IMG/VR virus record: IMGVR_UViG_3300032240_001991 | Span: 62,001-126,000 of that record | Direction: 5' to 3' (one strand) | Length of the DNA stretch: 64,000 nt | Shown: positions 1 through 64,000 of the stretch, piece after piece | How positions within the stretch are numbered: the first letter of the stretch is position 1 | Layout of the letters: each line of letters begins with the position of its first letter | The notes under the pieces: model-generated | Databases searched by the model: none | Seen by the model: the letters and a program-made list of their open reading frames with translations, nothing else | What the model was told of the DNA's origin: nothing | Made by a program: the position numbers and the translations under genes

Positions 1-140
1 ATGGGATGGATCAAGGGCAGGATATCAATGTTGGTATGCCCGTTGGCCGCTAGTACCTTGATACGAGTAATATCGTTAGCAAACCGAACTCGAATCTTAC
101 CGTTAAGGGTGCTGACACCCGCGTGTGTATAAGTCGTCAT
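1..140 (-). CDS. Conserved phage hypothetical protein, partial (runs off the window start)
   Basis: Manual translation from ATG at 140: MTTYTHAGVSTLNGKIRVRFANDITRIKVLAANGHTNIDILPLIHP; GAGAGG RBS upstream; no stop before the window edge. Confidence 0.6.
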   Translation of the reverse strand, partial: MTTYTHAGVSTLNGKIRVRFANDITRIKVLAANGHTNIDILPLIHP

Positions 141-193
141 ATGTAGCCTCTCTGTGTTGTGTTAGGACTGTCCTAACAGTTAATATATTACTA

Positions 194-412
194 TCATGCT
201 AGATCAAAGTCAACCACTAGTATCAACTCAGCTTCCCAAAGTCTAAGAGCAAAGGTGCTAGAGCCCACTCTAACGGCGAGGGGTCCGCCCCTCGCAGCGC
301 GAGCCAGTACTACCACACGCTCGCCCGCAACAAACCCCAAGTCAGCCCAACGACCACTAGGAGCAGAAGTAATTCTATAGGCACATCCCTGCACCGCTTC
401 CGCTAAGGTCAT
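194..412 (-). CDS. feoA: FeoA-like (SH3-fold) protein
   Basis: LGFVAGERVVVLARAARGGPLAVRVGSSTFALRLWEAELILV matches the FeoA pattern LG..G..V.V...A..GGP..V.V....ALR..EA..I.V. Confidence 0.7.
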   Translation of the reverse strand: MTLAEAVQGCAYRITSAPSGRWADLGFVAGERVVVLARAARGGPLAVRVGSSTFALRLWEAELILVVDFDLA

Positions 413-1572
413 GCGACTCGTAACAGTACTGTGTGCTCGTTAGTACGCGGTTTCATAGTGTGCTCCACGCCCTTGATCGCGTCAAACCACTTACGCAGTT
501 GATTCTTGCCCAGCTTCATAAACTCTGCCAGCTGAGTTTCGGGCTTACGCAGAGTCTTCTGTATGCAGCCTTTATTAGCAATGCCCACAAGACTGGTGCC
601 TTTAGCCATAATGCTCTTGTCAAATTCCCCACGATATACGCCCAGCTTGCGCCGCCGTACATCATAAACCCACACTTCTGAAGCACCCAAGACTTCTATG
701 GGCTTGATGCTGGTGATCTTGAGTTCCTTATGCTCCCCAAGATACTTGAGCTTGCGTACCAACTTAGCACGATCTACGGGTTTGGCCTTGCGTACACGAG
801 CCACTTTCTTTTCAATAGCCAAACGACCCGCACTGGCTTCACAGTCATCTAGAAACGCTATAGCAGCCTTAAGACTCTTGGCACTGACGAATCTGTAGCC
901 CTCTAAGAGCTGCTGTGTGCTGTTATCATGATCTCGGCTGGTACGAGCCTCCGCTAGTTCGCGAAGTTCCGCTGTAGACCCTGCTAGTGCTGCTGCCAGC
1001 TTCTTAAAGTGTATGGCACTAAAGCGAGCAAATCCTGTGATGTTAGCAGTCTTGCCTTCACGTACAACACCCCGTAGAATGCTGCCCACAATCTCTTCTA
1101 TTTCTATTACTGCTTGATTGACCTGCAGATCCATGCGTTCCTGCACCCCAATGCGCTCTGCAGGCTGCTGCTGTACAGCAGGAGTGTCTTCCGCTACTTC
1201 TACACGGCGTGCTGCAGACTCTGCTATACTAGACCATATGCGAGCCTGCTCAGAGTCTGTAATAGCAAAGCCTTTGACCTGCAGGCGTGCTAGATAGCTC
1301 ATGCTGGTGCTAAGATGTCGATCGCTAGCGCGTGCTAGGATCTTGAGATCTTGACCAGCAGATTCCCCACGATACAGCGTGATCCAGTCTTCAAAGAACC
1401 GTCGCGAGTCCTTGCTGTCACAGGCATAGTTATACCAGTTGAGTGCTCGTATCAAGAGCCCCATGCGTGTGGACTCTGTAACAGCAACACCTTCCCACTG
1501 AGGTTCATAGCCTCGCGTGTGTATAGTATCTGCTGATACCTTAAGATCGTAAGGTTTGAATGCTCGTGCCAT
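409..1572 (-). CDS. Conserved phage hypothetical protein (387 aa)
   Basis: Long ORF, 4-bp overlap with feoA, upstream promoter at 1636-1665; function not recognised. Confidence 0.8.
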   Translation of the reverse strand: MARAFKPYDLKVSADTIHTRGYEPQWEGVAVTESTRMGLLIRALNWYNYACDSKDSRRFFEDWITLYRGESAGQDLKILARASDRHLSTSMSYLARLQVKGFAITDSEQARIWSSIAESAARRVEVAEDTPAVQQQPAERIGVQERMDLQVNQAVIEIEEIVGSILRGVVREGKTANITGFARFSAIHFKKLAAALAGSTAELRELAEARTSRDHDNSTQQLLEGYRFVSAKSLKAAIAFLDDCEASAGRLAIEKKVARVRKAKPVDRAKLVRKLKYLGEHKELKITSIKPIEVLGASEVWVYDVRRRKLGVYRGEFDKSIMAKGTSLVGIANKGCIQKTLRKPETQLAEFMKLGKNQLRKWFDAIKGVEHTMKPRTNEHTVLLRVA

Positions 1573-1635
1573 AGTTAGTATACCTTGTTTAAAAACAGTC
1601 TAAAAAGACACCAAAAACTGTCTCTTTAGGCGGTT

Positions 1636-1665
1636 ATTTTACCACTATTTAGACCAAAAAGTCAA
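1636..1665 (-). promoter_or_regulatory. sigma70-type promoter with an overlapping TAAATA late element
   Basis: Minus strand TTGACT-18 nt-TAAAAT, with TAAATA inside the spacer. Confidence 0.55.
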
Positions 1666-1769
1666 GAAACTGAGCAAATTTTGGTAAAAAATAATTTGGT
1701 TGACAGTGGGGAAGAGAGGCATAGTTAAAATGGTGCCAACCAGTTTCCCCTCAAACCTCACCTCAAACC

Positions 1770-1952
1770 TCACCCCAAATCCGTTTTATAGCGAATGTGT
1801 ACAGCAAAGTCATAGGCTGCTTCAGGATCCAAACCTTTGGCTACAGCCCATCCCAGAGTCAAACTAAACCAATCTTGTTCGCTGTCTGGGTCAATTGCTA
1901 GTGCTCTATCGGAGCATTCGGTTTTGAACAGTTCGATCAATTGTTCGTTCAT
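1770..1952 (-). CDS. Hypothetical early protein
   Basis: ORF overlapping its upstream neighbour by 4 bp (ATGA-type coupling). Confidence 0.7.
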   Translation of the reverse strand: MNEQLIELFKTECSDRALAIDPDSEQDWFSLTLGWAVAKGLDPEAAYDFAVHIRYKTDLG

Positions 1953-2188
1953 TGGTTGCCCTCGGCCATGTCGTTAATAGCGGCCGCTGTTTGGATTCCC
2001 ATTCTGTAGCCTTCTCGAAAGGCCCGTTCTGCCACTGCTCTCACAGTGGCTCTAATGTTAATGACCAAGTCATAGCCCGGGTCGCCGGGCTCATGTGTTA
2101 GAGGATTGGCCAACTCTAACTCGTTAAGATAACTGTCAGTTAAGCCTTGGCCAACAGCCTCTAGATCATATCCAATTTTGATAGGCAT
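1949..2188 (-). CDS. Hypothetical early protein
   Basis: Directly downstream of promoter 2214-2242, with GCAAGGA RBS. Confidence 0.75.
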   Translation of the reverse strand: MPIKIGYDLEAVGQGLTDSYLNELELANPLTHEPGDPGYDLVINIRATVRAVAERAFREGYRMGIQTAAAINDMAEGNQ

Positions 2189-2213
2189 TTTCTAGTCCTT
2201 GCTGTGTCTGTGT

Positions 2214-2242
2214 ATTATAAACAGGTTTTACCGGTCTGTCAA
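2214..2242 (-). promoter_or_regulatory. Early promoter, perfect sigma70 consensus, with GGTAAAACC spacer box
   Basis: Minus strand TTGACA-gaccGGTAAAACCtgtt(17 nt)-TATAAT. Confidence 0.9.
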
Positions 2243-2245
2243 CCC

Positions 2246-2539
2246 TCAGTATGGACATCCGATCATGCCCGTGTTGTAGCGGTCCTGCATGATCTGATAG
2301 AATTCCTCAACTGCCGCTGTAGGGCTAATCTGGCGATGGCGCGGGCTGGCTAGGCGTCCTGCAGCCTTGGCGCGACCATAGGCCTTGTTGAAGTTGTCGT
2401 GGTAACTGCAACGAGCTACCGCATAATCGATACCGTCGGCCTTTTCAATAAAGGCCACAGTGGCCCCGCCACGGCTTTCAAGGCGGCCGTGAATGTCGCG
2501 CTCACGATAGTGAACATACTTGATCTTGGGCGTAGTCAT
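2246..2539 (-). CDS. Hypothetical early protein
   Basis: AAGGAG RBS and own promoter at 2577-2604. Confidence 0.75.
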   Translation of the reverse strand: MTTPKIKYVHYRERDIHGRLESRGGATVAFIEKADGIDYAVARCSYHDNFNKAYGRAKAAGRLASPRHRQISPTAAVEEFYQIMQDRYNTGMIGCPY

Positions 2540-2646
2540 TGGTCGATCTCCTTACTGTGTGTCTCTGTCTGCTGCTATTATAGCAGGTTTTACCTAACTG
2601 TCAAGAGCTAGGTAGTTTTTTTACGAGAACTACCAAACTCAAACCC

Positions 2647-3594
2647 TTACTTGGTGTTCAGGAAGGGAATCGGAGCACCTGCGTAGATATTCTGCGGCAG
2701 TTGACCGTTCCACGTCTTGGCCTTCTGCATCTCGACCTCAATGCGACGCAGTTCCAGCACATCCTTGTTCTGGGCCAGTGCAGCGTTCTGCACACGGAGT
2801 GCTTCAGCCTGGGCCTTGGCCACAGTCAAGTTAGCATAGGCCTCACCATCAGCAGTGGCCTTGGCCGCAGCAGCCTCGGCTTCTGCGATAGCGACCTTCT
2901 GCTTCTGCTCAGCCTCAACGGTCTTGAGCTTGTTCTCAGCAGCCAGGCGCAACTGCTCCTGCTCAACCTTGCTGTTGATGGCTCGCATATAACTATCCTG
3001 GAAGGCAAAGTTACGCATATCGATATTGATCACCTGGGCCCCATAGATAGCCAACTTGGCCTGCAGCGTGCTCTTAATGTCAGCAGACACCTGAGCTCGT
3101 TGTGCAATCAAGTCGGGGGCGGTATACTTGGCAGTCACAGCCTTAAACGCTTCCTGCGTGGCAGTCTGAACGTAACTGCTCAAGTCGCCATTGTGGCTGT
3201 ACTTCTCGTAGACTTCAGCAACCTTGTCAGTGGCAATGCTGTAGCGTACAGTAAGGTCAACGTGTACGGGCTGCTGATCGCTGGTGCTACCATCGGCCTT
3301 GTCAATAGAAGCAGTCTCAGCACGAATGCTGAAAATGTTCAACTTCTGCCAGGGCGGAAGGATTGCCAGGCCCTCAGCCTCAATGCCCACGATCTTACCA
3401 AACTGGGTAATGACGCCGCGGCTACCGGTGGGTACCGAAGCAAATGGGTTGGCCCATGCCAAAACCAGCACGCCAGCCACCGCTGCGGCCACATGGGTAA
3501 CGATCTTAGGTACGTTGACGTTGACGTCAGTGACTTCTTCGCCCATGCGATTGGTACGAGTGTTCTTAGTGAAATAACTGTCTGAAAATGACAT
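2647..3594 (-). CDS. SPFH/band-7/prohibitin family membrane protein
   Basis: N-terminal TM helix, VPTGSRGVITQFG, D..V..DLTVRY, coiled-coil AEAEA region, C-terminal W.G.LP. Confidence 0.9.
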   Translation of the reverse strand: MSFSDSYFTKNTRTNRMGEEVTDVNVNVPKIVTHVAAAVAGVLVLAWANPFASVPTGSRGVITQFGKIVGIEAEGLAILPPWQKLNIFSIRAETASIDKADGSTSDQQPVHVDLTVRYSIATDKVAEVYEKYSHNGDLSSYVQTATQEAFKAVTAKYTAPDLIAQRAQVSADIKSTLQAKLAIYGAQVINIDMRNFAFQDSYMRAINSKVEQEQLRLAAENKLKTVEAEQKQKVAIAEAEAAAAKATADGEAYANLTVAKAQAEALRVQNAALAQNKDVLELRRIEVEMQKAKTWNGQLPQNIYAGAPIPFLNTK

Positions 3595-3606
3595 GATATC
3601 GACCTC

Positions 3607-3852
3607 TTACTGGTAAAGTTCGTTGAAACGACGCAGGTCCACCGACAGTTTGTCAGTGGGCAAGTGCTCAGTGACTTCAAATACTTCACTGGTGCTTGCG
3701 GTAGTAATCACTGCAGGAGTGACCTGTGCAGTCTGAGTGGGCTTAGAGTGAAAGAAATAGTAACCTAGCCCAAACACAGTCATGCCTAACAGGGCAATAC
3801 CTGCTACCTTATTAAACTTCTCAAAAGAATCTTCTTTGATCGTAAACTGCAT
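3607..3852 (-). CDS. Small single-TM membrane protein
   Basis: Hydrophobic VAGIALLGMTVFGLGYYFF; GAGGAG RBS; promoter 3882-3909. Confidence 0.75.
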   Translation of the reverse strand: MQFTIKEDSFEKFNKVAGIALLGMTVFGLGYYFFHSKPTQTAQVTPAVITTASTSEVFEVTEHLPTDKLSVDLRRFNELYQ

Positions 3853-3912
3853 ATTGTCTGCTCCTCTGTCTTTGTCTGTGTAGTATAGCAGGTTTTACCA
3901 AAAAGTCAACCT

Positions 3913-4107
3913 TTAGGCCTTATCGAGTACACGAACAACGAGTTCCGTGCTCTTTACAGATTTAACCCGTTCCCATTTCTCTAGGATGTCATTTTTAGAA
4001 AAAGAACACTTCTTCTTGCGCCACTCTAGAAACTCTCGTGCCTCAATCCAGTAGACCGTTGAATCATCAACAGGGTCATACTCTTCAACCAATCGAAACT
4101 TAGCCAT
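3913..4107 (-). CDS. Hypothetical early protein
   Basis: GCAAGGAG leader; promoter 4137-4165. Confidence 0.75.
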   Translation of the reverse strand: MAKFRLVEEYDPVDDSTVYWIEAREFLEWRKKKCSFSKNDILEKWERVKSVKSTELVVRVLDKA

Positions 4108-4161
4108 TTCTCTTGCTCCTTGCTGTGTGTGCGGGTATTATACTAAGGTTTCACCAAAAAG

Positions 4162-4605
4162 TCAAGCCAATTCTTTCTTTGCCGCCCGCTTGCGAGGCAC
4201 GCCCTTCTTAGTGTAACGAACCATTCGAGCGTAACGATGCTGCCCCATCAAGATCTGGATACGACCTTCGAACCCGTCCTTAATAGGAACGTTCCCAGTT
4301 TCAATTTTGAAGTTGTTCTTGTCAAACCACTGAAGCCACTCGTAAAGTTCGGCTTCGGCTTCCTCACCGCGGCTCAATACTGCCACGCAGGGATGCTTAT
4401 GGTAGGCGTTCTCCGGACACCAAATGGCGCCATTCTTATCTGCTCGTTCGTAGTCCTCGTCGTACCATGCATAGTCTGGATAATTACCATCAACTACAAT
4501 TCCCACACAATGCCGTCCGATGCCTACTTCACCTTCAAGAGCCAGTTGACAGTTATTCTTAGCGGCCCACACTGCCATCCAGGTGATCTTCTCTTCATGC
4601 TTCAT
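4162..4605 (-). CDS. Hypothetical early protein (start refined to MKHEEK)
   Basis: AAGGAG RBS before ATG 4605; its stop TGA lies inside the next -35 element. Confidence 0.7.
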   Translation of the reverse strand: MKHEEKITWMAVWAAKNNCQLALEGEVGIGRHCVGIVVDGNYPDYAWYDEDYERADKNGAIWCPENAYHKHPCVAVLSRGEEAEAELYEWLQWFDKNNFKIETGNVPIKDGFEGRIQILMGQHRYARMVRYTKKGVPRKRAAKKELA

Positions 4606-4663
4606 TTTTCGCTCCTTTACACACTTGGGTTTTTCACACCAAGGGTGACGACTGTGAATATCG

Positions 4664-4867
4664 TTATTTCCCATGGGCTAATGACTCTTGAATTTCATTA
4701 ACCCAGCAACTGATGTCGCTGCTGCCGATCTCTTCAAAATCGTAGAGATAAGCGGCCTTTTCGTCGATAGCGTCTAAAAGACGACTGCCATACTCAACTA
4801 GGAGATCTATATGCTGGGTGCGTATACGATAGATGATGCAATCTTTAACTGCTTGACTGCTGCTCAC
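4664..4867 (-). CDS. Hypothetical early protein
   Basis: GCAAGGAG leader; promoter 4897-4926. Confidence 0.7.
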   Translation of the reverse strand: MSSSQAVKDCIIYRIRTQHIDLLVEYGSRLLDAIDEKAAYLYDFEEIGSSDISCWVNEIQESLAHGK

Positions 4868-4922
4868 GGTCTACTCCTTGCTGTGTGTATGAGGCTATTA
4901 TACTATGGTTTTACCAGTACTG

Positions 4923-5513
4923 TCAACCACTATGAGTCTTGAGAACGTCAATCAGGCTCTTGCTTAGGTCCCAGTGGCCCTTCAAAACCGCTTCGCAGGC
5001 CAGCTGGGAGATTCGATCCAGGAATTCCGTTTCTGAGGTGTGCTCTTGCACCAGCACACCCAGTCCCTTGAGTCGAGCCACCAGCTCAGGGTACCCCTCA
5101 GGGTGTTTGACGTAGCAGCCTTGCACATCGTCGTAGGCACGAGGGTCCACCGGCAACTGCTGTGGGCCCTGACGCTCGCTCACCTCTTTGGCTTCACGGA
5201 GACCCAGGTTGGCCAGCTCTCGCAGGGCCTTGATTCCGCTGACCTTGCGATTGCCCCATTCGGTGGGCATGGTTACAGTCACTTTGCTAGGTATCATAAC
5301 AAATCCTTTCTGAGGGAGGCTTCTGCTCAAATTAATGGGCTGCTTCAGAGCGTTACGAGCAATGTCCCGTGCAGCAACCACATCCGCGCGGGCCCACTCG
5401 TTGATGTCCTCGGCATAGTAGATCTTGCGTTCAATCTCAGACAGACTGGTCCGCAGTCGCTGGATTTCGGCTTGCAACAGGTCTTGATCGCTCACGTCTA
5501 CTCCTGTAAACAA
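4923..5513 (-). CDS. Protein with a ribosomal L7/L12 C-terminal-domain-like motif (alternative start at 5297)
   Basis: KVSGIKALRELANLGLREAKEVSE resembles the bL12 CTD KI.VIK.VR..TGLGLKEAK..VE; second RBS GAAAGGA before ATG 5297. Confidence 0.6.
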   Translation of the reverse strand: MFTGVDVSDQDLLQAEIQRLRTSLSEIERKIYYAEDINEWARADVVAARDIARNALKQPINLSRSLPQKGFVMIPSKVTVTMPTEWGNRKVSGIKALRELANLGLREAKEVSERQGPQQLPVDPRAYDDVQGCYVKHPEGYPELVARLKGLGVLVQEHTSETEFLDRISQLACEAVLKGHWDLSKSLIDVLKTHSG

Positions 5514-5543
5514 TAGCCCAGGGTCACATAACCCTGGCGCTCT

Positions 5544-5726
5544 TTATTGTTCGTGTACTATAGCAGGTTTTACCACAGGCGTCAACTGATTTTTTGCCTT
5601 AGGGCCCTTGTACCCCGTGCCCTTCTGATAGATCAACCACACATGGTCAGAGCAGTAACTGCGGTTCTGATAGCCGGGGCGGCCACACTTGGCCTGCCCC
5701 TCATCACGCCATTCACACTTGGGCAC
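5544..5726 (-). CDS. Small Cys/His-containing hypothetical protein
   Basis: C-x10-C-x9-C-x2-H pattern; follows the ATPase gene directly. Confidence 0.6.
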   Translation of the reverse strand: MPKCEWRDEGQAKCGRPGYQNRSYCSDHVWLIYQKGTGYKGPKAKNQLTPVVKPAIVHEQ

Positions 5727-5727
5727 G

Positions 5728-6591
5728 TTACACCCCCTTCTTCATGCAGGTCGTCTTAGCCATACCCTTCCACGCAGCAGGGAAGCTCTTCTTGAGGTCT
5801 GCAATCTTGAGCACCATACGCAGGCTGAGCTCGCGCAGTTGAGTAGAGTTAGTAGCGATGTAATCCAAAATCTCTGCCTTCTCTGCTTCTTCAAACTCGT
5901 ATTTCTGCAACATCCCATCGCCTACAATCTGACGAATACGCAGGAGTTTTTCTCGGTCCGTATCCATCTGCAGGTCAATGTAGTGGCAGCGACTTTCAAG
6001 TGCCATCAAGTGACTACGCAGTTTCTTAGAACGTACATACTCAAATTTGATGTTGGTGATAAAGATCGCAGCACCACAGAACTCAAAGCGGTCTGGAATG
6101 CCTTCGCTACGCAAGAGTCGGCTGTCCAAGTTCCAGCTGATGTAGCGGCGCTCAGAACTGTCTAGCGCACCCTTAAGGATATTGAGGCTCAACTGGTCCA
6201 TGAGCACATCGTCGCAGTCGTCAAAGACCACTACGTTACCCTTATCAGCGAACCCAAACAGTTTAGCATAGAGACCCAGAGCACTCATAGCACCCTTGAC
6301 AATCTCATACTTAGGCTTACGCTGAGCCAAGGTATTGAACAGGTCGTCCTTCTGCAGAACAGCCTCAACACCAAAACTCTTGCCTACGCCGGGCGGCCCG
6401 CTGACAATCATAGCCCGCACATCCCCATGCTTGACAGCACGGGTCATGTCATCTAGAATCTGGAAACGAGAACGCAGGCGCTCAAGAATCTCATCGTCAG
6501 TTTCGGCCTGCACCTCTTGTGCGCGGCGTGCGATTGCTTCTTGGTCAAAGTCAATTACATTCTCAATCTTGGTAGTAGCGGTTCGAGCCAT
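5728..6591 (-). CDS. AAA+ family P-loop ATPase
   Basis: Walker A GPPGVGKS, Walker B VVVFDDCD, arginine-finger region ALESRC. Confidence 0.9.
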   Translation of the reverse strand: MARTATTKIENVIDFDQEAIARRAQEVQAETDDEILERLRSRFQILDDMTRAVKHGDVRAMIVSGPPGVGKSFGVEAVLQKDDLFNTLAQRKPKYEIVKGAMSALGLYAKLFGFADKGNVVVFDDCDDVLMDQLSLNILKGALDSSERRYISWNLDSRLLRSEGIPDRFEFCGAAIFITNIKFEYVRSKKLRSHLMALESRCHYIDLQMDTDREKLLRIRQIVGDGMLQKYEFEEAEKAEILDYIATNSTQLRELSLRMVLKIADLKKSFPAAWKGMAKTTCMKKGV

Positions 6592-6644
6592 TAGGTCACC
6601 TCTGTATATTTAAGACTGTATTATACTGAATTTTTGGTAAAAAG

Positions 6645-7004
6645 TCAATCCATGCGTGAGCCAACACTGGCATCAAGCCCCTGGCTTTTCAGTACCTTAG
6701 CGAACGCATCAGCATAGGCTTCTTTGAGCTCCATGCTCTGATTGCCCTCGTGAACCCAGTATTGCAGCCCCGGCTGGCTGTAACTCTTTTGGAATCCCTG
6801 CTCAGTCAAGCGGCGTCCTACCCGGCTGTTGCTACGGACCCCACGGATATTGACCCAAGCAAACCCACAAGGGCCTCCGGGTACCGTCCACCGATGCTGG
6901 CCGTCAGTGACCACCATGGGTTGAGGATTAGCAGCCTGAAGAGCAGCCATGCCCTGACGGTGCGCTTCTGCAAGAACTTCGTCGATATTCTGTTCAGTTA
7001 CCAT
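6645..7004 (-). CDS. Conserved phage hypothetical protein (start refined to MVTEQ)
   Basis: GCAAGGAG RBS before ATG 7004; promoter 7033-7061. Confidence 0.75.
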   Translation of the reverse strand: MVTEQNIDEVLAEAHRQGMAALQAANPQPMVVTDGQHRWTVPGGPCGFAWVNIRGVRSNSRVGRRLTEQGFQKSYSQPGLQYWVHEGNQSMELKEAYADAFAKVLKSQGLDASVGSRMD

Positions 7005-7047
7005 GTATATGCTCCTTGCTGTCAGTGTGCGTATACTAGCACAGGTT

Positions 7048-7359
7048 TTACCAGCCGTCAACCGGTCGCAGTCCGCTGATTACTCCTGCTTGGCTTAGTG
7101 TATCTTTTACACGGTTAAGGGCAGAACCACTATGGCCCCCAACGTGCCAGGCATAGAGACCCTTGGGAGTTTCGTCTTCCTTCCAATCGTAGATAGTGGC
7201 CACAGTACCATCTGCATACCGTAGTACCCACCCTACCGTAATCTTGTCCCCGCCCATAACATCCGGAGGACCAAATATCGCTACCAGTTGATCATAGGTA
7301 GCAGTAACGTATCCCACAAGGCTAGTGCCGGTGCCTTCGGCGTCTTTAGTAAACTTCAT
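7048..7359 (-). CDS. Conserved phage hypothetical protein
   Basis: GCAAGGAG RBS; promoter 7386-7414; ATIYDWK...W.VGG motif. Confidence 0.75.
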   Translation of the reverse strand: MKFTKDAEGTGTSLVGYVTATYDQLVAIFGPPDVMGGDKITVGWVLRYADGTVATIYDWKEDETPKGLYAWHVGGHSGSALNRVKDTLSQAGVISGLRPVDGW

Positions 7360-7410
7360 CTGGATCTCCTTGCTAGTGTTCGCGTACTATAGCACAGGTT
7401 TTACCAAAAG

Positions 7411-7623
7411 TCAAACTTCGTTGGCGTCTACATCCAGTTCTGTTTCGTCTTGGACATAGTCATAGGCCGAGGTCAATTCTTGATCAAAATCCCATTCACT
7501 TGTTTCTGCACAGTAGTGAATGATGTCTGCGATAAGATCTGCCGGACGAGTATAATTCTCGTTATTAAGGAACATCTGGGCCACTCGACCCACTGCCTGC
7601 TGGCGAAAAGTAAGATAGGTCAT
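7411..7623 (-). CDS. Hypothetical early protein
   Basis: GAGGAG RBS; acidic C-terminus. Confidence 0.7.
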   Translation of the reverse strand: MTYLTFRQQAVGRVAQMFLNNENYTRPADLIADIIHYCAETSEWDFDQELTSAYDYVQDETELDVDANEV

Positions 7624-7647
7624 TATCGCTCCTCAAGTCAAACGTAG

Positions 7648-7672
7648 GGGGGTGCAGTTGCCTACACCCCCC
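7648..7672 (-). terminator. GC-rich stem-loop, probable terminator
   Basis: GGGGGTG-cagttgccta-CACCCCC immediately after the stop at 7679. Confidence 0.5.
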
Positions 7673-7678
7673 AGTGGA

Positions 7679-7882
7679 TTAGCCCACCAGCGCGTTGTTA
7701 CGCACGGTGTTGCTAACGCGGCCGTACAGCCCATCGGCCGCCTTCTCCGAGATCTCCTTGCGGAGACCGCCCGACGCCGTTCCGTTGCCGCTCAACATAC
7801 GCGCCACAGCACGGATGCTGCGGAACTTGTAGGTCAGGCCCGAGTTCGGAAAGGTCACATCGATCGTTACATTGCGCTTCAT
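7679..7882 (-). CDS. Small basic hypothetical protein
   Basis: AAGGAGAG RBS; promoter 7926-7954. Confidence 0.7.
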   Translation of the reverse strand: MKRNVTIDVTFPNSGLTYKFRSIRAVARMLSGNGTASGGLRKEISEKAADGLYGRVSNTVRNNALVG

Positions 7883-7969
7883 TTCAACTCTCCTTAAGTT
7901 ACTAGCACCTTGCTAGTATGTCGTTACTATAACACCGTCTAATGACTGTGTCAACCTTTTTTTACCAAA

Positions 7970-8614
7970 TCAGTGAGCGTAGTAGCCCACGTTCTCAACA
8001 CTCTCATCCCAACAGGCACGGCACGAGCCGCACTCATTGTCCTGGAAACGGCTTGGGCAATCATACCCATGCGCTTCGCTGTTCTTGTGCACGGTGCTGG
8101 TGTGCGTCCACCCCTTGGGCGGCTCAGCATCAATCATCTGTGCACTCATACGAATTACAAGGTTCTTAGGCCGAGTATACTGCCTTAGGAACTCTCGCAC
8201 AATACCAAACTCACGGGTAGGCAACCAATGGTCGATCCAGGGCGTCAATTCAGCCACGCGAGCAATCATCATAAGATGCTTCACGCTCTGCAGGTCCCCA
8301 CTGTCGTGCCAGCGAAAGTATTCTTCATTCTGCATCAATTTGACCATTGCACTGACCCACGAGTCCTCTGTAAGAGTGTCGTGTAGGGCTTCTACGAGCG
8401 TCGTGTAGCGGCGATCGTGAGCGGCCACTGTGCTCTTCCAAGTGTAAGCACCTTTGAGTGCGTAGCACTTAAAGCAGACGCTGCCCTCAACCAATCGTAG
8501 TTTGCTGCCAGTATGACATTTCTTAGCACTGAAGCCAAAACTCTTGCCTGGCATCTTAGAAGGCTCACTCAATCCTCCTACGAACTCTCCTGCTGCTGCC
8601 TTGGTCTTGAACAT
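7970..8614 (-). CDS. Gp88-like protein (Cys-rich)
   Basis: C..GSKL....SVC..CYA, FRWHDSGD, WLPTRE, C-terminal C.SC.ACW; typical of the mycobacteriophage gp88 family. Confidence 0.75.
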   Translation of the reverse strand: MFKTKAAAGEFVGGLSEPSKMPGKSFGFSAKKCHTGSKLRLVEGSVCFKCYALKGAYTWKSTVAAHDRRYTTLVEALHDTLTEDSWVSAMVKLMQNEEYFRWHDSGDLQSVKHLMMIARVAELTPWIDHWLPTREFGIVREFLRQYTRPKNLVIRMSAQMIDAEPPKGWTHTSTVHKNSEAHGYDCPSRFQDNECGSCRACWDESVENVGYYAH

Positions 8615-8671
8615 TTCTGCTCCTTGCTAGTGTTCGTGTACTATAACACAGGTTTTACCAAAGGTCAACCA

Positions 8672-8857
8672 CTAACTATTCCAAGGAACGGTTCTCACGG
8701 TAACGCCGTCCCTGTCTGTTTCATAGAGGCCGGCTTCGTGTATGATGTATTGATCTTGAAAATGATCAAACTCTAGATCTGCACGATCCTTGGCCTCCTC
8801 TTCGGTACAGTCCGGAAGATCTACTTCTACTTGGATACGCATCATGTACTTAGGCAT
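8672..8857 (-). CDS. Hypothetical early protein
   Basis: Small acidic ORF in the early cassette. Confidence 0.6.
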   Translation of the reverse strand: MPKYMMRIQVEVDLPDCTEEEAKDRADLEFDHFQDQYIIHEAGLYETDRDGVTVRTVPWNS

Positions 8858-8941
8858 TAGAACCCCTCAGGAAGATAGCCCGTAAGCCGCTCTATCGCTT
8901 CAACTAACGAAAACCCCATCTCTTTACGCATATTATTCTCC

Positions 8942-9295
8942 TTAATCAGAACTGTCAACATCGTTGATCTGACCGCAATGAACACACTCATAGCGATTGT
9001 AGCAACGTCCAAGATTCATCGTCCGCACCCACTCATGCCCAGAGCACTTCGCAGCAATGGCCTCAGTCACATAGCCATGTCCGTAGCAGTGACTACACGC
9101 ACAGGTGAAGTGTCTGTAGCGATGCCGATTCTCTGGAGTGTCAGGTCTACCGTGTAGACTGTAGGAGTTGAGACTGAGATTCCAACCACCATACCCACGA
9201 CACTTTGGGCACTCTACGATGTAATCATACAGAGGTTCCTTGCGCGAGAAGTCCACGAAGGCATCTGGATGATCTGGCGTAAGAAAGTCTGACAT
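8942..9295 (-). CDS. Zn-finger protein with DnaJ-type CxxCxGxG repeats
   Basis: CPKCRGYGG and CSHCYGHG plus CVHCG; GCAAGGAG RBS; promoter 9325-9352. Confidence 0.75.
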   Translation of the reverse strand: MSDFLTPDHPDAFVDFSRKEPLYDYIVECPKCRGYGGWNLSLNSYSLHGRPDTPENRHRYRHFTCACSHCYGHGYVTEAIAAKCSGHEWVRTMNLGRCYNRYECVHCGQINDVDSSD

Positions 9296-9348
9296 ATGTT
9301 ACTCCTTGCTCTAACTATGCGACTATTATAGCAGGTTTTACCAAAAAG

Positions 9349-9972
9349 TCAACCTTCGTATTCACCTTCTGGATCAATCCCATGTTTATTGAGATCGATC
9401 TCTAAATTCTCTTCATCATCCCCGTCCTCATCTTCATACTCTGCCTGCTCGCGTTCGTACTCTTCAATCTGCTCGGAGATACAGAAACGTTCGTCCAGTT
9501 CAGTAATCTGTTCACGGACCTGGTCAGCAGTCCATCCGCTATAGTCTACGGAATTATCTCCTTCACTGTTAGTAAAGGTTCCTGCAAATTGCATACCTTG
9601 TTCATGATAGTAGGCTTCAACTTCAAAGCCCTGCTTTACCATATACTCAAAGAAAGCAATAGGTGGCCCCCATGCACTGTCAAAGAAGAGTTCGATGAGA
9701 TCAACTTCTTCATTGATGATGCGGGCGTCAACATCCCACTTGATTCCCCAGTTCTTGCATTGCCAACTATACCAGTCTGGAGCACCGTACTTCTCAATGA
9801 ACTCAGTGGCTCGCTGCCCTTCCCATTCGGGCGAACAATATTCATGCAACTCTGCAGGGCAAGGCAAGAACTCGTTGAATAATCGGTCGGCCTTGACGCC
9901 AGTCTTGACTCGCAAGATCATAGCCGGGTCCTTGTGGGTAAAGGTCACGTGATTCGCGCACCAATTTGGCAT
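9349..9972 (-). CDS. DUF1281/YubB-like ferredoxin-fold protein
   Basis: MPNWCAN, DWYSWQCKNWGIKWD, FDSAWGPP, YYHEQG motifs. Confidence 0.85.
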   Translation of the reverse strand: MPNWCANHVTFTHKDPAMILRVKTGVKADRLFNEFLPCPAELHEYCSPEWEGQRATEFIEKYGAPDWYSWQCKNWGIKWDVDARIINEEVDLIELFFDSAWGPPIAFFEYMVKQGFEVEAYYHEQGMQFAGTFTNSEGDNSVDYSGWTADQVREQITELDERFCISEQIEEYEREQAEYEDEDGDDEENLEIDLNKHGIDPEGEYEG

Positions 9973-10025
9973 TTAAAATTCCTCTTGTTAGTGTCTGTGT
10001 ACTATAGCAGAGGTTTTACCAATTG

Positions 10026-10211
10026 TCAACCTCTCATTAGGTCAAAGATGCTTCGTTGTAGATCTGCCAGTTCATCATGCGGAACATAAAAGTCTGTTCT
10101 AGGATCCCAGTACTCGCCCTCTTTGGGATCATAGTACAAGACCCTGCCGTTGGGATACTGGAAGGGGCCTTCCAACCCCTTCCTGGGCCCATAGTCTTTA
10201 GAGAGGGCCAT
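10026..10211 (-). CDS. Conserved phage hypothetical protein (start refined to MALSK)
   Basis: GLEGPF.YPNGRVLYYDPKEGEYWDP.TD motif. Confidence 0.7.
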   Translation of the reverse strand: MALSKDYGPRKGLEGPFQYPNGRVLYYDPKEGEYWDPRTDFYVPHDELADLQRSIFDLMRG

Positions 10212-10362
10212 TGACGCGCCGGTCAAGTGCGGCACCCCAACCAGCAAAGGCTACCACCCATGCAATAGAAGCACTAGAGTCACCCAAATACCAGTTGATA
10301 AGAAAAAGAATCAGCGTTGATGCCACTAGGCCAAATTCAAGAAAAGTAAGATACCGTTTCAT
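10198..10362 (-). CDS. 54-aa two-TM membrane protein (not in the ORF track)
   Basis: Manual translation MKRYLTFLEFGLVASTLILFLINWYLGDSSASIAWVVAFAGWGAALDRRVNGPL; AAGGAG RBS. Confidence 0.6.
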   Translation of the reverse strand: MKRYLTFLEFGLVASTLILFLINWYLGDSSASIAWVVAFAGWGAALDRRVNGPL

Positions 10363-10448
10363 AAGAACTCCTTAAGAATGGCAGTTTTTTCTGTAGTGCT
10401 GCCAACTGCGGTCTATACTTATATAGCGCCTGTCCTCGCGCTTCCGGA

Positions 10449-10781
10449 TTAGGCTGCGTCGCGCAGGCGATAAATCACGCCCGTCGCAGTCTCCACAATG
10501 TCAACATCGCTGTTGGCAGCGTACCAGTCAAAGTTACGGACCTTGGTGCTGTCACGCTCCCAGTCGGTAGGACCTTCAACCTTGACCGCAAGCCACTTCT
10601 TGCGGATGTTGAAGAACACGCGACGTCCTGGGTAGACTTCGCGAACACGTTCAGCAAAGTGTTCACCGCCCTTGATGTAAGAGTCGGGCCAAAGCCGGCG
10701 GTTCTCGCGGCTCTTGTTGACGGCGTCCACGTAGGCGCCCACGCGATCAGATGCAAACCAGTTTTCAGTACGCTTGAACAT
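10449..10781 (-). CDS. Hypothetical early protein
   Basis: AAGGAG RBS; promoter 10821-10849. Confidence 0.75.
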   Translation of the reverse strand: MFKRTENWFASDRVGAYVDAVNKSRENRRLWPDSYIKGGEHFAERVREVYPGRRVFFNIRKKWLAVKVEGPTDWERDSTKVRNFDWYAANSDVDIVETATGVIYRLRDAA

Positions 10782-10857
10782 TTTTCGCTCCTTTTGCTAG
10801 CACCTTGCTAGCGTGCCAATACTATAACAAAGGTTTTACCAACTGTCAACCATTAAA

Positions 10858-11190
10858 AAAATGCATTCTCCCTGCTGGCGGTATTTTCCATTCACCACAA
10901 ACAATTATGTGGTATCCGCTGCCCAACACAGGGAGACTGTCGTGCTGCTAACGCCCGTTTGGTTTGACGGCAGTATTGCTACTGGAGACCATTGACCACT
11001 CACCTTGCGGTGGATAGGCTGTTCTCAAACCACCCGTAGATGTCACTCTACTTCTATCGTGCGGGTCACACTAGCCGCTAACTAGGCGGCGTGTTCAGTA
11101 AAGATTGGTTGGAAAGATTCGTCAAAATCTATCTTCGCCAGTTGACGCTGACCGCCCAAACCTGGGCGCCAATCTTAAATCGTTTAACTT
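10858..11190 (-). ncRNA. Candidate large structured ncRNA A (about 330 nt), family not recognised
   Basis: No ORF of 60 aa or more in 10782-11234; own promoter 11197-11225; at least eight helices including two GCAA tetraloop hairpins; ends in a U-tract. Confidence 0.65.
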
Positions 11191-11234
11191 GGGTCTAGCA
11201 TAACAATTTTACCAAACCCTGTCAACCAAATTGT

Positions 11235-11480
11235 TTACTCTTCTACCGCAATGACAGAATCCTTGCGGAAACTGCGCCATCCGGCCTTTTCCACATCCCA
11301 AACGCTGACCACATCGGGATTAGGAACTCGAGCCTGCCCCGTGCCAGTGCTGGGCGGCAAACGGCTTTCCTGCAGAGTGCAACGAAGATTCCGTACTGTG
11401 CCATCGCTCTTAGTAAAGCGAACAGTACGCTCACCCAAACGTAGGTCATTCAGCAACTGATCAAAATTGATCTTAGTCAT
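11235..11480 (-). CDS. DUF2693/WYL_2-like SH3 beta-barrel protein
   Basis: V.FTKSDGTVRNLRCTL...VWDVEKAGWRSFR motif; AAGGAG RBS; promoter 11505-11533. Confidence 0.75.
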   Translation of the reverse strand: MTKINFDQLLNDLRLGERTVRFTKSDGTVRNLRCTLQESRLPPSTGTGQARVPNPDVVSVWDVEKAGWRSFRKDSVIAVEE

Positions 11481-11539
11481 ATAGATACTCCTTATTGAGC
11501 CGCCACTATAGCATCAAGAGGGCCTGCTGTCAATTTCTT

Positions 11540-11875
11540 CTTAATTGGGAGTGGGGGTGGACCCCATGTGGTTCCTGAGCAGGTGTCTGTTGACGCGCCC
11601 AGACAAGATTCTGCTCATATATAAGAGTGTGGAGCCGCTGGCTATGGGTGTACCGCGGCTCCCTCCACGACTTTCTGGGATCGAAATCCGCCCTAGACCT
11701 CTGATGTGGGTAGTCGTCTCAGCATTATCGCACCCGGTACACAAGATCTTCCTAATCTTCCGCCGGACTGTTATCCAGCCCGCAACTATGTTGACCAGTT
11801 AGGTCCGGACCTACCCTAGCGATTATCAGCATCCTAGGTCAGCTTTGGACTTCACTTTCTGCTTGGAGTTTTAAC
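11540..11875 (-). ncRNA. Candidate large structured ncRNA B (about 335 nt), family not recognised
   Basis: Starts just after TAAATA (11881-11886); nine or more helices, a UUCG loop, a 7-8 bp pseudoknot; only RBS-less shadow ORFs overlap it. Confidence 0.6.
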
Positions 11876-11892
11876 AAAAGTATTTAACCAGT

Positions 11893-11976
11893 TGGTGCGA
11901 GTGGAGGGATTCGAACCCTCAAGCCGTTGGGCGGCAGATTTTAAGTCTGCTGTGTATACCGTTCCACCACACTCGC
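11893..11976 (-). tRNA. trnL: tRNA-Leu(UAA)
   Basis: GCGAGTG acceptor, anticodon arm GCAGA-CTTAAAA-TCTGC, long variable arm, GGTTCGAATCC T-arm, encoded CCA. Confidence 0.97.
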
Positions 11977-12012
11977 ATATCATACAGTAATTATATATTC
12001 TAAATCTAAATA

Positions 12013-12142
12013 GTCCTAGCCTCGGTTTACTATTCTCTTGCTACCTGATGCAGATGCTTACAGCATCATTTACTAGTATCACAGGCTACCCGCTTCGAAC
12101 AAGGTTAGGTTTGTACTCAACCCGACGAGCCGAGGCTAGGAC
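12013..12142 (-). ncRNA. Candidate 130-nt RNA with 13-bp paired ends inside the tRNA operon
   Basis: GTCCTAGCCTCGG (12013-12025) is the exact reverse complement of CCGAGGCTAGGAC (12130-12142); internal GATGCT-tac-AGCATC hairpin. Confidence 0.6.
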
Positions 12143-12147
12143 ATAAT

Positions 12148-12223
12148 TGGTGGGCCCTCAGGGATTCGAACCCTGAACCAAAGGATTATGAGTCCTCTGC
12201 TCTAACCGTTGAGCTAAAGGCCC
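12148..12223 (-). tRNA. trnI: tRNA with CAU anticodon, probably tRNA-Ile2 (lysidine type) rather than Met
   Basis: 76 nt, GGGCCTT/GAGGCCC-like acceptor ending GGGCCCACCA, anticodon arm GAGGA-CTCATAA-TCCTT, encoded CCA; lacks the initiator GGG/CCC anticodon stem and 1:72 mismatch. Confidence 0.9.
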
Positions 12224-12243
12224 GTGTATATTATTACAGCGGG

Positions 12244-12251
12244 GTATTTAT
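12244..12251 (-). promoter_or_regulatory. T4-type late promoter TATAAATA driving the tRNA/ncRNA cluster
   Basis: Exact TATAAATA on the minus strand about 20 nt upstream of the tRNA(CAU) 5' end. Confidence 0.7.
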
Positions 12252-12253
12252 AA

Positions 12254-12394
12254 TTAACACTCCGTAAGATAGTGATATTCACGCCCTGGAAATTGTGCTT
12301 CGATTAGCCTCTTAGCATCCCAATAGTCTCGAGCCTGCAGCTCATAATCAACTGATCTTCCGTCTATCATCAGTGTACAACGATACCTACGCAT
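12254..12394 (-). CDS. 46-aa hypothetical protein (not in the ORF track)
   Basis: MRRYRCTLMIDGRSVDYELQARDYWDAKRLIEAQFPGREYHYLTEC; promoter TTGACA-17-TATACT at 12426-12454; GAGAG RBS. Confidence 0.65.
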   Translation of the reverse strand: MRRYRCTLMIDGRSVDYELQARDYWDAKRLIEAQFPGREYHYLTEC

Positions 12395-12485
12395 ATATGT
12401 ACTCTCTATCTGTTAGTGTCTGCATAGTATAGGGTCAGATCAGTAAGTTGTCAACAGTGGCCTAAATATATACAGCGGGGTATTA

Positions 12486-13202
12486 CTAGGTACGCCCTGC
12501 CCTTACTACATCTATAAAGAAGTTACCCTGTTTAATTTTATATCCGTTAGATATGATTTGATAGGCTAGTAGTGTCTCTGAGTGCGGAGTTAGTCCTTTC
12601 GATATAAATTCGTTAAAATGATTAACAGAGTCAGTGTACAGTCGCATACCGTTTGAAGATGATACAGCAAAGGATGAGTTGATTTGATAACCGTTATGAC
12701 CATGACCTATGTTGCTATCAGTAACTATAGTGTTAGGGTCACGAGATATAACATCATTAACTTCTCTAAGATCTAAAGGTGTGCCTTTTACTCCCGCATC
12801 AGGACGAGCTCTGATCACAAGGTCGTACTCACCGTGAGTTTTTTCATACTCTTGTCTAAGTAAATCAGATTGGTGTAGACTGGTATAATGCATCCAAAGT
12901 CTAAAGTCAGTAACAGATCGGTTATGCGGACTGATGTGAGGGAAGTTTTCCATATCATCAAGTTTGAGTACTACCAGTCTATGTCCTGCTGGTAACCCTT
13001 TTTCTATTTTGGATAAGGTACTTTGGTAGTCTAAGGTATCACTCCATTCGGGTAACATTAGAGAAGTATCACCGTCAACAATATTGTTTCTCCATAGATA
13101 AACGAACCAATCTATTTGATCAGCGCCAACGATGTTTTTACAAAAGAAATCAAACTCTCTGCAGAATCTGGGTTGACCTGCAATAATTCCTGCAACTTTC
13201 AT
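12486..13202 (-). CDS. Putative glycosyltransferase-related protein
   Basis: N-terminal AGIIAGQPR and YDLVIRARPD motifs, as seen in phage and giant-virus glyco-gene families; TAAATA upstream. Confidence 0.5.
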   Translation of the reverse strand: MKVAGIIAGQPRFCREFDFFCKNIVGADQIDWFVYLWRNNIVDGDTSLMLPEWSDTLDYQSTLSKIEKGLPAGHRLVVLKLDDMENFPHISPHNRSVTDFRLWMHYTSLHQSDLLRQEYEKTHGEYDLVIRARPDAGVKGTPLDLREVNDVISRDPNTIVTDSNIGHGHNGYQINSSFAVSSSNGMRLYTDSVNHFNEFISKGLTPHSETLLAYQIISNGYKIKQGNFFIDVVRAGRT

Positions 13203-13239
13203 GTCTTGTACCTTTAGTTTTATTTAATGCTCTAATAGA

Positions 13240-13268
13240 TTGACTGCTGAAAAAACCTTTGCTATAGT
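13240..13268 (+). promoter_or_regulatory. Early sigma70 promoter at the strand switch
   Basis: TTGACT-17 nt-TATAGT, with a GAAAAAACC variant of the box in the spacer. Confidence 0.75.
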
Positions 13269-13299
13269 AGATAATATCTATATTATAGAGAGATTGTGT

Positions 13300-13677
13300 A
13301 TGGGTACTAATTATTACGTTGCCAAAAACAAGTGCGAATGCTGCAAACGCTATGACGAAGAATTCCATATTGGAAAGTCTTCTAGCGGTTGGGCATTTAC
13401 CTTTCAAGGCTACAAGTATGATGGTCTAGTCTCTTGGAAGTTTTACAAAGAATATCTCAAGGATAAGATTATCATGGATGAGTATGGAGAACAAATTTCC
13501 TATGATGAGTTTGTTTATATGGTAGAAACCTACAAGTCTCCAAATTATATTAATCCACATAACGGAATCAAGAATCATCTTCATAATGATGCTGCGCGAA
13601 AGCAGGGTTATTTCAATCCTGATTATGATTGGGATGATGAAGATGGGTATTCTTTTGGGACAAGGGAGTTTTCGTGA
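13300..13677 (+). CDS. Conserved phage hypothetical protein (start refined to MGTNYY)
   Basis: MGTNYY...HIGKSS.GW.F motif; GAGAG RBS. Confidence 0.8.
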   Translation: MGTNYYVAKNKCECCKRYDEEFHIGKSSSGWAFTFQGYKYDGLVSWKFYKEYLKDKIIMDEYGEQISYDEFVYMVETYKSPNYINPHNGIKNHLHNDAARKQGYFNPDYDWDDEDGYSFGTREFS

Positions 13678-13797
13678 CAAAGAATCAACATCGCCGGCGC
13701 AGTCTAAAAGACCTAGACCGTGTAATAGAAGAGAGCATTGCTCGCAATCCTATATGGTATGCAGAGATACAACAAATTATCAAAGAGAAGTTGAAGA

Positions 13798-14010
13798 ATG
13801 CGCGAAAAACTAGATAGCGACGGACGACCTGCCTCCTTTCACAAAGGAGATAGGGTATTTGTTATTCCTGTAAAAATGGAGGCAACTGTTATTCGTCAAA
13901 TTCTTCATTATGATATGTACGAATCATTCTGGGGAAATCTAGAACTAGAGTACGACGACGGTAAGAAAGGCACTTGCAACTGCTGGCAGGTTAAGAGGGT
14001 TGAAGAATGA
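13798..14010 (+). CDS. Hypothetical protein
   Basis: Part of a coupled run of small ORFs (13674-14968) with ATGA overlaps. Confidence 0.7.
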   Translation: MREKLDSDGRPASFHKGDRVFVIPVKMEATVIRQILHYDMYESFWGNLELEYDDGKKGTCNCWQVKRVEE

Positions 14011-14149
14011 CCGCTGAACAAATTGAAAAGATTATGAAACTTGTAGATGAGTATGGTCGTCAACGCTCACTTGGCAATGAGTATGATAATCGAACCTTTG
14101 AGCAAGAAGCAAGAAATAAGATTGTTGAAGCACTAAAAAAGGTAAAGCA

Positions 14150-14344
14150 ATGAACGAATATCAAGACTTGATTGAGGCACTCAATCTAGCCATTCGCAAT
14201 GTAAACAAATCTATTGACATCGAACAGCGTATTAGCCATGATGTTCATAAGCATCAAGGGCTTGTGCAAGTGCGAGACCAACTTGAAAAGTATCGCGAGG
14301 GTGTGGTAGCACTACGGAAGCGTATGGAGGTTGTAGGTCGATGA
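14150..14344 (+). CDS. Hypothetical coiled-coil protein
   Basis: AAGG RBS; coupled to its neighbours. Confidence 0.65.
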   Translation: MNEYQDLIEALNLAIRNVNKSIDIEQRISHDVHKHQGLVQVRDQLEKYREGVVALRKRMEVVGR

Positions 14345-14489
14345 ACAAACAAAAACGTCGTCGCTGCTGCAATTGCAATATGTTGACTTTAAAATGGCAA
14401 CGAATTAATGGAAGCCCTTGGCATTGCTATGATGGCTGCAAAAGCACTACTGGCTGGGATCATAGGTTACAACATTTTGGAGTTGAAGA

Positions 14490-14732
14490 ATGACCAAACA
14501 GATGGATCGTTGGGACAGCAGTAAACCCACAAGCGAACAAGCGTTTTTGGGCGATGTAACAATCATTGTCAAAACTGAACACGCTCGCGAACAGTTGCTG
14601 CTAGCATTAGAATATCTTCACGATGCCAGTCTTGATAAACATTCTACAATTGATACCAACTATATGGCGGTAAACTCTCTACTTCATGGGTACCAAGACT
14701 ATAAAATATTGGTTAAAGGAGTTGAACAATGA
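14490..14732 (+). CDS. Hypothetical protein
   Basis: GGAG RBS; ATGA overlap with the next ORF. Confidence 0.65.
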   Translation: MTKQMDRWDSSKPTSEQAFLGDVTIIVKTEHAREQLLLALEYLHDASLDKHSTIDTNYMAVNSLLHGYQDYKILVKGVEQ

Positions 14733-14968
14733 TTTTCCTAGGTTTTATGTTGGGTTTGCTTTTTTGCGTTTTAGCAATGTCACTGTGGTATTGGTTAGAC
14801 GAACGTCGAGAGAAACGCGAGATTGAACAGTCTACACCCGAACAAATTGACGAATTAATGGTACAAGAATATCTATCACTCTTTGTGGAAAAGGATCGCA
14901 AGAATCTCTGTAGACAACGAGCACTTGAAAAGTTTAAGCAGCAATATGGACGAGATCCTCAGCTATAA
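14729..14968 (+). CDS. Single-TM membrane protein
   Basis: N-terminal MIFLGFMLGLLFCVLAMSLWYW; AAGGAG RBS. Confidence 0.7.
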   Translation: MIFLGFMLGLLFCVLAMSLWYWLDERREKREIEQSTPEQIDELMVQEYLSLFVEKDRKNLCRQRALEKFKQQYGRDPQL

Positions 14969-15005
14969 ACTAATAGATAGTAATTACAGCGGGGTATTAC
15001 CCGCA

Positions 15006-15033
15006 GGGCATACTGATAAATATCAGTATGCCC
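15006..15033 (+). promoter_or_regulatory. Perfect 12-bp hairpin containing a late promoter and masking the AUG of the next gene
   Basis: GGGCATACTGAT-aaat-ATCAGTATGCCC; TAAATA at 15017-15022, ATG at 15028. Confidence 0.8.
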
Positions 15034-15282
15034 ACATTTAAAGAAATACTCCTACATACCTTTACTGGACGTGATAACTCCACAATAGACATCGGCCGAA
15101 TAATTTGGATGTTGGGTGCTTTATCTTTTCTAGGCTGCGCATTTTACAGCATATACAAAGGGCAGACTTGGAACGCCGTAGAATTCGGCACCGGGTTCGG
15201 GGCTGTATTAGCAGCAGGCGGAGTTGCTATTAGAATAAAAGCAGATACTGAACCTGACCCTAAAGATAAATCAAATTCATAA
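15028..15282 (+). CDS. Two-TM membrane protein, holin-like candidate
   Basis: TMs IIWMLGALSFLGCAFYSIY and FGTGFGAVLAAGGVAI, charged C-terminus; late promoter. Confidence 0.55.
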   Translation: MPTFKEILLHTFTGRDNSTIDIGRIIWMLGALSFLGCAFYSIYKGQTWNAVEFGTGFGAVLAAGGVAIRIKADTEPDPKDKSNS

Positions 15283-15316
15283 TCGCGTAAATTAAAATTA
15301 CAGCGGGGTTTTACGT

Positions 15317-15883
15317 TTAGCCTATTCGAAATGTAGTCCAAGCACTGGCACCACCTATAGTGACAAAGGCAGTTCTCAAATGAGCAGTGTTAACTAACCC
15401 TGAGTTACTGCTGTAGATGGTTGCACTACCTACAAAGTTATGAGCAGACCCTGCGGCCAATGTCACTGTTCCTGCTACCGCAGTTGACGTATTAATGATA
15501 TACCAATCATATGCCAAGTTTTGAGGCGCGCTGCCACCGTATATAGCATTGAACCCGCCTGATATTATAGTATTAGTTGGAAGGGTCAATGCAATCGTAG
15601 TTCCCCCACCTCCTGACCCTACTAACAGCACTCCGGCGAATATGTTTGACGTTGTTAATGTTGTAGTTGCAGGTAGAAAAACAGGATTGGGTTGATACGT
15701 CAACTGATATCCACCGGTAAATATTAGGTTTTTTGAAGCAAGGATCGAGAGCCCGGCGTATATTCCGCCGGTTGTTTGTATACTTCCAAGGCCTTGAGTA
15801 GCTTCGATAGAACCGTTAACTATTATTTGGCTATCAACCGTTGCTGTTCCGTAGACTCTAGTTCCTGAAAGTAGTTTTGCCAT
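15317..15883 (-). CDS. Putative virion structural (fibre-associated) protein
   Basis: G/T/S/A-rich beta-type sequence; TAAATA 6 nt before the ATG. Confidence 0.6.
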   Translation of the reverse strand: MAKLLSGTRVYGTATVDSQIIVNGSIEATQGLGSIQTTGGIYAGLSILASKNLIFTGGYQLTYQPNPVFLPATTTLTTSNIFAGVLLVGSGGGGTTIALTLPTNTIISGGFNAIYGGSAPQNLAYDWYIINTSTAVAGTVTLAAGSAHNFVGSATIYSSNSGLVNTAHLRTAFVTIGGASAWTTFRIG

Positions 15884-15897
15884 ATAGGTTATTTATT

Positions 15898-16557
15898 TTA
15901 GTACAAAATGCCTGCAGACTGAAAGAAATCATAATCAACTTGATAGTATTCTTTTATTGCAGAGATCTCTTCAGCTGTAGGTGTAGGATCATTGATTAGT
16001 CCGATACTGGCGTTTTCTTTTGTAAAGGTATATGAACTGATATCTAACGAAGCCATTATGTTTGCAATGCTGTTATCAATATCTCTATATGGTAAAAGGG
16101 TGACGTTATCAAAATTACACCAATTTATCTGTGGTTTCATTAAAGGCCAGTAGACACCTGCTGTTTCTGCAAAATTTGTTTTCAAAAAATCTATAATTTT
16201 AATATTTCTCAGCGCAGTTTGTATTTCCGGGGATAACTGATCAAAGGGTGTTCGATCAAGAAAAGACATTTCAATAGAATCTCCATAGAAATAGTGTATC
16301 ATGTCAGGGATACATCCTGGTCTGGTTCTTATGTAATTCCATGTTGATAAAAATCTATCAACCGGATCTCTATGCAGGCAAAACATTTTAATGCCGGGGT
16401 CGGGAAAAAATTTCTGATTAAATTCTTGATAATTTGTATGATTGTGTAGACATTCGTCAAAGAGAACGCCCGTGGATTGTAGACAGGTCACCAGACTGGT
16501 GGTTGCGGTTTTGGGATTTAAAAATATTGCAACGGATTTTTCTGCTGAATAGATCAT
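15898..16557 (-). CDS. Sulfotransferase (Sulfotransfer_2-like)
   Basis: 5'-phosphosulfate loop NPKTATTSL and 3'-phosphate motif RDPVDRFLSTW; PQ..W motif. Confidence 0.85.
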   Translation of the reverse strand: MIYSAEKSVAIFLNPKTATTSLVTCLQSTGVLFDECLHNHTNYQEFNQKFFPDPGIKMFCLHRDPVDRFLSTWNYIRTRPGCIPDMIHYFYGDSIEMSFLDRTPFDQLSPEIQTALRNIKIIDFLKTNFAETAGVYWPLMKPQINWCNFDNVTLLPYRDIDNSIANIMASLDISSYTFTKENASIGLINDPTPTAEEISAIKEYYQVDYDFFQSAGILY

Positions 16558-16787
16558 GATTTTAATTTTTCGATATTTAAATTTTGTGCGGCAATGATGT
16601 CAAAATTGGCGTTTATGAAATCTCTAATTTTCATCCCGTTCAGATCGAGAACAGGAACAACAGAATATTCTTCACTTGTTACTCTCTTGCCCGTATTATA
16701 ATCAACAGTCGATATTCTGAAAACTATATTTTCACTGACACCGGGTATAATTTCGAGCGCATGTTTATAAGCAGGAAATGTGTTCAT
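16554..16787 (-). CDS. Hypothetical protein
   Basis: Coupled between the fibre gene and the sulfotransferase. Confidence 0.65.
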   Translation of the reverse strand: MNTFPAYKHALEIIPGVSENIVFRISTVDYNTGKRVTSEEYSVVPVLDLNGMKIRDFINANFDIIAAQNLNIEKLKS

Positions 16788-16788
16788 G

Positions 16789-18426
16789 TTAGTAATAACT
16801 GATTAAAACAGCTCCATTTTGTCCAGCCGCTCCGGTAACATTTTGATAGGCGCTATATACGGCAGGGAATGAGTTGAAAAGTGGATTGCCAAAATTGGCG
16901 TAGTTACCGGTTATTATGGCGCTGCCCGCCGCTCCGTAAGAGTCACCGAAGAATCCTATTGTTCCGGCGGCAACTCCTGGACAAAAAATACGGGTCGGAG
17001 AGTATCCACCGTCACTAAAACTAAAAAAATAAAATGTAGTAGTAGACCCTGCTCCGGTGATATTCACATCATTGCCTCCAGAAGCCGTTCCCCCAGCAGC
17101 ACCATAATAGTCAGAAGGTCCTGAAGTTGCACTTCCTCCTCTTGCAGTCATAGTAGTGAATGCAAAGCTGGATGTGGAAACTGTGCTGGTTGTTCCGGGT
17201 TTTCCCGGAGTAGGACTGGATGTGCCAGAATCGCCTTGCCCTCCGCCCGCGCCGCCTGCACCCACTGTTATAAAAAGAGTTTTACCAGATAAAGTGCTGA
17301 CATTGTAAACAGATCTACAGTATCCGCCTGCTCCGGATTCTCCTACCCAATAAATCGTGTAGGAGGGATAGTTGCCACCGGTGTCATCTATGACCATCTT
17401 GTGTCCACCTCCCCCTCCCCAGGCTTCTACATACATTAAATTTACACCTGAAGGAATGACATGAGTAAAATTACCCGGTGTGCTATATAATGTACTAGTT
17501 GTAGGTAATCGGCTTATTTCGTCAAAAATACCCGATGTGCTGGCAGATCCGGTATTGGTCAGACGAAAAGCTGTGGAGCTACCGGCATTTGTTACTTCGT
17601 CTAATTCAATGTATCTTATTGCGTCGGTAGCTATTTTGGCCTGAGTCGATGGTGTGGGTTGTGTGTAGGGAGATAAACCTGAATACTGAATTACATTATT
17701 GGCGCAAATCGGTGGCACTGTGTCAGTATTAGGCGGAGTTTTACTCAGCATGGTTAGGTTTGTGACTTTGTTGATAAATCTTTTTGAATAGCTGTCAACG
17801 TTAAGCAACAATACAGTACTGGCAGAGGTGGTTAAACTACTGGTAGGCACGGAAAAGTTACTGGTATAAACTGAGGAAGTAGTTATTCTAAAATCTTTCA
17901 TAAGACCGGTAAACCACCCACCGTATATAGAGAAGTTGTACACATAAGGATAAGTGTTATTAAAAGACAATGCTCCTAATATACCAGGAGAAAGAGTAGC
18001 AGAATCTGTAGTTGTAGAAGCTACAGACACTCCATTTATAAAGAACGTGCTGGTAGTGCCTTTTCTAGTCCATGCTATATGCGACCATTGTTGAACAGCG
18101 ACCGGCCCCAATGAATCAAACACTACAGAGCCGTTGTTAAAGCAAGATATAAACCCGTTACGTAGACTGCACCATCCATTGGTATACCCAGGATTTCCTG
18201 GAGAATTTCGATTTGAAAAAACAGTCATTACACCAAGATTTGTTTGATAAATCCAAGATTCTACAGTAAAATCTCCGCTTAGGTCTATAGGACTATTAAT
18301 ATTACAATAGCTCCTTCCATCAAAAGACAGACTCCCTCCATCAATTATGGAAACTTCATCAAAATAGTTAACCCCATTTGATCTTAAATCGCCGTTATTT
18401 CTTAAACTCCAGGCTGCTAGCGTCAT
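16789..18426 (-). CDS. Virion protein with LamG/concanavalin-like and Gly-rich domains
   Basis: DFTVESWIY...QQWSHIAWTR.G....FING...GLMKDFRIT (LamG); EAWGGGGG...GAGGY..VGAGG..G (Gly-rich domain). Confidence 0.8.
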   Translation of the reverse strand: MTLAAWSLRNNGDLRSNGVNYFDEVSIIDGGSLSFDGRSYCNINSPIDLSGDFTVESWIYQTNLGVMTVFSNRNSPGNPGYTNGWCSLRNGFISCFNNGSVVFDSLGPVAVQQWSHIAWTRKGTTSTFFINGVSVASTTTDSATLSPGILGALSFNNTYPYVYNFSIYGGWFTGLMKDFRITTSSVYTSNFSVPTSSLTTSASTVLLLNVDSYSKRFINKVTNLTMLSKTPPNTDTVPPICANNVIQYSGLSPYTQPTPSTQAKIATDAIRYIELDEVTNAGSSTAFRLTNTGSASTSGIFDEISRLPTTSTLYSTPGNFTHVIPSGVNLMYVEAWGGGGGHKMVIDDTGGNYPSYTIYWVGESGAGGYCRSVYNVSTLSGKTLFITVGAGGAGGGQGDSGTSSPTPGKPGTTSTVSTSSFAFTTMTARGGSATSGPSDYYGAAGGTASGGNDVNITGAGSTTTFYFFSFSDGGYSPTRIFCPGVAAGTIGFFGDSYGAAGSAIITGNYANFGNPLFNSFPAVYSAYQNVTGAAGQNGAVLISYY

Positions 18427-18429
18427 AGT

Positions 18430-20391
18430 TTATCCGAATATGATATCTAAACTGTTAGTAAATGTATTATAAAATTGATATACTGCGCTAACATTAGTGT
18501 TTGAATTAACAAATCCCATTCTTCCAGCTGTGTAGATATTACCACCGACCCCTGCTCCTCCAGCTACCTGCAGAGCGCCGGTATTGGTTGACAGAGAATT
18601 TGTAACGTTGGTAATTGTAAAAATACCAGTATAAGGAGATATCGGGCCACTCGATCCTGAACCGGACGATCCAATGTATCCTGCTGGACCAAGTGGGCCA
18701 AGTGAACCTGATGGGCCAATACCTTGGCTACCAATATAACCTATCGGACCTAGTGGACCTAACGGACCTAGTGGACCTAGATTGCCTTGACTACCAATAT
18801 AACCAATTGGACCCAACGGACCCAACGGACCTAACGGACCCAACGGACCTAACGGACCTAGTGTACCAATACTACCGGCGTATCCTCGAGATCCAGTATA
18901 ACCTGCTGGTCCAGGTTTATCGAAAAATAATGCGTAATTGCGCCCATCAGTAAGATATTCGTTTGGATTGTTAGTGGGCGAAGATAACCAACCACCACCT
19001 AGTGCAATAGTTGTCCCAGTAGTATAAGTTCCATTTGTTGACACAGTATAATAATAACTACTGTACACCAAAGTTGGGTTAGCTTCGTCGATAACATATA
19101 ATATTCCTGGTATAGTACTACTGTATGACAGCAGTGTTTGGCCTACATTTTCACCAAATCTATTATAATCTTTGTTTACATTGATGTTACCAATAATACT
19201 GTTATCATCAAAATCTAAATTAAATTGTCCCGAAGGTGGTGGCGGTAGACCAATACCATTAGTATAGTTCATGCCTTGGAACGTATAGCGTAAACCAGTT
19301 GGCAGCGCGCCCATTGATCCAGTATAACCTGTACTACCAGTATATCCACGCGAACCAATAAAGCCCTGTGGGCCTAATGGGCCAAGTGGCCCGAGATTAC
19401 CAAAACTACCTATGTATCCTATAGGGCCTTGAGGACCTAGTGGGCCAAGTGGACCTAAATTGCCTTGACTACCTACGTAGCCTATAGGACCTTGTGGACC
19501 CTGTGGGCCTTGAGGACCTAGTGGGCCTAACGGACCTAAGTTACCTTGACTGCCTACGTAACCTATTGGACCTTGTGGACCTATTGGGCCTTGTGGACCA
19601 AGTGGACCTAACGGACCTAAATTGCCTTGACTACCTACGTAGCCTATAGGACCTTGTGGACCTATCGGGCCTTGAGGACCTAACGGACCTAACGGACCTA
19701 AGTTACCTTGACTACCTACGTAGCCTATCGGGCCCTGAGGACCTAGTGGACCAAGTGGACCTAAGTTACCTTGACTACCTGCGTAACCTATTGGACCTTG
19801 TGGACCTTGTGGACCTATCGGGCCTTGTGGACCAAGTGGACCTAACGGACCTAAGTTACCTTGACTACCTACGTAGCCTATCGGGCCCTGAGGACCTAGT
19901 GGACCAAGTGGACCTAAGTTACCTTGACTACCTGCGTAACCTATTGGGCCCTGCGGACCCAAAGGACCTAATGGACCTAAGTTGCCTTGACTACCCGCAT
20001 AACCAATTGGGCCCTGCGAACCTTGAAGCCCTCGGCTACCTACATAACCAATTGATCCAGTGTACCCGCCGCCGCCCCCTCCTCCGCCAGCACTGCCGGT
20101 ATATCCGTATCCTACTTCGATTCCATTAACTATTAATGTTCCGCTGAGATTCGTAACAGTTCCCAAAACTTGTAAATTTTGTTTAATCAATACGTTGGAA
20201 TTAAATGTGCTAGAATTAATAACCACTAACGATGGGGTAGTAAACACTCCCATCGAATCCAACGTAGCATTATAAGACCCATTAATTAATTGACTGACTG
20301 GGATATTATTAGGATCCCACTTGACGCCGTCAAAAATATATCCTGCATACGTTGTACCAGTTGAGGGATTAGTTGGAAAATTTAATGCCAT
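18430..20391 (-). CDS. Collagen-like (Gly-X-Y) fibre protein
   Basis: Two long G-X-Y tracts ([21 protein letters not shown] units); N-terminal [12 protein letters not shown]...YIFDGVKW module. Confidence 0.9.
19360..20045 (-). repeat. Coding tandem repeats of collagen units
   Basis: Degenerate 9-nt GGACCTAAC/GGACCTTGT units and longer repeats such as GGACCTAAGTTACCTTGACTACCTACGTAGCCTAT; differences fall mainly at third codon positions. Confidence 0.9.
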
Positions 20392-20406
20392 AATGTATCT
20401 CTATTT

Positions 20407-21990
20407 TTACAACGCTTCGATATAATTCATTGTCGCCCAAATTTCGGCATCGACACCGCCGCCAGAAATTTGTTTAACTATTAAAACAATTTTATCTGCA
20501 TCAGTATATGCAATATTAGATCCTAAATTTAAAAAGTTTAAAGATGTGCGTACATCAAAAGATGCGCCTGAATTAAAAAGTCCACCTATCAATTCTATGC
20601 CACCCGTCCAAGTAGTACTAGGTGTATAATCCCATTGTCTGGTAGTTTTTCCTATATTGGTTGGAACAACATCATTGGTTAATATTGTAGGATTGAGTAA
20701 TAATCTCCATAAAAAGGTAGCAGGATTGGCATTTTTTCCTTGATTAGCAGCATCGGTTATATCAATAGCTTGTACTTGTAGATCTGCTCTCTGGTAGGGT
20801 TCGCCGGCTCTTAATCCTACTCCTAAAATTGCATATTCGTTGGTTCCTCCTGCCGAATAAACAGTAGTGGATGTAGTTCTAGCTAAACCAAACGAAGGAT
20901 TTAATTCCACTTCTGCTTCAGTATTAATACAAGTTTCTGACCAAGTCATAGTAGGTAGATAAGAAACTACTCCAGTATTAGTCATTTCGAAACGATCAGG
21001 CACAGAAGGCGCATTGGCCCAGTGAGTTCCTAATTGTCCGGTATAGTCAATCATGTGGCAGACTTGATTACCATGCCCAACGTTTATACCAAACCGTATT
21101 CTATTAGTTCGAGATCCAGCAAAGTCTAACCACCAAACATATTTCATGTGTAGACCAGTTTGTGTGGCTATTCCGGTTCCATGCCCAGCAGTATAAGATC
21201 CAGGATTCACAGCATAAGTGAGAGTAACAGTATTAGTTGAAGTAGCAGATATCATGGTTATACCATTATACCCGGTATTTCCGTCATTAAAACCAGTAAC
21301 GGTGGCTTTAGTACCAATTCTAAATGGGCAAGTACTAGCAGTATTGTATTTCACATTATATTTGGTTTCGTTGGTAATAGTAGAAATCACTATTGTAGAA
21401 CTACTAACAAATGAGCCTAAAGTAAATGCCACAGCAGAACCAGTGGTTAAATTTATATTGCTAGGGCCTGTTCCATCTAATCGATCATAGGTCCAAGAAG
21501 ATCTAGGATACCGATCCTCTACTAAAGTTCCGTCAATTAAACGTCTACGAACAACAAAATATAATTCATTATTAGAAACTTCAAAAAATGTACCATTAAA
21601 AGCTGTAAATAGTCCTCTACGTTTAACAACATTAGCATCATATCCGTTAAATGCTCCTGCTGATTGCCATACCATACTGACGCTAGGACGTAATTTATGT
21701 CTACGTCGGCTAATGCGTATTGCACTACCCGTACTATCAGTTCCGCTGGTAATCAGGATACTAGCAATATTCTGCACAAATGAACTAGTGGAATTAGTTC
21801 CTGTAAAATTTTCAATGTATCGAAGATCACCATCTTTATCAACAATCGGGGCATACCACCATGATTGTGTAGGGGGAGCAACACGTAACCGTCCTAAAGC
21901 ATCTAATTGTGTGTTAATATCGTCTACATATTGTACAAGTTGTGTACCTGTGCTATAAACTTGTTGATTATTATTAAACAAGTACGTCAT
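20407..21990 (-). CDS. Putative virion structural protein
   Basis: DALGRLRVAPP...RISRRRH...YDRLDGTGPS pattern typical of large-phage virion proteins; T/S/G-rich. Confidence 0.65.
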   Translation of the reverse strand: MTYLFNNNQQVYSTGTQLVQYVDDINTQLDALGRLRVAPPTQSWWYAPIVDKDGDLRYIENFTGTNSTSSFVQNIASILITSGTDSTGSAIRISRRRHKLRPSVSMVWQSAGAFNGYDANVVKRRGLFTAFNGTFFEVSNNELYFVVRRRLIDGTLVEDRYPRSSWTYDRLDGTGPSNINLTTGSAVAFTLGSFVSSSTIVISTITNETKYNVKYNTASTCPFRIGTKATVTGFNDGNTGYNGITMISATSTNTVTLTYAVNPGSYTAGHGTGIATQTGLHMKYVWWLDFAGSRTNRIRFGINVGHGNQVCHMIDYTGQLGTHWANAPSVPDRFEMTNTGVVSYLPTMTWSETCINTEAEVELNPSFGLARTTSTTVYSAGGTNEYAILGVGLRAGEPYQRADLQVQAIDITDAANQGKNANPATFLWRLLLNPTILTNDVVPTNIGKTTRQWDYTPSTTWTGGIELIGGLFNSGASFDVRTSLNFLNLGSNIAYTDADKIVLIVKQISGGGVDAEIWATMNYIEAL

Positions 21991-23177
21991 ATTATTCTCC
22001 AGCCATCTCTGTATATCATGTGTAACCCACCGTTATCAACTTCTAAGATGGCGCCCCCTGTGTCGTTATCTATTGTACTATTTAAGGTAATTGGGTTAAC
22101 AGAACAAGCGCCGCTTTCGTCTTTAACAACCATTTCTTGCCCTGGCATACCACTAGGAACAGTTATTGACACAGGCCCTGCATAGTTAACTCCGATATAC
22201 CAATCAGATGATGATGCTGTATATACCGACGAAGTTACTAATACAGTCTGTCGTAATAAAACAGGAGTGGAAGGCCCGCCCGAATTAGCACGCACCCAAG
22301 CATTGGGATAATAGAAAATGTACATTTCCCCATTAACATCATCCCACCATAAGTCTCCATTATTTGGATTACTCGGGGGATTATCTGCTACAGTTACACC
22401 TGGCCCTTTTGATCCGAGGTATCCAGCACTACCGACGTACCCTATCGAACCCTGACTTCCGACGTAACCGGCTCCGCCGCTACCAGTATATCCGGTTCCT
22501 TGAGATCCGAAGTATCCTGCTGGACCTATTAATCCTTGAGATCCGAAGTATCCTGCTGGACCTATTAATCCTTGAGATCCAAAGTATCCTGCTGGACCTA
22601 TTAATCCTTGAGATCCAAAGTATCCTGCTGGACCTATTAATCCTTGAGATCCAAAGTATCCTGCTGGACCCGGTGGACCAGCATATCCTTGCGGCCCTAA
22701 GTTACCTTGACTCCCGATGAATCCGATCGATCCAACATATCCTTGCGGCCCTAAGTTACCTTGACTCCCGATGAATCCGATCGATCCAACATATCCAAAA
22801 CCTGAAGATCCTGTGTATCCACTTATACCATCAGCACCTGAAGATCCTGTGTATCCACCACTTGGCCCTGGGTCTCCTTTACTCCCAACATACCCTATAG
22901 AGCCGGTATACCCTCCGCCTATTCCTCCGGTATTGGTAATAGTTACAACTCCCGTTGAAGTATCAACAGAAATTCCCGCACCGGCAATAATGGCTGTAAC
23001 TCCGCCGCTTGTCGAGGTGCTAGCCCCGCCGACAATTATACCTCCCGGAGTAAAGCCGTCGCTAACTCTAATGGTATTGGTAATAGGATCATACCAAAGA
23101 CGGCCTACTTCCCCTATTCGGGTAGTGCCATCACCATAATTCCGTCTACTGGTAAAAAAATCCTGTGTATAGGCCAC
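21987..23177 (-). CDS. Collagen-like virion protein
   Basis: GYxGS-containing G-X-Y tract; PPSNPNNGDLWWDD module; AAGGAG RBS, GTG start. Confidence 0.85.
   Translation of the reverse strand: MAYTQDFFTSRRNYGDGTTRIGEVGRLWYDPITNTIRVSDGFTPGGIIVGGASTSTSGGVTAIIAGAGISVDTSTGVVTITNTGGIGGGYTGSIGYVGSKGDPGPSGGYTGSSGADGISGYTGSSGFGYVGSIGFIGSQGNLGPQGYVGSIGFIGSQGNLGPQGYAGPPGPAGYFGSQGLIGPAGYFGSQGLIGPAGYFGSQGLIGPAGYFGSQGLIGPAGYFGSQGTGYTGSGGAGYVGSQGSIGYVGSAGYLGSKGPGVTVADNPPSNPNNGDLWWDDVNGEMYIFYYPNAWVRANSGGPSTPVLLRQTVLVTSSVYTASSSDWYIGVNYAGPVSITVPSGMPGQEMVVKDESGACSVNPITLNSTIDNDTGGAILEVDNGGLHMIYRDGWRII
22497..22790 (-). repeat. Coding tandem repeats (36-nt x about 4.8 and 54-nt x 2)
   Basis: TCCTTGAGATCC(G/A)AAGTATCCTGCTGGACCTATTAA units encode LIGPAGYFGSQG; the 54-nt duplication encodes [18 protein letters not shown]. 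Confidence 0.9.
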
Positions 23178-23187
23178 GGATTACTCC

Positions 23188-23400
23188 TTAGCCATCTAAT
23201 GGATCATCGTCGTCTGCTGCTAATAGATCTGCGTTTTTTTGCGGCACATCAGCCATTTTTTTCATAATTTCTATTTTAGTCTGTAAAGGAGGAACGAAGA
23301 CGTCTTTCTCTAAAGGACCTTTATCTTCTGGCTCGGGCTCTTTGCCATCAAGCGCATCGATTATATCTGCAATGCTTCTCATAAACTCTGCCGCCCTCAT
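23188..23400 (-). CDS. Acidic hypothetical protein (start refined to MRAAEF)
   Basis: AGGAG RBS before ATG 23400; TATAAATA upstream; FVPPLQ.K.E..KK motif. Confidence 0.75.
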   Translation of the reverse strand: MRAAEFMRSIADIIDALDGKEPEPEDKGPLEKDVFVPPLQTKIEIMKKMADVPQKNADLLAADDDDPLDG

Positions 23401-23530
23401 GCCATACGCTCCTGTGATTTTTCCTACTATAGTATATTTATAAAAATATTTCCTGTATTTAGCTAGTTGACTACAACAGGGCTTTACTATAATATACCTA
23501 TATAAAGGTAAAAATTTTGAAAGGAAGGTT

Positions 23531-23758
23531 ATGTTAAAATTAATTCTTGATCTAGATTGGCAACTGATGAACAATCAAGAAAAAGAAAAGTACGCTGTTT
23601 CACAAGAGCGTACTTTAATTTCTTACGGTGAGTATTACAAGTCTAAAGAACCTGCTGTATTTTTTCTAACTGATAATACTCTTCAGGTAAAATACAAAGA
23701 TTTTTATAAAAACACTCGTACAGAATTTTATACCTTAAAGATCTCTTCTGCAATTTGA
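23531..23758 (+). CDS. Hypothetical protein
   Basis: AAGGAAGG RBS. Confidence 0.6.
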   Translation: MLKLILDLDWQLMNNQEKEKYAVSQERTLISYGEYYKSKEPAVFFLTDNTLQVKYKDFYKNTRTEFYTLKISSAI

Positions 23759-23759
23759 T

Positions 23760-24527
23760 TTAACAAGGCGCTGCTCCAAATATCTTTTGTGAAGCTAGAC
23801 TCTTTTCTGGAGGATCTAGGATAGTCCATTCTGATCCTAATACAGGAGTAAGATGTATATGACTACGAGGAATCCAATATTTGTCGACTTTTATATCTAA
23901 TTGATCAACAATATTACTAAAGATACTGTCTAACAAAATAACAGCTTGGGCGCCTTCTATGATGCCCAACCAGTCAAATACATTATCTGTAATACCTTCA
24001 GTAATTTCAATATGTTGCCAATCACTAGGTATAGCGGTTAAGTCAGGAGTTACTGAAAAAGAGCTACCCTTAGTATGGGTTACAAAATAATTCTCCTGCT
24101 TGACTAATCGATCAAACAATGCCTGTTCTTTTTTATGATTACGATTAATGCAGTCGTTTAAGCGCCATTTGTATAGAAACGGAACGCCTGCTTTGGTGTA
24201 CTTAAATTCATCAAATTTTTGTATTTGAAACCAAGGAACTTGACTTAACTCAGGAACCACATTAAGGCTCTGATATAAACAGATAATTTCTTCACATTTT
24301 GCAGACTGTAACCGCCTTGTTGGTTCATTATAAAAGAATTCGCCACGTGCGTCTGTGGGAATACTGATCCATTTAACCCACGGAGCGGTATCTTTAAAAC
24401 TAGGATAAAATTCCTCGCAAATGGGCCAATGGATTTCGTAATCACGCTGATGATAGTAGTGAGCAATTGGTAGGGCTAGACATATGTCGCCTAGCCCTCT
24501 GCTCTGTATAATGCCTATTTTCTTCAT
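23760..24527 (-). CDS. GT9/heptosyltransferase-like glycosyltransferase
   Basis: N-terminal IIQSRGLGDICLALP; C-terminal IEGAQAVILLDS. Confidence 0.7.
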   Translation of the reverse strand: MKKIGIIQSRGLGDICLALPIAHYYHQRDYEIHWPICEEFYPSFKDTAPWVKWISIPTDARGEFFYNEPTRRLQSAKCEEIICLYQSLNVVPELSQVPWFQIQKFDEFKYTKAGVPFLYKWRLNDCINRNHKKEQALFDRLVKQENYFVTHTKGSSFSVTPDLTAIPSDWQHIEITEGITDNVFDWLGIIEGAQAVILLDSIFSNIVDQLDIKVDKYWIPRSHIHLTPVLGSEWTILDPPEKSLASQKIFGAAPC

Positions 24528-24528
24528 A

Positions 24529-25305
24529 TTAAAAATAATTCATGCCCTGTTGTTGTGGAAAGTAACATTCATTTCGCTCGATCGGCAAATCTCGACGCCC
24601 TTCGCACCAAATATCAGAGTGCCCTAACCCAATAGCTAATGAAAGTCCTACGCTTTGGTTGCCAATGAATACATTAGCCCCGTCAATATATTGCGCCATT
24701 TCAAGCAGGCTATTGACTGGCTGATAAGGAATATCCCATCCGATTACACGCTTAAACTCTTCGTATTCGTTCTTGAGCCCAATGAAGAAAGCACGGTTAT
24801 CAATTCCTTGATCTTTCCAATCTTTCCAAACTGCACTCAACTGCGGTGGAACCCACCGTGTCGTACGATTAATAGCAACGTCCCTGCCTTCTACTATCAA
24901 GGACTTTGGCACAGTAATCCAAGGAGTCTGCCTCAATTGCTTATGGGCTTCCACATCCATAATTCCAAAAGCAACAGCATAAACATCGACATAGTTTCCT
25001 GGATGCTTAACAAACAAGGGACGAAATTTGTCTAGATTATGGGTAATCTCTGTAGTTCTAGGATCCATGGGCGCAAATTTAGTGATGTAATCTTGTGCAT
25101 CCATGAAGCTCTTCATAAAATCGTAGTCTCTAGTGTTCATGCGTCCTGCATGAAAAGGAGGAGCAGGAACTCCATAAAACGTTTTACTAAGAACGTCAAT
25201 TTGATTCATATGCAGGTAAAAATCTCCCCCGCCAAAATGTTTTACAATTGGTAGACTGTAAATCAAATCTCCCAATGTTCCTGAATGTTTAAATGTTTTA
25301 GTCAC
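24529..25305 (-). CDS. GT9-like glycosyltransferase
   Basis: HSGTLGDLIYSLP and LLEMAQYIDGANVFIGNQSVGLSLA motifs. Confidence 0.7.
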   Translation of the reverse strand: MTKTFKHSGTLGDLIYSLPIVKHFGGGDFYLHMNQIDVLSKTFYGVPAPPFHAGRMNTRDYDFMKSFMDAQDYITKFAPMDPRTTEITHNLDKFRPLFVKHPGNYVDVYAVAFGIMDVEAHKQLRQTPWITVPKSLIVEGRDVAINRTTRWVPPQLSAVWKDWKDQGIDNRAFFIGLKNEYEEFKRVIGWDIPYQPVNSLLEMAQYIDGANVFIGNQSVGLSLAIGLGHSDIWCEGRRDLPIERNECYFPQQQGMNYF

Positions 25306-25402
25306 GATACGATCCTTTTTTGTATAGACATATTTAAAATATTATGTTAGCACATTAAATAATTTAGAGTCAAGAAAAATATTACAGATAATAAATAATC
25401 AT

Positions 25403-25654
25403 ATGAGAGCTCAAGAATTTATTTCAGAAAAGAAGGCCAGTGCTAAGATCTGCCGTAAGGGTAGAGAAGGCAAACGTATTGCTACCAGTATGCGTAGCAG
25501 TTGTGTAAGTCAGGGCCTAATGCCTCATAAGACCGGACACACTGCTGGAACCGGTAAGCAGGGTGTTAAAGGCTCTGGCGTAAAACTTGATGGAAAGACT
25601 CTCAAAGGTACAAAGTACAACGGACCGGTACAAGATTATAGCGGTAAGGGTTAA
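25403..25654 (+). CDS. Small basic protein with a capsid-targeting-like N-terminus
   Basis: MRAQEFISE then K/G/R-rich; TAAATA 5 nt before the ATG. Confidence 0.75.
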   Translation: MRAQEFISEKKASAKICRKGREGKRIATSMRSSCVSQGLMPHKTGHTAGTGKQGVKGSGVKLDGKTLKGTKYNGPVQDYSGKG

Positions 25655-25688
25655 TCCCCTTGCTAAAAAGTTTCTCTAGTAGAAGACT

Positions 25689-25787
25689 GTCAAGCGCCGA
25701 TTTGCCGATAGCCACATTGGCTGTGTCACATGGAAATTGGGAAAACAGTGACTTAGGGATCCTCGGGTGCCCAATTGACCGCTTGAC
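25689..25787 (-). ncRNA. Candidate 99-nt structured RNA
   Basis: 8-bp closing stem GTCAAGCG/CGCTTGAC enclosing three hairpins; begins 4 nt after a minus-strand TAAATA (25792-25797). Confidence 0.55.
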
Positions 25788-25801
25788 GAGGTATTTATCA
25801 T

Positions 25802-26356
25802 ATGTTTAACTTCATAAAATTTGTTACAGAATCTAAGAAAAAGAAGTTAGAACAAGTGTCTTTACCTTACGGAAAAGATGATCTTGGCCGTAGCCTCAGC
25901 AAGTATACTCTTGATTTGCATTATGGTAAGCTTTATAAAGCCTACGTAGATCGTTTTAATAAAGGACTAGGTGATTTAGATTTTAATGAAGCAGGCGCAT
26001 TTCTTCACGCCATTTATTTTACTCAATTTAAATCTCCTGTTAGTAACAATAAACCAACAGAACAGAGTTTAGAATTTATTGAAAAACATTTCAAAAGTTT
26101 TGATAATTTTAAAAAAGAGTTTTTAAGAATTGCTATGAGCATACAAGGAAGTGGTTGGGTGTACCTTGCTGGTGATGGCGAGATCAAGACTATTAAAAAT
26201 CACGAAATTAAAAATGACATCGTGCTCTTAATAGATTGGTGGGAGCATGCTTGGGTATTAGATTTTGGTAGCGATAAAGAACGCTATCTAGATAAGCAAT
26301 GGAATATTGTTGATTGGTCTAAAATAAATTATCTCTTGCAGGGAATGTCTAAATAA
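25802..26356 (+). CDS. Fe/Mn superoxide dismutase
   Basis: LPY, LHYGK..KAYV, LHAIYF, GSGWVYL, DWWEHAW; all four metal ligands present (H, H, D, H). Confidence 0.9.
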   Translation: MFNFIKFVTESKKKKLEQVSLPYGKDDLGRSLSKYTLDLHYGKLYKAYVDRFNKGLGDLDFNEAGAFLHAIYFTQFKSPVSNNKPTEQSLEFIEKHFKSFDNFKKEFLRIAMSIQGSGWVYLAGDGEIKTIKNHEIKNDIVLLIDWWEHAWVLDFGSDKERYLDKQWNIVDWSKINYLLQGMSK

Positions 26357-26373
26357 AGTTAGAGGTACATAAA

Positions 26374-26709
26374 ATGAAAAAGTTACTTTTAATTGTTGCA
26401 TTGTTAATTCCTTTTACTTCTGCTTATGCAGATCATGAGCGTCGTGAATATCGTGAACACAGAGAATGGCACGAACAAGGAAACCATTTTGGTTGGGGCG
26501 AATTTGTTGGAGGTCTTATCCTTGGCGGAATTATTGCCCATGAAGTTAATGGTCGTTACTATGACACTGACGAACATGAAGTCCGTCGCATAACCACCTG
26601 TTATGAGTACCCAGTAGTAGATCAATACGGACATTATGTGTATGATGATTGGGGTCACTTAATGACCGAGCGTCGTTGTCGCGACGAATGGGTCAGGGTT
26701 AGACGTTGA
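26374..26709 (+). CDS. Secreted/periplasmic protein with a Gly-zipper segment
   Basis: Signal peptide MKKLLLIVALLIPFTSAYA; GWGEFVGGLILGGIIA. Confidence 0.7.
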   Translation: MKKLLLIVALLIPFTSAYADHERREYREHREWHEQGNHFGWGEFVGGLILGGIIAHEVNGRYYDTDEHEVRRITTCYEYPVVDQYGHYVYDDWGHLMTERRCRDEWVRVRR

Positions 26710-27035
26710 TCTTAGTTACTCAAAATGCCGCTGATTATATCCAAAAAATCCTCAAAGAGGAAGGCGATAATTTAGTATTAAGAATTAGCGTTAAGGGCGG
26801 TGGCTGTTCTGGATTTAAGTACGATTTTTCTTTGGTAGACCCTACTTGGATAAATTTGGAAGAATATGTTCTTGTAGAGTCTGCCGGAGTGAAAGTAATA
26901 TTAGACACAATAAGTGGACAATACCTAGAAGGTTCTACTTTAGATTTTAAGAAGCGTTTGTTCAGCAGTGAATTTGTTTTATATAATCCCAAAGCACGCA
27001 ATACCTGCGGATGCGGCAATAGTTTTTCAGCATGA
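26706..27035 (+). CDS. iscA: IscA/HesB A-type Fe-S cluster carrier
   Basis: LRISVKGGGCSGFKY, LEGSTLDF, NPKARNTCGCGNSF. Confidence 0.93.
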   Translation: MILVTQNAADYIQKILKEEGDNLVLRISVKGGGCSGFKYDFSLVDPTWINLEEYVLVESAGVKVILDTISGQYLEGSTLDFKKRLFSSEFVLYNPKARNTCGCGNSFSA

Positions 27036-27277
27036 AAAAATATCGTAGGATAGCGTCTTGGACTTTGCGTATACGTCCTAAGGAAGAATATCGTTTTGAT
27101 GAATTGGGAGAAGTAATACTAGCTCCTGATATAGGTTCTCCCTTTTTGCATTGGTACACTCCTAATAATAAACTATCCGCTACTACTACACTAGACGAAC
27201 ACATGGTAGTATCTACTCCGGTCCGTATAGTAAATGGGTCTGACGATTTTATCTTAGTAAATGTTATTGAAATCTAA
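27032..27277 (+). CDS. Hypothetical protein
   Basis: 4-bp overlap with iscA. Confidence 0.55.
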   Translation: MKKYRRIASWTLRIRPKEEYRFDELGEVILAPDIGSPFLHWYTPNNKLSATTTLDEHMVVSTPVRIVNGSDDFILVNVIEI

Positions 27278-27282
27278 CATGG

Positions 27283-27311
27283 TTGACATTACTGGTAAAA
27301 TCTCTTATACT
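27283..27311 (+). promoter_or_regulatory. Early promoter with GGTAAAA box upstream of the DNA ligase gene
   Basis: TTGACA-ttactGGTAAAAtctct(17)-TATACT. Confidence 0.85.
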
Positions 27312-27342
27312 CTTAACTCATTAAACAAACACAGAGAGATCT

Positions 27343-28644
27343 ATGTATCAAATTATTCGTGAACTTGAAGCAGATAATAGCCGTTTGGCTAAAGAAGCTA
27401 TCATTAAGCGTGAAGCTGACGCGGGCAACGAAGAATTCTTTGAAGGTTGTCGCTTGGCTTTAGATAATTTAGTTAGTTTTGGGGTCAAGCAGGTTCCTAA
27501 ACATAGTGGCCCAGATGGGCAAGGTCTGCCGTGGGCAGCATTTGTTCAGTTGGCCGGTAGCCTGTATCGTCGCGAACTAACTGGGCATGATGCTCGAGAT
27601 GCAATTGAACTTGCACTCACTGTCAGTACACAGGCACAATGGAATGATTGGTACCGTCGCATCCTTATTAAGGACTTGCGTTGCGGTGTTAGTGAGAAGA
27701 CTATTAACAAATGTGTTAAGGATACTTCAATTAAACCTGTTCCTGTTTTTGAGTGTATGCTAGCACATGATGGTGCTAATCACGAAAAGAAGATTGCGGG
27801 TAAGAAGCTGCTGGAACCTAAGCTTGATGGCGTGCGTGTTCTTACGGTCGTTAACATGGATAACCGTACTGTAACACAATATACTAGAAACGGCAAAGTG
27901 CTAGAAAACTTTGGACACATTACCAAAGCAATTGAAGAAAATATTGATCTTTTTGGTCGTAGCCTCGTGCTTGACGGAGAGATGATCAGTACCAGCTTCC
28001 AAGCTCTTATGAAGCAGGTACATCGCAAAGACAATGTCAAAGCAGACGATGCTGTGTTGATGCTATTTGACATCTTGCCACTCACTGAGTTTCAGGCAGG
28101 CAAGAGTGTACTTGGACAACGCCGCCGCAGTAATCTGTTGAAGAGTTTTAAGCCAGTGTTTGATAAAATTGGTAACATTGGAGTCATCACGCAAACAGAG
28201 GTTGATCTCAACGAATTTGCAGGTGACCTGCTGTTTAAAGAATTTAACAAGAAGGCAATTGAAGATGGCTTTGAGGGCATCATGATCAAAGATTCAGAAG
28301 CCAAGTATGAATGCAAACGTTCAACGTCTTGGCTCAAGCAGAAACCATTTATTGAAGTTAGCCTTACAGTAGTTGATATTGAAGAAGGCACTGGGCGTAA
28401 CGAAGGTAAATTAGGCGCACTGGTCTGCGAAGGTGAAGATGATGGCAAGAATATTAAGGTCAATGTTGGGTCTGGATTCACTGACGATGATCGTGCAGGC
28501 TTTTGGCCAGAACGTGATTTTATGAAAGGTCAGGTAGTTGAAGTTCGCGCTGATGCTATTACCCAAAACCAAGACGGCACTTATAGTCTACGCTTCCCGC
28601 GCTTTCTGCGTTTCCGTGGATTTGCTGTAGGAGAAAAAATCTAA
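27343..28644 (+). CDS. ATP-dependent DNA ligase
   Basis: Motif I EPKLDGVR, III LDGEM, IIIa LFDI, IV EGIMIK, V WLKQK, VI SLRFPRFLRFR. Confidence 0.95.
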   Translation: MYQIIRELEADNSRLAKEAIIKREADAGNEEFFEGCRLALDNLVSFGVKQVPKHSGPDGQGLPWAAFVQLAGSLYRRELTGHDARDAIELALTVSTQAQWNDWYRRILIKDLRCGVSEKTINKCVKDTSIKPVPVFECMLAHDGANHEKKIAGKKLLEPKLDGVRVLTVVNMDNRTVTQYTRNGKVLENFGHITKAIEENIDLFGRSLVLDGEMISTSFQALMKQVHRKDNVKADDAVLMLFDILPLTEFQAGKSVLGQRRRSNLLKSFKPVFDKIGNIGVITQTEVDLNEFAGDLLFKEFNKKAIEDGFEGIMIKDSEAKYECKRSTSWLKQKPFIEVSLTVVDIEEGTGRNEGKLGALVCEGEDDGKNIKVNVGSGFTDDDRAGFWPERDFMKGQVVEVRADAITQNQDGTYSLRFPRFLRFRGFAVGEKI

Positions 28645-28868
28645 TGGACAAATGCCCTCAAGTAGAAATTATGGAGCTTAAAGAAAAGCTTGACGAATTT
28701 CATGCACACGAAGCACTAGATCGTGTGCATATAGTAATGATAATGATTGACGAAATTTTATCAAAACATCCTTATATTGAAGAAGATAAGGATATTAAAC
28801 AGGCTATTGAAGATGCTGCCGATCATCTTGCAAAAGCGTATCAGCTTATCGGTCAAAAACATTTATAG
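28644..28868 (+). CDS. Hypothetical protein
   Basis: 1-bp overlap with the ligase gene; DEFHAHEALDR motif. Confidence 0.7.
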   Translation: MDKCPQVEIMELKEKLDEFHAHEALDRVHIVMIMIDEILSKHPYIEEDKDIKQAIEDAADHLAKAYQLIGQKHL

Positions 28869-28883
28869 GAGTTTAAGACGACA

Positions 28884-29102
28884 GTGGCGAAAGAAGAAGC
28901 GATTCAGTTAGAAGGTTTTGTTGAAGAAGTATTACCCAACGCAATGTTTCGGATAAAGATCAACGAGAAACACCAAGTTATTGCAGTCATCTCTGGAAAG
29001 ATGCGGCAACACAAGATTCAGATCCTTACTGGTGATAAAGTCAAAGTAGAAGTTAGCCCTTACGATCTTAGCAAGGGCCGTGTTACTTATCGCGAAAAAT
29101 AA
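28884..29102 (+). CDS. infA: Translation initiation factor IF-1
   Basis: [24 protein letters not shown]...[31 protein letters not shown]; AGGAG RBS. Confidence 0.97.
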
Positions 29103-29110
29103 TATGTACT

Positions 29111-29632
29111 TTAGGGTTCTAAACCCAAATAACTAAGCCAACTGTGGTGCACATTATCAAACGGTAGACGCTTGCGATGTTCAACTAACTGAAAGTAGCT
29201 GGGCTTTGCAGGCGCCTTCTTAGGACGAATACGGTGATTGTTACCCTTTCGTGCATTGCATCCTGCGCAAGCACAGACAGTATTTTCGTAAGTAGACCTT
29301 CCGCCGTGACTAATTGGCAGTACGTGATCTAGAGTAGCAGTTTTATCTGTTACTTTAATACCGCAGTACTGACAAAGATAGTTGTCACGAATGAACACAT
29401 TCTTTTTACTGTAACGAGCATAACTCTTTTTCTTTTCAAAAGTCTTAAGAATCATTACAGAAGGCACACGAGTTTGCCAGTTAGCAGAGTGCACAACCCA
29501 GTCTTCGTGCCATTCCAATACAGTAGCCTTATCTAAAACCATATAGATAACGCTCTCTTTCCAGGAAAGAGTTGAAAGAGGAAGCATTGAAACTGGATTG
29601 CCGTCTGCGTTTAGTAGAAGTGTAGCTGACAT
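29111..29632 (-). CDS. HNH endonuclease
   Basis: RDNYLCQYCG, TLDHVLP.SHGG.STYEN.VCAC..CNARKGN; TAAATA upstream. Confidence 0.92.
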   Translation of the reverse strand: MSATLLLNADGNPVSMLPLSTLSWKESVIYMVLDKATVLEWHEDWVVHSANWQTRVPSVMILKTFEKKKSYARYSKKNVFIRDNYLCQYCGIKVTDKTATLDHVLPISHGGRSTYENTVCACAGCNARKGNNHRIRPKKAPAKPSYFQLVEHRKRLPFDNVHHSWLSYLGLEP

Positions 29633-29758
29633 ATATTACATTACTCGTATTTATCGTAACTAATAAACCGTAATTTTAACTGGTTTTACTCTTTTTAGCA
29701 ACAAATTTTTTTACCAAACAGTTGAATAAATATCTGTTATAAGCTAGGATTCAAATTA

Positions 29759-32725
29759 ATGACCATACTCTATATCAATACGGGGACATCAGCGAACGCA
29801 GGAAACGGTGATGTTTTAAGAACGGCATTTTGGAAAGTAAATCTTAATTTTTCTGAAATTCAATCAATTCTTAACGGCGGTGGTGGAAATGGCAGCATTA
29901 TACAGAGTTCTACTCCTCCGGTTACAACATCAACTAGTACACTTTGGTATGATACAGTAGGTGGTCGTAGCTATGTTTACTACGATCAAACTTGGGTAGA
30001 TGCGAGTCCTACTGCCGATCCTGTAGATTTATCAGCCGTACACACTGATATAGTTCCTATTACAGATAACACTTATAGCTTAGGATCGCCTTCTAATCAG
30101 TGGAAGCACATATTTGTATCTACCGGGTCAATTTACTTAGGTGATGTTAAACTGAGTACAGACAATGGACAGTTACAGATACAAACTGTAAATTATTCTT
30201 ATAATACAAGTACCGGTCAAATTACAACAGAAACAGTGACCTCTGCATATGCAGCACCAACAACAGTACCAAGTTTTACAGTAACAGATACTCTGCAAGT
30301 AGGCACTATTGTATTTTCTTCCGACGGTAGTTCTCAAACTACGGCAGGAGGTGCAGGAACGCTATCTATCAAACCAGATATAGTTAGTTACGGTGTTGGT
30401 ACATATTATAGCCCATCCAACCTAGGATTTACGGTAGTTAATAATCTTAATGAAGATGACATGGTACATACAATTTCACTGCCGTTTACTATGAACTTTC
30501 TTGGTAATACCTGTACCGAAGTAAAGTTAGTATCTAACAGTTATATTACATTTGGACCTACTGTTATAGAACCTTATTATTTTACACTAGGTCCAGGTAA
30601 ACCCAACGTTCCTGCAATATTTGTAGGCGCACGTGATAATAGCTTACAAAAATACTATTACGGTACAGCAACTGGTACTAACGTATTTGTTATAGGCTAT
30701 GCAGGAAGTGCAGACACTGGAGGTAGCACAACTACCCAAACTGTTTTATGGGAAGCACAATTTTCATATGTTGACGGAGTTGCTGATACCGTTTCAATTA
30801 CTATGGGAGACACTAGCCCAAATTTCCCCGGTGGTGTATGGGGCGTAAGCAACGGAGCTGAATGGGTAGATATGATTAATCCTCTACCTTGGTACGGTGT
30901 TGTAGGAGGAGAAGGAGATTTCTACCGTACTGCAACAGTTAGTCCGGGTGCAAATATTAACAACGGTACTGTTGCGTTTACTGGTCCGGGTGTAAACATT
31001 ATTAATAGCAGTAGTGTTACCTATATCAATATTAATCCTTTTGACAATATAATTTCTTTAGGCCTAGATAACGACAACAGCCAAAGTGTTATTAGTAGTG
31101 TATATTACGGATTGAAGCTCACTACAGCAGAGGAAGGCAACGCCATAGATATTTCTCCTCTGGGGAATTTAAATCTACATGCAGGTAATAAATCTTTAAA
31201 CCAACCAGGTAACGGCTTTAATACAAACATCAATGGCGGCGATGGTGTTGCATCTGATACAACTGACTATAACGGGGGTAGTGTATACCTTCGTGGCGGT
31301 AATGCTGCCAACGCAGGAACTCCGGGCTCAGTAGTAGTAACATCTAATAGCAAGAATTGGGAATTTCACCCTTCGGGAAGTTTACATCTTTCTACTTCAA
31401 CATTTACAGGCGCACAAGAGTCTGATACATTTGTTGTGCCTACATTAGCACTAGGAACCAACGACAAGAGTGTTGGCATTACTAATGCAGTATCTACAAA
31501 TGCTAATCGCGGCGGCTATGCTATAGTGATCCAAGGGCAGCGCGGCTTTGGAGACTGGGGCACTACAGGGTGGGGCGGCGACGGATCAAGCATTTTAATC
31601 AATGCAGGTGTAGGCGGAGAGTCGTCTACCAATGATCAAGGCGGTGAAGGTGGTAATATTGAAATCCATGGTGGAGTAGGACAAAATGGACGAGATGGCG
31701 GTGACCTTAATCTAATTGCTGGCAATGCTAGATGGAGTGGCGGAACTAACAATGTAACTGGTGGACATGTATGGCTCACTGCAGGTAGCGCATTGTCAGG
31801 AGAAGGTGTAGCTGCAAATAAAGGTTATGGTGGAGATATTCGCATATATGCGGGTATTGGTAATACAGTTAGCGGAAACATTAACTTCTATACCAGCAAC
31901 AATAACAGTTCACCGAATCTTCAATGGGCACTAACTAGCAATGGCAGTACAGTATATCCAAGTGGATTAGCCGTAGTACCTATTTCAGTATTTTATCCAG
32001 GAGCACCATTTAGCGGCACTATAGTTTCTCAAACTACTGGATCAATGTTGCAGATAGTAGCACAAGGTACCGATGGTTCAGCAGCAATTGGTTGGGCAGA
32101 AAACCCTAGCTTAGGGGGAAAAGTAGCAGCTATTAACTTTAACAGTGTTGCTAATAGTGTTAATGTTACTGCAGGTTCGTATACCGGTACGTTATATTAT
32201 TGGACGTTCCAAGATAACGGCATAACTGCTATTCCGGGAGAAATTAGTTCTGCCGCTGGTACTGGTAATGTTGTAATTAATGCTAGCAACGGTACAACAA
32301 GCACGTGGACATTTGGCGGAGACGGCAATTTAACATTACCTATAGGCGGTGGTATTAAGTCAACAACTAATCATTATTCCAGCACCGCTAGTGGAACAAT
32401 AATCAACGCTACTGTGATTAGTACTGGTAGTTCAAAAGTATTCTTAGAACCCGGATCCGGTATAAGTGCTTCTTATCAAATAGGCGATGGTCTCTACGAC
32501 GGACAAGAAATAAAGTTTTACCCGTCATTAGTAGCTGGAATATCACAGTTTGATGTACAGAGCATTTACGTTTTTGTATCTAAGATATATAACATAGGCA
32601 CAACAAGTACCTCTCTACCTTGGTATCCATTTGGCACCTATTTTAACGGCGCAACAACAACTCCGTCTCTTACATGGGATGGAGTAAATCAGTGCTGGAT
32701 ATTAAATCCGTGGAACTGGGATTAA
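29759..32725 (+). CDS. Large tail-fibre/virion structural protein
   Basis: INTGTSANAGNGDVLRTAF.KVN.NF baseplate/fibre N-terminus; TYSLGSP..QWK; G/T/N-rich repeats; TAAATA upstream. Confidence 0.8.
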   Translation: MTILYINTGTSANAGNGDVLRTAFWKVNLNFSEIQSILNGGGGNGSIIQSSTPPVTTSTSTLWYDTVGGRSYVYYDQTWVDASPTADPVDLSAVHTDIVPITDNTYSLGSPSNQWKHIFVSTGSIYLGDVKLSTDNGQLQIQTVNYSYNTSTGQITTETVTSAYAAPTTVPSFTVTDTLQVGTIVFSSDGSSQTTAGGAGTLSIKPDIVSYGVGTYYSPSNLGFTVVNNLNEDDMVHTISLPFTMNFLGNTCTEVKLVSNSYITFGPTVIEPYYFTLGPGKPNVPAIFVGARDNSLQKYYYGTATGTNVFVIGYAGSADTGGSTTTQTVLWEAQFSYVDGVADTVSITMGDTSPNFPGGVWGVSNGAEWVDMINPLPWYGVVGGEGDFYRTATVSPGANINNGTVAFTGPGVNIINSSSVTYININPFDNIISLGLDNDNSQSVISSVYYGLKLTTAEEGNAIDISPLGNLNLHAGNKSLNQPGNGFNTNINGGDGVASDTTDYNGGSVYLRGGNAANAGTPGSVVVTSNSKNWEFHPSGSLHLSTSTFTGAQESDTFVVPTLALGTNDKSVGITNAVSTNANRGGYAIVIQGQRGFGDWGTTGWGGDGSSILINAGVGGESSTNDQGGEGGNIEIHGGVGQNGRDGGDLNLIAGNARWSGGTNNVTGGHVWLTAGSALSGEGVAANKGYGGDIRIYAGIGNTVSGNINFYTSNNNSSPNLQWALTSNGSTVYPSGLAVVPISVFYPGAPFSGTIVSQTTGSMLQIVAQGTDGSAAIGWAENPSLGGKVAAINFNSVANSVNVTAGSYTGTLYYWTFQDNGITAIPGEISSAAGTGNVVINASNGTTSTWTFGGDGNLTLPIGGGIKSTTNHYSSTASGTIINATVISTGSSKVFLEPGSGISASYQIGDGLYDGQEIKFYPSLVAGISQFDVQSIYVFVSKIYNIGTTSTSLPWYPFGTYFNGATTTPSLTWDGVNQCWILNPWNWD

Positions 32726-32728
32726 TCT

Positions 32729-33475
32729 ATGCTAACAGTTAATCCGGGTGTAATAATTAACCCAGGTGTAACCTTAACTGCACCCAAGATCCTTCCTCCT
32801 GTCTCTGCTGGGTTACAATTATATTTAGATGCTGGCAACGTTTCAAGTTATCCAGGATCAGGAACAACATGGACTGATTTAATTAATAGCAAAGAGTTTA
32901 CACTTTATAACGGTACTAGCTATAGTAGCAATAACGGCGGATATATAGAGTTTGATCCAGCTAGCGAACAGTATGCTGAAGCTACTAGTCTCGCAACCGG
33001 ATTAGCTAATTGGACTGTTGAAGCCTGGCACTACTATGCAGGAACAAATAATAATACTACTGATGGCGGAAATAGTGCCTGTATTGTTACAGAAATCTTT
33101 GCAGGTAGTCCAATTAATTTTACATTAGGAAATTGTACAGATAGTTTCCCTAATTTACAAGTAGGGCATTGGGACGGCAGTAGTTTCTACCCAACTCCGC
33201 CAGGACATGTCCTTACAGCAGGTCATTGGTATCATCTAGTAGGAACATTTGACGGAACAGCGCATAGATTATATATCAACGGCGCTCAAGTGGCCAGTAC
33301 AGAAACAACTGCTCCTGCTTATAGTAGTGGTGTTGGTATTAGATTAATGCGTCGATGGGATGCTCGTAACTACTGGGGTGGTAGATTGTCGATAGTGCGT
33401 ATATATGACGCAAGCATTGGAGACGTAGGTGTATTGCAAAACTACAAAGCAGACCGCGAACGGTTTGGTTTATAA
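32729..33475 (+). CDS. LamG/concanavalin-like virion protein
   Basis: LYLDAGN.SSYPGSGTTWTDL, WTVEAW, WYHLVGTFDG...LYING, VRIYD. Confidence 0.85.
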   Translation: MLTVNPGVIINPGVTLTAPKILPPVSAGLQLYLDAGNVSSYPGSGTTWTDLINSKEFTLYNGTSYSSNNGGYIEFDPASEQYAEATSLATGLANWTVEAWHYYAGTNNNTTDGGNSACIVTEIFAGSPINFTLGNCTDSFPNLQVGHWDGSSFYPTPPGHVLTAGHWYHLVGTFDGTAHRLYINGAQVASTETTAPAYSSGVGIRLMRRWDARNYWGGRLSIVRIYDASIGDVGVLQNYKADRERFGL

Positions 33476-34063
33476 TCTAATACCTTCCGCAGCTAGCTGT
33501 TGACAGGTTTTACATTTGCCGCATGGCTGTATACTATTTTCACCGTATACTGGCGTACGACAGCTCCAAAACATATTTCTAAGTGACTCCGGCAACCCGT
33601 CATATATCTCACGCTTGCTCATATTGAGCACAGGATAGATTTTGGTTACCACAGTAAATGCCGCCAGTATCTTATCAGCTCGTACACGACGTTCATTTAA
33701 ACTGTGATTAGCGTCATTGGCATTCATACCCATAGCAACATGTTTGATATTAGGATTCACGCTACAGATATAGCCAGCAAAGAAGTTCATGCTGTCAGTA
33801 TCATACATGAACTGTTTATTATAAGGTTGTGATGCTATTTGACTTTCGCTGTATATAAAACTATAACCTAATTGTTCTAGCTCTTTAAGAGCAAGCTCTA
33901 CTGCAATGGCTTCTGCACGGTCTCTATGCTCAATATTTTGATTATGCACATGATGTACGTGAATTACATAATCTTTATATTCAGGTGCAGTTAATAATTT
34001 GTATACCATGCCTAGGCTATCAAGACCGCCCGAGTACATAGCTAGTATTTGTGGTTGTTCCAT
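33470..34063 (-). CDS. QueC-like PP-loop ATPase (start refined to MEQPQ)
   Basis: MYSGGLDS PP-loop; SC...PCGKCKTC Zn-binding tail. Confidence 0.7.
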   Translation of the reverse strand: MEQPQILAMYSGGLDSLGMVYKLLTAPEYKDYVIHVHHVHNQNIEHRDRAEAIAVELALKELEQLGYSFIYSESQIASQPYNKQFMYDTDSMNFFAGYICSVNPNIKHVAMGMNANDANHSLNERRVRADKILAAFTVVTKIYPVLNMSKREIYDGLPESLRNMFWSCRTPVYGENSIQPCGKCKTCQQLAAEGIRL

Positions 34064-34509
34064 ATGTAAAATGAATAGACGTCGTTGACCTCTATCTCCT
34101 GTGGTTGTGGCGTAAGTTCGTGTGCGCGAGGAAAATATACAGCATATTTGGCTGGCCAACTGGCTCTTAGAAATGTACGGGCTACAAAGCGATCACAGTG
34201 TGCTAACACTATTGGCAACAATCGAGCAGTAAACTCTGCCCCAAATGCTAGTCCTCCGTCAATGATAATAGTATCAAAGTGTTCGTTGATTTCAAACCAA
34301 TCTTTATTTTTAAGCTTTTCGTTAGCGTATTTGGGCTCTAAATCCCACGCTTCAGTAGCTAGCGGCAATAATAACTGTGTACTACCTAAAAGTAATACAC
34401 GACCATAGGCGTACTGTTCAAACACCTTATAATCTTTGTCGTTAGGCGAAGCTGGCCACTTCAAGTTAGTCCAGTATTCATTATCTGCGTGTATTTTATG
34501 GTCAAGCAC
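34042..34509 (-). CDS. Hypothetical, methyltransferase-like Rossmann fragment (GTG start inferred)
   Basis: VLLLGST...DWF...FDTIIIDGG; TAAATA 8 nt before GTG 34509. Confidence 0.5.
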   Translation of the reverse strand: MLDHKIHADNEYWTNLKWPASPNDKDYKVFEQYAYGRVLLLGSTQLLLPLATEAWDLEPKYANEKLKNKDWFEINEHFDTIIIDGGLAFGAEFTARLLPIVLAHCDRFVARTFLRASWPAKYAVYFPRAHELTPQPQEIEVNDVYSFYIWNNHKY

Positions 34510-34573
34510 AAGACTGTTATTTATGGATGACAAACGGTAAATATTAGATAAAATTGTCACACGAGAAAGAACT

Positions 34574-36085
34574 ATGCCCTTAAATTTTCCTCCTAACCCT
34601 TCTACTGGTACACAATATGCTTCTACTAGTGGCATAACTTACATCTACGACGGTGCTAAGTGGATTGGGCATGCGTCAACGCTGTTGCCAGGCACTAACG
34701 CAATTACCAATGTTGGATACGTAGTACAGGTTACTAACACGGGTAGTGTAATGGTTCCGGTAGGTGCACAAATTATAGACGAAAATGGTGATCCTGTTTA
34801 TGGTCCAAGGGGCTACACTGGTAGCCAAAGTAACTCTCTTAACGGAAGGCCTTTTGTTGTTCTAAATACTTCAACAGGAGTTCTTTTAAATTCAATTACT
34901 AGTGCCACAATACACGACTTTTACCAAATTGACTCTATACACTTTAGCGATGGAACTGTTCAAACTAGAGCAGCAAGAACTGATCAAGACTTATACACTA
35001 CTAGCACCGTAACATTTGCAACTGTTACTGCAAATAAATTTATTGCAGCAGAAGGTGCTACTGGCACACCGCCAATTGGTTATACATTCTACGGTGATCC
35101 AACTACCGGTATGTACTCTCCTTCGCAGGACATTGTTGAGTTTGCAGTATGGGGTAACAAGATATTAGGATTAGCAGGATTTTATGAACTGTCCGGATGG
35201 ACACCAATTATCACTGCATATTCTCCTTTAATTCCTGCATTAGATACTACTTACGATATAGGTGCAGCTGGGCTAAGATGGGCCAACTTATACGCAAAGA
35301 AATTAGTTATTGGCGATTCGTTAACATCTGCCACTATACTTACAGTTAATACACTTACTAATCATTTTACAGTTAGTCAACTAAATGCTGTAGAATTAAC
35401 TGCAGGAAGCAGTAACTGGACATTTAATAGCGACGGATTATTAACTTTACCAAATGGTGCAAAAATAGGTTCTGGAGATTCTTACAAATTTGCTACAGAT
35501 AACACGGTTGTTGCCAACATTGATTTACGTAATACCAGCGGAGCAGGATTTTACACTGATGGAAATGGTTTCACATTAAGATCAAACGGTAGCTATAATT
35601 GGATTTTTAGAACAAACGGTGGGTTAACGTTCCCAGACGGTACTACTCAAACAACAGCATTTGTTGTAGCAACTCTTACTAATGTAACTTATGTAGATAT
35701 TACATCAACCGGTGCTTTAACTGTTAATCAAACTAAAGAAACATATACATCTCTTACAGGTGCAACAGGAGTTGTTACTCATAACTGTAATTTAGGACAG
35801 ATTTTTTATCACACCAATGTTGCTAACACTTTTACTGTAAACTTAACTAACCTAAGTTTATCAAATAATCGTGCAACTAACATTACATTAGTAATTAATC
35901 AAGGTGCAGTTGCTTACATAGCAAGTGCTCTACAAATTAACGGAAATCCGCAAAATATTTTATGGCAAGGAAGCTTAACTCCACCTTCAGGAAATCTTCT
36001 TAAAACTGATGTAATGAGCTTTAGCATTATGTCTACTGGAACTAATGCTTATATTGTATTTGGTCAACTAGTTTCTTACGGATAA
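34574..36085 (+). CDS. Tail-fibre-like virion protein
   Basis: Shares the MPLNFPPNPSTG..Y...YIYDG.KW N-terminus with 18430-20391; FSDGTVQT/FPDGTTQTTA repeats. Confidence 0.8.
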   Translation: MPLNFPPNPSTGTQYASTSGITYIYDGAKWIGHASTLLPGTNAITNVGYVVQVTNTGSVMVPVGAQIIDENGDPVYGPRGYTGSQSNSLNGRPFVVLNTSTGVLLNSITSATIHDFYQIDSIHFSDGTVQTRAARTDQDLYTTSTVTFATVTANKFIAAEGATGTPPIGYTFYGDPTTGMYSPSQDIVEFAVWGNKILGLAGFYELSGWTPIITAYSPLIPALDTTYDIGAAGLRWANLYAKKLVIGDSLTSATILTVNTLTNHFTVSQLNAVELTAGSSNWTFNSDGLLTLPNGAKIGSGDSYKFATDNTVVANIDLRNTSGAGFYTDGNGFTLRSNGSYNWIFRTNGGLTFPDGTTQTTAFVVATLTNVTYVDITSTGALTVNQTKETYTSLTGATGVVTHNCNLGQIFYHTNVANTFTVNLTNLSLSNNRATNITLVINQGAVAYIASALQINGNPQNILWQGSLTPPSGNLLKTDVMSFSIMSTGTNAYIVFGQLVSYG

Positions 36086-36088
36086 TAT

Positions 36089-37078
36089 ATGCCATTTGTT
36101 GGAACACTTAATGCAGGATTTCAAGCAGGAAGAAAGGTTGGAACTTCAACTTCACCTATCTTTAATTTCTTTTCCTTTACTTTCAATAGTGCAAACGTAG
36201 TAGGAAGAACAGGTCCTAGTTTAAACCAGTTATTAGCAAATTATAATACCGTTGCTAATCCTTGGTTATTAAATTCAAATTATTTTAGTACATCAACAGT
36301 TAATCCAGGTGTTCAGTACTGGACTGTTCCGTCAGACGGAGTCTATAGAATTACAGCAAAAGGAGCGCAAGGCTCTAATCCAAATGGCAACGGTGGCAAC
36401 GGGGCTGTAATGCAGGGAGACTTTAACCTAGTCAAAGGCGACAGGTATATGATACTTGTTGGTCAGGTTGCTCCCAACACAGGTCATGAAGACATTGAAA
36501 GCTCAGGCGGAGGAGCAAGTTGGGTAGTTAAGTATTCTGGAACTACTTCAACAATTGCCGAACTATTATTAGTTGCGGGCGGAGGTGGCGGTACGAACAG
36601 TGATACTCCATCCACTGCTCATGCATCTATTTCAACAACAGGAAATCCTGGAACACTATTAGGTGGTGGTTCAGGTGGCGTAGGTGGCAACGGCGGTACT
36701 CAAGGTAATGGCGGTTCTACTGGCGCAGGTGGCGGATTCCTTACAGACGGATACAGCGACGTAGGCATTACTACAAACGGTGGCGGCAAGTCGTTTATAT
36801 CTGGTGGCCTTGGTGGAGAGATCAATTCTACATATGCAGTCAATGGCGGCGGCTTTGGCGGCGGCGGATCTACAACTAATGGTCCATATGGACGGTGTGG
36901 TGGCGGTGGTGGCTATTCCGGTGGCGGTGGATCCGCATTAGGTCTTAATGGAGTTGCAGAAGCAGGACTGGCTGGCGGCGGTGGCGGAAGTTATAATGTA
37001 GGAGCCAACCAGGTCAATTTAACTGGCGCTGTATCTGGAAACACCGGAAGCGGCGTTGTTACGATAGTCTTGCTTTAA
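36089..37078 (+). CDS. Gly-rich domain virion protein
   Basis: WTVPSDG.YRITAKGAQG...[30 protein letters not shown]. Confidence 0.8.
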   Translation: MPFVGTLNAGFQAGRKVGTSTSPIFNFFSFTFNSANVVGRTGPSLNQLLANYNTVANPWLLNSNYFSTSTVNPGVQYWTVPSDGVYRITAKGAQGSNPNGNGGNGAVMQGDFNLVKGDRYMILVGQVAPNTGHEDIESSGGGASWVVKYSGTTSTIAELLLVAGGGGGTNSDTPSTAHASISTTGNPGTLLGGGSGGVGGNGGTQGNGGSTGAGGGFLTDGYSDVGITTNGGGKSFISGGLGGEINSTYAVNGGGFGGGGSTTNGPYGRCGGGGGYSGGGGSALGLNGVAEAGLAGGGGGSYNVGANQVNLTGAVSGNTGSGVVTIVLL

Positions 37079-37391
37079 GATCTTCTATACTATCTTCTTC
37101 ACTACTACGAGTAGGTACAGGATCCGGAGAAGGAGTTGTCTCTACTCTAGGCGGTGTTGATGTAGAGTTTGAATTAGAACTAGATTGGCTTAATGATATA
37201 CCTCCTAGCAACCCTACAAATGCACCGATAACAGTGTTAAAAGCTGGACCAATAATTGAAAAGATTTCTTTATTGTCTACCACATCGTTAGGCATGAATA
37301 TGCCTACCATGAGAACTGCAACCACAACAAGAATAATAACTGCAAGAGTTGTGACCGCTACTTTTAAAATCCAGCTTGTAACATGTTCCAT
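37059..37391 (-). CDS. Two-TM membrane protein downstream of the endolysin (holin-like candidate)
   Basis: Two hydrophobic helices and a polar tail; co-oriented with the GH19 gene. Confidence 0.55.
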   Translation of the reverse strand: MEHVTSWILKVAVTTLAVIILVVVAVLMVGIFMPNDVVDNKEIFSIIGPAFNTVIGAFVGLLGGISLSQSSSNSNSTSTPPRVETTPSPDPVPTRSSEEDSIEDLKARLS

Positions 37392-37401
37392 AATAATTAC
37401 C

Positions 37402-38016
37402 TCAAGCTAACCAAGCTGCATACTTCTTGGTTTTTGCTACACGATCGTCTAATCCAATAGTGCCACCATTAACAGCTTTAGTTACTTTTAGAATAGCATC
37501 ATCAGTGACACCAAGATCGCACATTGCCCAAATATGTTTCTTTTCAAAGAACCACAGCGCACTTTCAAATGCGTAATCAGTAGCAACAACATCTGGATTG
37601 GTCATAATTTCTGGATGCTTGATATAGTCAGAGAATGCTTTATAATTGTCATGACCAGTTAACTGTATAGCACCTCTTCCACGGAACTTCCATCCATCAC
37701 CAGATGCTTCAGGTCCGTTACCCATTCTTGATGCATATACTTTATTAGCAATCTTTTCTGGATTGCGTGCATATGGTGTAGAATGATCTAAATCTGCAAA
37801 ATACTTATGGAAAACCTTTACTAAACCTTCGGCACTGTAGTTTAGATTTTCTTTGAATACTTTAAAATCTCCACTTTCGTGTGCTGCCTGCGCAAAAAAG
37901 TGCGCTGCTCTGTTTGGAGTTAAATTGTAGTGTTTCATTGCAGCGACAAGAGTATCCTTGTCAAAAGTATGATCTGCAGGTAATCCAAGTTTTTTCTTCA
38001 ATAATGCTAAAGGCAT
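37402..38016 (-). CDS. Glycoside hydrolase family 19 endolysin
   Basis: AAHFFAQAAHESGDF..ENLNYS, GDGWKFRGRGAIQLTGHDNY, SALWFF, KAVNGG.IGLDDR. Confidence 0.93.
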   Translation of the reverse strand: MPLALLKKKLGLPADHTFDKDTLVAAMKHYNLTPNRAAHFFAQAAHESGDFKVFKENLNYSAEGLVKVFHKYFADLDHSTPYARNPEKIANKVYASRMGNGPEASGDGWKFRGRGAIQLTGHDNYKAFSDYIKHPEIMTNPDVVATDYAFESALWFFEKKHIWAMCDLGVTDDAILKVTKAVNGGTIGLDDRVAKTKKYAAWLA

Positions 38017-38085
38017 TTAATGTCTCCTTTGTGTACAATTATTTAACTAATTTTTACCAAAATTATTCTACTAAATACATTTACT

Positions 38086-38322
38086 ATGTCAGCAAACGGA
38101 ATTTCTACAATAACTGTACCAGGTGATCCAACAGCCACAAAATTGGCTAGACGCAACGCTAAATTAGCTGCTGCTACTGCTAAAAGAAGTAGCCTTACTA
38201 CTAGTACTTGGTATAGAACATTACATACCATAACAGGCACACACGTAGCCTATGTTAATGGAGCACTTAACAGTTCTGTAAGTGGTACCACTAGCCCATC
38301 AACTGGACATCCTTGGGTATAA
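38086..38322 (+). CDS. Small virion-type hypothetical protein
   Basis: MSANGIST...K..R..KL..A..KR pattern; TAAATA 8 nt before the ATG. Confidence 0.7.
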   Translation: MSANGISTITVPGDPTATKLARRNAKLAAATAKRSSLTTSTWYRTLHTITGTHVAYVNGALNSSVSGTTSPSTGHPWV

Positions 38323-38379
38323 AAAGTCGTTGATTCTAAATCAATAATGCTATAATATGCGCATATTAAATATGAGCAT

Positions 38380-41300
38380 ATGAATAACCCTATAAAGATT
38401 GCATTTATTGACTGTATTGGTCTCAATTATGACGGAACCACATTAACTAAAAAAGGCATTGGTGGTTCGGAAAGTTCTATTATTTCTGTTGCAAAAGAAC
38501 TTGCAAAATTAAATTTTCAAGTTTTTGTTTTCAACGACTGTGAAACATCAGAAACTAGTCCTGGATTTTACGATAACGTTCTCTATTACCCTATGCGTAC
38601 TTTAGGAGAGCATGACTTTGATTTTGATATCGTAATCAGCCAACGTACAGTAATTCCTTTTACTCCAATTGAGTTGTACGATCAAGTAAGACAACCACCT
38701 CCAAGAGACTATGATCCAACTATCTTTAGACAGGTACAAAGACCTAATCAATTAAAGATACTGTGGATGCAAGACACTTTTATTTGGGGAGATAATCTCC
38801 TTGAATATCTGGTGATCAATAATCACATAAATGAAATTTTTAATATTAGTGACTGGCACATTTCCTATACGACAAATTGCAACCACGGTGTTAAAAGACA
38901 GTTTGAAGTTCTTAAAGATAAGATGTTCCTAACTAGAAACGCAATCAATCGTTGGATAGATTGGGTAGACATTAAAGAAAAGGATCCTAATCTTTTTGTT
39001 TATAATGCGTCAATTACTAAAGGAATGATGCCGTTAGTGCAACGCATATGGCCTAGATTAAAACAACATCTACCTGATGCTAAATTAAAGATCATTGGCG
39101 GGTACTATGCGTTTAGAACCGAACCACTTAGTCCTGCACAACAACAATGGGTTACCTTACAGCAAAGCGTAGCACATGACACTTCTATAGAGTTTACAGG
39201 TGTTATTCCTCAGCCTCAGATTGCAGAAATAATGGCCAAGGCCAGTTACTTTCTTTATCCGGGAGCTTACCCTGAAACATCAGGAATAAGCACAATAGAA
39301 AGTATCAATTATAATACTCCTATTATTGGAACTCGTTTTGGTGCAATGGAAGAATCTGGTACAGAGGATGCTAGCTATTTTATTGACTATGCTATAGAAC
39401 CAAACGGGTTATATCCATGGATCAATGTTGATCAACAAGTAGATCGTTATGTTGAACTAGTATTAAAGGTTGTTAATAATAGATATCTACATCAGCAGAA
39501 ACAATATGCATGTAACGCTGTTAAAGACATATCAACCTGGGATACTGTTGCGCTGCAATGGAAGCAACATTTCTACTACAAGTTAGGACTTGAATTACTT
39601 GCAGAAGAAAAAGAAAAAGTAGAGTGGATCAATTATCGTGTTCATAAAGTTTTTAAAAGAAGATTTATGAACCCTGAGGAAGTCATTGTAACTCCTCCAT
39701 CTCAGATTGAACCTCTGCCTGAAAATAAAAAAGTAAAGGTTGCATTTGTTGATATTGTAGGTATGACATACGACGGCGACACACTTAATCAAAAAGGTTT
39801 AGGCGGAAGTGAGAGTGCTGTTATTCTCTGCAGTCGTGAAATGGTTAAGCTAGGCATTGATGTTACTGTATTCAACGCTTGCGACGAAGCTGACAGCAAG
39901 CCAGGAATATATGACGGTGTACGTTATCGTCCTCTAGCAGAGATTGCTACAGACTTTGAAAGATACGATGTAGTTATTAGTAGTCGTGTTGTAACACCGT
40001 TTATAACTCCGCCGTGGTATGGCTACCCTCAACAGACAAATCGTAAGTTTGATTATACTGCGTTTGAAAGAATGAGAGAATATGCCAAACTTAAAGTATT
40101 TTGGATGCATGATACTTTCTGTTGGGGAGACGATATATTAGAAGATCTAGTATCAGCGGGAGCAATTGACGAAATCTGGACGCTAAGTGATTTTCATACC
40201 AATTACGTAATGAACTGCGCACATCCAAAACTAAGGAACTACGAAGTTCTTAGAAATCACGTTTGGACTACACGCAACGGGTTAGTCAAGTATTTTAATT
40301 CAGTTGATATTGAATCTAAAGATCCTAACCTGTTTATATTCAATGCCAATATGAGTAAAGGACTGGATCCCCTGTTGAACTCTGTTTGGCCAAAGGTGCT
40401 ACAAAGAATTCCATCGGCTAAGTTAGTAGTAATGGGCGGGCATTATAAACTTGGTGCAGCTTTTGCTCATAACGACGAAGAAACAGAGTTTATGAAAGTT
40501 GTTGGAGCACATTTAAATAATCCATCAATTACCTTTACAGGTATTATCAGTCAACGTGAAGTTGCCTTATGGAGTGCACAGGCCAGTTTCTTTATCTATC
40601 CAACAGCTTTTCCTGAAACATACGGCATTAGTACTTTAGAATCTCTGTATGCAAACACGCCAATGATATCATGCCGCTTTGGTGCATTAGAAGAAACTGC
40701 CAGTCCTCAAGGTTATCTAATTGACTACTCAGCTACTCCAAACGGTTTATATCCCAATGTTGATCTAGAAAGGCAGTCAACTCTGCTTGCTGACCTAGCA
40801 TTAAGTGCTTACAACAACAGAGAAGAACATATTCGCAGAATGAAGGCACTTGATGAGATTAAAGATTTAGCAGGCTGGGACGTAGTAGCATTAGAATGGA
40901 AACAACACTTTTATAATAAATTAGGTCTATATCTAAGCCCTAGCGAATCTAGACAGGCAAATTATACTAAGAGTAAGTATCACAAAGTTTTTAATAGAAG
41001 ATTTAGCACAGAAGAAGAATGGCTAGCACCTAAACAACTTGCTGAAAAACATATTGTAATTATAAGTCCTTTCTATAATGCAAAGGATTATATTGAACGT
41101 TGTATTGCTAGTGTTGCATCTCAAGATTACAACAACTATCATCATATTTTAATTGATGATTGTAGTAATGATGATGGACAATCTGTAGCCGAAAACTATA
41201 TTTCTTGGTTGCCTAATAATTTAAGAAATAAATTTTATCTAATAAGAAATTTAACTAACTGCGGAGCAGTCTTTAATCACATAACATCAATTAGAGAAGT

Positions 41301-42441
41301 TAACGACGATTCAATTATAATGTTGTTAGATGGTGACGACAGCCTAGTTAATCGCCCAGATATCCTTACCTATTATAATAAGATACATCAAGATTATGAT
41401 TTTACATACGGTTCCTCTTGGAGTATGGTCGACAACATCCCTTTAATCAGTCAACCATATCCCCCAAATGTTAAAGAAACAAAGTCGTACAAAAATTATA
41501 AGTTTAACTGGATAGTTCCTTATACACATTTGAGAACGATGAAAGCGTTTTTATTGAAAAAAGAACCAGACAGTGTTTTCCAAGATCGCGATGGTAATTG
41601 GTTTAAAGCAGGGGGTGACCTGTCAACATTCTATACCGCATTGAAAAATTGTGATCCTAACAGAGTTTTTGTTGTTCCAGATATAGTTTATAATTATAAT
41701 GACGCTAGTCCTCTAAATGATTATAAAGTTAATAAAGAAGAACAGGATCGTACGGTTCAGTCTATAATAAGAACTACTTCTTTAGAACTTAAAATTCCTG
41801 CTAACACACCCCCAAAAATAGAAGAACCTGCTCCGCCAGCAAAGAAGAGAATACTTATTGCTATTCCAACTAACAGAAACATAGAAGCTGAAACTTTTAA
41901 AAGTATATACAATCTAATCATACCTGACGGTTATACTGTAGAATTCCAATATTTCTGGGGATATCAAGTTGACCAAGTTAGAAATCTTATTGCTCACTGG
42001 ATTATTAATTACGGATATAATTATCTGTTTGCCGTAGATAGTGACATTGCGTTTGCTCCAGATACACTTGTTAAGCTGCTATCTCATGATAAAGATCTTG
42101 TTAGTGGTATCTATGTACAACGTATTCCAGGCAGACACACTATTGAGATTATGCGTAAGAATAATCAAGGTGGAGTAAGCCATGTTGATTGGAATGAAAT
42201 TCGTGGACAAGGATTAATACAAATTGAAGGCTGCGGGTTTGGATGTGTATTAGTCAAGGCTGAAGTTTTCAAAGCAATTCCTTACCCGCATTTCTTATAT
42301 CATAGTGCAATTGATCATGCCAATACACTAAGTGAAGATGTACACTTCTGTAATCAAATGAGAGACAGAGGATTTAGTCTATGGGCAGATACTAGTATAA
42401 TCTGCGATCACATAGGTTCTTGGACATTTAAAGTAGAATAA
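38380..42441 (+). CDS. Multidomain glycosyltransferase (two GT-B repeats, GT2, second GT-A)
   Basis: Internal duplication GIGGSESS / GLGGSESA, each with a YP..YPET.GIS..E donor loop; IISPFYNA...DDCSND...LLDGDD; ILIAIPT...FAVDSD. Confidence 0.88.
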   Translation: MNNPIKIAFIDCIGLNYDGTTLTKKGIGGSESSIISVAKELAKLNFQVFVFNDCETSETSPGFYDNVLYYPMRTLGEHDFDFDIVISQRTVIPFTPIELYDQVRQPPPRDYDPTIFRQVQRPNQLKILWMQDTFIWGDNLLEYLVINNHINEIFNISDWHISYTTNCNHGVKRQFEVLKDKMFLTRNAINRWIDWVDIKEKDPNLFVYNASITKGMMPLVQRIWPRLKQHLPDAKLKIIGGYYAFRTEPLSPAQQQWVTLQQSVAHDTSIEFTGVIPQPQIAEIMAKASYFLYPGAYPETSGISTIESINYNTPIIGTRFGAMEESGTEDASYFIDYAIEPNGLYPWINVDQQVDRYVELVLKVVNNRYLHQQKQYACNAVKDISTWDTVALQWKQHFYYKLGLELLAEEKEKVEWINYRVHKVFKRRFMNPEEVIVTPPSQIEPLPENKKVKVAFVDIVGMTYDGDTLNQKGLGGSESAVILCSREMVKLGIDVTVFNACDEADSKPGIYDGVRYRPLAEIATDFERYDVVISSRVVTPFITPPWYGYPQQTNRKFDYTAFERMREYAKLKVFWMHDTFCWGDDILEDLVSAGAIDEIWTLSDFHTNYVMNCAHPKLRNYEVLRNHVWTTRNGLVKYFNSVDIESKDPNLFIFNANMSKGLDPLLNSVWPKVLQRIPSAKLVVMGGHYKLGAAFAHNDEETEFMKVVGAHLNNPSITFTGIISQREVALWSAQASFFIYPTAFPETYGISTLESLYANTPMISCRFGALEETASPQGYLIDYSATPNGLYPNVDLERQSTLLADLALSAYNNREEHIRRMKALDEIKDLAGWDVVALEWKQHFYNKLGLYLSPSESRQANYTKSKYHKVFNRRFSTEEEWLAPKQLAEKHIVIISPFYNAKDYIERCIASVASQDYNNYHHILIDDCSNDDGQSVAENYISWLPNNLRNKFYLIRNLTNCGAVFNHITSIREVNDDSIIMLLDGDDSLVNRPDILTYYNKIHQDYDFTYGSSWSMVDNIPLISQPYPPNVKETKSYKNYKFNWIVPYTHLRTMKAFLLKKEPDSVFQDRDGNWFKAGGDLSTFYTALKNCDPNRVFVVPDIVYNYNDASPLNDYKVNKEEQDRTVQSIIRTTSLELKIPANTPPKIEEPAPPAKKRILIAIPTNRNIEAETFKSIYNLIIPDGYTVEFQYFWGYQVDQVRNLIAHWIINYGYNYLFAVDSDIAFAPDTLVKLLSHDKDLVSGIYVQRIPGRHTIEIMRKNNQGGVSHVDWNEIRGQGLIQIEGCGFGCVLVKAEVFKAIPYPHFLYHSAIDHANTLSEDVHFCNQMRDRGFSLWADTSIICDHIGSWTFKVE

Positions 42442-42442
42442 A

Positions 42443-43054
42443 ATGAATTATAAGTTAGAAACAGATTGTGAAGATTATCATGTACTTGTTAATGCTGTAA
42501 AACAAATAAAAAATGTTTCTGGCATTGTATGTGAGATTGGAACTAGACGTGGTGGAAGCATGAAACTGATTATTGATTCGTTATTAGAAAATAACGATTA
42601 TAATCGTAATGTGATTGGGATAGATCCGTACGGCAATCTTGAATACATAAGTAGTGAAGGTCAAAGTATTCGATACGATTATACTAATAATATGCGTAAC
42701 GAAACTATGATAGCATTATATCAATATGTTATTGGAAAACCTGTTAACTTAATAATGTATCATTTAGAAGACACAGAATTTTTTGAAAGATTTAAAAATG
42801 GTGTTCCTTTCTACAATGATTTTAAAATAGTTCAAACGGAATATAGTTTAGTTTTCTTTGACGGACCTCACGGATTAGATGCTATTATAAATGAAATGAA
42901 ATTTTTTTATGATAAAACTCCTATAGGAGGTCTATGGGTAGTTGATGATATACATGTTATCCCATATCATTTACTAAAAGATATGCTAAACAATAGTGGG
43001 TTTGAGTTAGTTGAAGAAACAAGAATTAAAGCTAGTTACAAAAAGGTAAGATAA
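42443..43054 (+). CDS. Class I SAM-dependent methyltransferase (TylF/Methyltransf_24-like)
   Basis: VCEIGTRRGGS, IGIDPY, LVFFDGPH, GGLWVVDD. Confidence 0.85.
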   Translation: MNYKLETDCEDYHVLVNAVKQIKNVSGIVCEIGTRRGGSMKLIIDSLLENNDYNRNVIGIDPYGNLEYISSEGQSIRYDYTNNMRNETMIALYQYVIGKPVNLIMYHLEDTEFFERFKNGVPFYNDFKIVQTEYSLVFFDGPHGLDAIINEMKFFYDKTPIGGLWVVDDIHVIPYHLLKDMLNNSGFELVEETRIKASYKKVR

Positions 43055-43701
43055 TGTCTCAAAGAATGTATTTTTATCAAGAAGAACTCTGGGGAAGACC
43101 AGACGTACTAAATTACGTTACCAACCTTAAATCTCAAAATCCTAGGTTCACACTTATTGATATTGGAGCCAGTTGGAATCATTTCAGTACAGATTTCCTA
43201 ACGCATACGTTTGATTTAAATCCTCACGGTATCTCTAACGTTCACGCTTTTCAAGGAGATATGAATGATTATGAAGATTGGATTCAACTGTTTGAATATG
43301 TAGAAAAGAACGGTAAGTTTGACTTTTGTAACTGTACACATACACTAGAAGATATTGCCTATCCTTTTGCAGCATTGAAATACATGCCTCGTATTGCTAA
43401 AGAAGGATTTATTGCTGTTCCTAGCAAATACTGGGAACTACAGCGTAGAGATCTAATGCGCGGTGGGCACCATCATAGATGGATTTTTGATGATAAAGAG
43501 GGAACGCTTTTAGCTTATCCTAAAATCAATCTTATTGAATATATGCAAAAGTACGATACGCACAATGAATTGATTAATAACTATGCTAATTTGGAGCTCA
43601 GAATCTTTTGGAAAGATAGCATCTCATTTGCAGTCATTAATAACGACTATCTAGGGCCGTCATTTCAGGATGTGATCAATATGTACGATGCGCTTCTTTA
43701 A
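43054..43701 (+). CDS. Methyltransferase-like protein
   Basis: LIDIGAS, FDFCNCTHTLEDI, IAVPS. Confidence 0.7.
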   Translation: MSQRMYFYQEELWGRPDVLNYVTNLKSQNPRFTLIDIGASWNHFSTDFLTHTFDLNPHGISNVHAFQGDMNDYEDWIQLFEYVEKNGKFDFCNCTHTLEDIAYPFAALKYMPRIAKEGFIAVPSKYWELQRRDLMRGGHHHRWIFDDKEGTLLAYPKINLIEYMQKYDTHNELINNYANLELRIFWKDSISFAVINNDYLGPSFQDVINMYDALL

Positions 43702-43713
43702 AATAAATAAAGG

Positions 43714-45024
43714 ATGCGTATAACAGAAATTTTATTAGAAGGTAAAAAAGAAGAGTTTATTAGAGCACTAAAGGACTTTGTTCCTTTAGCCAAAAAAACT
43801 CTAGAATTAGATTCTTTACCTAAAATAAAATTTCTAAGATCTGTTGAAGACCCTACACAACCTACTTTTGGAAAGTATGTAAATCATAAAAAGACTATCT
43901 ATCTAGCCGTTGAAAATAGACACATTATAGATGTTTTAAGAACCTTAGCACACGAACTTGTGCATTACAAGCAAGATTTAGAAGGTAGATTAGGCCCTAA
44001 AAGCGGAAAAACAGGAAGTCCAGAAGAAAACGAGGCGCACGCAATAGCCGGTATTGTGATGCGTAGATTTGATAAGAAGTTCCGTCACTACTTTCATGAC
44101 CAGCCCTTAGATGGGTTAGAAGAAGGAAAAAACTGGAACGAATTTAAGAGAAAATTAAAACATACAGGACAAGTAGCAACCGGAATGGCTGTAGGAATAG
44201 GAGCGTTAAAAGGATACGATTACCTTAACAATAAACCAGAACCAGCTCCTCAAGCACAATCTCAGCCAGCTCCAGCTGTAGATTATGACGAGTTTAACCA
44301 ATATGACTACGAAGTGCCGCCTGACGAAACAGTTCCTGAAATTGAAGCGGACAAAGAACGCATAGTACAGCAAGCAGCAAAAGTAAAAAAGTTAAAAGTA
44401 CCACATTCTGATAGTAAGCCTGCTGCAAAAAAAGGAAAAATATCAAGAGCCGAACAACAAAAACTAGCATATGTTAACGCACAAAAAATGTTGAAGCTAC
44501 CTGATCCATACGAAAACTATGTTAAAGAAATTGCAATAGCAGAGGGCATTGTTGGAGAAGAATTAGATCAATTTTTAGGACAGTTAGCACACGAAAGTGC
44601 TAACTTTACTGCTTTTGAAGAAAGAGCAGACAGTACCGGAAAAAACTACTTTATTAAGAAATATTGGAAAGATAAAGAAAAAAGAACTAAGTTAGGAAAT
44701 GTGCAATTAAGTGATGCCTGGAGATATCGTGGGAGAGGTCTTATACACTTAACAGGTAGAGATAACTACCAAAGGGCTGGCAAGGCTCTTGGATTTGATC
44801 TAGTTGGTAACCCTCACTTAGCATCAAAACCTGATATAGCAATTAAGATTGCAATATGGTACTGGAAAAATAGAGTTTCTAATAAAGTGTCACCGGAAGA
44901 AATGAGCAACACGGGTAAAGTTACACACTGTATCAATCCTGGTGCTAACAAGACAAATGTTGAAAAACGTAATAGTCGAGTCAGTTGGTTCCGTCGGTTC
45001 TTTGGTAGCGGTGGCGCGGGATAA
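43714..45024 (+). CDS. Zincin-motif plus GH19 lysozyme fusion with a capsid-targeting-like N-terminus
   Basis: MRITEILLE; LRTLAHELVHYKQ...ENEA (HExxH); FLGQLAHESANF, YRGRGLIHLTGRDNY. Confidence 0.85.
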   Translation: MRITEILLEGKKEEFIRALKDFVPLAKKTLELDSLPKIKFLRSVEDPTQPTFGKYVNHKKTIYLAVENRHIIDVLRTLAHELVHYKQDLEGRLGPKSGKTGSPEENEAHAIAGIVMRRFDKKFRHYFHDQPLDGLEEGKNWNEFKRKLKHTGQVATGMAVGIGALKGYDYLNNKPEPAPQAQSQPAPAVDYDEFNQYDYEVPPDETVPEIEADKERIVQQAAKVKKLKVPHSDSKPAAKKGKISRAEQQKLAYVNAQKMLKLPDPYENYVKEIAIAEGIVGEELDQFLGQLAHESANFTAFEERADSTGKNYFIKKYWKDKEKRTKLGNVQLSDAWRYRGRGLIHLTGRDNYQRAGKALGFDLVGNPHLASKPDIAIKIAIWYWKNRVSNKVSPEEMSNTGKVTHCINPGANKTNVEKRNSRVSWFRRFFGSGGAG

Positions 45025-45054
45025 AAAAATCCCCAGCTATTTCTAACTGGGGAT
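45023..45054 (-). terminator. Intrinsic terminator between convergent genes
   Basis: ATCCCCAG-loop-CTGGGGAT with an A7 run on the plus side (U-tract on minus). Confidence 0.75.
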
Positions 45055-45093
45055 CACGTCTATATTATATTATTATAGGCTACGCCACTTCTG

Positions 45094-45363
45094 TTACTTT
45101 TTATTACCATTATTTACAAAATTATACATTTTTTCTGCTGTGGCTAGTACATGGTCCAAACCGGGGAAGTCCGGCATCGCAACCGTAGTAACGATCTGAC
45201 CAGTTTTTTCATCTCGGGCTGCGCTCATCTCCCAACCCGCAAACTTGGCACTATATTCTGCCTGTACTAGGTCCTTTGCCATAGCAAGAATGTCGGTCCT
45301 AATCTCATAACCATTCTTATTAAACTTAACTTCTGGGACCTTTGGTGCGTAATCATTTGACAT
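45094..45363 (-). CDS. Conserved phage hypothetical protein
   Basis: KNGYEIRTDILAMAK...AEKMYNFVN; AAGGAG RBS. Confidence 0.8.
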   Translation of the reverse strand: MSNDYAPKVPEVKFNKNGYEIRTDILAMAKDLVQAEYSAKFAGWEMSAARDEKTGQIVTTVAMPDFPGLDHVLATAEKMYNFVNNGNKK

Positions 45364-45547
45364 ATGTTTCTCCTTGTGTGTGTATGTCTTACTGAAACAG
45401 TGTTTTTAACTGTTACAAATATTATATATGCTTACGCACTTAAACTCAAGCAGGTTCTGAATTTTTTACTAGGTTATTCAACCATTTAACGACTACAAAT
45501 AAGAAATAATTCAAATTGAAAATAATAAATATCTAAAAGGATTAGTT

Positions 45548-45847
45548 GTGCAGAAGAAAACTAGAAGTCTTTTAGAAGAACTCAACGAGTTTGCAGCTAA
45601 GAAAGATAGAGAACACATACTGGAAAATAGAGCTGTTCATATCATTGACTCTGCTATTAATTTACTAGCACTTATACGTGAAAATTTTGATCCAGAATCT
45701 GCTTACGAGCTTGAAAGACGGTTTGTAAACAGTATCAAAGGATCAGATTCATCTAAATTTGTTCGAGGAATACGTAGATTACGAGATAACAGAGAAACTT
45801 TACGTAGTTTACGTATTGTAGAAGGCAATTTAAAAGACGAAGATTAA
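45548..45847 (+). CDS. Conserved phage hypothetical protein
   Basis: MQKKTRSLLEEL...ELERRFVNSIKG.D..KF.RG; TAAATA upstream. Confidence 0.8.
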   Translation: MQKKTRSLLEELNEFAAKKDREHILENRAVHIIDSAINLLALIRENFDPESAYELERRFVNSIKGSDSSKFVRGIRRLRDNRETLRSLRIVEGNLKDED

Positions 45848-45923
45848 TTCAATTTTTTTTTCATTTTGATAAATATTAGCATGAAGGTTCCGAGGAGGAA
45901 CTTCACAAGATAAGGAGATTAAC

Positions 45924-46376
45924 ATGACATTTGGAATTTCACGTGTACACGGTTCCTTAATTGCACCAAAGAATTTCGCTGGTGTAACACTACAGGACTT
46001 TACACTAACATTTTGGAGCGGTAACTACACATCCGCATGGCGCGATTGGAACGGTGGTCAGGGTACAACAGACGGTGCTCTAGACAAGGTTTTCCGCACA
46101 GCAGTTGAAACAATTGGAACTGTAAGCCGTGTTGGTACACTCAACACAGCAACAGGTGCTCTACACTTTGCTCTAGAAGTACTAGGCGGTGATCTAGACA
46201 GTGACGCATACCTAGGTATGGGTCTCCCAGGCAGCTCTGCTACAACACACGCTGCTCTAACAGCAGCTGTCGTTGCCCTTGGCGATATGAGCTTCTGGTG
46301 CAACACTGGTACATCAGCTGCATACTATGCAACTGTAAACCTAACCAGCGCAACAGTTGGCACATTCACATACTAA
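45924..46376 (+). CDS. Probable abundant virion protein
   Basis: TAAATA, leader hairpin, AAGGAG RBS, strongly biased codons, own terminator. Confidence 0.7.
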   Translation: MTFGISRVHGSLIAPKNFAGVTLQDFTLTFWSGNYTSAWRDWNGGQGTTDGALDKVFRTAVETIGTVSRVGTLNTATGALHFALEVLGGDLDSDAYLGMGLPGSSATTHAALTAAVVALGDMSFWCNTGTSAAYYATVNLTSATVGTFTY

Positions 46377-46400
46377 TTTAAAAAGTTAGTTTTGCGATTT

Positions 46401-46433
46401 GAAAGGCGGTCTTTATGGCCGCCTTTCTTTTTG
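46401..46433 (+). terminator. Rho-independent terminator
   Basis: GAAAGGCGG-loop-CCGCCTTTC followed by a T run. Confidence 0.9.
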
Positions 46434-46468
46434 ACTTATAAATACCTATAACAATATGTAGGTATATA

Positions 46469-46906
46469 ATGGAACAGATAGAAATTAAAACACTTGTTGA
46501 TATTACCAGACCAGAAGTTTATAGACCTGGACAAGGCTCATTATTAGAACAAAATCAATATAAAAATTGGATTACCCTACAGCAATGCATAGGACTAAGG
46601 TCTATTATTGAATTTGATACTCCTCCTGTTAGTGAAAAAATTGATATAAAAGGTATGGGATTTGGTAACAAGTACAAAGGGCATCACCAGGTATGGACTT
46701 TTATTTTTCGCCCGGATAGAACACTTGCTTACGACGATCAAAACGGCAACCCAATTGGACTGTTACTATCAGACATTGATCAAGTACCAATTATCCAAAA
46801 CTTAACCGAAACGATAAATATTTCTAAAGCGGTTTTTGACTTAGATAGCCCTCAATATAAAAATATTATTGTTAAGGTGCTAGATACAGTTGAAGACACC
46901 AACTAA
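46469..46906 (+). CDS. Conserved phage hypothetical protein
   Basis: IKTLVDIT..Q..NW.TL.Q.IGLRS; exact TATAAATA at 46437-46444. Confidence 0.8.
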   Translation: MEQIEIKTLVDITRPEVYRPGQGSLLEQNQYKNWITLQQCIGLRSIIEFDTPPVSEKIDIKGMGFGNKYKGHHQVWTFIFRPDRTLAYDDQNGNPIGLLLSDIDQVPIIQNLTETINISKAVFDLDSPQYKNIIVKVLDTVEDTN

Positions 46907-46921
46907 TGGAGATTCGATGCA

Positions 46922-47158
46922 ATGTCGGAGCCAACGGATATTGAAAAAACTAACCTAGAATCACATGTTGAACTATGTGCTCTACGTTACTCTGCACTTG
47001 ACGGTAGATTAAAGAACATCGAACAAAAAGTTGAAGATTTACAGTCTATCATAGAAAAAAGTCATATGAACACAATCAAAGTTTTAATTGGTACTGCTGG
47101 CACAGTAATAGCAGGTGTTCTTTCTACGCTAGTTGTTATTCTATCGCAACATAATTAA
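46922..47158 (+). CDS. Coiled-coil protein with a C-terminal TM helix
   Basis: LESHVELCALRY..L..RL..IE.K; TM LIGTAGTVIAGVLSTLVVIL. Confidence 0.75.
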   Translation: MSEPTDIEKTNLESHVELCALRYSALDGRLKNIEQKVEDLQSIIEKSHMNTIKVLIGTAGTVIAGVLSTLVVILSQHN

Positions 47159-47159
47159 T

Positions 47160-47381
47160 ATGAAAATACACCATATTTTAAATGGTATATCTATTATGAT
47201 TACTAACGAAGAAAGAGATTTTATCAAAAGATTCCAATCAGTAATACCTTTATCTAGCCTCAACGAACACGATGTATGGACTGCTCAAAATTTAGTTAGA
47301 AAGGGCGTGTATAAACTAACTAACGATAGTAAAAACATTGTTATTGTTAAAGGGTATGAAGATAAGCACAGAAACATATAA
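47160..47381 (+). CDS. Hypothetical protein (start refined)
   Basis: ATG at 47160 follows the preceding stop directly. Confidence 0.65.
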   Translation: MKIHHILNGISIMITNEERDFIKRFQSVIPLSSLNEHDVWTAQNLVRKGVYKLTNDSKNIVIVKGYEDKHRNI

Positions 47382-47820
47382 TCAGTTAATTGATCTTGTT
47401 CTTAAAACTAAAAAAGATTTTAAGTCAAGAGGAGTAGCCATACCTACCTTAAGTGAAAACGGCAGTGTTAAAATTGGTCGGTACACCGTTGGAAGAAATT
47501 CAACTGGTTATTTTATCCTAGACAATTATAAAGAAGTTGTGTTTAGTTCTATTAATTTGCCACAGACGGCATTAATAATTGCAAACTCTCTAGCCCTTAA
47601 TCAAGTTGTAAGTAGACATATTTTAGAGCAAGATGCACGCTGCGGTGACATTGAATTTGACGAGTTAAATTTTAATAGACTAACCGCTAGCTTAATCCGT
47701 AAAAAAGATACAGAGCGATATGAATCTCTATCGATCAAGCACAATGCTGCACAAGAAAAAGCTGAAAAAGCTAGAAGAGATATACTGCGTTTGTTTGGAA
47801 AACTACAACAACTTCGATAA
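47356..47820 (+). CDS. Hypothetical protein (start refined)
   Basis: AAGGG RBS before ATG 47356. Confidence 0.65.
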   Translation: MKISTETYNQLIDLVLKTKKDFKSRGVAIPTLSENGSVKIGRYTVGRNSTGYFILDNYKEVVFSSINLPQTALIIANSLALNQVVSRHILEQDARCGDIEFDELNFNRLTASLIRKKDTERYESLSIKHNAAQEKAEKARRDILRLFGKLQQLR

Positions 47821-47849
47821 ATAGTTTTAACATCTTTTAGGATCAACCT

Positions 47850-49394
47850 ATGAAACCAACAGAATTTAATAGCAAAATTACCAGTGAAAAACTTAATGAG
47901 AGCATGTTCAAAAAGTTTGGAACTAGAGTTAATTTTGAAAAATATACTCGCGAACAGTTAGAAGATGTTCGCAACAAATTAAGAACCAAAGTCAGTCAGA
48001 CTGAAAGTTCTTCAGGATTTAACGAACTACTATCCAGCGAAGGATATCAAAAAGACAAGTTCATGTTGAATCTACTTAATACACGTATTAAGGAAATGCT
48101 TGGCGAAAGCATGTTAGCCGAAAAGGCCAAAAGTAAAGCCCAACAGAAGTTTATGGGCATGGTCTATGCTGCTAAGAAAGGCGGGAAGCCTGCCAGTAAA
48201 GAAGTTGCTAAAGCCGCTAAAGGCATGAGTAAAAAGGCAGCAAAAGATTTTGCAAAAACTAAGCGCAAAGGATTACCTGATAAGGTAGGTGAGAGCTGGG
48301 ATAACCCAACCCCTGCAGAAAAACGCGCAACTGCTGATCGAAAGCAGGCACAGGCCGCAGTAAGACAAAAGATTGATCAGCAGACTCTAAGACCACGTCG
48401 CCCACAGCTAACTGGCTCAGAGGGAGAAGAGGAAAGAGTAGCAGCTCAACGAGCAGTTGCAAAAAAGATCTTTGATAAAGAGAGAGCTGACAGAGCCGCA
48501 GAAAGAGATGCACGCCGTCCTGCAGGAACCAAGCCAATCGGTAAAATTAAATTGCTAACCAGGGAAAATAATATGAAAACCAATGAAGCCAAAAAGGCCA
48601 AATCCGCTAAACCTGATTATATTGACATCGACGGTGATGGCAACACATCAGAGCCAATGAAAGCTGCTGCCAAGAGCATGCGTAAAAAGAAAACTAGCGG
48701 TGGTCCATTTGGCAAGTCTAAGACAGCTCCTGCTAAACCAAAGAAAGATACTGAAAATCCATTTGGTAAAGGTAAAGGTCCTAAGTCTCCAAAAGATAAT
48801 TCAAAGGGCAAGAATCCTTTTGCTAAAGGCAAAAAGAAAGCCGTTAAAGAAAGTTCAATACGTCAGAACTATGCTATGATCATTGAAGGCCTAAAGCGTT
48901 TCATCGCAGAAGACGAAGAAGGAAAGGCTAAAGACATTACTGCAGGTAGTGATATGGTTAATGACTTTACTAGCTGGATGCAGCGCGTTGGTCAGTATCA
49001 AACTAAGAGCATGATTGAATTAGCAGATAGTATTCGTTCAAACTTTGGCCAGGCCGAAGCAGAAAACTTTAAGAACACTGTTTCGCCTGCACTACAATCT
49101 GCACTAGAGTCACTAACCGCAGCTAGAGAAGTAGTTTCTAAAGCAGTTGCAGTTTTAGCTGGCGAAGAAAATACGGAAGTACCAATGGGACAGAGTCCAG
49201 AAGTTGGCCCAGAAGCTGAACCAAGTGATATTGATTCTATGAACTCAGAACTAGAACAAGACGAATTTGGTGCAAGCGATGCTGCTGTAGGCGGTGCTGA
49301 AACTGCTGGTCGTGAAACACGCGAGAGCAGAGAGTACAGCCGTTTAAAGAAAATAAACGAAGAGCACTCAATTATAAGAAAACTTGCAGGATGA
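47850..49394 (+). CDS. Probable prohead core/scaffold-type protein
   Basis: Highly charged, with repeated (L/I/V)xE sites (KLNES, MLGES, KVGES, VKESS, IIEG, IAED); late promoter. Confidence 0.55.
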   Translation: MKPTEFNSKITSEKLNESMFKKFGTRVNFEKYTREQLEDVRNKLRTKVSQTESSSGFNELLSSEGYQKDKFMLNLLNTRIKEMLGESMLAEKAKSKAQQKFMGMVYAAKKGGKPASKEVAKAAKGMSKKAAKDFAKTKRKGLPDKVGESWDNPTPAEKRATADRKQAQAAVRQKIDQQTLRPRRPQLTGSEGEEERVAAQRAVAKKIFDKERADRAAERDARRPAGTKPIGKIKLLTRENNMKTNEAKKAKSAKPDYIDIDGDGNTSEPMKAAAKSMRKKKTSGGPFGKSKTAPAKPKKDTENPFGKGKGPKSPKDNSKGKNPFAKGKKKAVKESSIRQNYAMIIEGLKRFIAEDEEGKAKDITAGSDMVNDFTSWMQRVGQYQTKSMIELADSIRSNFGQAEAENFKNTVSPALQSALESLTAAREVVSKAVAVLAGEENTEVPMGQSPEVGPEAEPSDIDSMNSELEQDEFGASDAAVGGAETAGRETRESREYSRLKKINEEHSIIRKLAG

Positions 49395-49621
49395 GATCTT
49401 TTAAAGAGATTTACGAGCAAATAACAGCGGCTAATCCCACAGCCGCTGTTCAGCCTCAAGCGCAAGCACCCGCAAATGCGGCGCCAGGCACGCCTAATCC
49501 TCAGCAGAGGCAACAGCAGCAGGCTCAAATTCGTAAACAGATACAGCAGAAGCAGCAAGAGATTGCAGAATTACAAAAGCAACTCACTACGTTAACAAGT
49601 TCACCGGCAGGCACAATATGA
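49391..49621 (+). CDS. Gln-rich small protein with a capsid-targeting-like N-terminus
   Basis: MRSFKEIYE; QQQQ coiled coil. Confidence 0.65.
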   Translation: MRSFKEIYEQITAANPTAAVQPQAQAPANAAPGTPNPQQRQQQQAQIRKQIQQKQQEIAELQKQLTTLTSSPAGTI

Positions 49622-49980
49622 GATTATATGAAGTTGCAGATAGTTTTGTTGACGACTTAGAAACATTACTAAGAAATCTTGTAGGTCGTGGCGACAGTAA
49701 GCATAGCTCCCAACAGTTAACCTATCCAGCACTTAGTAATCTTTTACAAAATATTGGGTACAGCGGAATTAATCAAGACGTACTTCAGAAAGTTTATGAT
49801 GATAACCCAGAATTACAAAATTTAATTGCAAATTTTGATGATCAAGGCATTACGTTAGGTACAAAGGTACAACCAGACCAGCCAGAAAAAACACAGTTTG
49901 ATATTCCATCTGGCGGTAAAAGTGTAGATAGAATGGCTAGTAATGCAGCTAAAGATTATATTAGTAAGAGAAGCAAATAA
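49618..49980 (+). CDS. Conserved phage hypothetical protein
   Basis: MRLYE...V..MA..AAK; 4-bp overlap. Confidence 0.75.
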   Translation: MRLYEVADSFVDDLETLLRNLVGRGDSKHSSQQLTYPALSNLLQNIGYSGINQDVLQKVYDDNPELQNLIANFDDQGITLGTKVQPDQPEKTQFDIPSGGKSVDRMASNAAKDYISKRSK

Positions 49981-50016
49981 TTTACATCGGCTGATATTTT
50001 TGTTATAATTAAGTTT

Positions 50017-50745
50017 ATGACAATAACAACTATAAACCCTCCCCCGTTTGTTGAAAAATTTCAGTATAAACAATGTAAGCAAATAAACGATCCCGTTACT
50101 CGAAAAAGAGTTTATCAAACTCCAGACGGCGAATGCTTGCCTAGTGTAACTACTATATTAAGTGCTACTAAAGACATGACACACCTGAACGCTTGGAAGA
50201 AGCGTGTAGGTGAAGAAAAGGCCCGTCAAATTACAACAGAAGCTGCAGGAGTAGGAACAGGCCTACACAGCAATCTTGAAAGATTTCTTTGTGGCTTACA
50301 GAGACAACCAGGAAATAATCCCGTACATGTTAAAGCTAACGCTATGGCAGATGTAATCATTGCAAATGGCCTTAGTAAAGTAAACGAAGTATGGGCAATG
50401 GAGCAGTCTTTATATTTCCCCGGATTATATTCAGGAACGACGGATTTAGTGGCAGTTTACGACAGAAATCCTTCAATTTGTGACTATAAACAGACAAATA
50501 AGCCTAAAAAAGCAGAGTGGGTCGAAGACTACTACATACAGCTAATTGCATATATTATGGCGCATAATGAAGTCTACGGAACTGATATCAAAGAAGGGCA
50601 CATTTTTATGGTCAGCCGTGGCAACGACAATATACTTATTGGTGGCGAAACATATCAACAATTTGATCTGTGGCCACAGGATTTTAACAAGTACCAAGAC
50701 ATGTGGCTTGCTAAAGTTGAAGAATACTATAATAAGACTGGTTGA
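50017..50745 (+). CDS. PD-(D/E)XK exonuclease (Cas4/RecB-like fold)
   Basis: PSVTTILS, GT.LH..LE, YSGTTDL, ICDYKQT, QL.AY. Confidence 0.88.
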   Translation: MTITTINPPPFVEKFQYKQCKQINDPVTRKRVYQTPDGECLPSVTTILSATKDMTHLNAWKKRVGEEKARQITTEAAGVGTGLHSNLERFLCGLQRQPGNNPVHVKANAMADVIIANGLSKVNEVWAMEQSLYFPGLYSGTTDLVAVYDRNPSICDYKQTNKPKKAEWVEDYYIQLIAYIMAHNEVYGTDIKEGHIFMVSRGNDNILIGGETYQQFDLWPQDFNKYQDMWLAKVEEYYNKTG

Positions 50746-50812
50746 TCGTGGAAGTTAGTAAATGGTAAACGTGTCTGGTACGATAAATAGAAGATAGAAG
50801 GAGATTATCAAA

Positions 50813-52489
50813 GTGGCAATCCTTGAGATAGCGAAAATTCAGATACGCCGAGGTCAAGAAAATGTAACAGGCGAACCTACACTTTCGCCAGGCGAATTTG
50901 GATGGGCAGAAGACACAGAGCATTTATGGATTGGCAAGAGCATTAGTGAAGGTGCTCTTGATAATAAAAATACAAGAATTCTAACTGAAAACGATCTTAA
51001 ATCTTTTGCTTCTTCATCCTCTTCAAGTACATTAGCTACTTCGCAATTATACATTGGTAATATTCCCGGATATTCTATTCCGGCCAATACATTTCCTGGA
51101 TCAACGTCAACTACTGTACAGAAAAAGCTAGACCTATTTGTTAGCGTTGTTGACTTTGGAGCCAAAAATGATCTCAGCGGAGATATGGGTGCATTAATAC
51201 AAGACGCTATTGATAACCTTTGGTTAAACTCTAGCTCTACAGGAAGTCTTAAAGAAAGTGTTCGAGTTGCTCTTAGAATTCCTGCAGGAGTATACAATAT
51301 TGCTAACTCTCTTTACCTTCCGCCATATGCTACATTAATAGGTGAAGGTAAAGGTAAAACAGTTTTAAATTTTACAGGAACAGGAGCAGGAACAAATCCA
51401 CTAGTAAGATTTGTTGGTGCTAGTTCTCCTCCTTCGCATGATTTGTTTAATCCTAGTGGTCCGTCTGCTATAGTTTCTAGCAGTCAGCCGCAGTACATTA
51501 ACCTATCTGGTATTACATTTAAGTATAGTACTACCACAAGTCTAACAAGTACTACTCCTCTAATCTATGCTGATTGCTCAATTGATTCAACTATAGAAGA
51601 TTGTGAATTCGTAGGTTCTTATAATGCTGGCACTGGCGCGTCTAGTAACTTATATTATACAGGAATTGAAATTAGAGGTGGCAACGGTAGTTCTCCTGCT
51701 AGAAATTTAACTATTGATAATTGCGTATTTAAAAATATGTATTACGGTGTTAGATCAACGTTTGACATTGAAAATACTGTTATACAAAATTCAACATTCA
51801 GCAACTTGTCGAGAGGCGTAGCGTTTTCAGAAACAGTAGCTTCGGTGGCTTCTATAGGTCCAGTTAGATCTCGTGTAGAAAATTGTAAGTTTACTGATAT
51901 TGAACGAGAAGGGTTCTATGTTGGAAATCCAAAAATTACTACAGCAACGAACCACGTTAGTGCTTTCAATGTTTATAAAAATGTAGGAAATAATTTACAA
52001 GGTGATACAAAACCAATAACACCTGTTGTAACGTTTGTTGCTCCAACAAATATATCAATTGGGGATACATTTTCAAGATATAACACATTAAACAGTGTAA
52101 GTTATACTGTTACTGCAACTGTTAATAGTTGGATGGTATCTGGTCCAACTTCAATTAATGACGGTGTTGTTTATTCATCTACAGTTACAACATCCGCTAC
52201 ACTAGCTAAAATTCCGTTTAATGGATCTGAACAGACGGTTAGAGTAGATTACAACCTACTCAAAGCTGCTTCTAATATTGCTAGAAAAGGACAATTGTTT
52301 ATTAACGCTTCTATACTAGGCGGCACTCCTACAGCTAATGTAACAGACAGTTACAGCTATACAGGAGCTAATGACGGTAATCTCAACTTTAGTGCAAGTT
52401 TAAATACCGTAACCAATAGTGTAGTTCTTGGTTATACCAGCAGCGACAGTATTGGAACTATTACATACAAATACAGTTTATTACAATAA
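50813..52489 (+). CDS. Virion protein: Mtd_N-like N-terminus plus pectate-lyase-3-like beta-helix
   Basis: KIQIRRG...L.PGEFGWAED...LWIG; VSVVDFGAKND...IQDAID...L.IPAGVY. Confidence 0.8.
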   Translation: MAILEIAKIQIRRGQENVTGEPTLSPGEFGWAEDTEHLWIGKSISEGALDNKNTRILTENDLKSFASSSSSSTLATSQLYIGNIPGYSIPANTFPGSTSTTVQKKLDLFVSVVDFGAKNDLSGDMGALIQDAIDNLWLNSSSTGSLKESVRVALRIPAGVYNIANSLYLPPYATLIGEGKGKTVLNFTGTGAGTNPLVRFVGASSPPSHDLFNPSGPSAIVSSSQPQYINLSGITFKYSTTTSLTSTTPLIYADCSIDSTIEDCEFVGSYNAGTGASSNLYYTGIEIRGGNGSSPARNLTIDNCVFKNMYYGVRSTFDIENTVIQNSTFSNLSRGVAFSETVASVASIGPVRSRVENCKFTDIEREGFYVGNPKITTATNHVSAFNVYKNVGNNLQGDTKPITPVVTFVAPTNISIGDTFSRYNTLNSVSYTVTATVNSWMVSGPTSINDGVVYSSTVTTSATLAKIPFNGSEQTVRVDYNLLKAASNIARKGQLFINASILGGTPTANVTDSYSYTGANDGNLNFSASLNTVTNSVVLGYTSSDSIGTITYKYSLLQ

Positions 52490-52496
52490 GGTTCTA

Positions 52497-52931
52497 ATGT
52501 TTCAAAAAACTCCTGACGATCGATTATCAGATTGGTCTCAGCTAAGAAAAGATCTAGATAGTGAGCCAGATCCTCTTAATTTGGTTTCTAAATTTTGGGC
52601 AAGTGCTCCGTTAATTGTGCATAATCACAAAATAGATCCTTATAATTTTAAAAGCTGGCCTACGCCTTGGGAAATCATTGTTGACAATAAGTATGACGAT
52701 TTTACCTTAGCTCTAATGATTGGATATACTCTAAAGTTATCTAATCGATTTAAAGATAGTGCAATACAGGTTAAAACAATGGTTGATTATTCCAAAACAA
52801 AACTGTATAATTTAGTTGTAATAAACGATAAAGATGTGCTTAATTATAGCCGCGATAGCGCAATAGAAGCAGATCAATTAGACGAAGAGTTATACCTAGA
52901 GAATATTGTTGACGTCATTTTTCCTAGGTAA
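52497..52931 (+). CDS. Conserved phage hypothetical protein (start refined to MFQK)
   Basis: RLSDWSQLR...WPTPWEII...ALMIGYTL. Confidence 0.75.
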   Translation: MFQKTPDDRLSDWSQLRKDLDSEPDPLNLVSKFWASAPLIVHNHKIDPYNFKSWPTPWEIIVDNKYDDFTLALMIGYTLKLSNRFKDSAIQVKTMVDYSKTKLYNLVVINDKDVLNYSRDSAIEADQLDEELYLENIVDVIFPR

Positions 52932-52979
52932 ATATCTTTCTTATACAATCGTAGAAAGATAATTTTAGAGCAGGGCAAG

Positions 52980-55298
52980 ATGAAGATACAAGTAACAAAA
53001 AGATCGGGGCTAAAAGAATCACTGACCGTTGAAAAATGGCAAGCGCAAATTGCAAAAATCTGCAAAGGCATTCCAGATGTTAGCCAGTCAATGATTGAAA
53101 TCAAAGCACAACCACATTTTTATGATGGGATTACTACAAGAGAGATTGACGAAATAACTTTACGTGCTATTGTTGATCTCATTGACGTTGAAGGTAATCC
53201 GGACATTGGCAATGTAAACTACCAGTATGTAGCAGGCAAGCAACGCCTTTCTATGTTAAGAAAGGATGTATACGGACAGTATCAGCCTCCTCATCTATAT
53301 GAAATTGTTAAGAAGAATGTAAGCGTTGGGTTATATACTCCAGACCTGCTTAAATGGTATACCGAAGAAGAATGGAACAAGATGGAGGAAATGATTGATC
53401 ATGAAAAAGATGAACAATACTCATACGCCGCCATTGAGCAAATGATTGAAAAGTATCTTGTAAAAAATCGTAGCACCAAGGCAATTTATGAAACACCGCA
53501 AATTCGTTACATGGTCGCAGCTGCCACAGTTTTTCATAAAGAAGAACCCCTGTCTGCAAGAATGCGATACGTTAAAGAGTATTATAATGCTGCTAGTGAT
53601 GGTTTGTTTACACTCGCTACTCCCGTTCTTGCTGGTTTGGGTACTCCTACTAAACAGTTCTCTTCCTGTGTTCTCATCCGATCCGATGACGACCTTGATT
53701 CCATATTTGCGTCCGGAGAAATGATGGCCAAGTACGCTAGTAAGCGTGCTGGTATTGGTCTTGAAATTGGTCGCCTTAGGCCATTAGGTAGTCCTATTCG
53801 TGGCGGAGAAATCATGCACACAGGCATGATTCCTTTTTTAAAGAAGTGGTTTGGTGATCTGCGCAGTTGCAGTCAAGGCGGTATTCGTAATGCTAGCGCA
53901 ACTGTATTCTATCCAATTTGGCATCATCAATTTGATGACCTCATCGTATTGAAGAATAATCAGGGTACTGAAGAAACTCGTGTACGACATATGGACTATG
54001 GTGTTGTACTTTCTGCTTTCTTTTGGCGTCGATTTAAGAACAAAGAAAATATAACTTTCTTTGATCCAAATGAAGTTCCAGATTTATACGAAGCTTTTTA
54101 CAAGAATACTGCAAAGTTTGAAGAGCTTTACGTCAAGTATGAAAAGCGAAAAGATTTACGTAAAAAGGTAATGAGCGCCGAGGAAGTGTTTAAGAGCGGT
54201 GTTCTAAAGGAACGTACAGACACTGGTCGAATTTATCTTGTATTCATTGATAACGTACAGAATCAAGGACCATTTGATCCAGAGTATCACACAATCTATC
54301 AAAGTAACCTTTGTTTAGAAATTCTTTTACCAACTAAGCCGTTTAAGCGTTTAGATGATCCTAACGGTCGTATTGCTTTATGCACATTAGGTTCAATCAA
54401 CTGGGGTGCGTTCCGTAATCCAGAAGACATGCGTCGTGCTTGTCGCATACTTCAGCGTAGCCTTTGCAATATTCTTGACTATCAAGATTTCTTAAGCATT
54501 CAAAGTCAATTAAGCAATAATGAAATTCAACCACTTGGTGTTGGTGTTACTAATCTTGCCTATTGGCATGCTAAGAGAAGTCTAAAGTATGGTGAGGCAG
54601 ATTCATTACAAGAAGTTAAATCTTGGATGGAACATCAGGCTTACTATCTAACTGAAGCAACAGTAGAACTAGCCAAAGAAAGAGGTAAGTGTCTCGACAG
54701 CGATAAGACTCGTTATGGTCAAGGTATCTTTCCTTGGGAGCTTCGCGCTAAAGGAGCAGACGAACTTGCCAATTTTACACCAGAATTAGACTGGGAGCCT
54801 TTGCGTGAACAAATGAAGACCTACGGTGTTCGTAATGCAACTCTAATGGCCATTGCGCCAGTAGAAAGTTCTAGTGTAGTAATTAATAGTACTAATGGTA
54901 TTGAAATGCCTATGAGTTTAATTACTGTAAAAGAAAGTAAAGCAGGATCGTTTACACAGGTTGTTCCTGAATATGCTAAACTTAAAAACAAGTATGAACT
55001 TATGTGGGATCAAAAAGATTGCACTGGTTACCTTAAAACTGCTGCTGTATTAGCTGCTTATGTGGACCAAAGCATCAGCACAAATACTTTTTATAATCCT
55101 GCACATTTTCTAGAACGTAAAGTACCTACTACTTTAATTGCTAAAAATCTTATGCAAGCACAGTTATGGGGATTGAAAACATTCTATTACAGCCTTATTA
55201 ACAAACAAGGTAGCAAAGCAGCTGAATCACCAGTTGACGCACCATTAGAAGCAATCAATTTTGATGAGGATTCTGATTGCGAAAGTTGCAAACTCTAG
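52980..55298 (+). CDS. nrdA: Ribonucleotide reductase class Ia, alpha subunit
   Basis: ATP-cone VTKRSG; TPVLAG, QFSSCVL, SCSQGGIR.AS, SNLCLEI, MAIAPVESSS, KTFYY, C-terminal CESCKL. Confidence 0.98.
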   Translation: MKIQVTKRSGLKESLTVEKWQAQIAKICKGIPDVSQSMIEIKAQPHFYDGITTREIDEITLRAIVDLIDVEGNPDIGNVNYQYVAGKQRLSMLRKDVYGQYQPPHLYEIVKKNVSVGLYTPDLLKWYTEEEWNKMEEMIDHEKDEQYSYAAIEQMIEKYLVKNRSTKAIYETPQIRYMVAAATVFHKEEPLSARMRYVKEYYNAASDGLFTLATPVLAGLGTPTKQFSSCVLIRSDDDLDSIFASGEMMAKYASKRAGIGLEIGRLRPLGSPIRGGEIMHTGMIPFLKKWFGDLRSCSQGGIRNASATVFYPIWHHQFDDLIVLKNNQGTEETRVRHMDYGVVLSAFFWRRFKNKENITFFDPNEVPDLYEAFYKNTAKFEELYVKYEKRKDLRKKVMSAEEVFKSGVLKERTDTGRIYLVFIDNVQNQGPFDPEYHTIYQSNLCLEILLPTKPFKRLDDPNGRIALCTLGSINWGAFRNPEDMRRACRILQRSLCNILDYQDFLSIQSQLSNNEIQPLGVGVTNLAYWHAKRSLKYGEADSLQEVKSWMEHQAYYLTEATVELAKERGKCLDSDKTRYGQGIFPWELRAKGADELANFTPELDWEPLREQMKTYGVRNATLMAIAPVESSSVVINSTNGIEMPMSLITVKESKAGSFTQVVPEYAKLKNKYELMWDQKDCTGYLKTAAVLAAYVDQSISTNTFYNPAHFLERKVPTTLIAKNLMQAQLWGLKTFYYSLINKQGSKAAESPVDAPLEAINFDEDSDCESCKL

Positions 55299-55310
55299 TA
55301 AAATAACATT

Positions 55311-56423
55311 ATGTCTAAACAACAATATAATTTAACAATTAAAACAGACTATTTGAATCGTAAGATGTTTCTAGATCCTGCGGGTCCAGTTACTATTCAG
55401 AGATTTGAAGAAGTCAAATATAAAAAAATCGCAGACTTTGAACAAACTGCAAGAGGTTTCTTTTGGGTACCAGAAGAAATTAGTTTAACCAAAGACGCGC
55501 AGGATTTTAAAGATGCTAGCGAAGCTATTCGCCACATCTTTACCAGTAATTTATTACGCCAGACCGCGTTGGATAGTTTGCAAGGTCGTGGGCCTAGTCA
55601 AATCTTTACACCGGTTGTTTCATTGCCCGAGTTAGAGGCTTTGGTCTATAACTGGACTTTCTTTGAGACAAACATTCACAGTCGTAGTTATAGTCATATT
55701 ATTCGTAATATCTATAATGTACCTAAAGATGTGTTTAATACTATTCATGATACACAACCAATTGTTAACATGGCCAGTAGTGTTGGCAAATATTATGATG
55801 ACTTGCATAGATTGAATTGTCTAAAAGAAATTGCTGACCCTACAAAAGAAACAGTATTAGAACCGGCACACATTAAAGCAATCTATCTAGCACTACACGC
55901 TAGCTATGCATTAGAAGCATTCCGTTTTATGGTATCTTTTGCTACTAGTCTTGCTATGGTAGAGAATAAAATCTTTATTGGTAACGGAAATATCATTAGT
56001 CTAATTCTTCAAGACGAAATTCTGCATAAAGGTTGGACTGCGTATATTATTAATCAAGTGGTTAAAGAAGACGCTCGATTTGCTAAGGCAGCTCAGGAAT
56101 GCCAAAACGAAGTTATTGAAATTTATAAAGATGTTATTCGTGAAGAAAAAGAATGGGCAGATTACTTGTTTATAAAAGGCCCAGTAATTGGGCTCAATGC
56201 TAACATCCTGCGAGACTTTGTTGACTACACTGCTGCTAGCGCACTTAAAGATATTGGAATTAAGTATTGGGATGTTTCTCCAAAGTCTACACCTATTCCT
56301 TGGTTTAACAAACATCAAGATACACATAAGAAGCAAACAGCATTACAGGAAAACGAATCAACAAATTATGTGATCGGAGTAATGTCTGATACATTAGACT
56401 ACGACGCATTGCCAACTTTATAA
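55311..56423 (+). CDS. nrdB: Ribonucleotide reductase class Ia, beta subunit
   Basis: FFWVPEEI, QTALDS, ETNIHSRSYSHI, EAFRF, QDEILH, ALQE.E..NY. Confidence 0.98.
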   Translation: MSKQQYNLTIKTDYLNRKMFLDPAGPVTIQRFEEVKYKKIADFEQTARGFFWVPEEISLTKDAQDFKDASEAIRHIFTSNLLRQTALDSLQGRGPSQIFTPVVSLPELEALVYNWTFFETNIHSRSYSHIIRNIYNVPKDVFNTIHDTQPIVNMASSVGKYYDDLHRLNCLKEIADPTKETVLEPAHIKAIYLALHASYALEAFRFMVSFATSLAMVENKIFIGNGNIISLILQDEILHKGWTAYIINQVVKEDARFAKAAQECQNEVIEIYKDVIREEKEWADYLFIKGPVIGLNANILRDFVDYTAASALKDIGIKYWDVSPKSTPIPWFNKHQDTHKKQTALQENESTNYVIGVMSDTLDYDALPTL

Positions 56424-56437
56424 TTTTAGGAGTAATA

Positions 56438-56662
56438 ATGGACATAGTAATTTGGAGTAAGGATAGTTGCACGTATTGTGAGAAGGCTAAGGCACTTCTT
56501 AAATCTAAAAATATTTCTTACGAAGAGCGTAATATAGATCATAGTTGGTCTAAGGAACAGTTGCTTGAAGCAGTACCAAATGCTCGTTCTGTCCCTCAGA
56601 TTTTTATCAACGGAGAATTAATTGGTGGATTCACAGAACTTTCAAAATATCTCATCGGATAA
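56438..56662 (+). CDS. Glutaredoxin
   Basis: CTYC active site; SVPQIFINGELIGGF. Confidence 0.95.
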   Translation: MDIVIWSKDSCTYCEKAKALLKSKNISYEERNIDHSWSKEQLLEAVPNARSVPQIFINGELIGGFTELSKYLIG

Positions 56663-57059
56663 TGAAATAGATCTATTTTACTCTACCAATATGCCTAACG
56701 TTACAATTCAGACCTGGGGCGGCGGGGGTAGTGGAGGTAGCACTACGATAACTACTACAGGCGGCACTTTGGGAGCAAGTGGTCCTCAAGGAGGAACATG
56801 GTCAAACCAAAGTTTTTATTATAATATTCCGCCTCCACCGTTAACTGTTTCTGGTAATACTGCAGAATTTAACGGCAAGGTAACACTTAACGGAAAGGAT
56901 TTATCAGAGGCTCTCGAAAATATTGAGAAACGTTTAGCTATTCTCACACCAAATCCTAAAAAATTAGAAAAGTTTGCGGCTTTGCAAAAAGCCTACGAAA
57001 ACTACAAGACGCTAGAAGCACTTTGTCAGATTGACGAGGATGAAAATGAAAAATCCTGA
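56622..57059 (+). CDS. Hypothetical protein (start uncertain)
   Basis: Gly/Thr-rich N-terminal part and IEKRLAIL.PN...LEKF..L..AYE.YK. Confidence 0.7.
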   Translation: MVDSQNFQNISSDNEIDLFYSTNMPNVTIQTWGGGGSGGSTTITTTGGTLGASGPQGGTWSNQSFYYNIPPPPLTVSGNTAEFNGKVTLNGKDLSEALENIEKRLAILTPNPKKLEKFAALQKAYENYKTLEALCQIDEDENEKS

Positions 57060-57183
57060 AGATAAGATTAAATCTTTAGAATCTATAATTAATTCTTTAA
57101 CTAGACGGCTTTCTCTTTTAGAAAAAGAAAATGTTCGTCGTAAAAGAGATGTTGAGGAATTAAAAAGAAATGTCAGAAAATAA
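57046..57183 (+). CDS. 45-aa coiled-coil protein (not in the ORF track)
   Basis: MKNPEDKIKSLESIINSLTRRLSLLEKENVRRKRDVEELKRNVRK; GAGG RBS. Confidence 0.55.
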   Translation: MKNPEDKIKSLESIINSLTRRLSLLEKENVRRKRDVEELKRNVRK

Positions 57184-57553
57184 TATCAAAGAGTGGTTAC
57201 ATCTACATCGTGCAAATTTAGTAGATTCTAACAAACGTGCATATAAGCACACTAGAATGAATACTAAATTTTTTCAGCATAACGACTATAACATTGTAGA
57301 CAATCAAGAGATTTATCTAGAAACAGAAACACTTTATACAATAGAAATATCAGAAACCGAATTAGAACGTATTGCTGATTTTGAAAATCAAGTGTTTAAT
57401 AATTTAAGAAGAGACGGGCATTTTAATCTTTTTCAAAATGTCATGGATCAAAAACAAAGAGAAAAGTTTTTAAAAGACAAATATCCTGCTGTTAAAAAAG
57501 CATATGAGCAATATAGCTTAATGCTTAAGATGGCAGAAAGCGGAGAATTATAA
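57170..57553 (+). CDS. Hypothetical protein
   Basis: YPAVKKAYEQYSLMLK motif. Confidence 0.75.
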   Translation: MSENNIKEWLHLHRANLVDSNKRAYKHTRMNTKFFQHNDYNIVDNQEIYLETETLYTIEISETELERIADFENQVFNNLRRDGHFNLFQNVMDQKQREKFLKDKYPAVKKAYEQYSLMLKMAESGEL

Positions 57554-57556
57554 GGA

Positions 57557-57853
57557 GTGAATATGTTAATTAAAAAAGGTCCCACTATTGGCGATGTAGT
57601 GAGTATTAAAATCATCAACGGTGATGAGATTATTGCAAGATTTGAAGGTGAAGATAATGACAGTATCACGTTTAGCCGTCCGTTAGCAGTTTTGCTAGAC
57701 CCGCGTGGCGGAATGGGTATGATCCCATGGATGTTCCTTGGGGACGCAGAATCTCATACGATTCTTAGAAATCAATATTTTAGTATGGTTCCTACTAAGG
57801 AAGATGCTGCTAAACAATATATGGAAGGTACTACTGGTATAGCCTTGCGATAA
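57557..57853 (+). CDS. Small conserved phage protein (Sm-like fold possible)
   Basis: VVSIKIINGDEIIAR...RPL...Y..GTTGI; AAGGAG RBS. Confidence 0.75.
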   Translation: MNMLIKKGPTIGDVVSIKIINGDEIIARFEGEDNDSITFSRPLAVLLDPRGGMGMIPWMFLGDAESHTILRNQYFSMVPTKEDAAKQYMEGTTGIALR

Positions 57854-57862
57854 ATATAGATA

Positions 57863-58258
57863 ATGTCAAACATCTATGTTAGTTCGTCAACAGGTTGGAT
57901 AGTTGTTTCCACAACTACCGTTACACTTAGTCCAGGAGATATATTAACTCCTCAAAGTGGATCTCTTGTTATCGACTATTCGCCGGTACTAGAAAGAATA
58001 GCAGTTGCTTTAGAAGGCATACAAGCTATGAATTCTAGTACTCAGAATAAACTAGGATCGGTGTTAGACCTTGGTACATCAACAGGTATTAGAGTTACTA
58101 CTCCTTATGAGTGGACTAAAGGAATTTCTGCATATGAATGGTATGTACAGCAAATTCATTTACTCAGACCGGAAATGACCACATCTACTACATACGATGA
58201 GATGGTTACATCTGTAAATGCTATTTTAACTGCAACAGATTTCCCATCCTTCGTATAA
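57863..58258 (+). CDS. Putative virion protein
   Basis: TAAATA 6 nt before the ATG; LERIA.ALE motif. Confidence 0.65.
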   Translation: MSNIYVSSSTGWIVVSTTTVTLSPGDILTPQSGSLVIDYSPVLERIAVALEGIQAMNSSTQNKLGSVLDLGTSTGIRVTTPYEWTKGISAYEWYVQQIHLLRPEMTTSTTYDEMVTSVNAILTATDFPSFV

Positions 58259-58267
58259 GGAAAAAAT

Positions 58268-59131
58268 ATGCCATACGTACAAGCAGGAACGCCGCAAAAA
58301 TGGGCCAATCTTCCGGGTGTACAAGATGTTTTCCACAGTAGTAACGTTTATGCTAATAACGTTGCTATTGCCCTTTGGCAAGATCCAGCAGGTGGAACCA
58401 GTTCTGCATTTGCCAATGATATTGCTGTAGATCCAGTTACTATTGATCCTGATATTGTTGCAGCGGTTAATGCAAAAAATGCTGCTTATGTAGCTAATCC
58501 TCGAGCATTTGCTATGCCTTCTAGCTCTGTAGCTCAAAATGCTGTTGAGCCTAATTATCAGGGAACTCCGGATCAAGTAACTACTAGCACAGGCGAACTT
58601 ACAGTTCCTGTTGCGGACGGAATTGTACCTTGGTTAACTGCTAGAGTAGAAGAAGCTGGTAGAGGTTTATGGTCTAGGACATATCAATCAACTGGTGTTA
58701 GTAATCCTAACATTATGAGCATCTGGTCTAGTATTGGTTTGAGAGGATTTACAAATGATACTGTTCCATGGTGTATGGGTTTTGTTAACTTTGCACTAAA
58801 GCAGACAGGATATCGATGGTGCCGAGAAGCTGGTGCTATTGCTATCAAGAATGGTCCAACTAGATGGAATGCTACTGAGATACCACTTAATCAAGGTCAG
58901 CCTGGCGATATTGCACTTTGGGACTACGGTGGACCTAAACACGTAAACTTTGTTTATACTGTTAATAAAGGAAGATATACTTTTGCAGGCGGAAATCAAG
59001 GCGGAAAAAATGTAAACAATAATAACCCGTCTCATAGTACAGTATCTATTTCTTGGCCTGGAGGATGGTCTGTATCTAACAACAAACCAGGAAGCACATT
59101 AGTTGGCTTATGGAGACCAAGTAAGACTTAA
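58268..59131 (+). CDS. Virion-associated CHAP/NlpC-P60-like peptidoglycan hydrolase (TIGR02594-like)
   Basis: PWCMGFVNFALKQTG, QPGDIALW, HVNFV, GGNQ. Confidence 0.8.
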   Translation: MPYVQAGTPQKWANLPGVQDVFHSSNVYANNVAIALWQDPAGGTSSAFANDIAVDPVTIDPDIVAAVNAKNAAYVANPRAFAMPSSSVAQNAVEPNYQGTPDQVTTSTGELTVPVADGIVPWLTARVEEAGRGLWSRTYQSTGVSNPNIMSIWSSIGLRGFTNDTVPWCMGFVNFALKQTGYRWCREAGAIAIKNGPTRWNATEIPLNQGQPGDIALWDYGGPKHVNFVYTVNKGRYTFAGGNQGGKNVNNNNPSHSTVSISWPGGWSVSNNKPGSTLVGLWRPSKT

Positions 59132-59139
59132 ATATATTT

Positions 59140-59234
59140 GATCTAGAAGGGAGTAAACTTGCGTAGCGAGTTGTTATAGTGAAAGGCTATAAGTCTAAAC
59201 GAAGGAAAAACAAGGCCCTTTGGAGTTCGTTAGG
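59140..59234 (+). ncRNA. Candidate structured RNA upstream of tmRNA
   Basis: After TAAATA 59129-59134; two hairpins plus crossing pairings GAAGGG/CCCTTT and CTAAACGAA/TTCGTTAG. Confidence 0.4.
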
Positions 59235-59263
59235 TTGACAACATTCCTAAATTGTTGTATAGT
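59235..59263 (+). promoter_or_regulatory. sigma70 promoter of tmRNA
   Basis: TTGACA-17 nt-TATAGT. Confidence 0.8.
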
Positions 59264-59269
59264 TTTTTT

Positions 59270-59600
59270 AATGGTAGTAAACTTTTAGCTAAAGGTGTTT
59301 TGGACGGGGGTGCGATTCCCCCCACCTCCACCAAAAGCATATGACTCTGGATACTGTGGTGCACATACGGTTCCTGAACATTAGGATAATAGGTAGTCCT
59401 AGTATGCTTTTGATGGGGGTGACCAGTTTCGACAGAGCAAGTAATAACCTGAAGGCTACCAGTGAGGCGACTGACTTAATCAGCGCAAAAACTATAAACG
59501 CAAACGATGACGTTTATGCTATGGAGCTTGCTGCTTAATTGCAGAGTTAGCATACCAGAGCTAACCACTTGTTAACAGAACGGTTAAGTAGGGGGAGTAA
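59270..59600 (+). ncRNA. ssrA: Permuted (two-piece) tmRNA: acceptor piece about 59270-59333, intervening segment 59334-59414, coding piece 59415-about 59590; tag ANDDVYAMELAA
   Basis: T-arm GGGGG-TGCGATT-CCCCC and CACCTCC-A-CCA come before the 5' GGGGGTG..TTTCGAC; G3:U70 pair; resume codon GCA at 59500, stop at 59536-59538. Confidence 0.93.
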
Positions 59601-59620
59601 AATCTCCCTATTTTATATTT
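59589..59620 (+). terminator. Terminator after tmRNA
   Basis: TAGGGGGAG-taaaa-TCTCCCTA followed by TTTTATATTT. Confidence 0.7.
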
Positions 59621-59625
59621 AGACA

Positions 59626-60258
59626 ATGAGAGAAATAATGAAAATTAAAGATAAATTGTATCCTAATGGTTCACCATACGAAAATGCAGAAATTTTACCG
59701 TACGATACACAGCATTTTCTTAATTATCCAACAGCATTAGTGCAAGGTATACAAACTATTCTTCCAAAAAGAATTATAGAAGTTGGATCATGGAAAGGTC
59801 ACTCTGCTAACTACATGGCAAAAGTTTGCCTACAATATACAGACAATTTTGAAATTGTTTGTATTGATACTTTTCTAGGTTCTGCTGAACATTATACACA
59901 TCCTGATCACTCAAAGGGATTACCTAGAAAAAATAATCTTACTAACCTGTTAAGTACTTTTCTTTCTAATACTATTCAAGAAAATAATACCAAATATATT
60001 ACTCCATTCCCTGTTGATTCAAATACTGGATTTCTTGTATTAAAAGAATGGGGATACCTTGCAGATTTAATCTACATTGACGGATCGCATGATTATAGAT
60101 CGGTCACTATTGACATTATGAACTACAGACAACTTGTAAGACGAGGAGGGGTTATGATCTTTGACGATTACCTGCATCCTCCTACAGGATATGCAATTGA
60201 CGATAATCTTAGCGGCGGTCAGGTGATTGACGGAAAATACTTTTGGGTTAATAACTAG
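59626..60258 (+). CDS. Class I SAM methyltransferase (Methyltransf_24-like)
   Basis: IIEVGSWKGHS, VCIDTF.GS, LIYIDGSH.Y, GGVMIFDDY. Confidence 0.88.
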   Translation: MREIMKIKDKLYPNGSPYENAEILPYDTQHFLNYPTALVQGIQTILPKRIIEVGSWKGHSANYMAKVCLQYTDNFEIVCIDTFLGSAEHYTHPDHSKGLPRKNNLTNLLSTFLSNTIQENNTKYITPFPVDSNTGFLVLKEWGYLADLIYIDGSHDYRSVTIDIMNYRQLVRRGGVMIFDDYLHPPTGYAIDDNLSGGQVIDGKYFWVNN

Positions 60259-60260
60259 TT

Positions 60261-60452
60261 TTATTTCTTTTTACCAGACTTCATATTAGCACACCAATGC
60301 GCCATTCTGCGTTTTTCGCCTGTGCTATTTTTAGCAACGCTGCGCAGTTTGCTTACACTCTGCTTGCAATTGACACCTGAACGTTTGGCTAGTCCTTTGC
60401 GACCCGGCTTTTTGCCATCAGCAAAGTTTTCTAGTAACTCATTTATACGCAT
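60261..60452 (-). CDS. Small basic protein with a capsid-targeting-like N-terminus
   Basis: MRINELLE then a K/R-rich module; TAAATA 4 nt before ATG 60452. Confidence 0.8.
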   Translation of the reverse strand: MRINELLENFADGKKPGRKGLAKRSGVNCKQSVSKLRSVAKNSTGEKRRMAHWCANMKSGKKK

Positions 60453-60485
60453 CACGTATTTATGATTGAATAAATTAAGTACACT

Positions 60486-61244
60486 ATGCCTAAAATATTT
60501 GATAGATTGTATTATGTAGGTCCTCTTGGGTTGGGCGACAGTTTTTTACATAACGGAATTGTACATCACTTTGCTAGTCAATGTTTTGAATTACATGTTC
60601 CTGCTTGGCCACAGATACACAAAACCGTTGCTTGCCTTTATCAAGATTTTCCAAATATTAAAGTTGTTCCGCTTAGACATTACGACGAAGGTGAAAATCA
60701 ATATATCGCAGAACAAAAGCTTTCTCGAATTTTACCTAACGATATGATTCGAATTAATAGTTCTACCGGAGAACCAATGGCGCCTCTTTGGGATGTGCAA
60801 GTCTATGCATATTATGGATTATCGTTTTCTTTAAGGTACAATAATTTTCATTTACCAAAACACGTAGAAGGCGCAGAAGAACTTTATCAAGATTTGTCTA
60901 AAGGAGAGCCTTACATCTTAGTTCACAAAAGATCTTCTAAGTATCCAACTGGATTTCCTATTGATATTAATAACTTTAGAAAGAATGCTGGATTACCAAC
61001 ATTAAAAGTTGTTGAAGTGCAAGAAGGCATTACAGATAATATGATGCAGTATGTTAAACTTATTGAAAATGCAGAGGAAATCCATTGTGTTGCCAGCAGC
61101 TTCCATTGTTTAGTAGACAGCATATATAATAGAACTAAAGGACGATTATTTTTCCATGACATACGAGCAGATGCTCTAATGAAAATTAATTCTCATGATA
61201 ACCAATTTAGTTGGCAAATAGTTGATTACGGTGTTAAACTATAA
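60486..61244 (+). CDS. Glycosyltransferase-like protein (GT9-like fold)
   Basis: LGLGDSFLHNGIV; LIENAEEIHCVASSF. Confidence 0.6.
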   Translation: MPKIFDRLYYVGPLGLGDSFLHNGIVHHFASQCFELHVPAWPQIHKTVACLYQDFPNIKVVPLRHYDEGENQYIAEQKLSRILPNDMIRINSSTGEPMAPLWDVQVYAYYGLSFSLRYNNFHLPKHVEGAEELYQDLSKGEPYILVHKRSSKYPTGFPIDINNFRKNAGLPTLKVVEVQEGITDNMMQYVKLIENAEEIHCVASSFHCLVDSIYNRTKGRLFFHDIRADALMKINSHDNQFSWQIVDYGVKL

Positions 61245-61260
61245 TACATATTTGTAAGGA

Positions 61261-61812
61261 GTGAATATGGCTAGTAAGAAACAAAAAAAGGTTCCAATGA
61301 ATGTAGTCTTCAAGACTCGTGTTCATGACGAATCAGTTGAAGGACCAAATCCTTATCGTTGGCAAGATGTTACCAGCAAGGATCTTTTTAAGGGTAAGCG
61401 AGTAGTGCTGTTTGCACTCCCGGGCGCCTTTACACCAACTTGCAGTAACTATCAGCTGCCTACCTACGAAAAGCTCTATAAGGATTTTCAGAAGGCAGGA
61501 GTAGATGATATCTATTGCTTGAGCGTTAACGACGCTTTTGTTATGTTCCAGTGGGGCAAAGCACAGAAGGTTAAGAACGTTAAGCTTATCCCAGACGGAA
61601 GTGGATCTTTTACTGACAAGATGGGTATGCTTGTTAAGAAGGATAACTTGGGTTTTGGTAAGCGTAGCTGGCGCTATGCTATGGTCGTTAATGACGGTGT
61701 AATTGAAGAGATGTTTGTTGAACCAGGTAAGAAACATAATATGGACACAGATCCTTACGAAGTTTCAAATCCTGAAACTGTTCTTCGATATCTTTTGAAT
61801 AACGCAGCGTAA
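61261..61812 (+). CDS. Peroxiredoxin (Prx5/Redoxin type)
   Basis: LFALPGAFTPTCS, SVNDAFVM..WG, PDG.G.FT..MG, RSWRYAMVV.DG. Confidence 0.95.
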   Translation: MNMASKKQKKVPMNVVFKTRVHDESVEGPNPYRWQDVTSKDLFKGKRVVLFALPGAFTPTCSNYQLPTYEKLYKDFQKAGVDDIYCLSVNDAFVMFQWGKAQKVKNVKLIPDGSGSFTDKMGMLVKKDNLGFGKRSWRYAMVVNDGVIEEMFVEPGKKHNMDTDPYEVSNPETVLRYLLNNAA

Positions 61813-61813
61813 T

Positions 61814-62059
61814 ATGAAAGGTGTTTCTACTTTACAGGACCTTAAACCTATGCTAGAGAATGCAGGATTTAAAGTTACGTCGGGCGGTTGGTATGTAACA
61901 ACTGTTCACGGAAATTGGGGAATTGCACACGGTGAAGTTTATCTAAACAATGTTCCAATTAAAACTATAGCAGAAGCACCTATTCCCAAGCAGACTAAAA
62001 AGGCTGCTAAAAAGAAGACGGCTAAAAAGAAAGCCGCTAAAAAGAAAACCAAAAAATAA
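61814..62059 (+). CDS. Small protein with a Lys/Ala-rich histone-like tail
   Basis: C-terminal KKAAKKKTAKKKAAKKKTKK. Confidence 0.7.
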   Translation: MKGVSTLQDLKPMLENAGFKVTSGGWYVTTVHGNWGIAHGEVYLNNVPIKTIAEAPIPKQTKKAAKKKTAKKKAAKKKTKK

Positions 62060-62063
62060 CTTT

Positions 62064-62086
62064 AGGGCTCGTTTGGGCCCTTTTTT
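62064..62086 (+). terminator. Rho-independent terminator
   Basis: AGGGCTC-gttt-GGGCCCT followed by a T run. Confidence 0.8.
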
Positions 62087-62088
62087 GG

Positions 62089-62116
62089 TTGCATCTTTTG
62101 GTAAAACCTGTATAAT
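62089..62116 (+). promoter_or_regulatory. Early promoter with GGTAAAACC box (TAAATA late element follows)
   Basis: TTGCAT-cttttGGTAAAACCtg-TATAAT; TAAATA at about 62128. Confidence 0.75.
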
Positions 62117-62151
62117 AATACTTGTGATAAATATTCAAAAGGGTTAGACTT

Positions 62152-62373
62152 ATGAAGTTAGGTGAAATTGTTAACTTTTATCAGACCGCGTCAGACGATG
62201 CTCTCTTAGAACATGTTGAACAGAATAACGACACCGGTCTTTCTTCAACAGATGTAGTTAAGATTATTCGTACGGGCAATGATCCCGGTGCATGGAGCGA
62301 GCCAATGACTGGAGATCAGTTATCAGAATATCTAGTTCAATTAGTAGGAACTCCAAAGAATGTCCAAAAATAA
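62152..62373 (+). CDS. Small acidic protein, possible partner/antitoxin of the YafQ-like RNase
   Basis: 73 aa, acidic, 14-bp overlap with the downstream RelE-fold gene. Confidence 0.55.
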   Translation: MKLGEIVNFYQTASDDALLEHVEQNNDTGLSSTDVVKIIRTGNDPGAWSEPMTGDQLSEYLVQLVGTPKNVQK

Positions 62374-62785
62374 AGGCAAACAACAACCTGTTGTTGCGCC
62401 TCCTACTGCGGCAAAGGCAGTTTTTAAGATTTGTGATCTTTTTGCTTCAACATTCAAAGAAAAAACTCAAGTTGATAGTTCTTTATTAGAAAAATTTGAA
62501 AACTTTAAAAAAACTAAAGAGAATGATCCGTTAGCTAGGTTTGGGGGCAGCGATAGATTATTTGTTTCTGGTGCTCCTTTAAGAAATGCTATACCTGGCG
62601 AAAATTTAGGTCATGCTCATTTAACACAAGACCTTAGCGTTGTTTATTCAATATCCGGAAAAAATCCCACTATTGTTAAACTTTACGGAGTATTCACTCA
62701 CGCAGAGTTAGGCACTGGCACACCGCCAAAGATTAAAACACAGCAGCAGATGGCTAAGACATTTTCTAACCAAAGATTCACTTAA
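62360..62785 (+). CDS. YafQ/RelE-family mRNA interferase-like protein
   Basis: GHAHLTQDLSVVYSI...LYGVFTHAELG aligns with YafQ RDAHVEPDWILIYKL...ERTGTHAALFG. Confidence 0.68.
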   Translation: MSKNKGKQQPVVAPPTAAKAVFKICDLFASTFKEKTQVDSSLLEKFENFKKTKENDPLARFGGSDRLFVSGAPLRNAIPGENLGHAHLTQDLSVVYSISGKNPTIVKLYGVFTHAELGTGTPPKIKTQQQMAKTFSNQRFT

Positions 62786-62790
62786 CAGAA

Positions 62791-62819
62791 TTGACTTCTA
62801 CTAAATAGAACTGTATAAT
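62791..62819 (+). promoter_or_regulatory. sigma70 promoter (with internal TAAATA) of the NAD-salvage operon
   Basis: TTGACT-tctacTAAATAgaactg(17)-TATAAT. Confidence 0.8.
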
Positions 62820-62828
62820 ATTATACAT

Positions 62829-62870
62829 AGAGCAGGGTAGACCAGCTCTTACAACAACAGGAGTAGATCC
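62829..62870 (+). promoter_or_regulatory. Twin GUAGA-loop RNA hairpin leader, copy 1
   Basis: AGAGC-A-GG[GTAGA]CC-A-GCTCT...GGA[GTAGA]TCC, 2 nt before the ATG. Confidence 0.8.
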
Positions 62871-62872
62871 AT

Positions 62873-63928
62873 ATGAAAAATAAATCCCAAGGGTGGACTG
62901 ACCGCGGCATTGAACCAAGACAGTACGACTTAGCAGTCGTAATTGGTCGATTCCAACCTTTCCACAATGCCCACGAAAAACTAATTGAACATGCCAAACA
63001 GCATAGTAAAGATGTATTGGTTCTGATTGGTAGTTCGTTTATTGCCCGCAACATTAAGAACCCGTTTACCTATGACGAACGTGTTGCTATGTTGCCAGAT
63101 GATGTAGTAGCTGCGCCAATTGAAGACGAACTTTATAATGACCAGCACTGGGTTGCTCGAGTACAGCAGCAGATTGAAGAAGAGTTGCACAATGTTTATG
63201 GCAATGTCTCTGATCGAACTGTTTGTATTGTTGGGCATGAGAAAGACGACAGTAGCCAATACTTGCGGTGGTTCCCGCAATATGACTTTGTAGAAGTGCC
63301 TAGTTTTGCTACATTAGACAGCACTAAGATCCGAGACATTCTGTTTGGAAGTGAAATGATTCCAGCGGATGTTATGCCTGAGCGTGTACAGGCCTTTATC
63401 AAGGCTTGGTGTATCAGTAACGAAGAGATTTATTTTAATCTCTGCGCCGAGCACAAGTTTATTAAAGACTATAAGCAGATGTGGAGCGCAGCACCATTTC
63501 AGCCTGTGTTTGTTACAACCGATGCTGTAGTTATTTGCCAAGGACACATCCTGCTTATTAAGCGTCGTATGGCGCCAGGTAAGGGTCTGTGGGCATTGCC
63601 CGGCGGATTTCTTGGACCAAATGAAAAAATTGAAGATTCTATGATTCGTGAACTAGAAGAAGAAACTCGTATCCGTGTTAACCGAGACATGCTACTCGCA
63701 TGTACTAAAGGATCACATGTGTTTGACCATCCTCGCCGCAGCGAACGTGGCAGGACAATTACTCATGCTTATCTGGTCGTACTGCAAGAACGAACTCTTC
63801 CTAAAGTGCGCGGATCAGATGATGCTGAGAGGGCGAAGTGGGTCCCGCTTTCTGAGTTTTATGATATGACGGACCAAATGTATGAAGATCATTATTCAAT
63901 CGCCACATACATGATTAATCGAGCCTAA
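62873..63928 (+). CDS. nadM: Bifunctional NMN adenylyltransferase / ADP-ribose pyrophosphatase (NadM-Nudix)
   Basis: IGRFQPFHNAH (HxxH), KNPFTYDER, LDSTKIR; Nudix box GLWALPGGF...E...RELEEET; RGSDDA. Confidence 0.95.
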   Translation: MKNKSQGWTDRGIEPRQYDLAVVIGRFQPFHNAHEKLIEHAKQHSKDVLVLIGSSFIARNIKNPFTYDERVAMLPDDVVAAPIEDELYNDQHWVARVQQQIEEELHNVYGNVSDRTVCIVGHEKDDSSQYLRWFPQYDFVEVPSFATLDSTKIRDILFGSEMIPADVMPERVQAFIKAWCISNEEIYFNLCAEHKFIKDYKQMWSAAPFQPVFVTTDAVVICQGHILLIKRRMAPGKGLWALPGGFLGPNEKIEDSMIRELEEETRIRVNRDMLLACTKGSHVFDHPRRSERGRTITHAYLVVLQERTLPKVRGSDDAERAKWVPLSEFYDMTDQMYEDHYSIATYMINRA

Positions 63929-63974
63929 GTGCAGGGTAGACCAGCACTATTTTTAACAATTAAGGAGTAGATCC
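63928..63974 (+). promoter_or_regulatory. Twin GUAGA-loop RNA hairpin leader, copy 2
   Basis: AGTGC-A-GG[GTAGA]CC-A-GCACT...GGA[GTAGA]TCC, 2 nt before the ATG. Confidence 0.8.
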
Positions 63975-63976
63975 AA

Positions 63977-64000
63977 ATGAATATTATTTTAAACACCGAT
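63977..64000 (+). CDS. nadV: Probable nicotinamide phosphoribosyltransferase (NadV/NAMPT), first 8 codons only
   Basis: MNIILNTD matches the NAMPT N-terminus (IL.TDSYK); follows nadM with an AAGGAG RBS; truncated by the window edge. Confidence 0.6.

What the first reader, a model, noticed from the sequence alone, without database searches (positions are those of the whole stretch)
15898..61244. Candidate virion-glycan decoration system interleaved with collagen and fibre genes
Seen: at least five glycosyltransferase-type genes (12486, 23760, 24529, 38380, 60486), three or four SAM methyltransferases (42443, 43054, 59626, possibly 34042), a sulfotransferase (15898) in the same operon as the fibre genes, and a QueC-like ATPase. 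Most are near late promoters and next to Ser/Thr/Tyr-rich fibres with GYxGS repeats. Known: glycosylated virions exist in some mycobacteriophages and in chloroviruses and mimiviruses. Inference: the phage builds methylated or sulfated glycans on fibres or capsid. An alternative is remodelling of host LPS for superinfection exclusion, since GT9 enzymes act on LPS core.
Basis: partly seen in the sequence, partly recalled or inferred. Interest (0 to 1): 0.62.

Follow-up and report, generated by a model that had tools for sequence, protein, structure and literature searches.

The report
Phage glycan-building genes beside fibre genes
A 327-kb T4-like jumbo phage carries a real and unusually large set of sugar-adding, sugar-methylating and sulfate-adding enzymes placed among its collagen-like tail-fibre genes; it most likely coats its own fibres with modified sugars, but no glycan has been observed.

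Summary
The observation mostly holds. The window is part of a 326,658-bp T4-like jumbo phage contig.

**Confirmed enzymes**
- 38380-42441 is a 1353-aa, four-module glycosyltransferase (GT4-GT4-GT2-GT-A).
- 42443 and 59626 are TylF/CmcI-type sugar O-methyltransferases.
- 12486 has a GT-A fold by AF2 and is one of six paralogues in the contig.
- 23760 and 60486 belong to a Pfam-less family with a compact GT-B fold closest to GT9.
- 24529 is GT9-like at lead level only.
- 15898 is a divergent Sulfotransfer_2 relative with its PAPS-binding motifs kept.
- 43054 is a methyltransferase at motif level only.

**Not confirmed**
- 34042 has no support as a methyltransferase.
- The QueC-like gene is real but shows no link to glycans.

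**Context**
- The GYxGS collagen-like fibres are real (19 and 15 repeats).
- The sulfotransferase sits in the late fibre operon, and three relatives keep that position.
- In relatives, the GT9-like gene and the giant GT lie next to fibre-like genes, whose identity changes from genome to genome.
- Many relatives fuse the giant GT to an FkbM methyltransferase.
- None of the enzymes has a predicted membrane helix.

**Verdict:** the best reading is cytoplasmic glycosylation of virion fibres, with methylation and probably sulfation (confidence about 0.45). Remodelling of the host envelope remains a serious rival. I rate it a new variant of a known kind.

The parts
12486..13202 (-). FamA: GT-A-fold glycosyltransferase-like protein (DUF7796-type), one of six paralogues in the contig. 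NATAAATA motif at -26.
   Evidence: AF2 pLDDT 92.5. Foldseek GT6 E 1e-7. VIA Mnn9 Z 13.5. Paralogues. Relatives carry PF25072. Promoter motif.
15317..15883 (-). 188-aa Gly/Ser/Thr-rich protein, the last gene of the fibre operon. Relatives have an S74-type fibre gene at this position.
   Evidence: Composition. Synteny. No family hit.
15898..16557 (-). Divergent Sulfotransfer_2-like enzyme embedded in the fibre module.
   Evidence: PKTxTTS and RDPxxRxxS motifs are invariant. 41 of 74 extended-family members hit PF03567. Position conserved in L018, L019 and L020.
16554..16787 (-). Conserved 77-aa protein whose stop overlaps the sulfotransferase start; function unknown.
   Evidence: Orthologues at 46-49% identity in the same position in L018-L020.
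16789..18426 (-). Fibre protein with Laminin_G_3 and a glycine-rich domain.
   Evidence: Pfam. PHROG baseplate/tail-fibre families. Orthologues at 40% identity next to the sulfotransferase.
18430..20391 (-). Collagen-like tail fibre with 19 GYxGS motifs.
   Evidence: Pfam Collagen E 7e-39. PHROG tail-fibre families. Motif count. Sequence.
20407..21990 (-). Virion structural protein (phrog_1645).
21987..23177 (-). Collagen-like tail fibre with 15 GYxGS motifs.
23188..23442 (-). T4-type late promoter TATAAATA (23435-23442), a Shine-Dalgarno site and a small acidic ORF (about 23188-23400) that head the fibre operon.
23760..24527 (-). FamC/F: compact GT-B glycosyltransferase-like protein, closest to GT9, with an invariant Gly13-Asp14.
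   Evidence: 55 orthologous loci.
24529..25305 (-). FamD: probable GT9-like protein, paired with FamC in 16 of the 55 related loci listed. A sigma-70-like box lies upstream.
29759..33475 (+). 988-aa Ser/Thr/Tyr-rich fibre-like protein (late motif at -34) followed by a 248-aa Laminin_G_3 protein. These are candidate acceptor proteins.
   Evidence: A relative of the 988-aa protein lies directly upstream of the giant GT in L076.
38380..42441 (+). Giant four-module glycosyltransferase: GT4 (residues about 1-440), GT4 (about 450-880, an internal duplicate at 43% identity), GT2 (about 885-1130) and a GT-A/Anp1-like domain (1157-1353).
   Evidence: Full-length orthologues in 33 loci.
42443..43054 (+). 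Methyltransf_24 (TylF-type) sugar O-methyltransferase.
   Evidence: No orthologue in the relatives' loci.
43054..43701 (+). FamE: probable class-I SAM methyltransferase, at motif level only.
   Evidence: Paralogue next to MT24 and FamA genes at G000 47959-50109. Orthologues beside the giant GT in L079, L080, L082 and L083.
59626..60258 (+). Methyltransf_24 / CmcI / TylF-type O-methyltransferase.
   Evidence: Pfam E 1.6e-15.
60486..61244 (+). FamC/F paralogue (GT9-like GT-B family).
   Evidence: The homologue in cyanophage S-SRM01 lies inside a glycan gene cluster.

Best explanation
The window holds part of a phage-encoded, cytoplasmic glycan-assembly toolkit. Its most likely acceptors are the phage's own fibre proteins.

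Shown here:
- The phage is T4-like and jumbo-sized.
- It encodes soluble glycosyltransferases of four fold types or families (GT4, GT2, DUF7796-type GT-A, compact GT9-like GT-B).
- It encodes TylF/CmcI-type sugar O-methyltransferases and a divergent Sulfotransfer_2-type enzyme.
- Elsewhere on the contig it encodes genes for nucleotide-sugar synthesis and tailoring.

Inferred:
- Late in infection the giant four-module GT and its changeable tailoring partners build a short methylated oligosaccharide. Here the partners are MT24 plus FamE; one relative has a FamA GT-A gene in that position, and others have a fused FkbM methyltransferase.
- The GT9-like enzymes add sugars to Ser/Thr/Tyr-rich or collagen-like (GYxGS) fibre proteins. 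Bacterial autotransporter heptosyltransferases do something similar on repetitive adhesins.
- The sulfotransferase inside the fibre module adds sulfate from host PAPS to the fibre glycan, or possibly to the fibre protein itself.
- The decorated fibres would then differ in adhesion, stability or recognition.
For: Enzyme identities.

Sulfotransferase context:
- It lies in the fibre operon headed by TATAAATA.
- Three relatives at 52-54% identity keep the order LamG fibre, 75-aa protein, sulfotransferase, next fibre. One of them continues into T4 gp13/14/15, terminase and sheath genes.

GT9-like gene context:
- Across 40 unique orthologous loci, 26 of 228 close neighbours are fibre-like against 15 of 694 more distant genes (odds ratio 5.8, p 9e-8).
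- Some of those neighbours match virion structural or tail-fibre PHROGs.

Giant GT context:
- Full-length orthologues exist in 33 loci, and their neighbours are different fibre-like genes in different genomes.
- Many relatives fuse it to an FkbM methyltransferase.

Other support:
- NATAAATA late-type motifs precede 12486, 29759, 38380 and the fibre operon.
- No flagged enzyme has a predicted membrane helix, and the contig has no polytopic transporter-like or Wzy-like protein.
- The contig holds about 20 further glycan genes, including NDP-sugar enzymes.
- A pattern-limited scan of 185,579 species genomes found no cellular homologue of the GT9-like family. The Atlas places the FamD and FamA neighbour clusters at 94-100% viral.

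Precedents:
- PBCV-1 A064R (GT-GT-MT) with A061L, and mimivirus L230 acting on collagen-like proteins (PMC9614988).
- TibC heptosylates repetitive autotransporters (PMC4358343).
- Mycobacteriophage capsid and tail-tube glycans (cited in PMC12619734).
- The collagen-like glycoprotein BclA with a methylated terminal sugar (PMC6222408).
Against: - No glycan or glycoprotein has been observed; all evidence on the target is gene neighbourhood and timing motifs.
- The FamD-FamC pair has a sigma-70-like promoter here rather than a late one. In some relatives, such as L017, it is not next to fibres.
- The related loci are not independent, so the enrichment p-value is optimistic. 'Fibre-like' was also defined by composition alone.
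- 59626 and 60486 sit among metabolic genes (peroxiredoxin, RNR), not fibre genes.
- GT9 enzymes classically act on the LPS core, and soluble GTs can work on lipid-linked intermediates supplied by the host.
- The sulfotransferase itself does not reach the Pfam threshold. It could be a fibre assembly factor that only keeps the fold.
- No PAPS-synthesis gene was found.
- The late-type motif at 38380 lies only 15 nt from the start codon, and a TATAAT box lies just upstream, so the timing of that operon is ambiguous.
Confidence: 0.45

Rival explanations
1. Host envelope remodelling. The enzymes alter host LPS, capsule or other surface polysaccharide during infection, using host lipid carriers and export machinery. 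The purpose would be to block superinfection or to stop progeny phage adsorbing to cell debris.
For: - The closest structural neighbours of FamC/F are LPS-core heptosyltransferases.
- The FamD-FamC pair has a sigma-70-like, early-type promoter.
- The large cluster outside the window resembles O-antigen or capsule sugar-pathway clusters: DegT aminotransferase, epimerases, NTP-transferases, a C-methyltransferase.
- In S-SRM01 the family sits among fucosyltransferase, GT25 and GDP-fucose genes of the kind found in LPS/O-antigen clusters.
- Peripheral GTs need no membrane helix, so the absence of predicted helices does not argue against this.
Against: - The contig has no initiating polyprenyl-phosphate transferase, flippase, polymerase or ligase candidate; no ORF has 8 or more predicted membrane helices.
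- The sulfotransferase is locked inside the late fibre module in all relatives examined.
- Late-type motifs precede the giant GT and FamA.
- Fibre-like neighbours are enriched.
- The families look virus-restricted rather than recently taken from host LPS loci.
Confidence: 0.27
2. DNA hypermodification. The GTs and methyltransferases decorate modified bases in phage DNA with sugars to evade restriction. The QueC-like enzyme would contribute a deazaguanine-type modification.
For: - T4-like phages glycosylate hydroxymethylcytosine, and virus GTs can build diverse glycans on DNA (Pyle et al. 2024, cited in PMC12619734; PMC13326640, listed).
- A QueC-like PP-loop ATPase is present.
Against: - The only thymidylate-synthase-family gene has the dUMP-type PFNIAS motif. 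That marks it as a true thymidylate synthase, not a dCMP hydroxymethylase (the motif reading is my own knowledge).
- The contig has no TGT/DpdA.
- The enzyme set is typical of glycoconjugate assembly: four-module GT4/GT2, a GT9-like family, sugar O- and C-methyltransferases, a sulfotransferase.
- The placement in fibre modules would be left unexplained.
- The contig may be incomplete, so absences are weak evidence.
Confidence: 0.08
3. A mixed or other role. Some enzymes serve the virion, such as the fibre-module sulfotransferase and the giant GT. Others (59626, 60486, the FamA paralogues, the outside cluster) make a separate product: a free or cell-associated polysaccharide, a small-molecule glycoside, or a capsid-surface fibril layer as in mimivirus.
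For: - The genes are scattered over at least six sites on the contig with different promoter types.
- 59626 and 60486 lie among metabolic genes.
- FamA copies and a canonical Sulfotransfer_2 are interleaved with tRNA genes.
- An unusual RuBisCO-like gene and a TPP enzyme sit in the outside cluster.
Against: No positive evidence points to any particular second product. It is simpler to assume one glycan system with many tailoring steps.
Confidence: 0.2

Closest known systems
Chlorovirus PBCV-1 A064R plus A061L (virus-encoded multi-domain GT-GT-methyltransferase that builds capsid-protein glycans)
   Same: Both are soluble, virus-encoded, multi-module transferases with a methyltransferase. Relatives here fuse an FkbM domain to the giant GT; in this window a TylF-type methyltransferase and a probable second one follow as separate genes. 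That mirrors A064R-D3 plus A061L (PMC9614988). In both cases synthesis is independent of host secretory glycosylation.
   Different: No sequence relationship was shown. Here there are four GT modules (GT4, GT4, GT2, GT-A) in a bacteriophage. The acceptor is unknown and is more likely fibres than the major capsid protein. Sulfation is an added feature.
Bacterial autotransporter heptosyltransferases (TibC/AAH) and LPS heptosyltransferases WaaC/WaaF (CAZy GT9)
   Same: FamC/F has a GT-B fold whose best structural matches are GT9 members: 3tov Z 13.6, TibC 12.7, WaaC 12.4, WaaF 12.1. It has an invariant N-terminal Gly-Asp at the position of the WaaC catalytic Asp (the residue assignment is my own knowledge). 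TibC modifies Ser residues in repetitive adhesins (PMC4358343), and the repetitive GYxGS fibres here could be modified in the same way.
   Different: There is no match to Pfam PF01075. The proteins are about 250 aa rather than 320-400 aa. There is no sign of TibC's dodecamer or iron-binding insert. The contig has no GmhA-type heptose pathway gene, so the donor sugar is unknown.
Mycobacteriophage virion glycosylation (Freeman et al. 2023, as cited in PMC12619734)
   Same: Phage-encoded GTs placed beside structural genes glycosylate virion proteins in the cytoplasm.
   Different: Those phages have one or two GTs acting on the C-termini of capsid and tail-tube subunits. Here about 20 or more glycan genes are present, including nucleotide-sugar tailoring, methylation and sulfation, and the likely targets are fibres.
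Collagen-like glycoproteins: Bacillus anthracis BclA and mimivirus collagen-like proteins with L230
   Same: Collagen-type Gly-X-Y filaments on a particle surface are encoded near, or act together with, dedicated glycosyltransferases. The BclA glycan ends in a 2-O-methylated sugar (PMC6222408), and L230 glucosylates viral collagen-like proteins (PMC9614988).
   Different: No lysyl hydroxylase or homologue of the BclA rhamnosyltransferases was found. The repeats are GY(V/A)GSQ-type with few Thr or Lys residues. Glycosylation has not been shown.
Glycan gene cluster of freshwater cyanophage S-SRM01 (Kyanoviridae)
   Same: It carries a FamC/F homologue at 31% identity, annotated as hypothetical. 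That gene sits among GDP-fucose synthesis, SIS-domain, NDP-sugar synthase, fucosyltransferase, GT2, FkbM and GT25 genes.
   Different: It is a different phage lineage with a different cluster composition. The paper describing that genome does not discuss a function for the cluster (PMC8557907).

Membership tests
CAZy GT9 / Pfam PF01075 (for 23760-24527, 60486-61244, 24529-25305) | Sequence match to the family model above its threshold | tested here: not met
   No Pfam, NCBIfam or PHROG GT9 hit even at E up to 10. PDB profile search found nothing.
CAZy GT9 / Pfam PF01075 | GT-B two-Rossmann fold with GT9 members as the nearest structures | tested here: met
   For 23760-24527, GT9 entries give Z 12.1-13.6, above all other GT-B families at 10.7 or less; Foldseek E 1e-5 to 1e-3. 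For 24529-25305 the evidence is lead level only: Atlas 0.95 to a PF01075 cluster and two short collinear hhalign matches.
CAZy GT9 / Pfam PF01075 | Conserved N-terminal catalytic Asp (WaaC Asp13 position) | tested here: met
   G13 and D14 are invariant in 56 family members. Equating this with WaaC Asp13 rests on my own knowledge and the structural superposition range, not on a residue-level alignment.
CAZy GT9 / Pfam PF01075 | Uses ADP- or GDP-heptose as donor | not testable with these tools
   The contig has no GmhA (SIS_2) gene. In S-SRM01 a SIS-domain gene and an NDP-sugar synthase gene lie in the same cluster as the homologue, three genes upstream.
Pfam Sulfotransfer_2 (PF03567) (for 15898-16557) | Match above the gathering threshold | tested here: not met
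   11.6 bits against a cut-off of 22; Sulfotransfer_1 13.8 against 22.
Pfam Sulfotransfer_2 (PF03567) | Homology to recognised members through intermediate sequences | tested here: met
   A profile of the close family finds 204 cluster representatives. 41 of the 74 scanned match PF03567, best E 4.8e-10. The deeper profile ranks PDB sulfotransferases first, but weakly, at E 0.02-0.3.
Pfam Sulfotransfer_2 (PF03567) | PAPS-binding motifs (5'-PSB PKxGxT(S/T) and 3'-PB RxPxxRxxS) | tested here: met
   In the 7 close homologues P15, K16, T17, T19 and S21 are invariant. In all 74 sequences R63, P65 and S71 are invariant and R68 is nearly so. Naming these as the PAPS motifs is my own knowledge.
GT-A glycosyltransferases / DUF7796 (PF25072) (for 12486-13202) | GT-A nucleotide-sugar-binding fold | tested here: met
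   The top matches are glycosyltransferases (Mnn9 Z 13.5, ColGalT1 12.3, WrtF 12.3, GT6); nucleotidyltransferases of the same fold appear only lower, at Z 9.3-9.9. Foldseek E 1e-7.
GT-A glycosyltransferases / DUF7796 (PF25072) | DxD-type metal and nucleotide-sugar binding motif | tested here: inconclusive
   The near-invariant block YDLVIRxRPD (D127, R131, R133, D135) lies where a DxD motif would be expected, but it is not a canonical DxD. The protein itself has no PF25072 hit, though relatives do.
GT4 and GT2 (for 38380-42441) | Pfam Glycos_transf_1 / Glyco_trans_1_4 and Glycos_transf_2 above threshold | tested here: met
   78.2, 66.0 and 65.7 bits against cut-offs of 27, 26.4 and 23.3. There are two separate GT4 modules.
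TylF/CmcI-type O-methyltransferases (Methyltransf_24) | Pfam PF13578 above threshold | tested here: met
   42443-43054 scores 28.5 against 26.3, plus TylF 23.6 against 23. 59626-60258 scores 58.3 against 26.3. 43054-43701 does not meet any methyltransferase threshold. 34042-34635 has no hit at all.
Virus-encoded virion glycosylation systems (chlorovirus, mimivirus, mycobacteriophage type) | A glycan is demonstrated on a virion protein and depends on the viral enzymes | not testable with these tools
   Only genomic context is available.
Phage 7-deazaguanine DNA modification (QueC with DpdA) | QueC accompanied by a TGT/DpdA-type transglycosylase | tested here: not met
   QueC PF06508 scores 25.4 against 22, but the contig has no TGT-family match. 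The contig may be incomplete.

The most novel reading that the evidence does not exclude
A lineage of T4-like jumbo phages sulfates its own tail fibres. A dedicated PAPS-dependent sulfotransferase, fixed inside the fibre gene module, would add sulfate to a phage-built methylated glycan on collagen-like or LamG fibres, or directly to the repeated Tyr/Ser residues. This would be the first sulfated bacteriophage virion. It would also be a bacterial-virus counterpart of giant-virus self-glycosylation, with a four- to five-domain assembly-line transferase and two virus-restricted GT families (compact GT9-like, and DUF7796 GT-A).
Probability: 0.25. Interest if true: 0.8.

Novelty: new variant of a known kind. 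Interest (0 to 1): 0.6.

Why it matters
- Self-glycosylation of virions by virus-encoded enzymes is established for giant viruses of algae and amoebae and for some mycobacteriophages. It has not been established for T4-like phages of aquatic bacteria.
- If these fibres carry methylated, sulfated glycans, that would change how host recognition, particle stickiness and stability are understood for an abundant group of large environmental phages.
- This work gives a fold-level function to two large virus-restricted protein families that have no Pfam model: the GT9-like family with at least 860 metagenomic relatives, and the DUF7796 family.
- It also identifies a compact multi-module glycan assembly enzyme that could be expressed and assayed.
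- If the rival is right instead, the same genes make up one of the largest host-envelope remodelling kits seen in a phage.

Tried and rejected
- Sequence-only PDB searches with single proteins or shallow profiles gave nothing interpretable: FamC/F, FamA, the sulfotransferase, FamE and 34042.
- The exact T4 late promoter TATAAATA occurs only 3 times in the window against 6 expected by chance. The enriched motif is the looser NATAAATA.
- I suspected that the longer giant-GT ORFs in relatives were fusions with the window's MT24 gene. That was wrong: MT24a has no orthologue there, and the extra domain is FkbM.
- I looked for a phage-encoded heptose pathway (GmhA/SIS_2) to match the GT9-like enzymes and found none.
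- I looked for PAPS synthesis (APS kinase) and found none significant.
- I looked for DpdA/TGT and found none.
- The candidate dCMP hydroxymethylase is a true thymidylate synthase.
- I looked for psbA as a host clue and found none.
- The 2OG oxygenase next to the FamC orthologue in L017 has no homologue in this contig, so a collagen hydroxylase link was dropped.
Narrower ones worked.
- A scan of GTDB genomes for FamC/F found no cellular relative, but the method is pattern-limited.
- Nucleotide searches of the phage and E. coli collections found no close relative.
- Complex prediction, the reads tools and the RNA tools were not used, because no claim here depends on them.

Full report
**What the window is.** The window is bases 62,001-126,000 of a single 326,658-bp viral contig, which IMG/VR classes as linear. 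PHROG and Pfam scans show a tailed phage: collagen-like tail fibres, baseplate/fibre proteins, DNA ligase, class I RNR, exonuclease, an HNH endonuclease and two GH19 lysins. A relative that carries the same fibre module continues into T4 gp13, gp14, gp15, terminase and sheath genes, so the lineage is T4-like. Related contigs reach 328-355 kb. No close relative exists among deposited phage genomes at the nucleotide level.

**Checking the enzyme calls**
- *38380-42441, giant GT.* This 1353-aa protein has two GT4 modules, a GT2 module and a C-terminal GT-A/Anp1-like domain. The two GT4 modules are 43% identical duplicates of each other. The C-terminal domain has a paralogue elsewhere on the contig and homologues in cyanophages.
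- *42443 and 59626.* Both pass the Pfam thresholds for Methyltransf_24, with TylF/CmcI/rhamnosyl-O-methyltransferase as secondary hits.
- *The other claimed enzymes.* None had a Pfam, NCBIfam or informative PHROG hit, so I tested them in other ways, as follows.
- *12486-13202, FamA.*
 - It has five paralogues on the contig and about 100 metagenomic relatives, a few carrying DUF7796.
 - Its AF2 model (pLDDT 92.5) has a GT-A fold. The best matches are Mnn9 (Z 13.5), ColGalT1, WrtF, hyaluronan synthases and GT6 enzymes.
 - The Atlas finds structurally similar domains fused to Sulfotransfer_2 or to a PRK-type kinase in other phages.
- *23760-24527 and 60486-61244, FamC/F.*
 - They are paralogues, with a third copy outside the window.
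 - The family has at least 860 metagenomic relatives, none with a Pfam domain.
 - The AF2 model (pLDDT 85) is a compact GT-B fold. GT9 proteins rank first: 3tov Z 13.6, the plant PnsB1 GT9-like subunit 13.2, TibC 12.7, WaaC 12.4, WaaF 12.1. All other GT-B families score 10.7 or less.
 - Gly13-Asp14 is invariant across 56 members.
- *24529-25305, FamD.*
 - It has one paralogue.
 - Its nearest Pfam-bearing cluster in the Atlas is GT9, at 0.95.
 - It shares two short collinear profile matches with FamC/F, one at the N-terminal GD motif and one in the C-terminal region.
 - This is lead-level evidence only.
- *15898-16557, sulfotransferase-like.*
 - It carries PKTATTS and RDPVDRFLS motifs.
 - A full-database profile search found 204 cluster representatives. 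Of 74 scanned, 41 match Sulfotransfer_2, best E 4.8e-10.
 - R63, P65 and S71 are invariant.
 - I accept it as a divergent Sulfotransfer_2 relative. It does not itself reach the Pfam threshold.
- *43054-43701, FamE.* Methyltransferase hits are sub-threshold. hhalign matches cover only the DIGA motif I and the LE(D/H)IxxP motif. It is probable but not shown.
- *34042-34635.* It gave no hit in any search, so the 'possible methyltransferase' call is unsupported.
- *QueC-like gene.* It is real. The contig lacks TGT/DpdA, and nothing ties this gene to glycans.

**Checking the context claims**
- The two collagen-like proteins carry 19 and 15 GYxGS motifs inside GPIGY(V/A)[15 protein letters not shown]-type repeats.
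- The minus-strand genes from 23400 down to 15317 are packed with overlaps or gaps of 3-15 nt. They are preceded by a canonical TATAAATA, a Shine-Dalgarno site and a small acidic ORF. The sulfotransferase is therefore in the fibre operon.
- Across the contig, NATAAATA is the most enriched upstream 8-mer family and occurs before 69 of 400 genes.
 - It precedes 12486, 15317, 29759, 38380, 43714, 47850 and 50813.
 - It does not precede 24529, which has a TTGACT-18-TAACAT box, nor 59626 or 60486.
 - At 38380 the motif is only 15 nt from the ATG and a TATAAT box lies just upstream, so the timing of that operon is uncertain.

**Evidence from relatives**
- *Sulfotransferase.* Three independent contigs at 52-54% identity keep the order collagen/fibre, LamG fibre (40% identity), 75-aa protein, sulfotransferase, next fibre.
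- *FamC orthologues.*
 - 55 IMG/VR loci were found, 40 of them unique. In 16 of the 55 listed, a FamD orthologue lies immediately upstream or within two genes.
 - Genes within three positions are fibre-like in 26 of 228 cases, against 15 of 694 for more distant genes in the same loci (odds ratio 5.8, p 9e-8). The contig-wide rate is 19 of 400 (p 0.003). 'Fibre-like' means large and Ser/Thr/Tyr-rich, or Gly-rich.
 - Some of these neighbours match virion structural or tail-fibre PHROGs.
 - The loci are related to one another and the definition is compositional, so this is supportive rather than decisive.
 - In L017 the pair lies beside a 2OG oxygenase and metabolic genes instead.
- *Giant GT.*
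 - Full-length orthologues at 58-74% identity occur in 33 loci.
 - Their neighbours are different fibre-like genes in different genomes.
 - Many carry an extra C-terminal FkbM methyltransferase domain (Pfam E 1e-15).
 - The position downstream of the GT varies. It holds MT24 plus FamE here and a FamA GT-A gene in the 328-kb relative, while other relatives carry the fused FkbM domain with FamE on the opposite strand.
 - This GT-methyltransferase fusion is the best evidence that the product is a methylated glycan.
- *Cultured relative.* In cyanophage S-SRM01 a FamC/F homologue lies inside a cluster of GDP-fucose synthesis, SIS-domain, NDP-sugar synthase, fucosyltransferase, GT2, FkbM and GT25 genes.

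**The wider toolkit**
- The contig has further copies of every family, five Methyltransf_24 genes, a canonical Sulfotransfer_2, three epimerase/dehydratase genes and three nucleotidyltransferase-domain genes.
- Two adjacent operons at G000 144-173 kb encode:
 - a sugar C-methyltransferase;
 - a DegT aminotransferase;
 - a TPP enzyme;
 - an aldolase;
 - kinase-nucleotidyltransferase and HAD-nucleotidyltransferase fusions;
 - GT2 and GT4 genes;
 - FamD and FamA copies.
- None of the flagged enzymes has a predicted membrane helix. No ORF on the contig looks like a polytopic flippase, polymerase or initiating transferase, by a crude hydropathy scan.

**Interpretation**
- I take it as secure that these genes build and tailor glycans, by methylation and probably by sulfation.
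- The acceptor is inferred. I favour virion fibres at about 0.45, for these reasons:
 - the fibre-module position of the sulfotransferase is conserved;
 - the giant GT and FamC keep fibre-gene neighbours even as those genes change;
 - late-type motifs precede several of the genes;
 - the enzymes are soluble and no export genes are present;
 - the families appear virus-restricted.
- Precedents also fit: PBCV-1 A064R/A061L and mimivirus L230 (PMC9614988), TibC (PMC4358343), mycobacteriophage virion glycans (cited in PMC12619734) and the collagen-like glycoprotein BclA (PMC6222408).
- Host-envelope remodelling stays a serious rival at about 0.27. GT9 enzymes classically act on the LPS core, FamD and FamC have an early-type promoter, and the outside cluster looks like an O-antigen sugar pathway.
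- DNA glycosylation is unlikely at about 0.08. The thymidylate synthase is a true one and there is no DpdA. The contig may be incomplete, however.
- A mixed role for different subsets of the genes is plausible, at about 0.2.

**Novelty.** Virus-encoded glycosylation is known, so this is a new variant rather than a new kind. Four things are new:
- the four- to five-domain GT/methyltransferase in phages;
- a sulfotransferase fixed in a tail-fibre module (a full-text search found no paper with the phrases 'phage sulfotransferase' or 'viral sulfotransferase');
- fold-level assignment of two large families that have no Pfam model;
- the scale of the toolkit.

Noticed in passing
window 1-12000: GC content is about 50% here against about 39% in the rest of the window. 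The stretch is an array of some 24 small minus-strand genes. Most have their own TTGAC-N15-20-TAnnnT box 53-72 nt upstream, which looks like an early-gene block of different composition.
   Followed up: partly
L003:10049-11242 (G000:170049-171242): A 397-aa ORF matches the RuBisCO large-chain catalytic domain (Pfam E 1.4e-35). It sits between a 242-aa ORF of unknown function and MT24/FamA genes in a glycan operon. A RuBisCO-like protein is unusual in a phage.
   Followed up: no
L009 and L003 (G000:143969-165353, minus strand): A 22-kb operon of sugar-pathway genes. It includes a Methyltransf_23 plus sugar C-methyltransferase domain protein, a TPP enzyme, a DegT aminotransferase, an HMGL/DmpG aldolase, a GatZ-like protein, a HAD plus nucleotidyltransferase fusion, a nucleotidyltransferase plus APH-kinase fusion, two epimerases, an MT24 and GT4/GT2-like genes. 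This points to an unusual branched or amino sugar.
   Followed up: partly
L003, L010, L004 (G000 about 174-201 kb): 28 tRNA genes are interleaved with FamA GT-A paralogues and a canonical Sulfotransfer_2 gene at G000:193584-194288.
   Followed up: no
window 33470-34635 (-): A QueC-like PP-loop ATPase is preceded on the same strand by a 197-aa protein with no detectable relatives in any library. The contig has no TGT/DpdA, so the role of the pair is open.
   Followed up: partly
window 37402-38016 (-) and 43714-45024 (+): There are two GH19 lysin genes. The second has a 280-aa N-terminal region of unknown function, and its homologue lies downstream of the giant GT in most relatives with enough flank (9 of the 12 examined), directly adjacent in five of them.
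   Followed up: partly
window 50813-52489 (+): A 558-aa Ser/Thr/Tyr-rich protein with a pectate-lyase-like beta-helix domain and a late-type motif. It is likely a tailspike or depolymerase, which would imply a host with a capsule or exopolysaccharide.
   Followed up: no
window 38380-41019: The first two GT4 modules of the giant GT are an internal tandem duplication (residues 2-455 against 450-897, about 43% identity). Relatives keep the duplication.
   Followed up: partly
L005 and L017 (related metagenomic contigs): Relatives encode ribosomal protein S21, an IF1/eIF-1a-like protein, ClpX- and ClpS-like proteins, HSP20, superoxide dismutase and AdoMet decarboxylase near the GT9-like genes.
   Followed up: no
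G000 whole contig: CheckV estimates 36% completeness, although the longest related contigs are 328-355 kb, close to this contig's 327 kb. A 4396-aa ORF lies at G000:265215-278405.
   Followed up: no
window 62873-63928 (+): A NadR-like cytidylyltransferase plus NUDIX fusion, probably for NAD salvage, lies next to a peroxiredoxin gene at 61261-61812.
   Followed up: no

What the first reader, a model, noticed from the sequence alone, without database searches (positions are those of the whole stretch)
59270..59600. Phage-encoded circularly permuted two-piece tmRNA with a long structured intervening segment
Seen: the acceptor piece (about 64 nt, ending CCA at 59333) precedes the coding piece (from 59415). 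The acceptor stem has G3:U70. Inter-piece helices are CAGAGCA/TGTTTTG and CTACC/GGTAG. The tag is ANDDVYAMELAA. The 81-nt intervening segment is closed by AAAAGCATA/TATGCTTTT and has an internal TAGGA/TCCTA hairpin. Known: two-piece tmRNA occurs in alphaproteobacteria, some Rhodocyclales betaproteobacteria and some cyanobacteria, and a C-terminal LAA is a ClpXP degron. Inference: it points to an alpha- or betaproteobacterial host, rescues ribosomes stalled by host or phage RNases, and the excised segment may be a small RNA of its own.
Basis: partly seen in the sequence, partly recalled or inferred. Interest (0 to 1): 0.72.

Follow-up and report, generated by a model that had tools for sequence, protein, structure and literature searches.

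The report
Giant-phage two-piece tmRNA, modular spacer
A giant freshwater phage carries its own complete ribosome-rescue RNA (tmRNA) gene in the known "two-piece" form, which is ordinary for such phages; the new point is that the spacer cut out during maturation is a conserved unit shuffled between phage tmRNA genes, so it may be a small RNA with its own job.

Summary
ARAGORN calls a permuted tmRNA (59241-59629, tag ANDDVYAMELAA). Rfam gives tmRNA_permuted 148 bits and beta_tmRNA 131 bits. The window lies in a 327-kb T4-like giant phage record (31 tRNAs, no SmpB found) from fresh water.

Phage two-piece tmRNAs are already published, and I found hundreds in viral contigs, so the gene is a new member of a known kind.

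The "long structured intervening segment" (IVS) is only partly as described:
- The closing stem is real and covaries across 217 viral IVSs, so it is a class feature.
- The inner hairpins are not thermodynamically special.

The IVS interior behaves as a module:
- It is 93-95% identical to that of L408/L409, whose backbones are only 26-77% identical.
- The closest backbones (L121, L133, L204) carry unrelated IVSs, and L204's IVS is a full abiF antitoxin RNA motif.
- The module occurs only inside tmRNA genes: 8 of 8 metagenome hits and all 8 tmRNA-context hits of two viral scans (3 others were chance ORF matches).
- Its hairpin loop keeps a self-complementary hexamer through paired changes.

The host is probably a proteobacterium; alpha versus beta cannot be decided. 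Function and processing are inferred, not shown.

The parts
59235..59263 (+). sigma-70-type promoter, TTGACA - 17 nt - TATAGT. The transcript would start at about 59270-59272.
   Evidence: It matches 11 of 12 consensus positions. A TTGACA/-10-like pair sits at the same place in relatives L103 and L369. The Rfam beta_tmRNA model includes this region and aligns it.
59271..59333 (+). Acceptor piece of about 63 nt. It contains GGUAG 59273-59277, UGUUUUG 59296-59302, the T-arm 59306-59322 (GGGGG / UGCGAUU / CCCCC), the acceptor 3' strand 59323-59329, A73 at 59330 and CCA at 59331-59333.
   Evidence: The 5' end is inferred from the promoter, not measured.
59334..59414 (+). Intervening segment (IVS) of 81 nt, predicted to form a three-way junction and to be removed during maturation.
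   Evidence: No Rfam family matches it at E <= 10.
59332..59412 (+). IVS closing stem P1: 59332-59341 pairs with 59403-59412. It sequesters C75 and A76 and stacks on the acceptor stem.
   Evidence: Class-wide covariation: cognate IVS ends form a helix of median 10 bp against 4 bp for non-cognate ends, over 217 unique IVSs. Compensatory G-C to A-U changes occur among carriers of the same module.
59346..59377 (+). IVS hairpin P2. Stems are 59346-59347/59376-59377, 59349-59351/59372-59374 and 59353-59358/59366-59371. The loop is 59359-59365.
   Evidence: The stem sequence is invariant in 7 distinct carriers while the loop varies.
59359..59364 (+). Self-complementary loop hexamer GUGCAC, a candidate loop-loop (kissing) dimerisation site.
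   Evidence: All three loop variants at this position (GUGCAC, GUCGAC, CGGCCG) are self-complementary and differ by paired double changes.
59380..59403 (+). IVS hairpin P3 (59380-59387 / 59396-59403).
   Evidence: Two compensatory pairs (A-U to G-C). The upper pairs are broken in subtype 2.
59415..59615 (+). Coding piece. It contains the acceptor 5' strand 59415-59421, GUUUCGAC 59426-59433, CAGAGCA 59432-59438, CUACC 59456-59460, the PK1 hairpin 59460-59463/59470-59473 and the 3' hairpin 59562-59566/59582-59586.
59500..59538 (+). Tag reading frame. The resume codon GCA is 59500-59502, the peptide is ANDDVYAMELAA and the TAA stop is 59536-59538.
59586..59620 (+). Intrinsic terminator: a hairpin at 59586-59613 followed by a U-run.

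Best explanation
This is a complete, self-contained gene for a two-piece (circularly permuted) tmRNA, carried by a T4-like giant phage of at least 327 kb.

Inferred mechanism:
1. Host RNA polymerase transcribes a precursor of about 345 nt, from a near-consensus sigma-70 promoter to an intrinsic terminator.
2. The precursor folds so that the acceptor strands, the IVS closing stem and two long-range helices form.
3. Host RNase P cuts 5' of G59415, and host 3'-end enzymes expose CCA at 59333. This releases the 81-nt IVS.
4. The acceptor piece (about 63 nt) and the coding piece (about 200 nt) stay together by base pairing.
5. Host AlaRS charges the RNA through G3:U70. With host SmpB (none was found in the phage record) it enters stalled ribosomes and adds (A)ANDDVYAMELAA, whose C-terminal LAA is a ClpXP-type degron.

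Shown: sequence and structure membership, the transcription signals, and conservation of the gene beside RNR genes in related phages. Inferred: processing, charging and tagging.

The gene belongs to a large, mainly virus-borne clade of beta-like permuted tmRNAs. In that clade the stem-closed IVS is standard, but its interior is an exchangeable module. The window's module is a conserved three-way junction with a palindromic loop. I think it more likely than not that this module is under selection of its own. It could be a released small RNA or a precursor-level element. What it does is unknown.
For: Gene identity:
- ARAGORN and Rfam both call it.
- Clade model scores are beta 130.6, alpha 95.1 and cyano 46 bits.
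- Promoter and terminator are present.
- The precursor fold recovers all helices with z = -4.86.
- The acceptor stem covaries, with 3 pairs and G3:U70 kept, among 7 relatives.

Phage context:
- The record is a virus record with 31 tRNAs, a Gp23 capsid protein and a large terminase.
- Its nearest isolates are giant myoviruses.
- About 25 tmRNA contigs share neighbouring RNR genes at up to 85% amino-acid identity.

IVS closing stem:
- Cognate ends form a helix of median 10 bp against 4 bp for non-cognate ends.

IVS modularity:
- Window against L408/L409: interior 93-95% identical, other segments 26-77%.
- L103 against L369: 1/81 IVS differences against 32/177 in the mature parts, p = 3.5e-5.
- All four backbone x IVS combinations exist.
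- Class-wide correlation between backbone and IVS-interior identity is r = 0.06. Among pairs with backbones at least 95% identical, 38% have unrelated IVSs. Of the pairs with IVS interiors at least 90% identical, 24 have backbones under 75% identical.
- The sister gene L204 (backbone 91%/79% identical) has an abiF RNA in the slot (41.5 bits, cut-off 37).
- The module occurs only in tmRNA IVSs.
- The palindromic loop is kept by paired changes.
Against: - There is no RNA evidence for this phage. Only the probable source DNA sample holds the sequence, and the RNA-library contigs come from relatives and could be DNA or unprocessed precursor.
- No SmpB is present in the 327 kb held, and the host is unknown, so compatibility with the host machinery is untested.
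- The T-loop reads UGCGAUU, with G where tRNAs have U55. This is shared with L133, L121 and L204, and its effect is unknown.
- The IVS interior is not more stable than shuffles.
- P2 never varies, so it says nothing for or against the structure.
- Sharing of an IVS between backbones could be neutral patch recombination, because the IVS lies between the two most conserved stretches of the gene.
Confidence: 0.8

Rival explanations
1. The IVS is only a folding and processing scaffold. The closing stem brings the two acceptor strands together and presents the ends to RNase P and the 3' trimming enzymes. The interior is neutral filler. Its patchy high identity reflects recent gene-conversion patches whose breakpoints fall in the highly conserved flanks (T-arm/CCA on one side, GGGG..GUUUCGAC on the other).
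For: - The closing stem is the only class-wide covarying feature.
- Interiors of 111 IVS classes fold no better than shuffles (mean z = -0.21), and the window's interior gives z = -0.74.
- Interiors are hypervariable: 221 unique sequences fall into 157 clusters.
- 38% of pairs with backbones at least 95% identical have unrelated interiors.
- Window against L103: the IVS is not significantly better conserved than the mature parts (p = 0.15).
Against: - Neutral filler should not keep an invariant 11-pair P2 stem and a loop hexamer that stays self-complementary through three paired changes.
- It should not stay 93-99% identical while the functional backbone falls to 26-83%.
- It should not contain a full abiF antitoxin motif in a sister gene.
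Confidence: 0.4
2. The IVS is an anti-defence cargo. It would be a small RNA decoy, released by tRNA-end processing, that neutralises a host RNA-binding toxin or abortive-infection system, as an RNA antitoxin mimic does. The tmRNA gene would serve as its expression and processing vehicle.
For: - L204 and L410 carry the abiF RNA motif directly after the tmRNA CCA end.
- The abiF RNA is an experimentally shown antitoxin that binds the AbiF toxin (PMC12373285).
- Phage RNA antitoxin mimicry has a precedent in pseudo-ToxI (PMC3475682).
- IVS hypervariability and exchange are typical of arms-race loci.
Against: - The window's own IVS matches no Rfam family at E <= 10.
- 14 further IVS classes show no known RNA.
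- The window-type module was never found outside a tmRNA gene, for example next to a bacterial toxin gene, in viral or metagenome collections.
- Only 2 abiF cases were found.
Confidence: 0.25
3. The phage tmRNA does not tag proteins. It would act as a competitor or sensor that interferes with host trans-translation, like the CDS-less tmRNA-like RNA of mycobacteriophage DS6A.
For: - No SmpB is present in the record.
- The T-loop is unusual, with G at position 55.
- An inhibitory phage form is reported (PMC11915505, citing earlier work).
Against: - The tag frame is intact, with the canonical resume context UAAAC-GCA-AAC-GAU and an LAA end.
- Relatives keep open tag frames of the ANDxxxALAA type despite sequence divergence, which indicates selection on the peptide.
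Confidence: 0.1
4. The gene is host DNA: an ssrA fragment picked up by imprecise prophage excision, or a chimeric assembly.
For: - ssrA is a common integration site.
- The record contains a 25-kb block of about 50% GC at window 1-12000.
Against: - The gene is complete, with its own promoter and terminator.
- It lies 47 kb from the GC shift, in sequence of about 38% GC like the rest of the phage.
- It is flanked by phage-type genes.
- It is syntenic with RNR genes in related viral contigs.
- A 40-kb contig in the source run covers it without a difference.
- The IVS base it carries is almost absent from 185,579 bacterial species genomes: 4 hits.
Confidence: 0.02

Closest known systems
Two-piece (permuted) tmRNA of Betaproteobacteria, Rfam RF01850
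   Same: The model matches end to end (positions 1-331) at 130.6 bits, above the cut-off of 84. The order is the same: promoter, acceptor piece, CCA, IVS, coding piece. The long-range helices, the PK1 hairpin, the resume context and the AND...LAA tag also match.
   Different: The IVS is 81 nt, where the model has about 30. The score is modest and the alpha model also passes at 95.1 bits. The gene is carried by a phage of 37% GC. I obtained no genuine betaproteobacterial gene for calibration.
Phage-encoded two-piece tmRNAs (OM43 phage Melnitz, pelagimyophages, cyanophages; PMC9004378)
   Same: Each is a complete permuted ssrA in a T4-like aquatic phage, placed behind an early-type promoter, with no phage SmpB reported. 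The proposed roles are ribosome maintenance or selective tagging.
   Different: Those genes are alpha- or cyano-type, and Melnitz has a glutamine riboswitch at its 3' end. Here the gene is beta-like, Rfam finds no riboswitch, and the host phage is a giant of at least 327 kb in the GAP32/PA5oct/Phosso group. The papers I could read do not describe IVS modularity.
abiF RNA (Rfam RF03085), the RNA antitoxin of AbiF (PMC12373285), and pseudo-ToxI of phage PhiTE (PMC3475682)
   Same: In the sister gene L204 the same slot holds a full abiF motif. The concept, a phage-made RNA that mimics an antitoxin, is established for ToxIN.
   Different: The window's IVS is not an abiF RNA. No toxin partner is known. 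The link is by position and analogy only.
Loop-loop kissing dimerisation hairpins, such as the HIV-1 DIS with its six-base palindromic loop (GCGCGC or GUGCAC; recalled from my own knowledge, not checked here)
   Same: A stable stem is capped by a loop whose first six bases are self-complementary and are followed by a purine. Variants keep the palindrome.
   Different: There is no homology, and dimerisation is not tested. The loop has 7 nt, not 9.

Membership tests
tmRNA (ssrA), permuted/two-piece form | A tRNA-like domain with a 7-bp acceptor stem, a T-arm, a discriminator base and an encoded CCA. | tested here: met
   The covariance models RF04321 (148.1 bits) and RF01850 (130.6 bits) align all of these pairs. 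I also read them directly. The T-loop has G at the position of U55.
tmRNA (ssrA), permuted/two-piece form | A G3:U70 wobble pair, the alanine identity element. | tested here: met
   G59417 pairs with U59327. The pair is kept in all 7 relatives while neighbouring pairs covary.
tmRNA (ssrA), permuted/two-piece form | Gene order is permuted: the 3' acceptor strand with CCA lies upstream of the 5' acceptor strand and the tag frame. | tested here: met
   CCA is at 59331-59333, the 5' strand is at 59415-59421 and the tag is at 59500-59538.
tmRNA (ssrA), permuted/two-piece form | A tag reading frame with an alanine resume codon, a stop codon and a hydrophobic C-terminus (..LAA). | tested here: met
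   The tag is ANDDVYAMELAA*. The resume context aligns to the model.
tmRNA (ssrA), permuted/two-piece form | Pseudoknot PK1 upstream of the resume codon. | tested here: inconclusive
   The hairpin part (59460-59463 / 59470-59473) aligns to the model. The covariance model does not model the pseudoknot's second helix, and I did not establish it.
tmRNA (ssrA), permuted/two-piece form | The precursor is cut into two RNAs that stay paired. It is charged with Ala, binds SmpB and tags proteins. | not testable with these tools
   No RNA run holds this phage. No SmpB gene lies in the record.
Betaproteobacterial lineage of two-piece tmRNA | Descent from the betaproteobacterial permutation event, meaning a closer relation to those genes than to alpha or cyano genes. 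| tested here: inconclusive
   Model scores are beta 130.6, alpha 95.1 and cyano 46 bits. Genuine alpha genes score at most 72 bits on the beta model and 163-292 bits on the alpha model. No genuine beta gene was obtained, and no tree was made.
abiF RNA (RF03085) | A match to the abiF covariance model, a hairpin with the conserved loop GCCUCUCAnCGAUGC. | tested here: not met
   The window's IVS has no match at E <= 10. The model is met only by relatives L204 (41.5 bits) and, by the loop motif, L410.
Known self-cleaving ribozymes and other Rfam RNAs, considered for the IVS | A match to any of the 4227 Rfam models. | tested here: not met
   The only hit is tmRNA_permuted itself, at E 6.6.

The most novel reading that the evidence does not exclude
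In a large clade of virus-borne two-piece tmRNA genes, the intervening segment is an exchangeable cargo slot. The tRNA-end processing that matures the tmRNA also releases a small RNA. Different phages load the slot with different RNAs, including an abiF antitoxin mimic. The window's cargo is a so far undescribed three-way-junction RNA that dimerises through a palindromic loop and acts on a host or phage factor, most likely in defence or counter-defence.
Probability: 0.3. Interest if true: 0.8.

Novelty: new variant of a known kind. Interest (0 to 1): 0.5.

Why it matters
The tmRNA gene itself adds little. Phage and huge-phage tmRNAs, including two-piece ones, are on record.

What could matter is the intervening segment. 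It is assumed to be thrown away, yet here it is the best-conserved part of the gene between some relatives. It is shuffled between tmRNA backbones, and in a sister gene it is an RNA antitoxin motif.

If the segment is a released functional RNA, then:
- Phage tmRNA genes would be dual-purpose loci, combining ribosome rescue with delivery of a small RNA.
- This would be a new place to look for RNA-based anti-defence factors.
- The hundreds of IVS classes in viral contigs would be a ready catalogue of candidates.

The abiF case can be tested directly with existing AbiF toxin assays.

Tried and rejected
- **Protein-coding IVS.** The 65-aa ORF at 59341-59538 runs in frame into the tag. However, window/L103 differences fall 9/4/7 on codon positions 1/2/3, the ORF stops early in L103, and it has no ribosome-binding site. 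It is not coding (sequences; my own count).
- **Known RNA family or ribozyme in the window's IVS.** None at E <= 10. None in 14 other IVS classes either.
- **Thermodynamic support for the inner hairpins.** Absent.
- **Extra copies of the IVS module.** None elsewhere in the phage genome and none outside tmRNA genes.
- **Promoter as a repeated phage element.** There is only one copy in the record.
- **Synteny with the tmRNA of the related phage Phosso.** None.
- **Nucleotide match in isolated phages.** None.
- **Calibration against genuine betaproteobacterial two-piece genes.** This failed. 151 and 401 sampled Pseudomonadota genomes gave none. The one hit, L412, was alpha-type, which shows that GUUUCGAC is not specific to the beta type.
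- **Palindromic loops as a class-wide feature.** Not enriched: 48 observed against 56 expected.
- **RNA evidence.** RNA-library contigs matched only relatives.
- **One paper could not be read.** PMC516066 (Sharkady and Williams 2004) is not held. I could not check what was already said there about intervening segments.

Full report
**1. The observation**

- The acceptor 3' strand CACCUCC is 59323-59329, A73 is 59330 and CCA is 59331-59333.
- The 5' strand GGGGGUG is 59415-59421, with G3:U70 at 59417:59327.
- The helices are UGUUUUG 59296-59302 / CAGAGCA 59432-59438 and GGUAG 59273-59277 / CUACC 59456-59460.
- The intervening segment (IVS) is 81 nt, 59334-59414. Its closing stem is 59333-59341 / 59403-59411 and its inner hairpin is UAGGA/UCCUA.
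- The tag frame is 59500-59538.

The detectors agree. ARAGORN calls a permuted tmRNA at 59241-59629 with tag ANDDVYAMELAA. Rfam gives tmRNA_permuted 148.1 bits (cut-off 47) and beta_tmRNA 130.6 bits (cut-off 84), both matched over the full model. The 348-nt precursor folds into exactly these helices with z = -4.86. This is far beyond chance.

**2. What carries it**

The window is bases 62001-126000 of a 326,658-bp IMG/VR virus record.
- The record is about 37% GC, apart from one 25-kb block of about 50% GC. It has 31 tRNA genes and this single tmRNA.
- It encodes a T4-type Gp23 capsid protein (261.8 bits) and a large terminase.
- The nearest isolates are giant myoviruses of 286-490 kb: Vibrio phage 2.275.O and Sinorhizobium phage Phosso (capsid 70-71% identical), XaC1, GAP32 and PA5oct (terminase 54%). 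Their hosts are Gamma- or Alphaproteobacteria.
- The window holds tail-fibre, ligase, endolysin and RNR genes.
- Only the probable source sample holds the full sequence. Partial holders are nearly all freshwater metagenomes. A 40-kb contig in the source run covers the locus without a difference.
- No SmpB gene reaches the Pfam cut-off in the record.

**3. The gene as a unit**

- A TTGACA-17-TATAGT promoter at 59235-59263 matches 11 of 12 consensus positions. An intrinsic terminator at 59586-59613 plus a U-run brackets the gene.
- Relatives have a promoter at the same place.
- About 25 viral contigs with a permuted tmRNA also carry RNR genes beside it, at up to 85% amino-acid identity to the window's. 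The RNR-tmRNA neighbourhood is therefore conserved in related phages.

**4. How ordinary it is**

- Two-piece tmRNAs in phages are published. In 18,146 phage genomes, 53 of 133 unique phage tmRNAs were permuted, and they were mostly aquatic (PMC9004378).
- tmRNAs in huge phages are published (PMC7162821).
- RF04321 is the merged alpha/beta/cyano model (PMC11915505).
ARAGORN finds a permuted tmRNA in 188 of 232 loci, mostly with tags ANDxxFALAA or ANDxxYALAA.
- Among the close isolates, Phosso also has a permuted tmRNA. It is alpha-type and unannotated, and its IVS of about 410 nt is so long that ARAGORN misses the gene. Four other relatives have none.

The gene as such is a new member of a known kind.

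**5. Lineage and host**

- Model scores are beta 130.6, alpha 95.1 and cyano 46 bits.
- The viral relatives score 95-175 bits on the beta model.
- Genuine alphaproteobacterial genes score 163-292 bits on the alpha model and at most 72 bits on the beta model.
- The IVS base CCA-AAAG...CUUUU-GAU-GGGG is found in more than 119 viral contigs but in only 4 of 185,579 bacterial species genomes.

The gene therefore belongs to a divergent, mainly virus-borne, beta-like clade. I could not obtain genuine betaproteobacterial references, so true membership of the beta lineage is unresolved. A proteobacterial host is likely from the phage's relatives. Alpha versus beta cannot be told, and the Melnitz case shows that the tmRNA type can disagree with the host class.

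**6. The intervening segment: what holds and what does not**

- The closing stem is real but generic. In 217 unique viral IVSs, the cognate 5' and 3' ends form a helix of median 10 bp against 4 bp for non-cognate ends. There are 97 different stem sequences.
- The interior is not thermodynamically special. The whole IVS gives z = -1.82 and the interior gives z = -0.74. Over 111 IVS classes the mean z is -0.21.
- No Rfam family matches the window's IVS.
- The 65-aa ORF that starts in the IVS and runs into the tag frame is not coding (see the tried-and-rejected section).

**7. The intervening segment as a module**

The window-type interior was found only in permuted tmRNA genes:
- L103 and its three identical copies, L369/L371, and L408 and L409.
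- All eight metagenome hits, including the new backbones L415 and L420.
- Two short contigs in other runs, with yet another backbone.

Segment identities show the decoupling:
- Window against L408/L409: IVS interior 93-95%, T-arm/acceptor 77%, 5' acceptor and D region 62-68%, PK1 region 48-53%, tag 26-54%.
- L103 against L369: IVS 80/81 identical, mature parts 145/177 identical, Fisher p = 3.5e-5.
- Window against L103 is not significant (p = 0.15).

The groupings conflict:
- Acceptor type GGGGGUG is carried by the window, L103 and L420. Type GGGCCAG is carried by L408, L409 and L369.
- IVS subtype 1 is carried by the window, L408, L409 and L420. Subtype 2 is carried by L103, L369 and L415.
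- All combinations exist, which requires recombination.

Conversely, the backbones nearest to the window carry unrelated IVSs:
- L121: acceptor piece 92%, coding part 71% identical.
- L204: 91% and 79%.
- L133: 88% and 81%.

Class-wide, over 184 unique genes and 16,836 pairs:
- Backbone identity and IVS-interior identity are uncorrelated (r = 0.06).
- 38% of pairs with backbones at least 95% identical have unrelated interiors.
- 24 pairs share interiors at least 90% identical on backbones less than 75% identical.

**8. Structure of the window-type module**

The consensus fold of seven distinct sequences gives a three-way junction:
- The acceptor stem has 3 covarying pairs.
- P1 has 1 covarying pair. 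A second appeared in the five-sequence fold.
- P3 has 2 covarying pairs. Its upper pairs are broken in subtype 2.
- P2 has 11 pairs and is invariant.

The 7-nt P2 loop varies, but its first six bases are self-complementary in every variant: GUGCAC (window 59359-59364), GUCGAC and CGGCCG. These variants differ by paired double substitutions. Treating the two further variants as independent draws gives roughly (1/64)^2 by chance. Palindromic hexamers are not enriched in IVS interiors in general: 48 observed against 56 expected. The feature is therefore specific to this module. I read it as a candidate loop-loop dimerisation site. This is inference only.

**9. A lead from a sister gene**

- The IVS of L204 contains a full-length abiF RNA: RF03085, 41.5 bits against a cut-off of 37, local E 2.3e-6.
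- L410 has the same loop motif right after its CCA end.
- A further class (L237-type) looks abiF-like by eye but did not score.
- The abiF motif is an experimentally shown RNA antitoxin that binds and neutralises the AbiF abortive-infection toxin (PMC12373285). It has also been noted in a cyanophage (PMC9964418).
- Phage RNA mimicry of an antitoxin is established for pseudo-ToxI (PMC3475682).
- I found no paper that links tmRNA intervening segments to such RNAs.

This makes a "cargo slot" reading plausible for the clade. For the window's own IVS, however, no partner or known family is in hand, and the module was never seen outside tmRNA genes.

**10. Verdict**

- The tmRNA identification is secure (about 0.97).
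- Function in trans-translation with host factors is likely (about 0.75) but inferred.
- The host call is weak.
- The "structured IVS" reduces to a generic closing stem plus a conserved, recombining interior module. Its own function is possible (about 0.4-0.5 that it is selected, about 0.25-0.3 that it is a released effector RNA) and can be tested directly.

Noticed in passing
L204:7339-7374 (+), inside the tmRNA at L204:7268-7504; also L410:701-742 (-): A full-length Rfam abiF RNA (the RNA antitoxin motif of AbiF abortive infection) sits in the intervening segment of a phage two-piece tmRNA. That tmRNA's backbone is 91%/79% identical to the window's. A second viral contig has the same loop motif directly after its CCA end.
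   Followed up: partly
L359:1501-2103 (-), which is Sinorhizobium phage Phosso PV764938.1 349596-350198: This is an unannotated permuted tmRNA (RF04321 113 bits, alpha model 108 bits) with an intervening segment of about 410 nt. ARAGORN does not call it. What the long segment holds was not examined.
   Followed up: partly
window 1-12000 (record 50-75 kb): A 25-kb block of 47-50% GC lies in a phage of about 37% GC. All its genes are on the minus strand, including SPFH/Band 7, a GP88-like protein and a weak L7/L12 C-terminal match. It ends at tRNA-Leu(taa) 11893-11976 and tRNA-Met 12148-12223, and a tRNA-Lys lies at record 60487. It could be an acquired module or a structural block; this was not resolved.
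   Followed up: partly
record 174-201 kb (outside the window): A cluster of 28 tRNA genes covers most amino acids. It includes a 95-nt tRNA-Ile(tat) at record 189920-190014 that is long enough to hold an insertion. Together with the tmRNA this is a large investment in translation.
   Followed up: no
window 59311-59317: The T-loop reads UGCGAUU, with G where tRNAs and most tmRNAs have U55. The variant is shared by L133, L121 and L204, so it is a lineage trait and not an error.
   Followed up: partly
window 59341-59538: A 65-codon ORF starts in the IVS and reads in frame into the tag and its stop codon. Substitution pattern and relatives show it is not coding.
   Followed up: yes
window 59228-59265: An aquatic metatranscriptome contig (run X20, 287 nt) matches the promoter region with 1 difference and then continues into unrelated sequence. 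L132 matches the same upstream stretch at 96.7%. The promoter is not repeated in this phage's own record.
   Followed up: partly
window 52980-56423 and 61261-63928: Auxiliary metabolic genes surround the tmRNA: RNR large and small subunits, a SAM methyltransferase (59626-60258), a peroxiredoxin (61261-61812) and a cytidylyltransferase-like domain with a Nudix domain, which may be NAD-related (62873-63928).
   Followed up: no
whole record: CheckV rates the 327-kb record as 36% complete, which would imply a genome near 900 kb. The nearest isolates are 286-490 kb, so the estimate looks doubtful.
   Followed up: no

What the first reader, a model, noticed from the sequence alone, without database searches (positions are those of the whole stretch)
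62829..63979. Twin GUAGA-pentaloop RNA operator, with covariation, over the RBS of both NAD-salvage genes
Seen: the same two-hairpin element precedes nadM-Nudix (62829-62870) and the nadV-like gene (63928-63974). Hairpin 1 is AGAGC-A-GG[GUAGA]CC-A-GCUCU in copy 1 and AGUGC-A-GG[GUAGA]CC-A-GCACU in copy 2, a compensatory A-U to U-A change. After an A-rich linker containing AACAA, hairpin 2 is GGA[GUAGA]UCC, which contains the AGGAG SD and ends 2 nt before the AUG. All four loops are identical, and copy 1 starts just after the predicted TSS. Known: NadM plus NadV is the NAMPT/NMNAT route that phages use to rebuild NAD+ against NAD-depleting immunity (NARP2-type), and paired identical loops are the hallmark of translational operators bound by dimeric RNA-binding proteins. 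Inference: an undescribed post-transcriptional regulon, either a protein operator (for example NadM-Nudix autoregulation sensing NAD+/ADP-ribose) or a mini-riboswitch, that switches NAD rescue on when defence drains NAD+.
Basis: partly seen in the sequence, partly recalled or inferred. Interest (0 to 1): 0.88.

Follow-up and report, generated by a model that had tools for sequence, protein, structure and literature searches.

The report
Two-hairpin leader RNA of NAD-salvage genes
The two small hairpin pairs in front of this jumbo phage's NAD-rebuilding genes are real and belong to a widespread, apparently undescribed leader RNA found before NAD-synthesis genes in many phages and bacteria; it most likely throttles their translation in response to an NAD-related signal.

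Summary
The same two-hairpin element sits 2 nt before the AUG of nadM-Nudix (62829-62870) and of nadV (63928-63974), and nowhere else in the 64 kb window.

It is not a local curiosity. Thirteen further copies of this GUAGA type, from related uncultured phages, all lie before nadM or nadV. All five outer pairs of hairpin 1 covary.

A covariance model was built only from AUAGA-loop instances in phage contigs whose NadM is 35-46% identical to the window's and in bacteria. It finds both window copies. It also gives 170 sense-strand hits in 1.1 Mb of nadM loci, in 57 of 78 phage loci and 42 of 80 bacterial loci. These hits lie directly before nadM, nadV, nadA or the first ORF of a nad operon.

The general design is a covarying hairpin with an R-N-N-G-A pentaloop 28-42 nt before the AUG, an A/C-rich linker, and a hairpin that holds the Shine-Dalgarno and ends at the start codon.

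There is no Rfam 15 match and nothing in the searched literature. It is distinct from the NrtR DNA operator, which lies separately upstream in some bacteria.

The mechanism is inferred: translational control coupled to an NAD-pathway signal. I favour a minimal riboswitch; a protein operator is the main rival. The twin identical loops are peculiar to this clade.

The parts
62791..62796 (+). -35 hexamer TTGACT of the nadM-nadV promoter
   Evidence: Consensus scan, 11 of 12 matches with a 17-nt spacer (L011 5919-5947 = window +56872). Relatives carry TTGACA/TTGACT-17-TATAAT at the same distance before hairpin 1.
62814..62819 (+). -10 hexamer TATAAT; predicted transcript start about 62826, 2-3 nt before hairpin 1
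   Evidence: The start position is inferred from standard sigma-70 spacing.
62829..62849 (+). Copy 1, hairpin 1: 5 outer pairs, an A.A mismatch, 2 G-C pairs and a GUAGA pentaloop
   Evidence: Sequence; minimum-energy fold. All 5 outer pairs covary across 15 copies, with 99% of cells paired and 26 double changes. Hit by model R1 at 62828-62875, 17.8 bits.
62850..62859 (+). Copy 1 linker UACAACAACA: A/C-rich, G-poor, unpaired
   Evidence: Across the family the linker is A 40%, U 25%, C 25%, G 10%.
62860..62870 (+). Copy 1, hairpin 2: GGA[GUAGA]UCC. It pairs the GGA of the AGGAG Shine-Dalgarno and ends 2 nt before the AUG
   Evidence: Across the family the SD hairpin averages 6.4 bp against 4.1 bp for control genes (p = 9e-32) and ends -3 to +3 nt from the start codon.
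62873..63928 (+). nadM-Nudix gene (351 aa): NMN adenylyltransferase fused to ADP-ribose pyrophosphatase
   Evidence: Pfam CTP_transf_like plus NUDIX. The best phage relatives, at 46% identity or less, are annotated as NadM family.
63928..63948 (+). Copy 2, hairpin 1 (AGUGC-A-GG[GUAGA]CC-A-GCACU). It begins on the last base of the nadM stop codon and has no promoter in front, so it is internal to the operon mRNA
   Evidence: R1 hit at 63927-63979, 18.6 bits.
63949..63963 (+). Copy 2 linker AUUUUUAACAAUUAA
63964..63974 (+). Copy 2, hairpin 2: GGA[GUAGA]UCC over the SD, ending 2 nt before the AUG
63977..64000 (+). Start of nadV (nicotinamide phosphoribosyltransferase). The gene runs off the window; the full 457 aa is in L011:7105-8478, followed by a 13-bp-stem terminator hairpin
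   Evidence: Pfam NAMPT_N plus NAPRTase; terminator hairpin.

Best explanation
The two elements are copies of a cis-acting leader RNA. They are the GUAGA-loop variant of a widespread two-hairpin leader that sits immediately before nadM, nadV, nadA and the first ORFs of nad operons in many phages and bacteria.

Shown:
- Hairpin 1 is a structure-conserved, sequence-variable stem that presents a conserved R-N-N-G-A pentaloop 28-42 nt before the AUG.
- Hairpin 2 encloses the Shine-Dalgarno and ends at the start codon.
- An unpaired A/C-rich linker joins them.
- The element always lies in sense orientation and is nearly restricted to NAD genes.

Inferred: it controls translation initiation. Hairpin 2 is the gate on the ribosome-binding site. 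Hairpin 1 is the recognition module for an NAD-pathway signal. Binding of that signal locks the closed state, so NadM and NadV are made when the signal falls, for example when a defence system burns NAD+.

I favour direct metabolite binding, meaning a minimal riboswitch in the style of guanidine-II with NAD+ or a close derivative as ligand.

My sub-probabilities: real conserved RNA structure 0.97; acts on translation 0.8; responds to an NAD-related signal 0.6; direct metabolite sensing 0.35-0.4.
For: The exact-pattern scan of viral contigs gave 10 loci, every match directly before nadM or nadV. The metagenome scan added 7 more true copies, plus about 20 chance matches that lack both the outer stem and an ATG.

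In the window clade (15 copies), all 5 outer pairs of hairpin 1 covary and 99% of cells are paired, against 18-40% when the partner is slid. RNAalifold predicts both hairpins.

In the wider family, an unbiased census of pentaloops 27-42 nt before nadM or nadV gave ATAGA 50, AGAGA 20, AGTGA 6 and GGAGA 6. ATAGA appeared 7 times among 1242 other genes, and most of those are nad-operon leaders.

ATAGA or AGAGA at that distance is flanked by complementary bases in 62-86% of cases at stem positions 1-7. The figure is 36-41% for 3365 control occurrences.

Hairpin 2 averages 6.4 bp against 4.1 bp in controls (p = 9e-32), and its outer pair covaries.

Model R1 contains no window-type sequence. It gives 107 and 63 hits, all in sense orientation: 57 of 78 phage loci and 42 of 80 bacterial loci. 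In the phage set they lie before nadM (47), nadV (about 44), nadA (1) and about 12 leader ORFs. R1 finds exactly the two window copies in 64 kb.

Within one genome the stems of the nadM and nadV copies differ completely while the loops agree.

The window's hairpin 2 has only 3 pairs, too weak to block a ribosome alone, yet it is invariant across NadM proteins 54-100% identical. That argues it is read by something.
Against: Very few nucleotides are conserved, and there is no conserved internal loop or junction to form an obvious ligand pocket. Loop positions 2-3 vary.

The invariance of the inner parts in the window clade is partly imposed by my exact search pattern.

R1 scores for the window copies are modest: 17.8 and 18.6 bits, E about 0.2-0.4 for 1.2 Mb.

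Several cultured nadM phages lack hairpin 1 (KVP40, phiEap-3, Aeromonas 31, Arash, MHG19, Moby), so the element is dispensable.

I found no consistent pseudoknot or alternative pairing that would link hairpin 1 to hairpin 2.

There is no experimental evidence of any kind. Neither the ligand nor the direction of regulation is known.
Confidence: 0.42

Rival explanations
1. Protein-bound translational operator. A protein recognises the pentaloop of hairpin 1, and in the window clade both GUAGA loops, possibly as a dimer. Bound next to or on the SD hairpin, it blocks 30S binding. The protein could be NadM-Nudix or NadV acting on their own mRNAs with substrate or product as effector, or an unidentified conserved host protein.
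For: The conserved part is a small hairpin loop on a free-varying stem, which is typical of protein operators such as MS2, boxB or the IRE. Loop class and closing pair tend to agree between the nadM and nadV copies of one genome and differ between lineages, as co-evolution with a genome-encoded reader would give. The window clade has two identical or near-identical loops, GUAGA and GAAGA, both fitting G-N-R-N-A. By the design of my searches, every locus carrying the element also encodes NadM.
Against: The element spans several bacterial phyla and unrelated phage groups, and apart from the NAD enzymes themselves no conserved neighbouring gene was seen (phage loci). nadA, SPFH and small-ORF targets would need to belong to the same autoregulatory circuit. 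To my knowledge no RNA-binding activity has been reported for NadM or NadV. Agreement of loop class within a genome can also come from common descent.
Confidence: 0.3
2. Constitutive leader with no sensing. Hairpin 1 stabilises the mRNA or fixes its architecture. Hairpin 2 merely sets a low, fixed translation rate or couples translation within the operon. The association with NAD genes reflects co-transfer of the leader with the gene cassette.
For: Hairpin 1 lies at the predicted 5' end of the transcript in many cases. SD hairpins without hairpin 1 occur before nadM in KVP40 and Moby. nadM and nadV genes lacking hairpin 1 still average 4.9 bp against 4.1 bp in controls.
Against: A stabiliser needs no conserved loop sequence, yet the loop is kept across NadM proteins only 35-46% identical. 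Copy 2 in the window, and many nadV copies, are internal to the mRNA. The element was placed independently before nadM, nadV, nadA, an SPFH gene and unrelated small ORFs, which looks like a regulon rather than a passenger.
Confidence: 0.15
3. Transcription attenuator. Hairpin 1 followed by a U-run acts as a conditional intrinsic terminator.
For: Some copies have U5-6 right after hairpin 1: window copy 2 (GCACUAUUUUU), both L008 copies, L069 nadV and L097.
Against: Window copy 1 and most family members have no U-run. No alternative antiterminator pairing was found. The fixed distance to the AUG and the SD hairpin point to translation.
Confidence: 0.06
4. DNA-level operator. The palindrome of hairpin 1 is the binding site of a dimeric transcription factor such as NrtR.
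For: Hairpin 1 read as DNA is an imperfect palindrome of 19-25 bp near the promoter. NrtR-like genes lie next to 10 bacterial loci that carry the motif.
Against: In those same loci a separate palindrome, conserved in sequence (TAGTGGC...GCCACTA type), sits at the promoter 60-110 nt before the ATG; the hairpins lie downstream of it. NrtR sites are 21-bp palindromes with a GT-N7-AC core (PMC2330246), and hairpin 1 has no such core. Its arms differ completely between two copies in one genome, while its asymmetric centre is conserved. Some stems contain G.U pairs, three of them in L095 nadV. Window copy 2 has no promoter.
Confidence: 0.02

Closest known systems
Guanidine-II riboswitch (mini-ykkC)
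   Same: Minimal architecture: two short hairpins with small conserved loops and conserved closing pairs, joined by a variable unstructured linker, with the second hairpin at the ribosome-binding site. In the window clade the two loops are identical, as they are in mini-ykkC. This comparison rests on my own knowledge of that family.
   Different: The loops here are R-N-N-G-A pentaloops, not ACGR tetraloops. In most of the family the two loops are not alike. The gene association is NAD genes. No ligand is known. No Rfam family matches.
NAD+-I riboswitch (nadA motif)
   Same: Tandem stem-loops in the leader of NAD-synthesis genes, nadA included.
   Different: The Rfam model does not match. There is no conserved bulged internal loop here: the window's A.A mismatch is replaced by A.G or U.G in relatives. 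NAD+-I is known from 101 representatives, in Acidobacteria only (PMC7749635). This motif occurs in Proteobacteria, cyanobacteria and phages.
NAD+-II riboswitch (pnuC motif)
   Same: A small leader that hides the ribosome-binding site of an NAD-related gene.
   Different: The pnuC motif is P1-P1a plus a pseudoknot with the RBS, and has about 130 representatives, all in Streptococcus and upstream of pnuC (PMC7749635). Here I found no consistent pseudoknot and no Rfam match.
Phage hairpin operators read by proteins (lambda N-boxB, MS2 coat-protein operator)
   Same: A short hairpin whose loop, not stem, carries the specificity. GUAGA and GAAGA fit the G-N-R-N-A pentaloop pattern of boxB (my own knowledge). 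The MS2-type operator also overlaps a start site.
   Different: Most family members have A, not G, at loop position 1. The element is gene-pathway specific and also occurs in bacteria. No cognate protein is known. The Rfam MS2 model gives no hit at these sites.
NrtR operator (Nudix-related transcriptional regulator of NAD genes)
   Same: The same regulon: nadM-nadV and nadA. The two co-occur in some Gammaproteobacteria.
   Different: The NrtR box is a sequence-conserved 21-bp DNA palindrome at the promoter. It is physically separate from the leader hairpins.
PyrR-binding hairpin of pyr leaders
   Same: From memory only: the PyrR loop consensus contains CCAGAGAGG, which is the same as class-B hairpin 1 (for example AUCC[AGAGA]GGAU in L030).
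   Different: The Rfam PyrR model gives no hit even in an 831-nt search. The dominant class has G[AUAGA]C. The genes are not pyr genes. Treat this as a lead, not a relationship.

Membership tests
Two-hairpin NAD-gene leader (family defined in this report) | Hairpin 1: a covarying stem closing an R-N-N-G-A pentaloop with a G-C or C-G closing pair | tested here: met
   The window has GG[GUAGA]CC. For the family.
Two-hairpin NAD-gene leader (family defined in this report) | 28-42 nt between the end of loop 1 and the start codon | tested here: met
   31 nt in copy 1 and 36 nt in copy 2. The family distribution peaks at 31-37 nt.
Two-hairpin NAD-gene leader (family defined in this report) | An SD-containing hairpin ending within about 3 nt of the start codon | tested here: met
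   GGA[GUAGA]UCC ends 2 nt before the AUG in both copies. Family data. The window version is short (3 bp) and its register differs from the common type, in which the SD is in the loop.
Two-hairpin NAD-gene leader (family defined in this report) | Sense orientation, directly before nadM, nadV, nadA or a nad-operon leader ORF | tested here: met
Two-hairpin NAD-gene leader (family defined in this report) | Recognised by a covariance model built without window-type sequences | tested here: met
   R1 gives 17.8 and 18.6 bits. These are the only two hits in the window at the E <= 1 cut-off, on either strand, but their E-values are weak: 0.36 and 0.23 over 1.2 Mb.
NAD+-I riboswitch (nadA motif, Rfam) | Match to the Rfam covariance model | tested here: not met
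   No hit at E <= 10 in the window region, or in the phage and bacterial loci including the L018 and L096 nadA leaders.
NAD+-I riboswitch (nadA motif, Rfam) | Binds NAD+ or its ADP moiety | not testable with these tools
   Needs in-line probing or ITC.
NAD+-II riboswitch (pnuC motif, Rfam) | Match to the Rfam model; P1-P1a plus a pseudoknot that includes the RBS | tested here: not met
   No Rfam hit. Loop-to-linker or loop-to-start complementarity is inconsistent.
Guanidine-II riboswitch (mini-ykkC) | Two hairpins, each with an ACGR tetraloop | tested here: not met
   The loops are GUAGA pentaloops. No Rfam hit.
Guanidine-II riboswitch (mini-ykkC) | Variable linker, with the second hairpin at the SD | tested here: met
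   The linker is 10-15 nt in the window and 10-20 nt across the family. This is a match of architecture only.
NrtR DNA operator | 21-bp palindrome with a GT-N7-AC core, conserved in sequence within a lineage (PMC2330246) | tested here: not met
   Hairpin 1 has no such core. Its arms differ between copies in one genome. A separate NrtR-type box lies upstream in 10 bacterial loci.
lambda-type boxB / N antitermination site | G-N-R-N-A pentaloop on a short stem, read by an arginine-rich N protein at a nut site | tested here: inconclusive
   The loop pattern fits in the window clade only (GUAGA, GAAGA). The position at the SD, the NAD-gene specificity and the bacterial copies do not fit. I did not search for an N-like protein.
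PyrR binding site (Rfam) | Match to the Rfam model | tested here: not met
   No hit in L030 2180-3010, which holds two class-B copies, nor.

The most novel reading that the evidence does not exclude
This is a third class of NAD-sensing riboswitch, by far the most widespread. It would be a roughly 50-nt two-hairpin aptamer in which a pentaloop hairpin and the Shine-Dalgarno hairpin together bind NAD+ or NMN, ADP-ribose or nicotinamide. Bacteria of several phyla would use it. Phages would have borrowed it so that their NAD-rebuilding enzymes are translated only when host immunity has depleted NAD+.
Probability: 0.33. Interest if true: 0.92.

Novelty: new variant of a known kind. Interest (0 to 1): 0.82.

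Why it matters
NAD+ is among the most abundant and ancient cofactors. Its two known riboswitch classes are nevertheless rare and narrowly distributed: about 100 representatives in Acidobacteria and about 130 in Streptococcus (PMC7749635). The authors of that paper call this scarcity strange and expect more classes to be found.

A small leader specific to nadM, nadV and nadA, present in Proteobacteria, cyanobacteria and many large phages, is a concrete and testable candidate for the missing regulation. That holds whether the sensor turns out to be the RNA itself or a protein.

For phage biology, it would mean that the NAD+ reconstitution route used against NAD-depleting defence is itself regulated after transcription, possibly by the very metabolite the defence destroys.

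In some bacteria the leader sits behind an NrtR-controlled promoter. This suggests two layers of control that read different signals.

Tried and rejected
- Megablast of the region against cultured phages found no match.
- Five Rfam 15 scans, at gathering and permissive thresholds, covered the window, 18 phage or bacterial loci and a short class-B region. Nothing matched at the sites.
- Literature searches for a nadM or nadV RNA motif, an NAD+-III class, an NMN, nicotinamide or ADP-ribose riboswitch, and nadV plus riboswitch found nothing relevant. One search for the string CCAGAGAGG returned only primers.
- Pseudoknot between loop 1 and the linker, hairpin 2 or the start codon. CUAU/UUAU/UCUA is enriched downstream of AUAGA loops (64% against 24%). 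But it clusters in one phage subclade at -19 or coincides with YUAUG, and it is absent from most bacterial copies, so I rejected it as a general feature.
- Loop-loop kissing: the loops are alike, not complementary.
- Hairpin 1 as the NrtR box: rejected.
- PyrR site: not supported.
- CsrA site: by inspection, hairpin 2 often shows GGA in a loop, but hairpin 1 usually lacks GGA; from my own knowledge, cyanobacteria lack CsrA. I ran no formal test.
- Cultured phages: KVP40, phiEap-3, Aeromonas phage 31, Arash, MHG19 and Moby lack hairpin 1.
- MAFFT on all classes together shifted class B by two columns, so I built the model from the AUAGA class only.
Full report
**1. The observation**

Reading 62500-64000 confirms every detail. 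Copy 1 has hairpin 1 at 62829-62849 (AGAGC-A-GG[GTAGA]CC-A-GCTCT), the linker TACAACAACA, and hairpin 2 at 62860-62870 (GGA[GTAGA]TCC, containing the AGGAG Shine-Dalgarno). The ATG of a 351-aa ORF is at 62873. Copy 2 has hairpin 1 at 63928-63948 (AGTGC...GCACT), starting on the last base of that ORF's stop codon. Its hairpin 2 is at 63964-63974, and an ATG follows at 63977.

The ORFs are NadM-type NMN adenylyltransferase plus NUDIX, and NAMPT_N plus NAPRTase, that is NadV. The conserved 15-mer and 11-mer occur only at these two places in 64 kb. A TTGACT-17-TATAAT promoter lies at 62791-62819, which puts the predicted transcript start 2-3 nt before hairpin 1. Copy 2 has no promoter and is therefore internal to the mRNA. 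A strong terminator hairpin follows nadV just outside the window. Both hairpins are the minimum-energy fold of each copy.

**2. The source, and close relatives**

The window comes from a 326,658-bp uncultured jumbo phage contig (IMGVR_UViG_3300032240_001991). No cultured phage is close: megablast finds nothing, and the best NadM relative is 46% identical.

An exact search for GGGTAGACC-N8-38-GGAGTAGATCC in viral contigs gave 10 loci from 8 contigs. Every match lies directly before the ATG of nadM or nadV. The same search in metagenome contigs added 7 true copies. It also returned about 20 matches in GC-rich DNA that have neither an outer stem nor an ATG, and these serve as an internal picture of chance.

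In the 15 aligned copies (A4), the five outer pairs of hairpin 1 all show compensatory changes. There are 26 cells changed on both sides and 99% of cells are paired, against 18-40% when the 3' partner is slid by 1-3 columns. RNAalifold predicts both hairpins independently. The A.A mismatch is A.G in two copies and U.G in two others, so it is not a conserved bulge.

One caveat: the inner pairs, both loops and hairpin 2 were fixed by my search pattern, so their invariance in A4 carries no information. Protein-based retrieval of the clade's nadV loci, which does not depend on the motif, showed one copy whose hairpin-2 loop is GAAGA. It also showed two contigs in which nadV has no leader at all.

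**3. The wider family**

To avoid the pattern bias, I fetched 78 phage loci that encode distant NadM proteins, 35-46% identical to the window's. The window's exact motif is absent there, but the 90 nt before nadM show the same design. A promoter is followed by a hairpin with a variable stem and a conserved pentaloop: G[AUAGA]C in one large class, C[AGAGA], C[AGUGA] or C[AGCGA]G in another. An A/C-rich linker comes next, and then a hairpin around the SD that ends at the ATG.

A simple descriptor scan of 1.36 Mb gave 69 hits. About 60 lie before nadM or nadV. Others lie before a NadA quinolinate synthase (Pfam 1e-83) and before small unknown ORFs that head nad operons.

A NadM-based scan of one genome per bacterial species returned 80 loci. 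The same element precedes nadM, nadV and nadA in:
- Gammaproteobacteria: Marinicella, Agitococcus, Microbulbifer, Neptuniibacter, Alcanivorax, Pseudoalteromonas luteoviolacea, Budvicia aquatica, Cellvibrio, Hahella, Dasania, Methylomonas, Thiorhodococcus, and weakly Psychrobacter;
- a betaproteobacterium (Verticiella);
- Epsilonproteobacteria (Sulfurovum);
- an alphaproteobacterium (Aestuariispira);
- cyanobacteria, with a GGAGA loop;
- an Anaerolineales genome.

In two loci it also precedes an SPFH/Band_7 gene downstream of the nad genes.

**4. Statistics that do not depend on how I picked the instances**

(a) I listed every 5-nt-loop hairpin of at least 4 bp lying 27-42 nt before a start codon, without specifying the loop. 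For nadM and nadV the loops are dominated by ATAGA (50), AGAGA (20), AGTGA (6), GGAGA (6), ACAGA (5) and AAAGA (5). Among 1242 other genes the commonest loop is again ATAGA, with 7 cases, and most of those are nad-operon leaders.

(b) I took every ATAGA or AGAGA 27-42 nt before nadM or nadV, with no pairing requirement. Positions 1-7 on either side are complementary in 62-86% of 137 cases, against 36-41% for 3365 occurrences elsewhere in the same loci.

(c) The best hairpin ending at the start codon has 6.4 pairs on average in motif genes, against 4.1 in 390 control genes with good SDs (p = 9e-32). It ends -3 to +3 nt from the start codon, and its loop is usually the core of the SD: GAG, GAU or GAA. 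The outermost of its four modelled pairs shows AU, UA, GC and CG.

(d) The linker is A 40% and G 10%.

**5. Covariance model**

I built R1 from 33 AUAGA-class instances from phages and bacteria, with no window-type sequence.

It found 107 hits (E <= 1) in 607 kb of phage loci plus the window, and 63 hits in 525 kb of bacterial loci. All are in sense orientation relative to the gene that follows. In the phage set they lie before nadM (47), nadV (about 44), nadA (1) and about 12 leader ORFs of nad operons; one hit looks false and one is cut off. At least one hit occurs in 57 of 78 phage loci and 42 of 80 bacterial loci.

In the 64-kb window, R1 hits only 62828-62875 (17.8 bits) and 63927-63979 (18.6 bits). 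The window copies are therefore recognisable, if weakly, as members of the general family. On the model-fitted alignment of 107 hits, 87% of cells pair and 447 cells are changed on both sides, against 144 in shuffles. That alignment does lean towards the model.

**6. What it is not**

Rfam 15 has no family at any of these sites, under permissive thresholds and in small search spaces. So it is neither the nadA (NAD+-I) nor the pnuC (NAD+-II) motif, nor mini-ykkC, nor the PyrR site.

The paper library holds nothing that links nadM or nadV with a riboswitch or an RNA motif.

It is also not the NrtR operator. NrtR sites are 21-bp palindromes with a GT-N7-AC core (PMC2330246). A profile of the NadM Nudix domain found NrtR-like genes next to 10 gammaproteobacterial loci that carry the motif. 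The upstream regions of those loci carry a separate palindrome, conserved in sequence (TAGTGGC...GCCACTA type), at the promoter. The two-hairpin leader lies downstream of it.

The contrast is instructive. The DNA operator keeps its arms between genomes. Hairpin 1 changes its arms completely even between the nadM and nadV copies of a single genome, and keeps only its asymmetric loop. Those bacteria thus appear to have two layers of control.

**7. How it probably works**

What is shown: the structure, its position over the ribosome-binding site, its orientation, and its near-exclusive association with NAD-synthesis genes.

What is inferred: translational control. Hairpin 2 gates the SD and start codon, and hairpin 1 is a recognition module. 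Three points suggest that something reads the loops:
- The loops are conserved across very distant NadM proteins.
- In the window clade hairpin 2 has only 3 pairs, thermodynamically trivial, yet it is kept.
- In that clade its loop has converged on the loop of hairpin 1 (GUAGA; GAAGA in one copy).

A metabolite is favoured by the classic riboswitch signature: one small motif, one pathway, many phyla plus phages, and no conserved partner gene. The guanidine-II riboswitch is a precedent for a two-mini-hairpin riboswitch. A protein is favoured by how few conserved nucleotides there are, by the absence of an obvious pocket, and by lineage-specific loop classes.

I tested a structural link between the hairpins, either a pseudoknot or an alternative pairing, and found it inconsistent. 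The likeliest logic is therefore that the bound state stabilises the closed SD hairpin, which makes this an OFF switch. With NAD+ as the signal, NadM and NadV would be made when NAD+ falls. That fits the role of this enzyme pair in phage NAD+ reconstitution.

My estimates: riboswitch 0.35-0.4, protein operator 0.3, constitutive leader 0.15, attenuator 0.06, DNA operator 0.02.

**8. Novelty and verdict**

The known NAD+ riboswitches are rare and confined to Acidobacteria and Streptococcus (PMC7749635), so a widespread candidate would matter.

Useful experimental material exists. Synechococcus phage BUCT-ZZ01 has the motif with an AAAGA loop before both genes. Klebsiella jumbo phage RaK2 has a variant with GUAGUA-type loops. 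Several cultured bacteria also carry it.

I score interest at 0.82. The main uncertainty is the mechanism, not whether the element exists.

Noticed in passing
window 59234-59629 (+): The phage encodes a permuted (two-piece) tmRNA of betaproteobacterial type: Rfam tmRNA_permuted 148 bits and beta_tmRNA 131 bits. ARAGORN gives the tag peptide as ANDDVYAMELAA. This hints at a betaproteobacterial host.
   Followed up: no
window 11893-11976 (-) and 12148-12223 (-): Two phage tRNA genes, tRNA-Leu(UAA) and tRNA-Met(CAU).
   Followed up: no
L095, L125, L126, L136, L139, L145, L147, L159, L161, L172 (upstream of nadM and nadV): These gammaproteobacterial nad operons carry both an NrtR-type palindrome at the promoter (TAGTGGC...GCCACTA type), with a divergent NrtR-like gene, and the two-hairpin leader. 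This suggests two-layer control. NrtR-like genes were seen only next to motif-bearing loci: 10 of 42, against 0 of 38.
   Followed up: partly
L018:1868-1916 and L096:2032-2083: The leader also precedes nadA (quinolinate synthase, de novo pathway), once in a phage contig and once in a Burkholderiales MAG. The regulon is therefore not limited to salvage.
   Followed up: partly
L125:5623-5700 and L147:6633-6691: The leader precedes an SPFH/Band_7 membrane-protein gene downstream of the nad genes in Microbulbifer and in a Pseudomonadales genome. The link to NAD is unexplained.
   Followed up: no
L042, L068, L078 (108 aa, phrog_12218); L051, L060, L081 (118 aa, phrog_37251); L045, L089 (117-136 aa, phrog_33851); L030, L067 (213-215 aa, phrog_1843); L055 (155 aa): Several unrelated small ORF families of unknown function sit as the first gene of phage nad operons and carry the leader instead of nadM. 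They are candidates for new NAD-related or counter-defence functions.
   Followed up: partly
L215 about 2950-2994 (KVP40 natV); L218 about 2965-3000 and 4040-4080 (Moby nadM, nadV): Cultured phages that lack hairpin 1 still keep an SD-enclosing hairpin before nadM or nadV, for example UGGG-GAG-CCCA and AGGAA-GGAGU-UUCCU. The gate may be older or more general than the sensor hairpin.
   Followed up: no
L219 about 2935-2985 and 5123-5171 (Klebsiella phage RaK2): A variant leader before both nadM and nadV. Hairpin-1 loops are 6-8 nt and contain GUAG (GUAGUA, UGAUGUAG). Hairpin 2 is CUAAG-GGAGU-CUUAG. R1 detects it only weakly, at 15.6 bits.
   Followed up: partly
window 62850-62859; L193, L186, L212, L013 linkers: Linkers of the window clade are runs of AAC/ACA, for example ACAACAACA and AACAACAA. 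From general knowledge these fit the A-R-N repeats bound by the distal face of Hfq and the AAnAAnAA Crc/Hfq motif. The pattern is not general across the family.
   Followed up: no
window 63944-63954; both L008 copies; L069 nadV; L097: Some copies have a U5-6 run directly after hairpin 1, which makes them terminator-like. Window copy 1 and most members do not.
   Followed up: partly
window 62857-62870 and 63961-63974: UAAGGAGUAGAUC (exact in copy 2; copy 1 reads ACAGGAGUAGAUC) matches 11 of 13 positions of the perfect complement of the 16S rRNA 3' end, UAAGGAGGUGAUC (general knowledge). The opened hairpin 2 would be an unusually long SD. This may be coincidence.
   Followed up: no
window 59626-61812 and 62360-62785: Genes just upstream of the nad operon: a class-I methyltransferase (Methyltransf_24), an unknown 252-aa ORF, a peroxiredoxin-like Redoxin/AhpC protein, and a 141-aa ORF with no Pfam or PHROG match.
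   Followed up: partly
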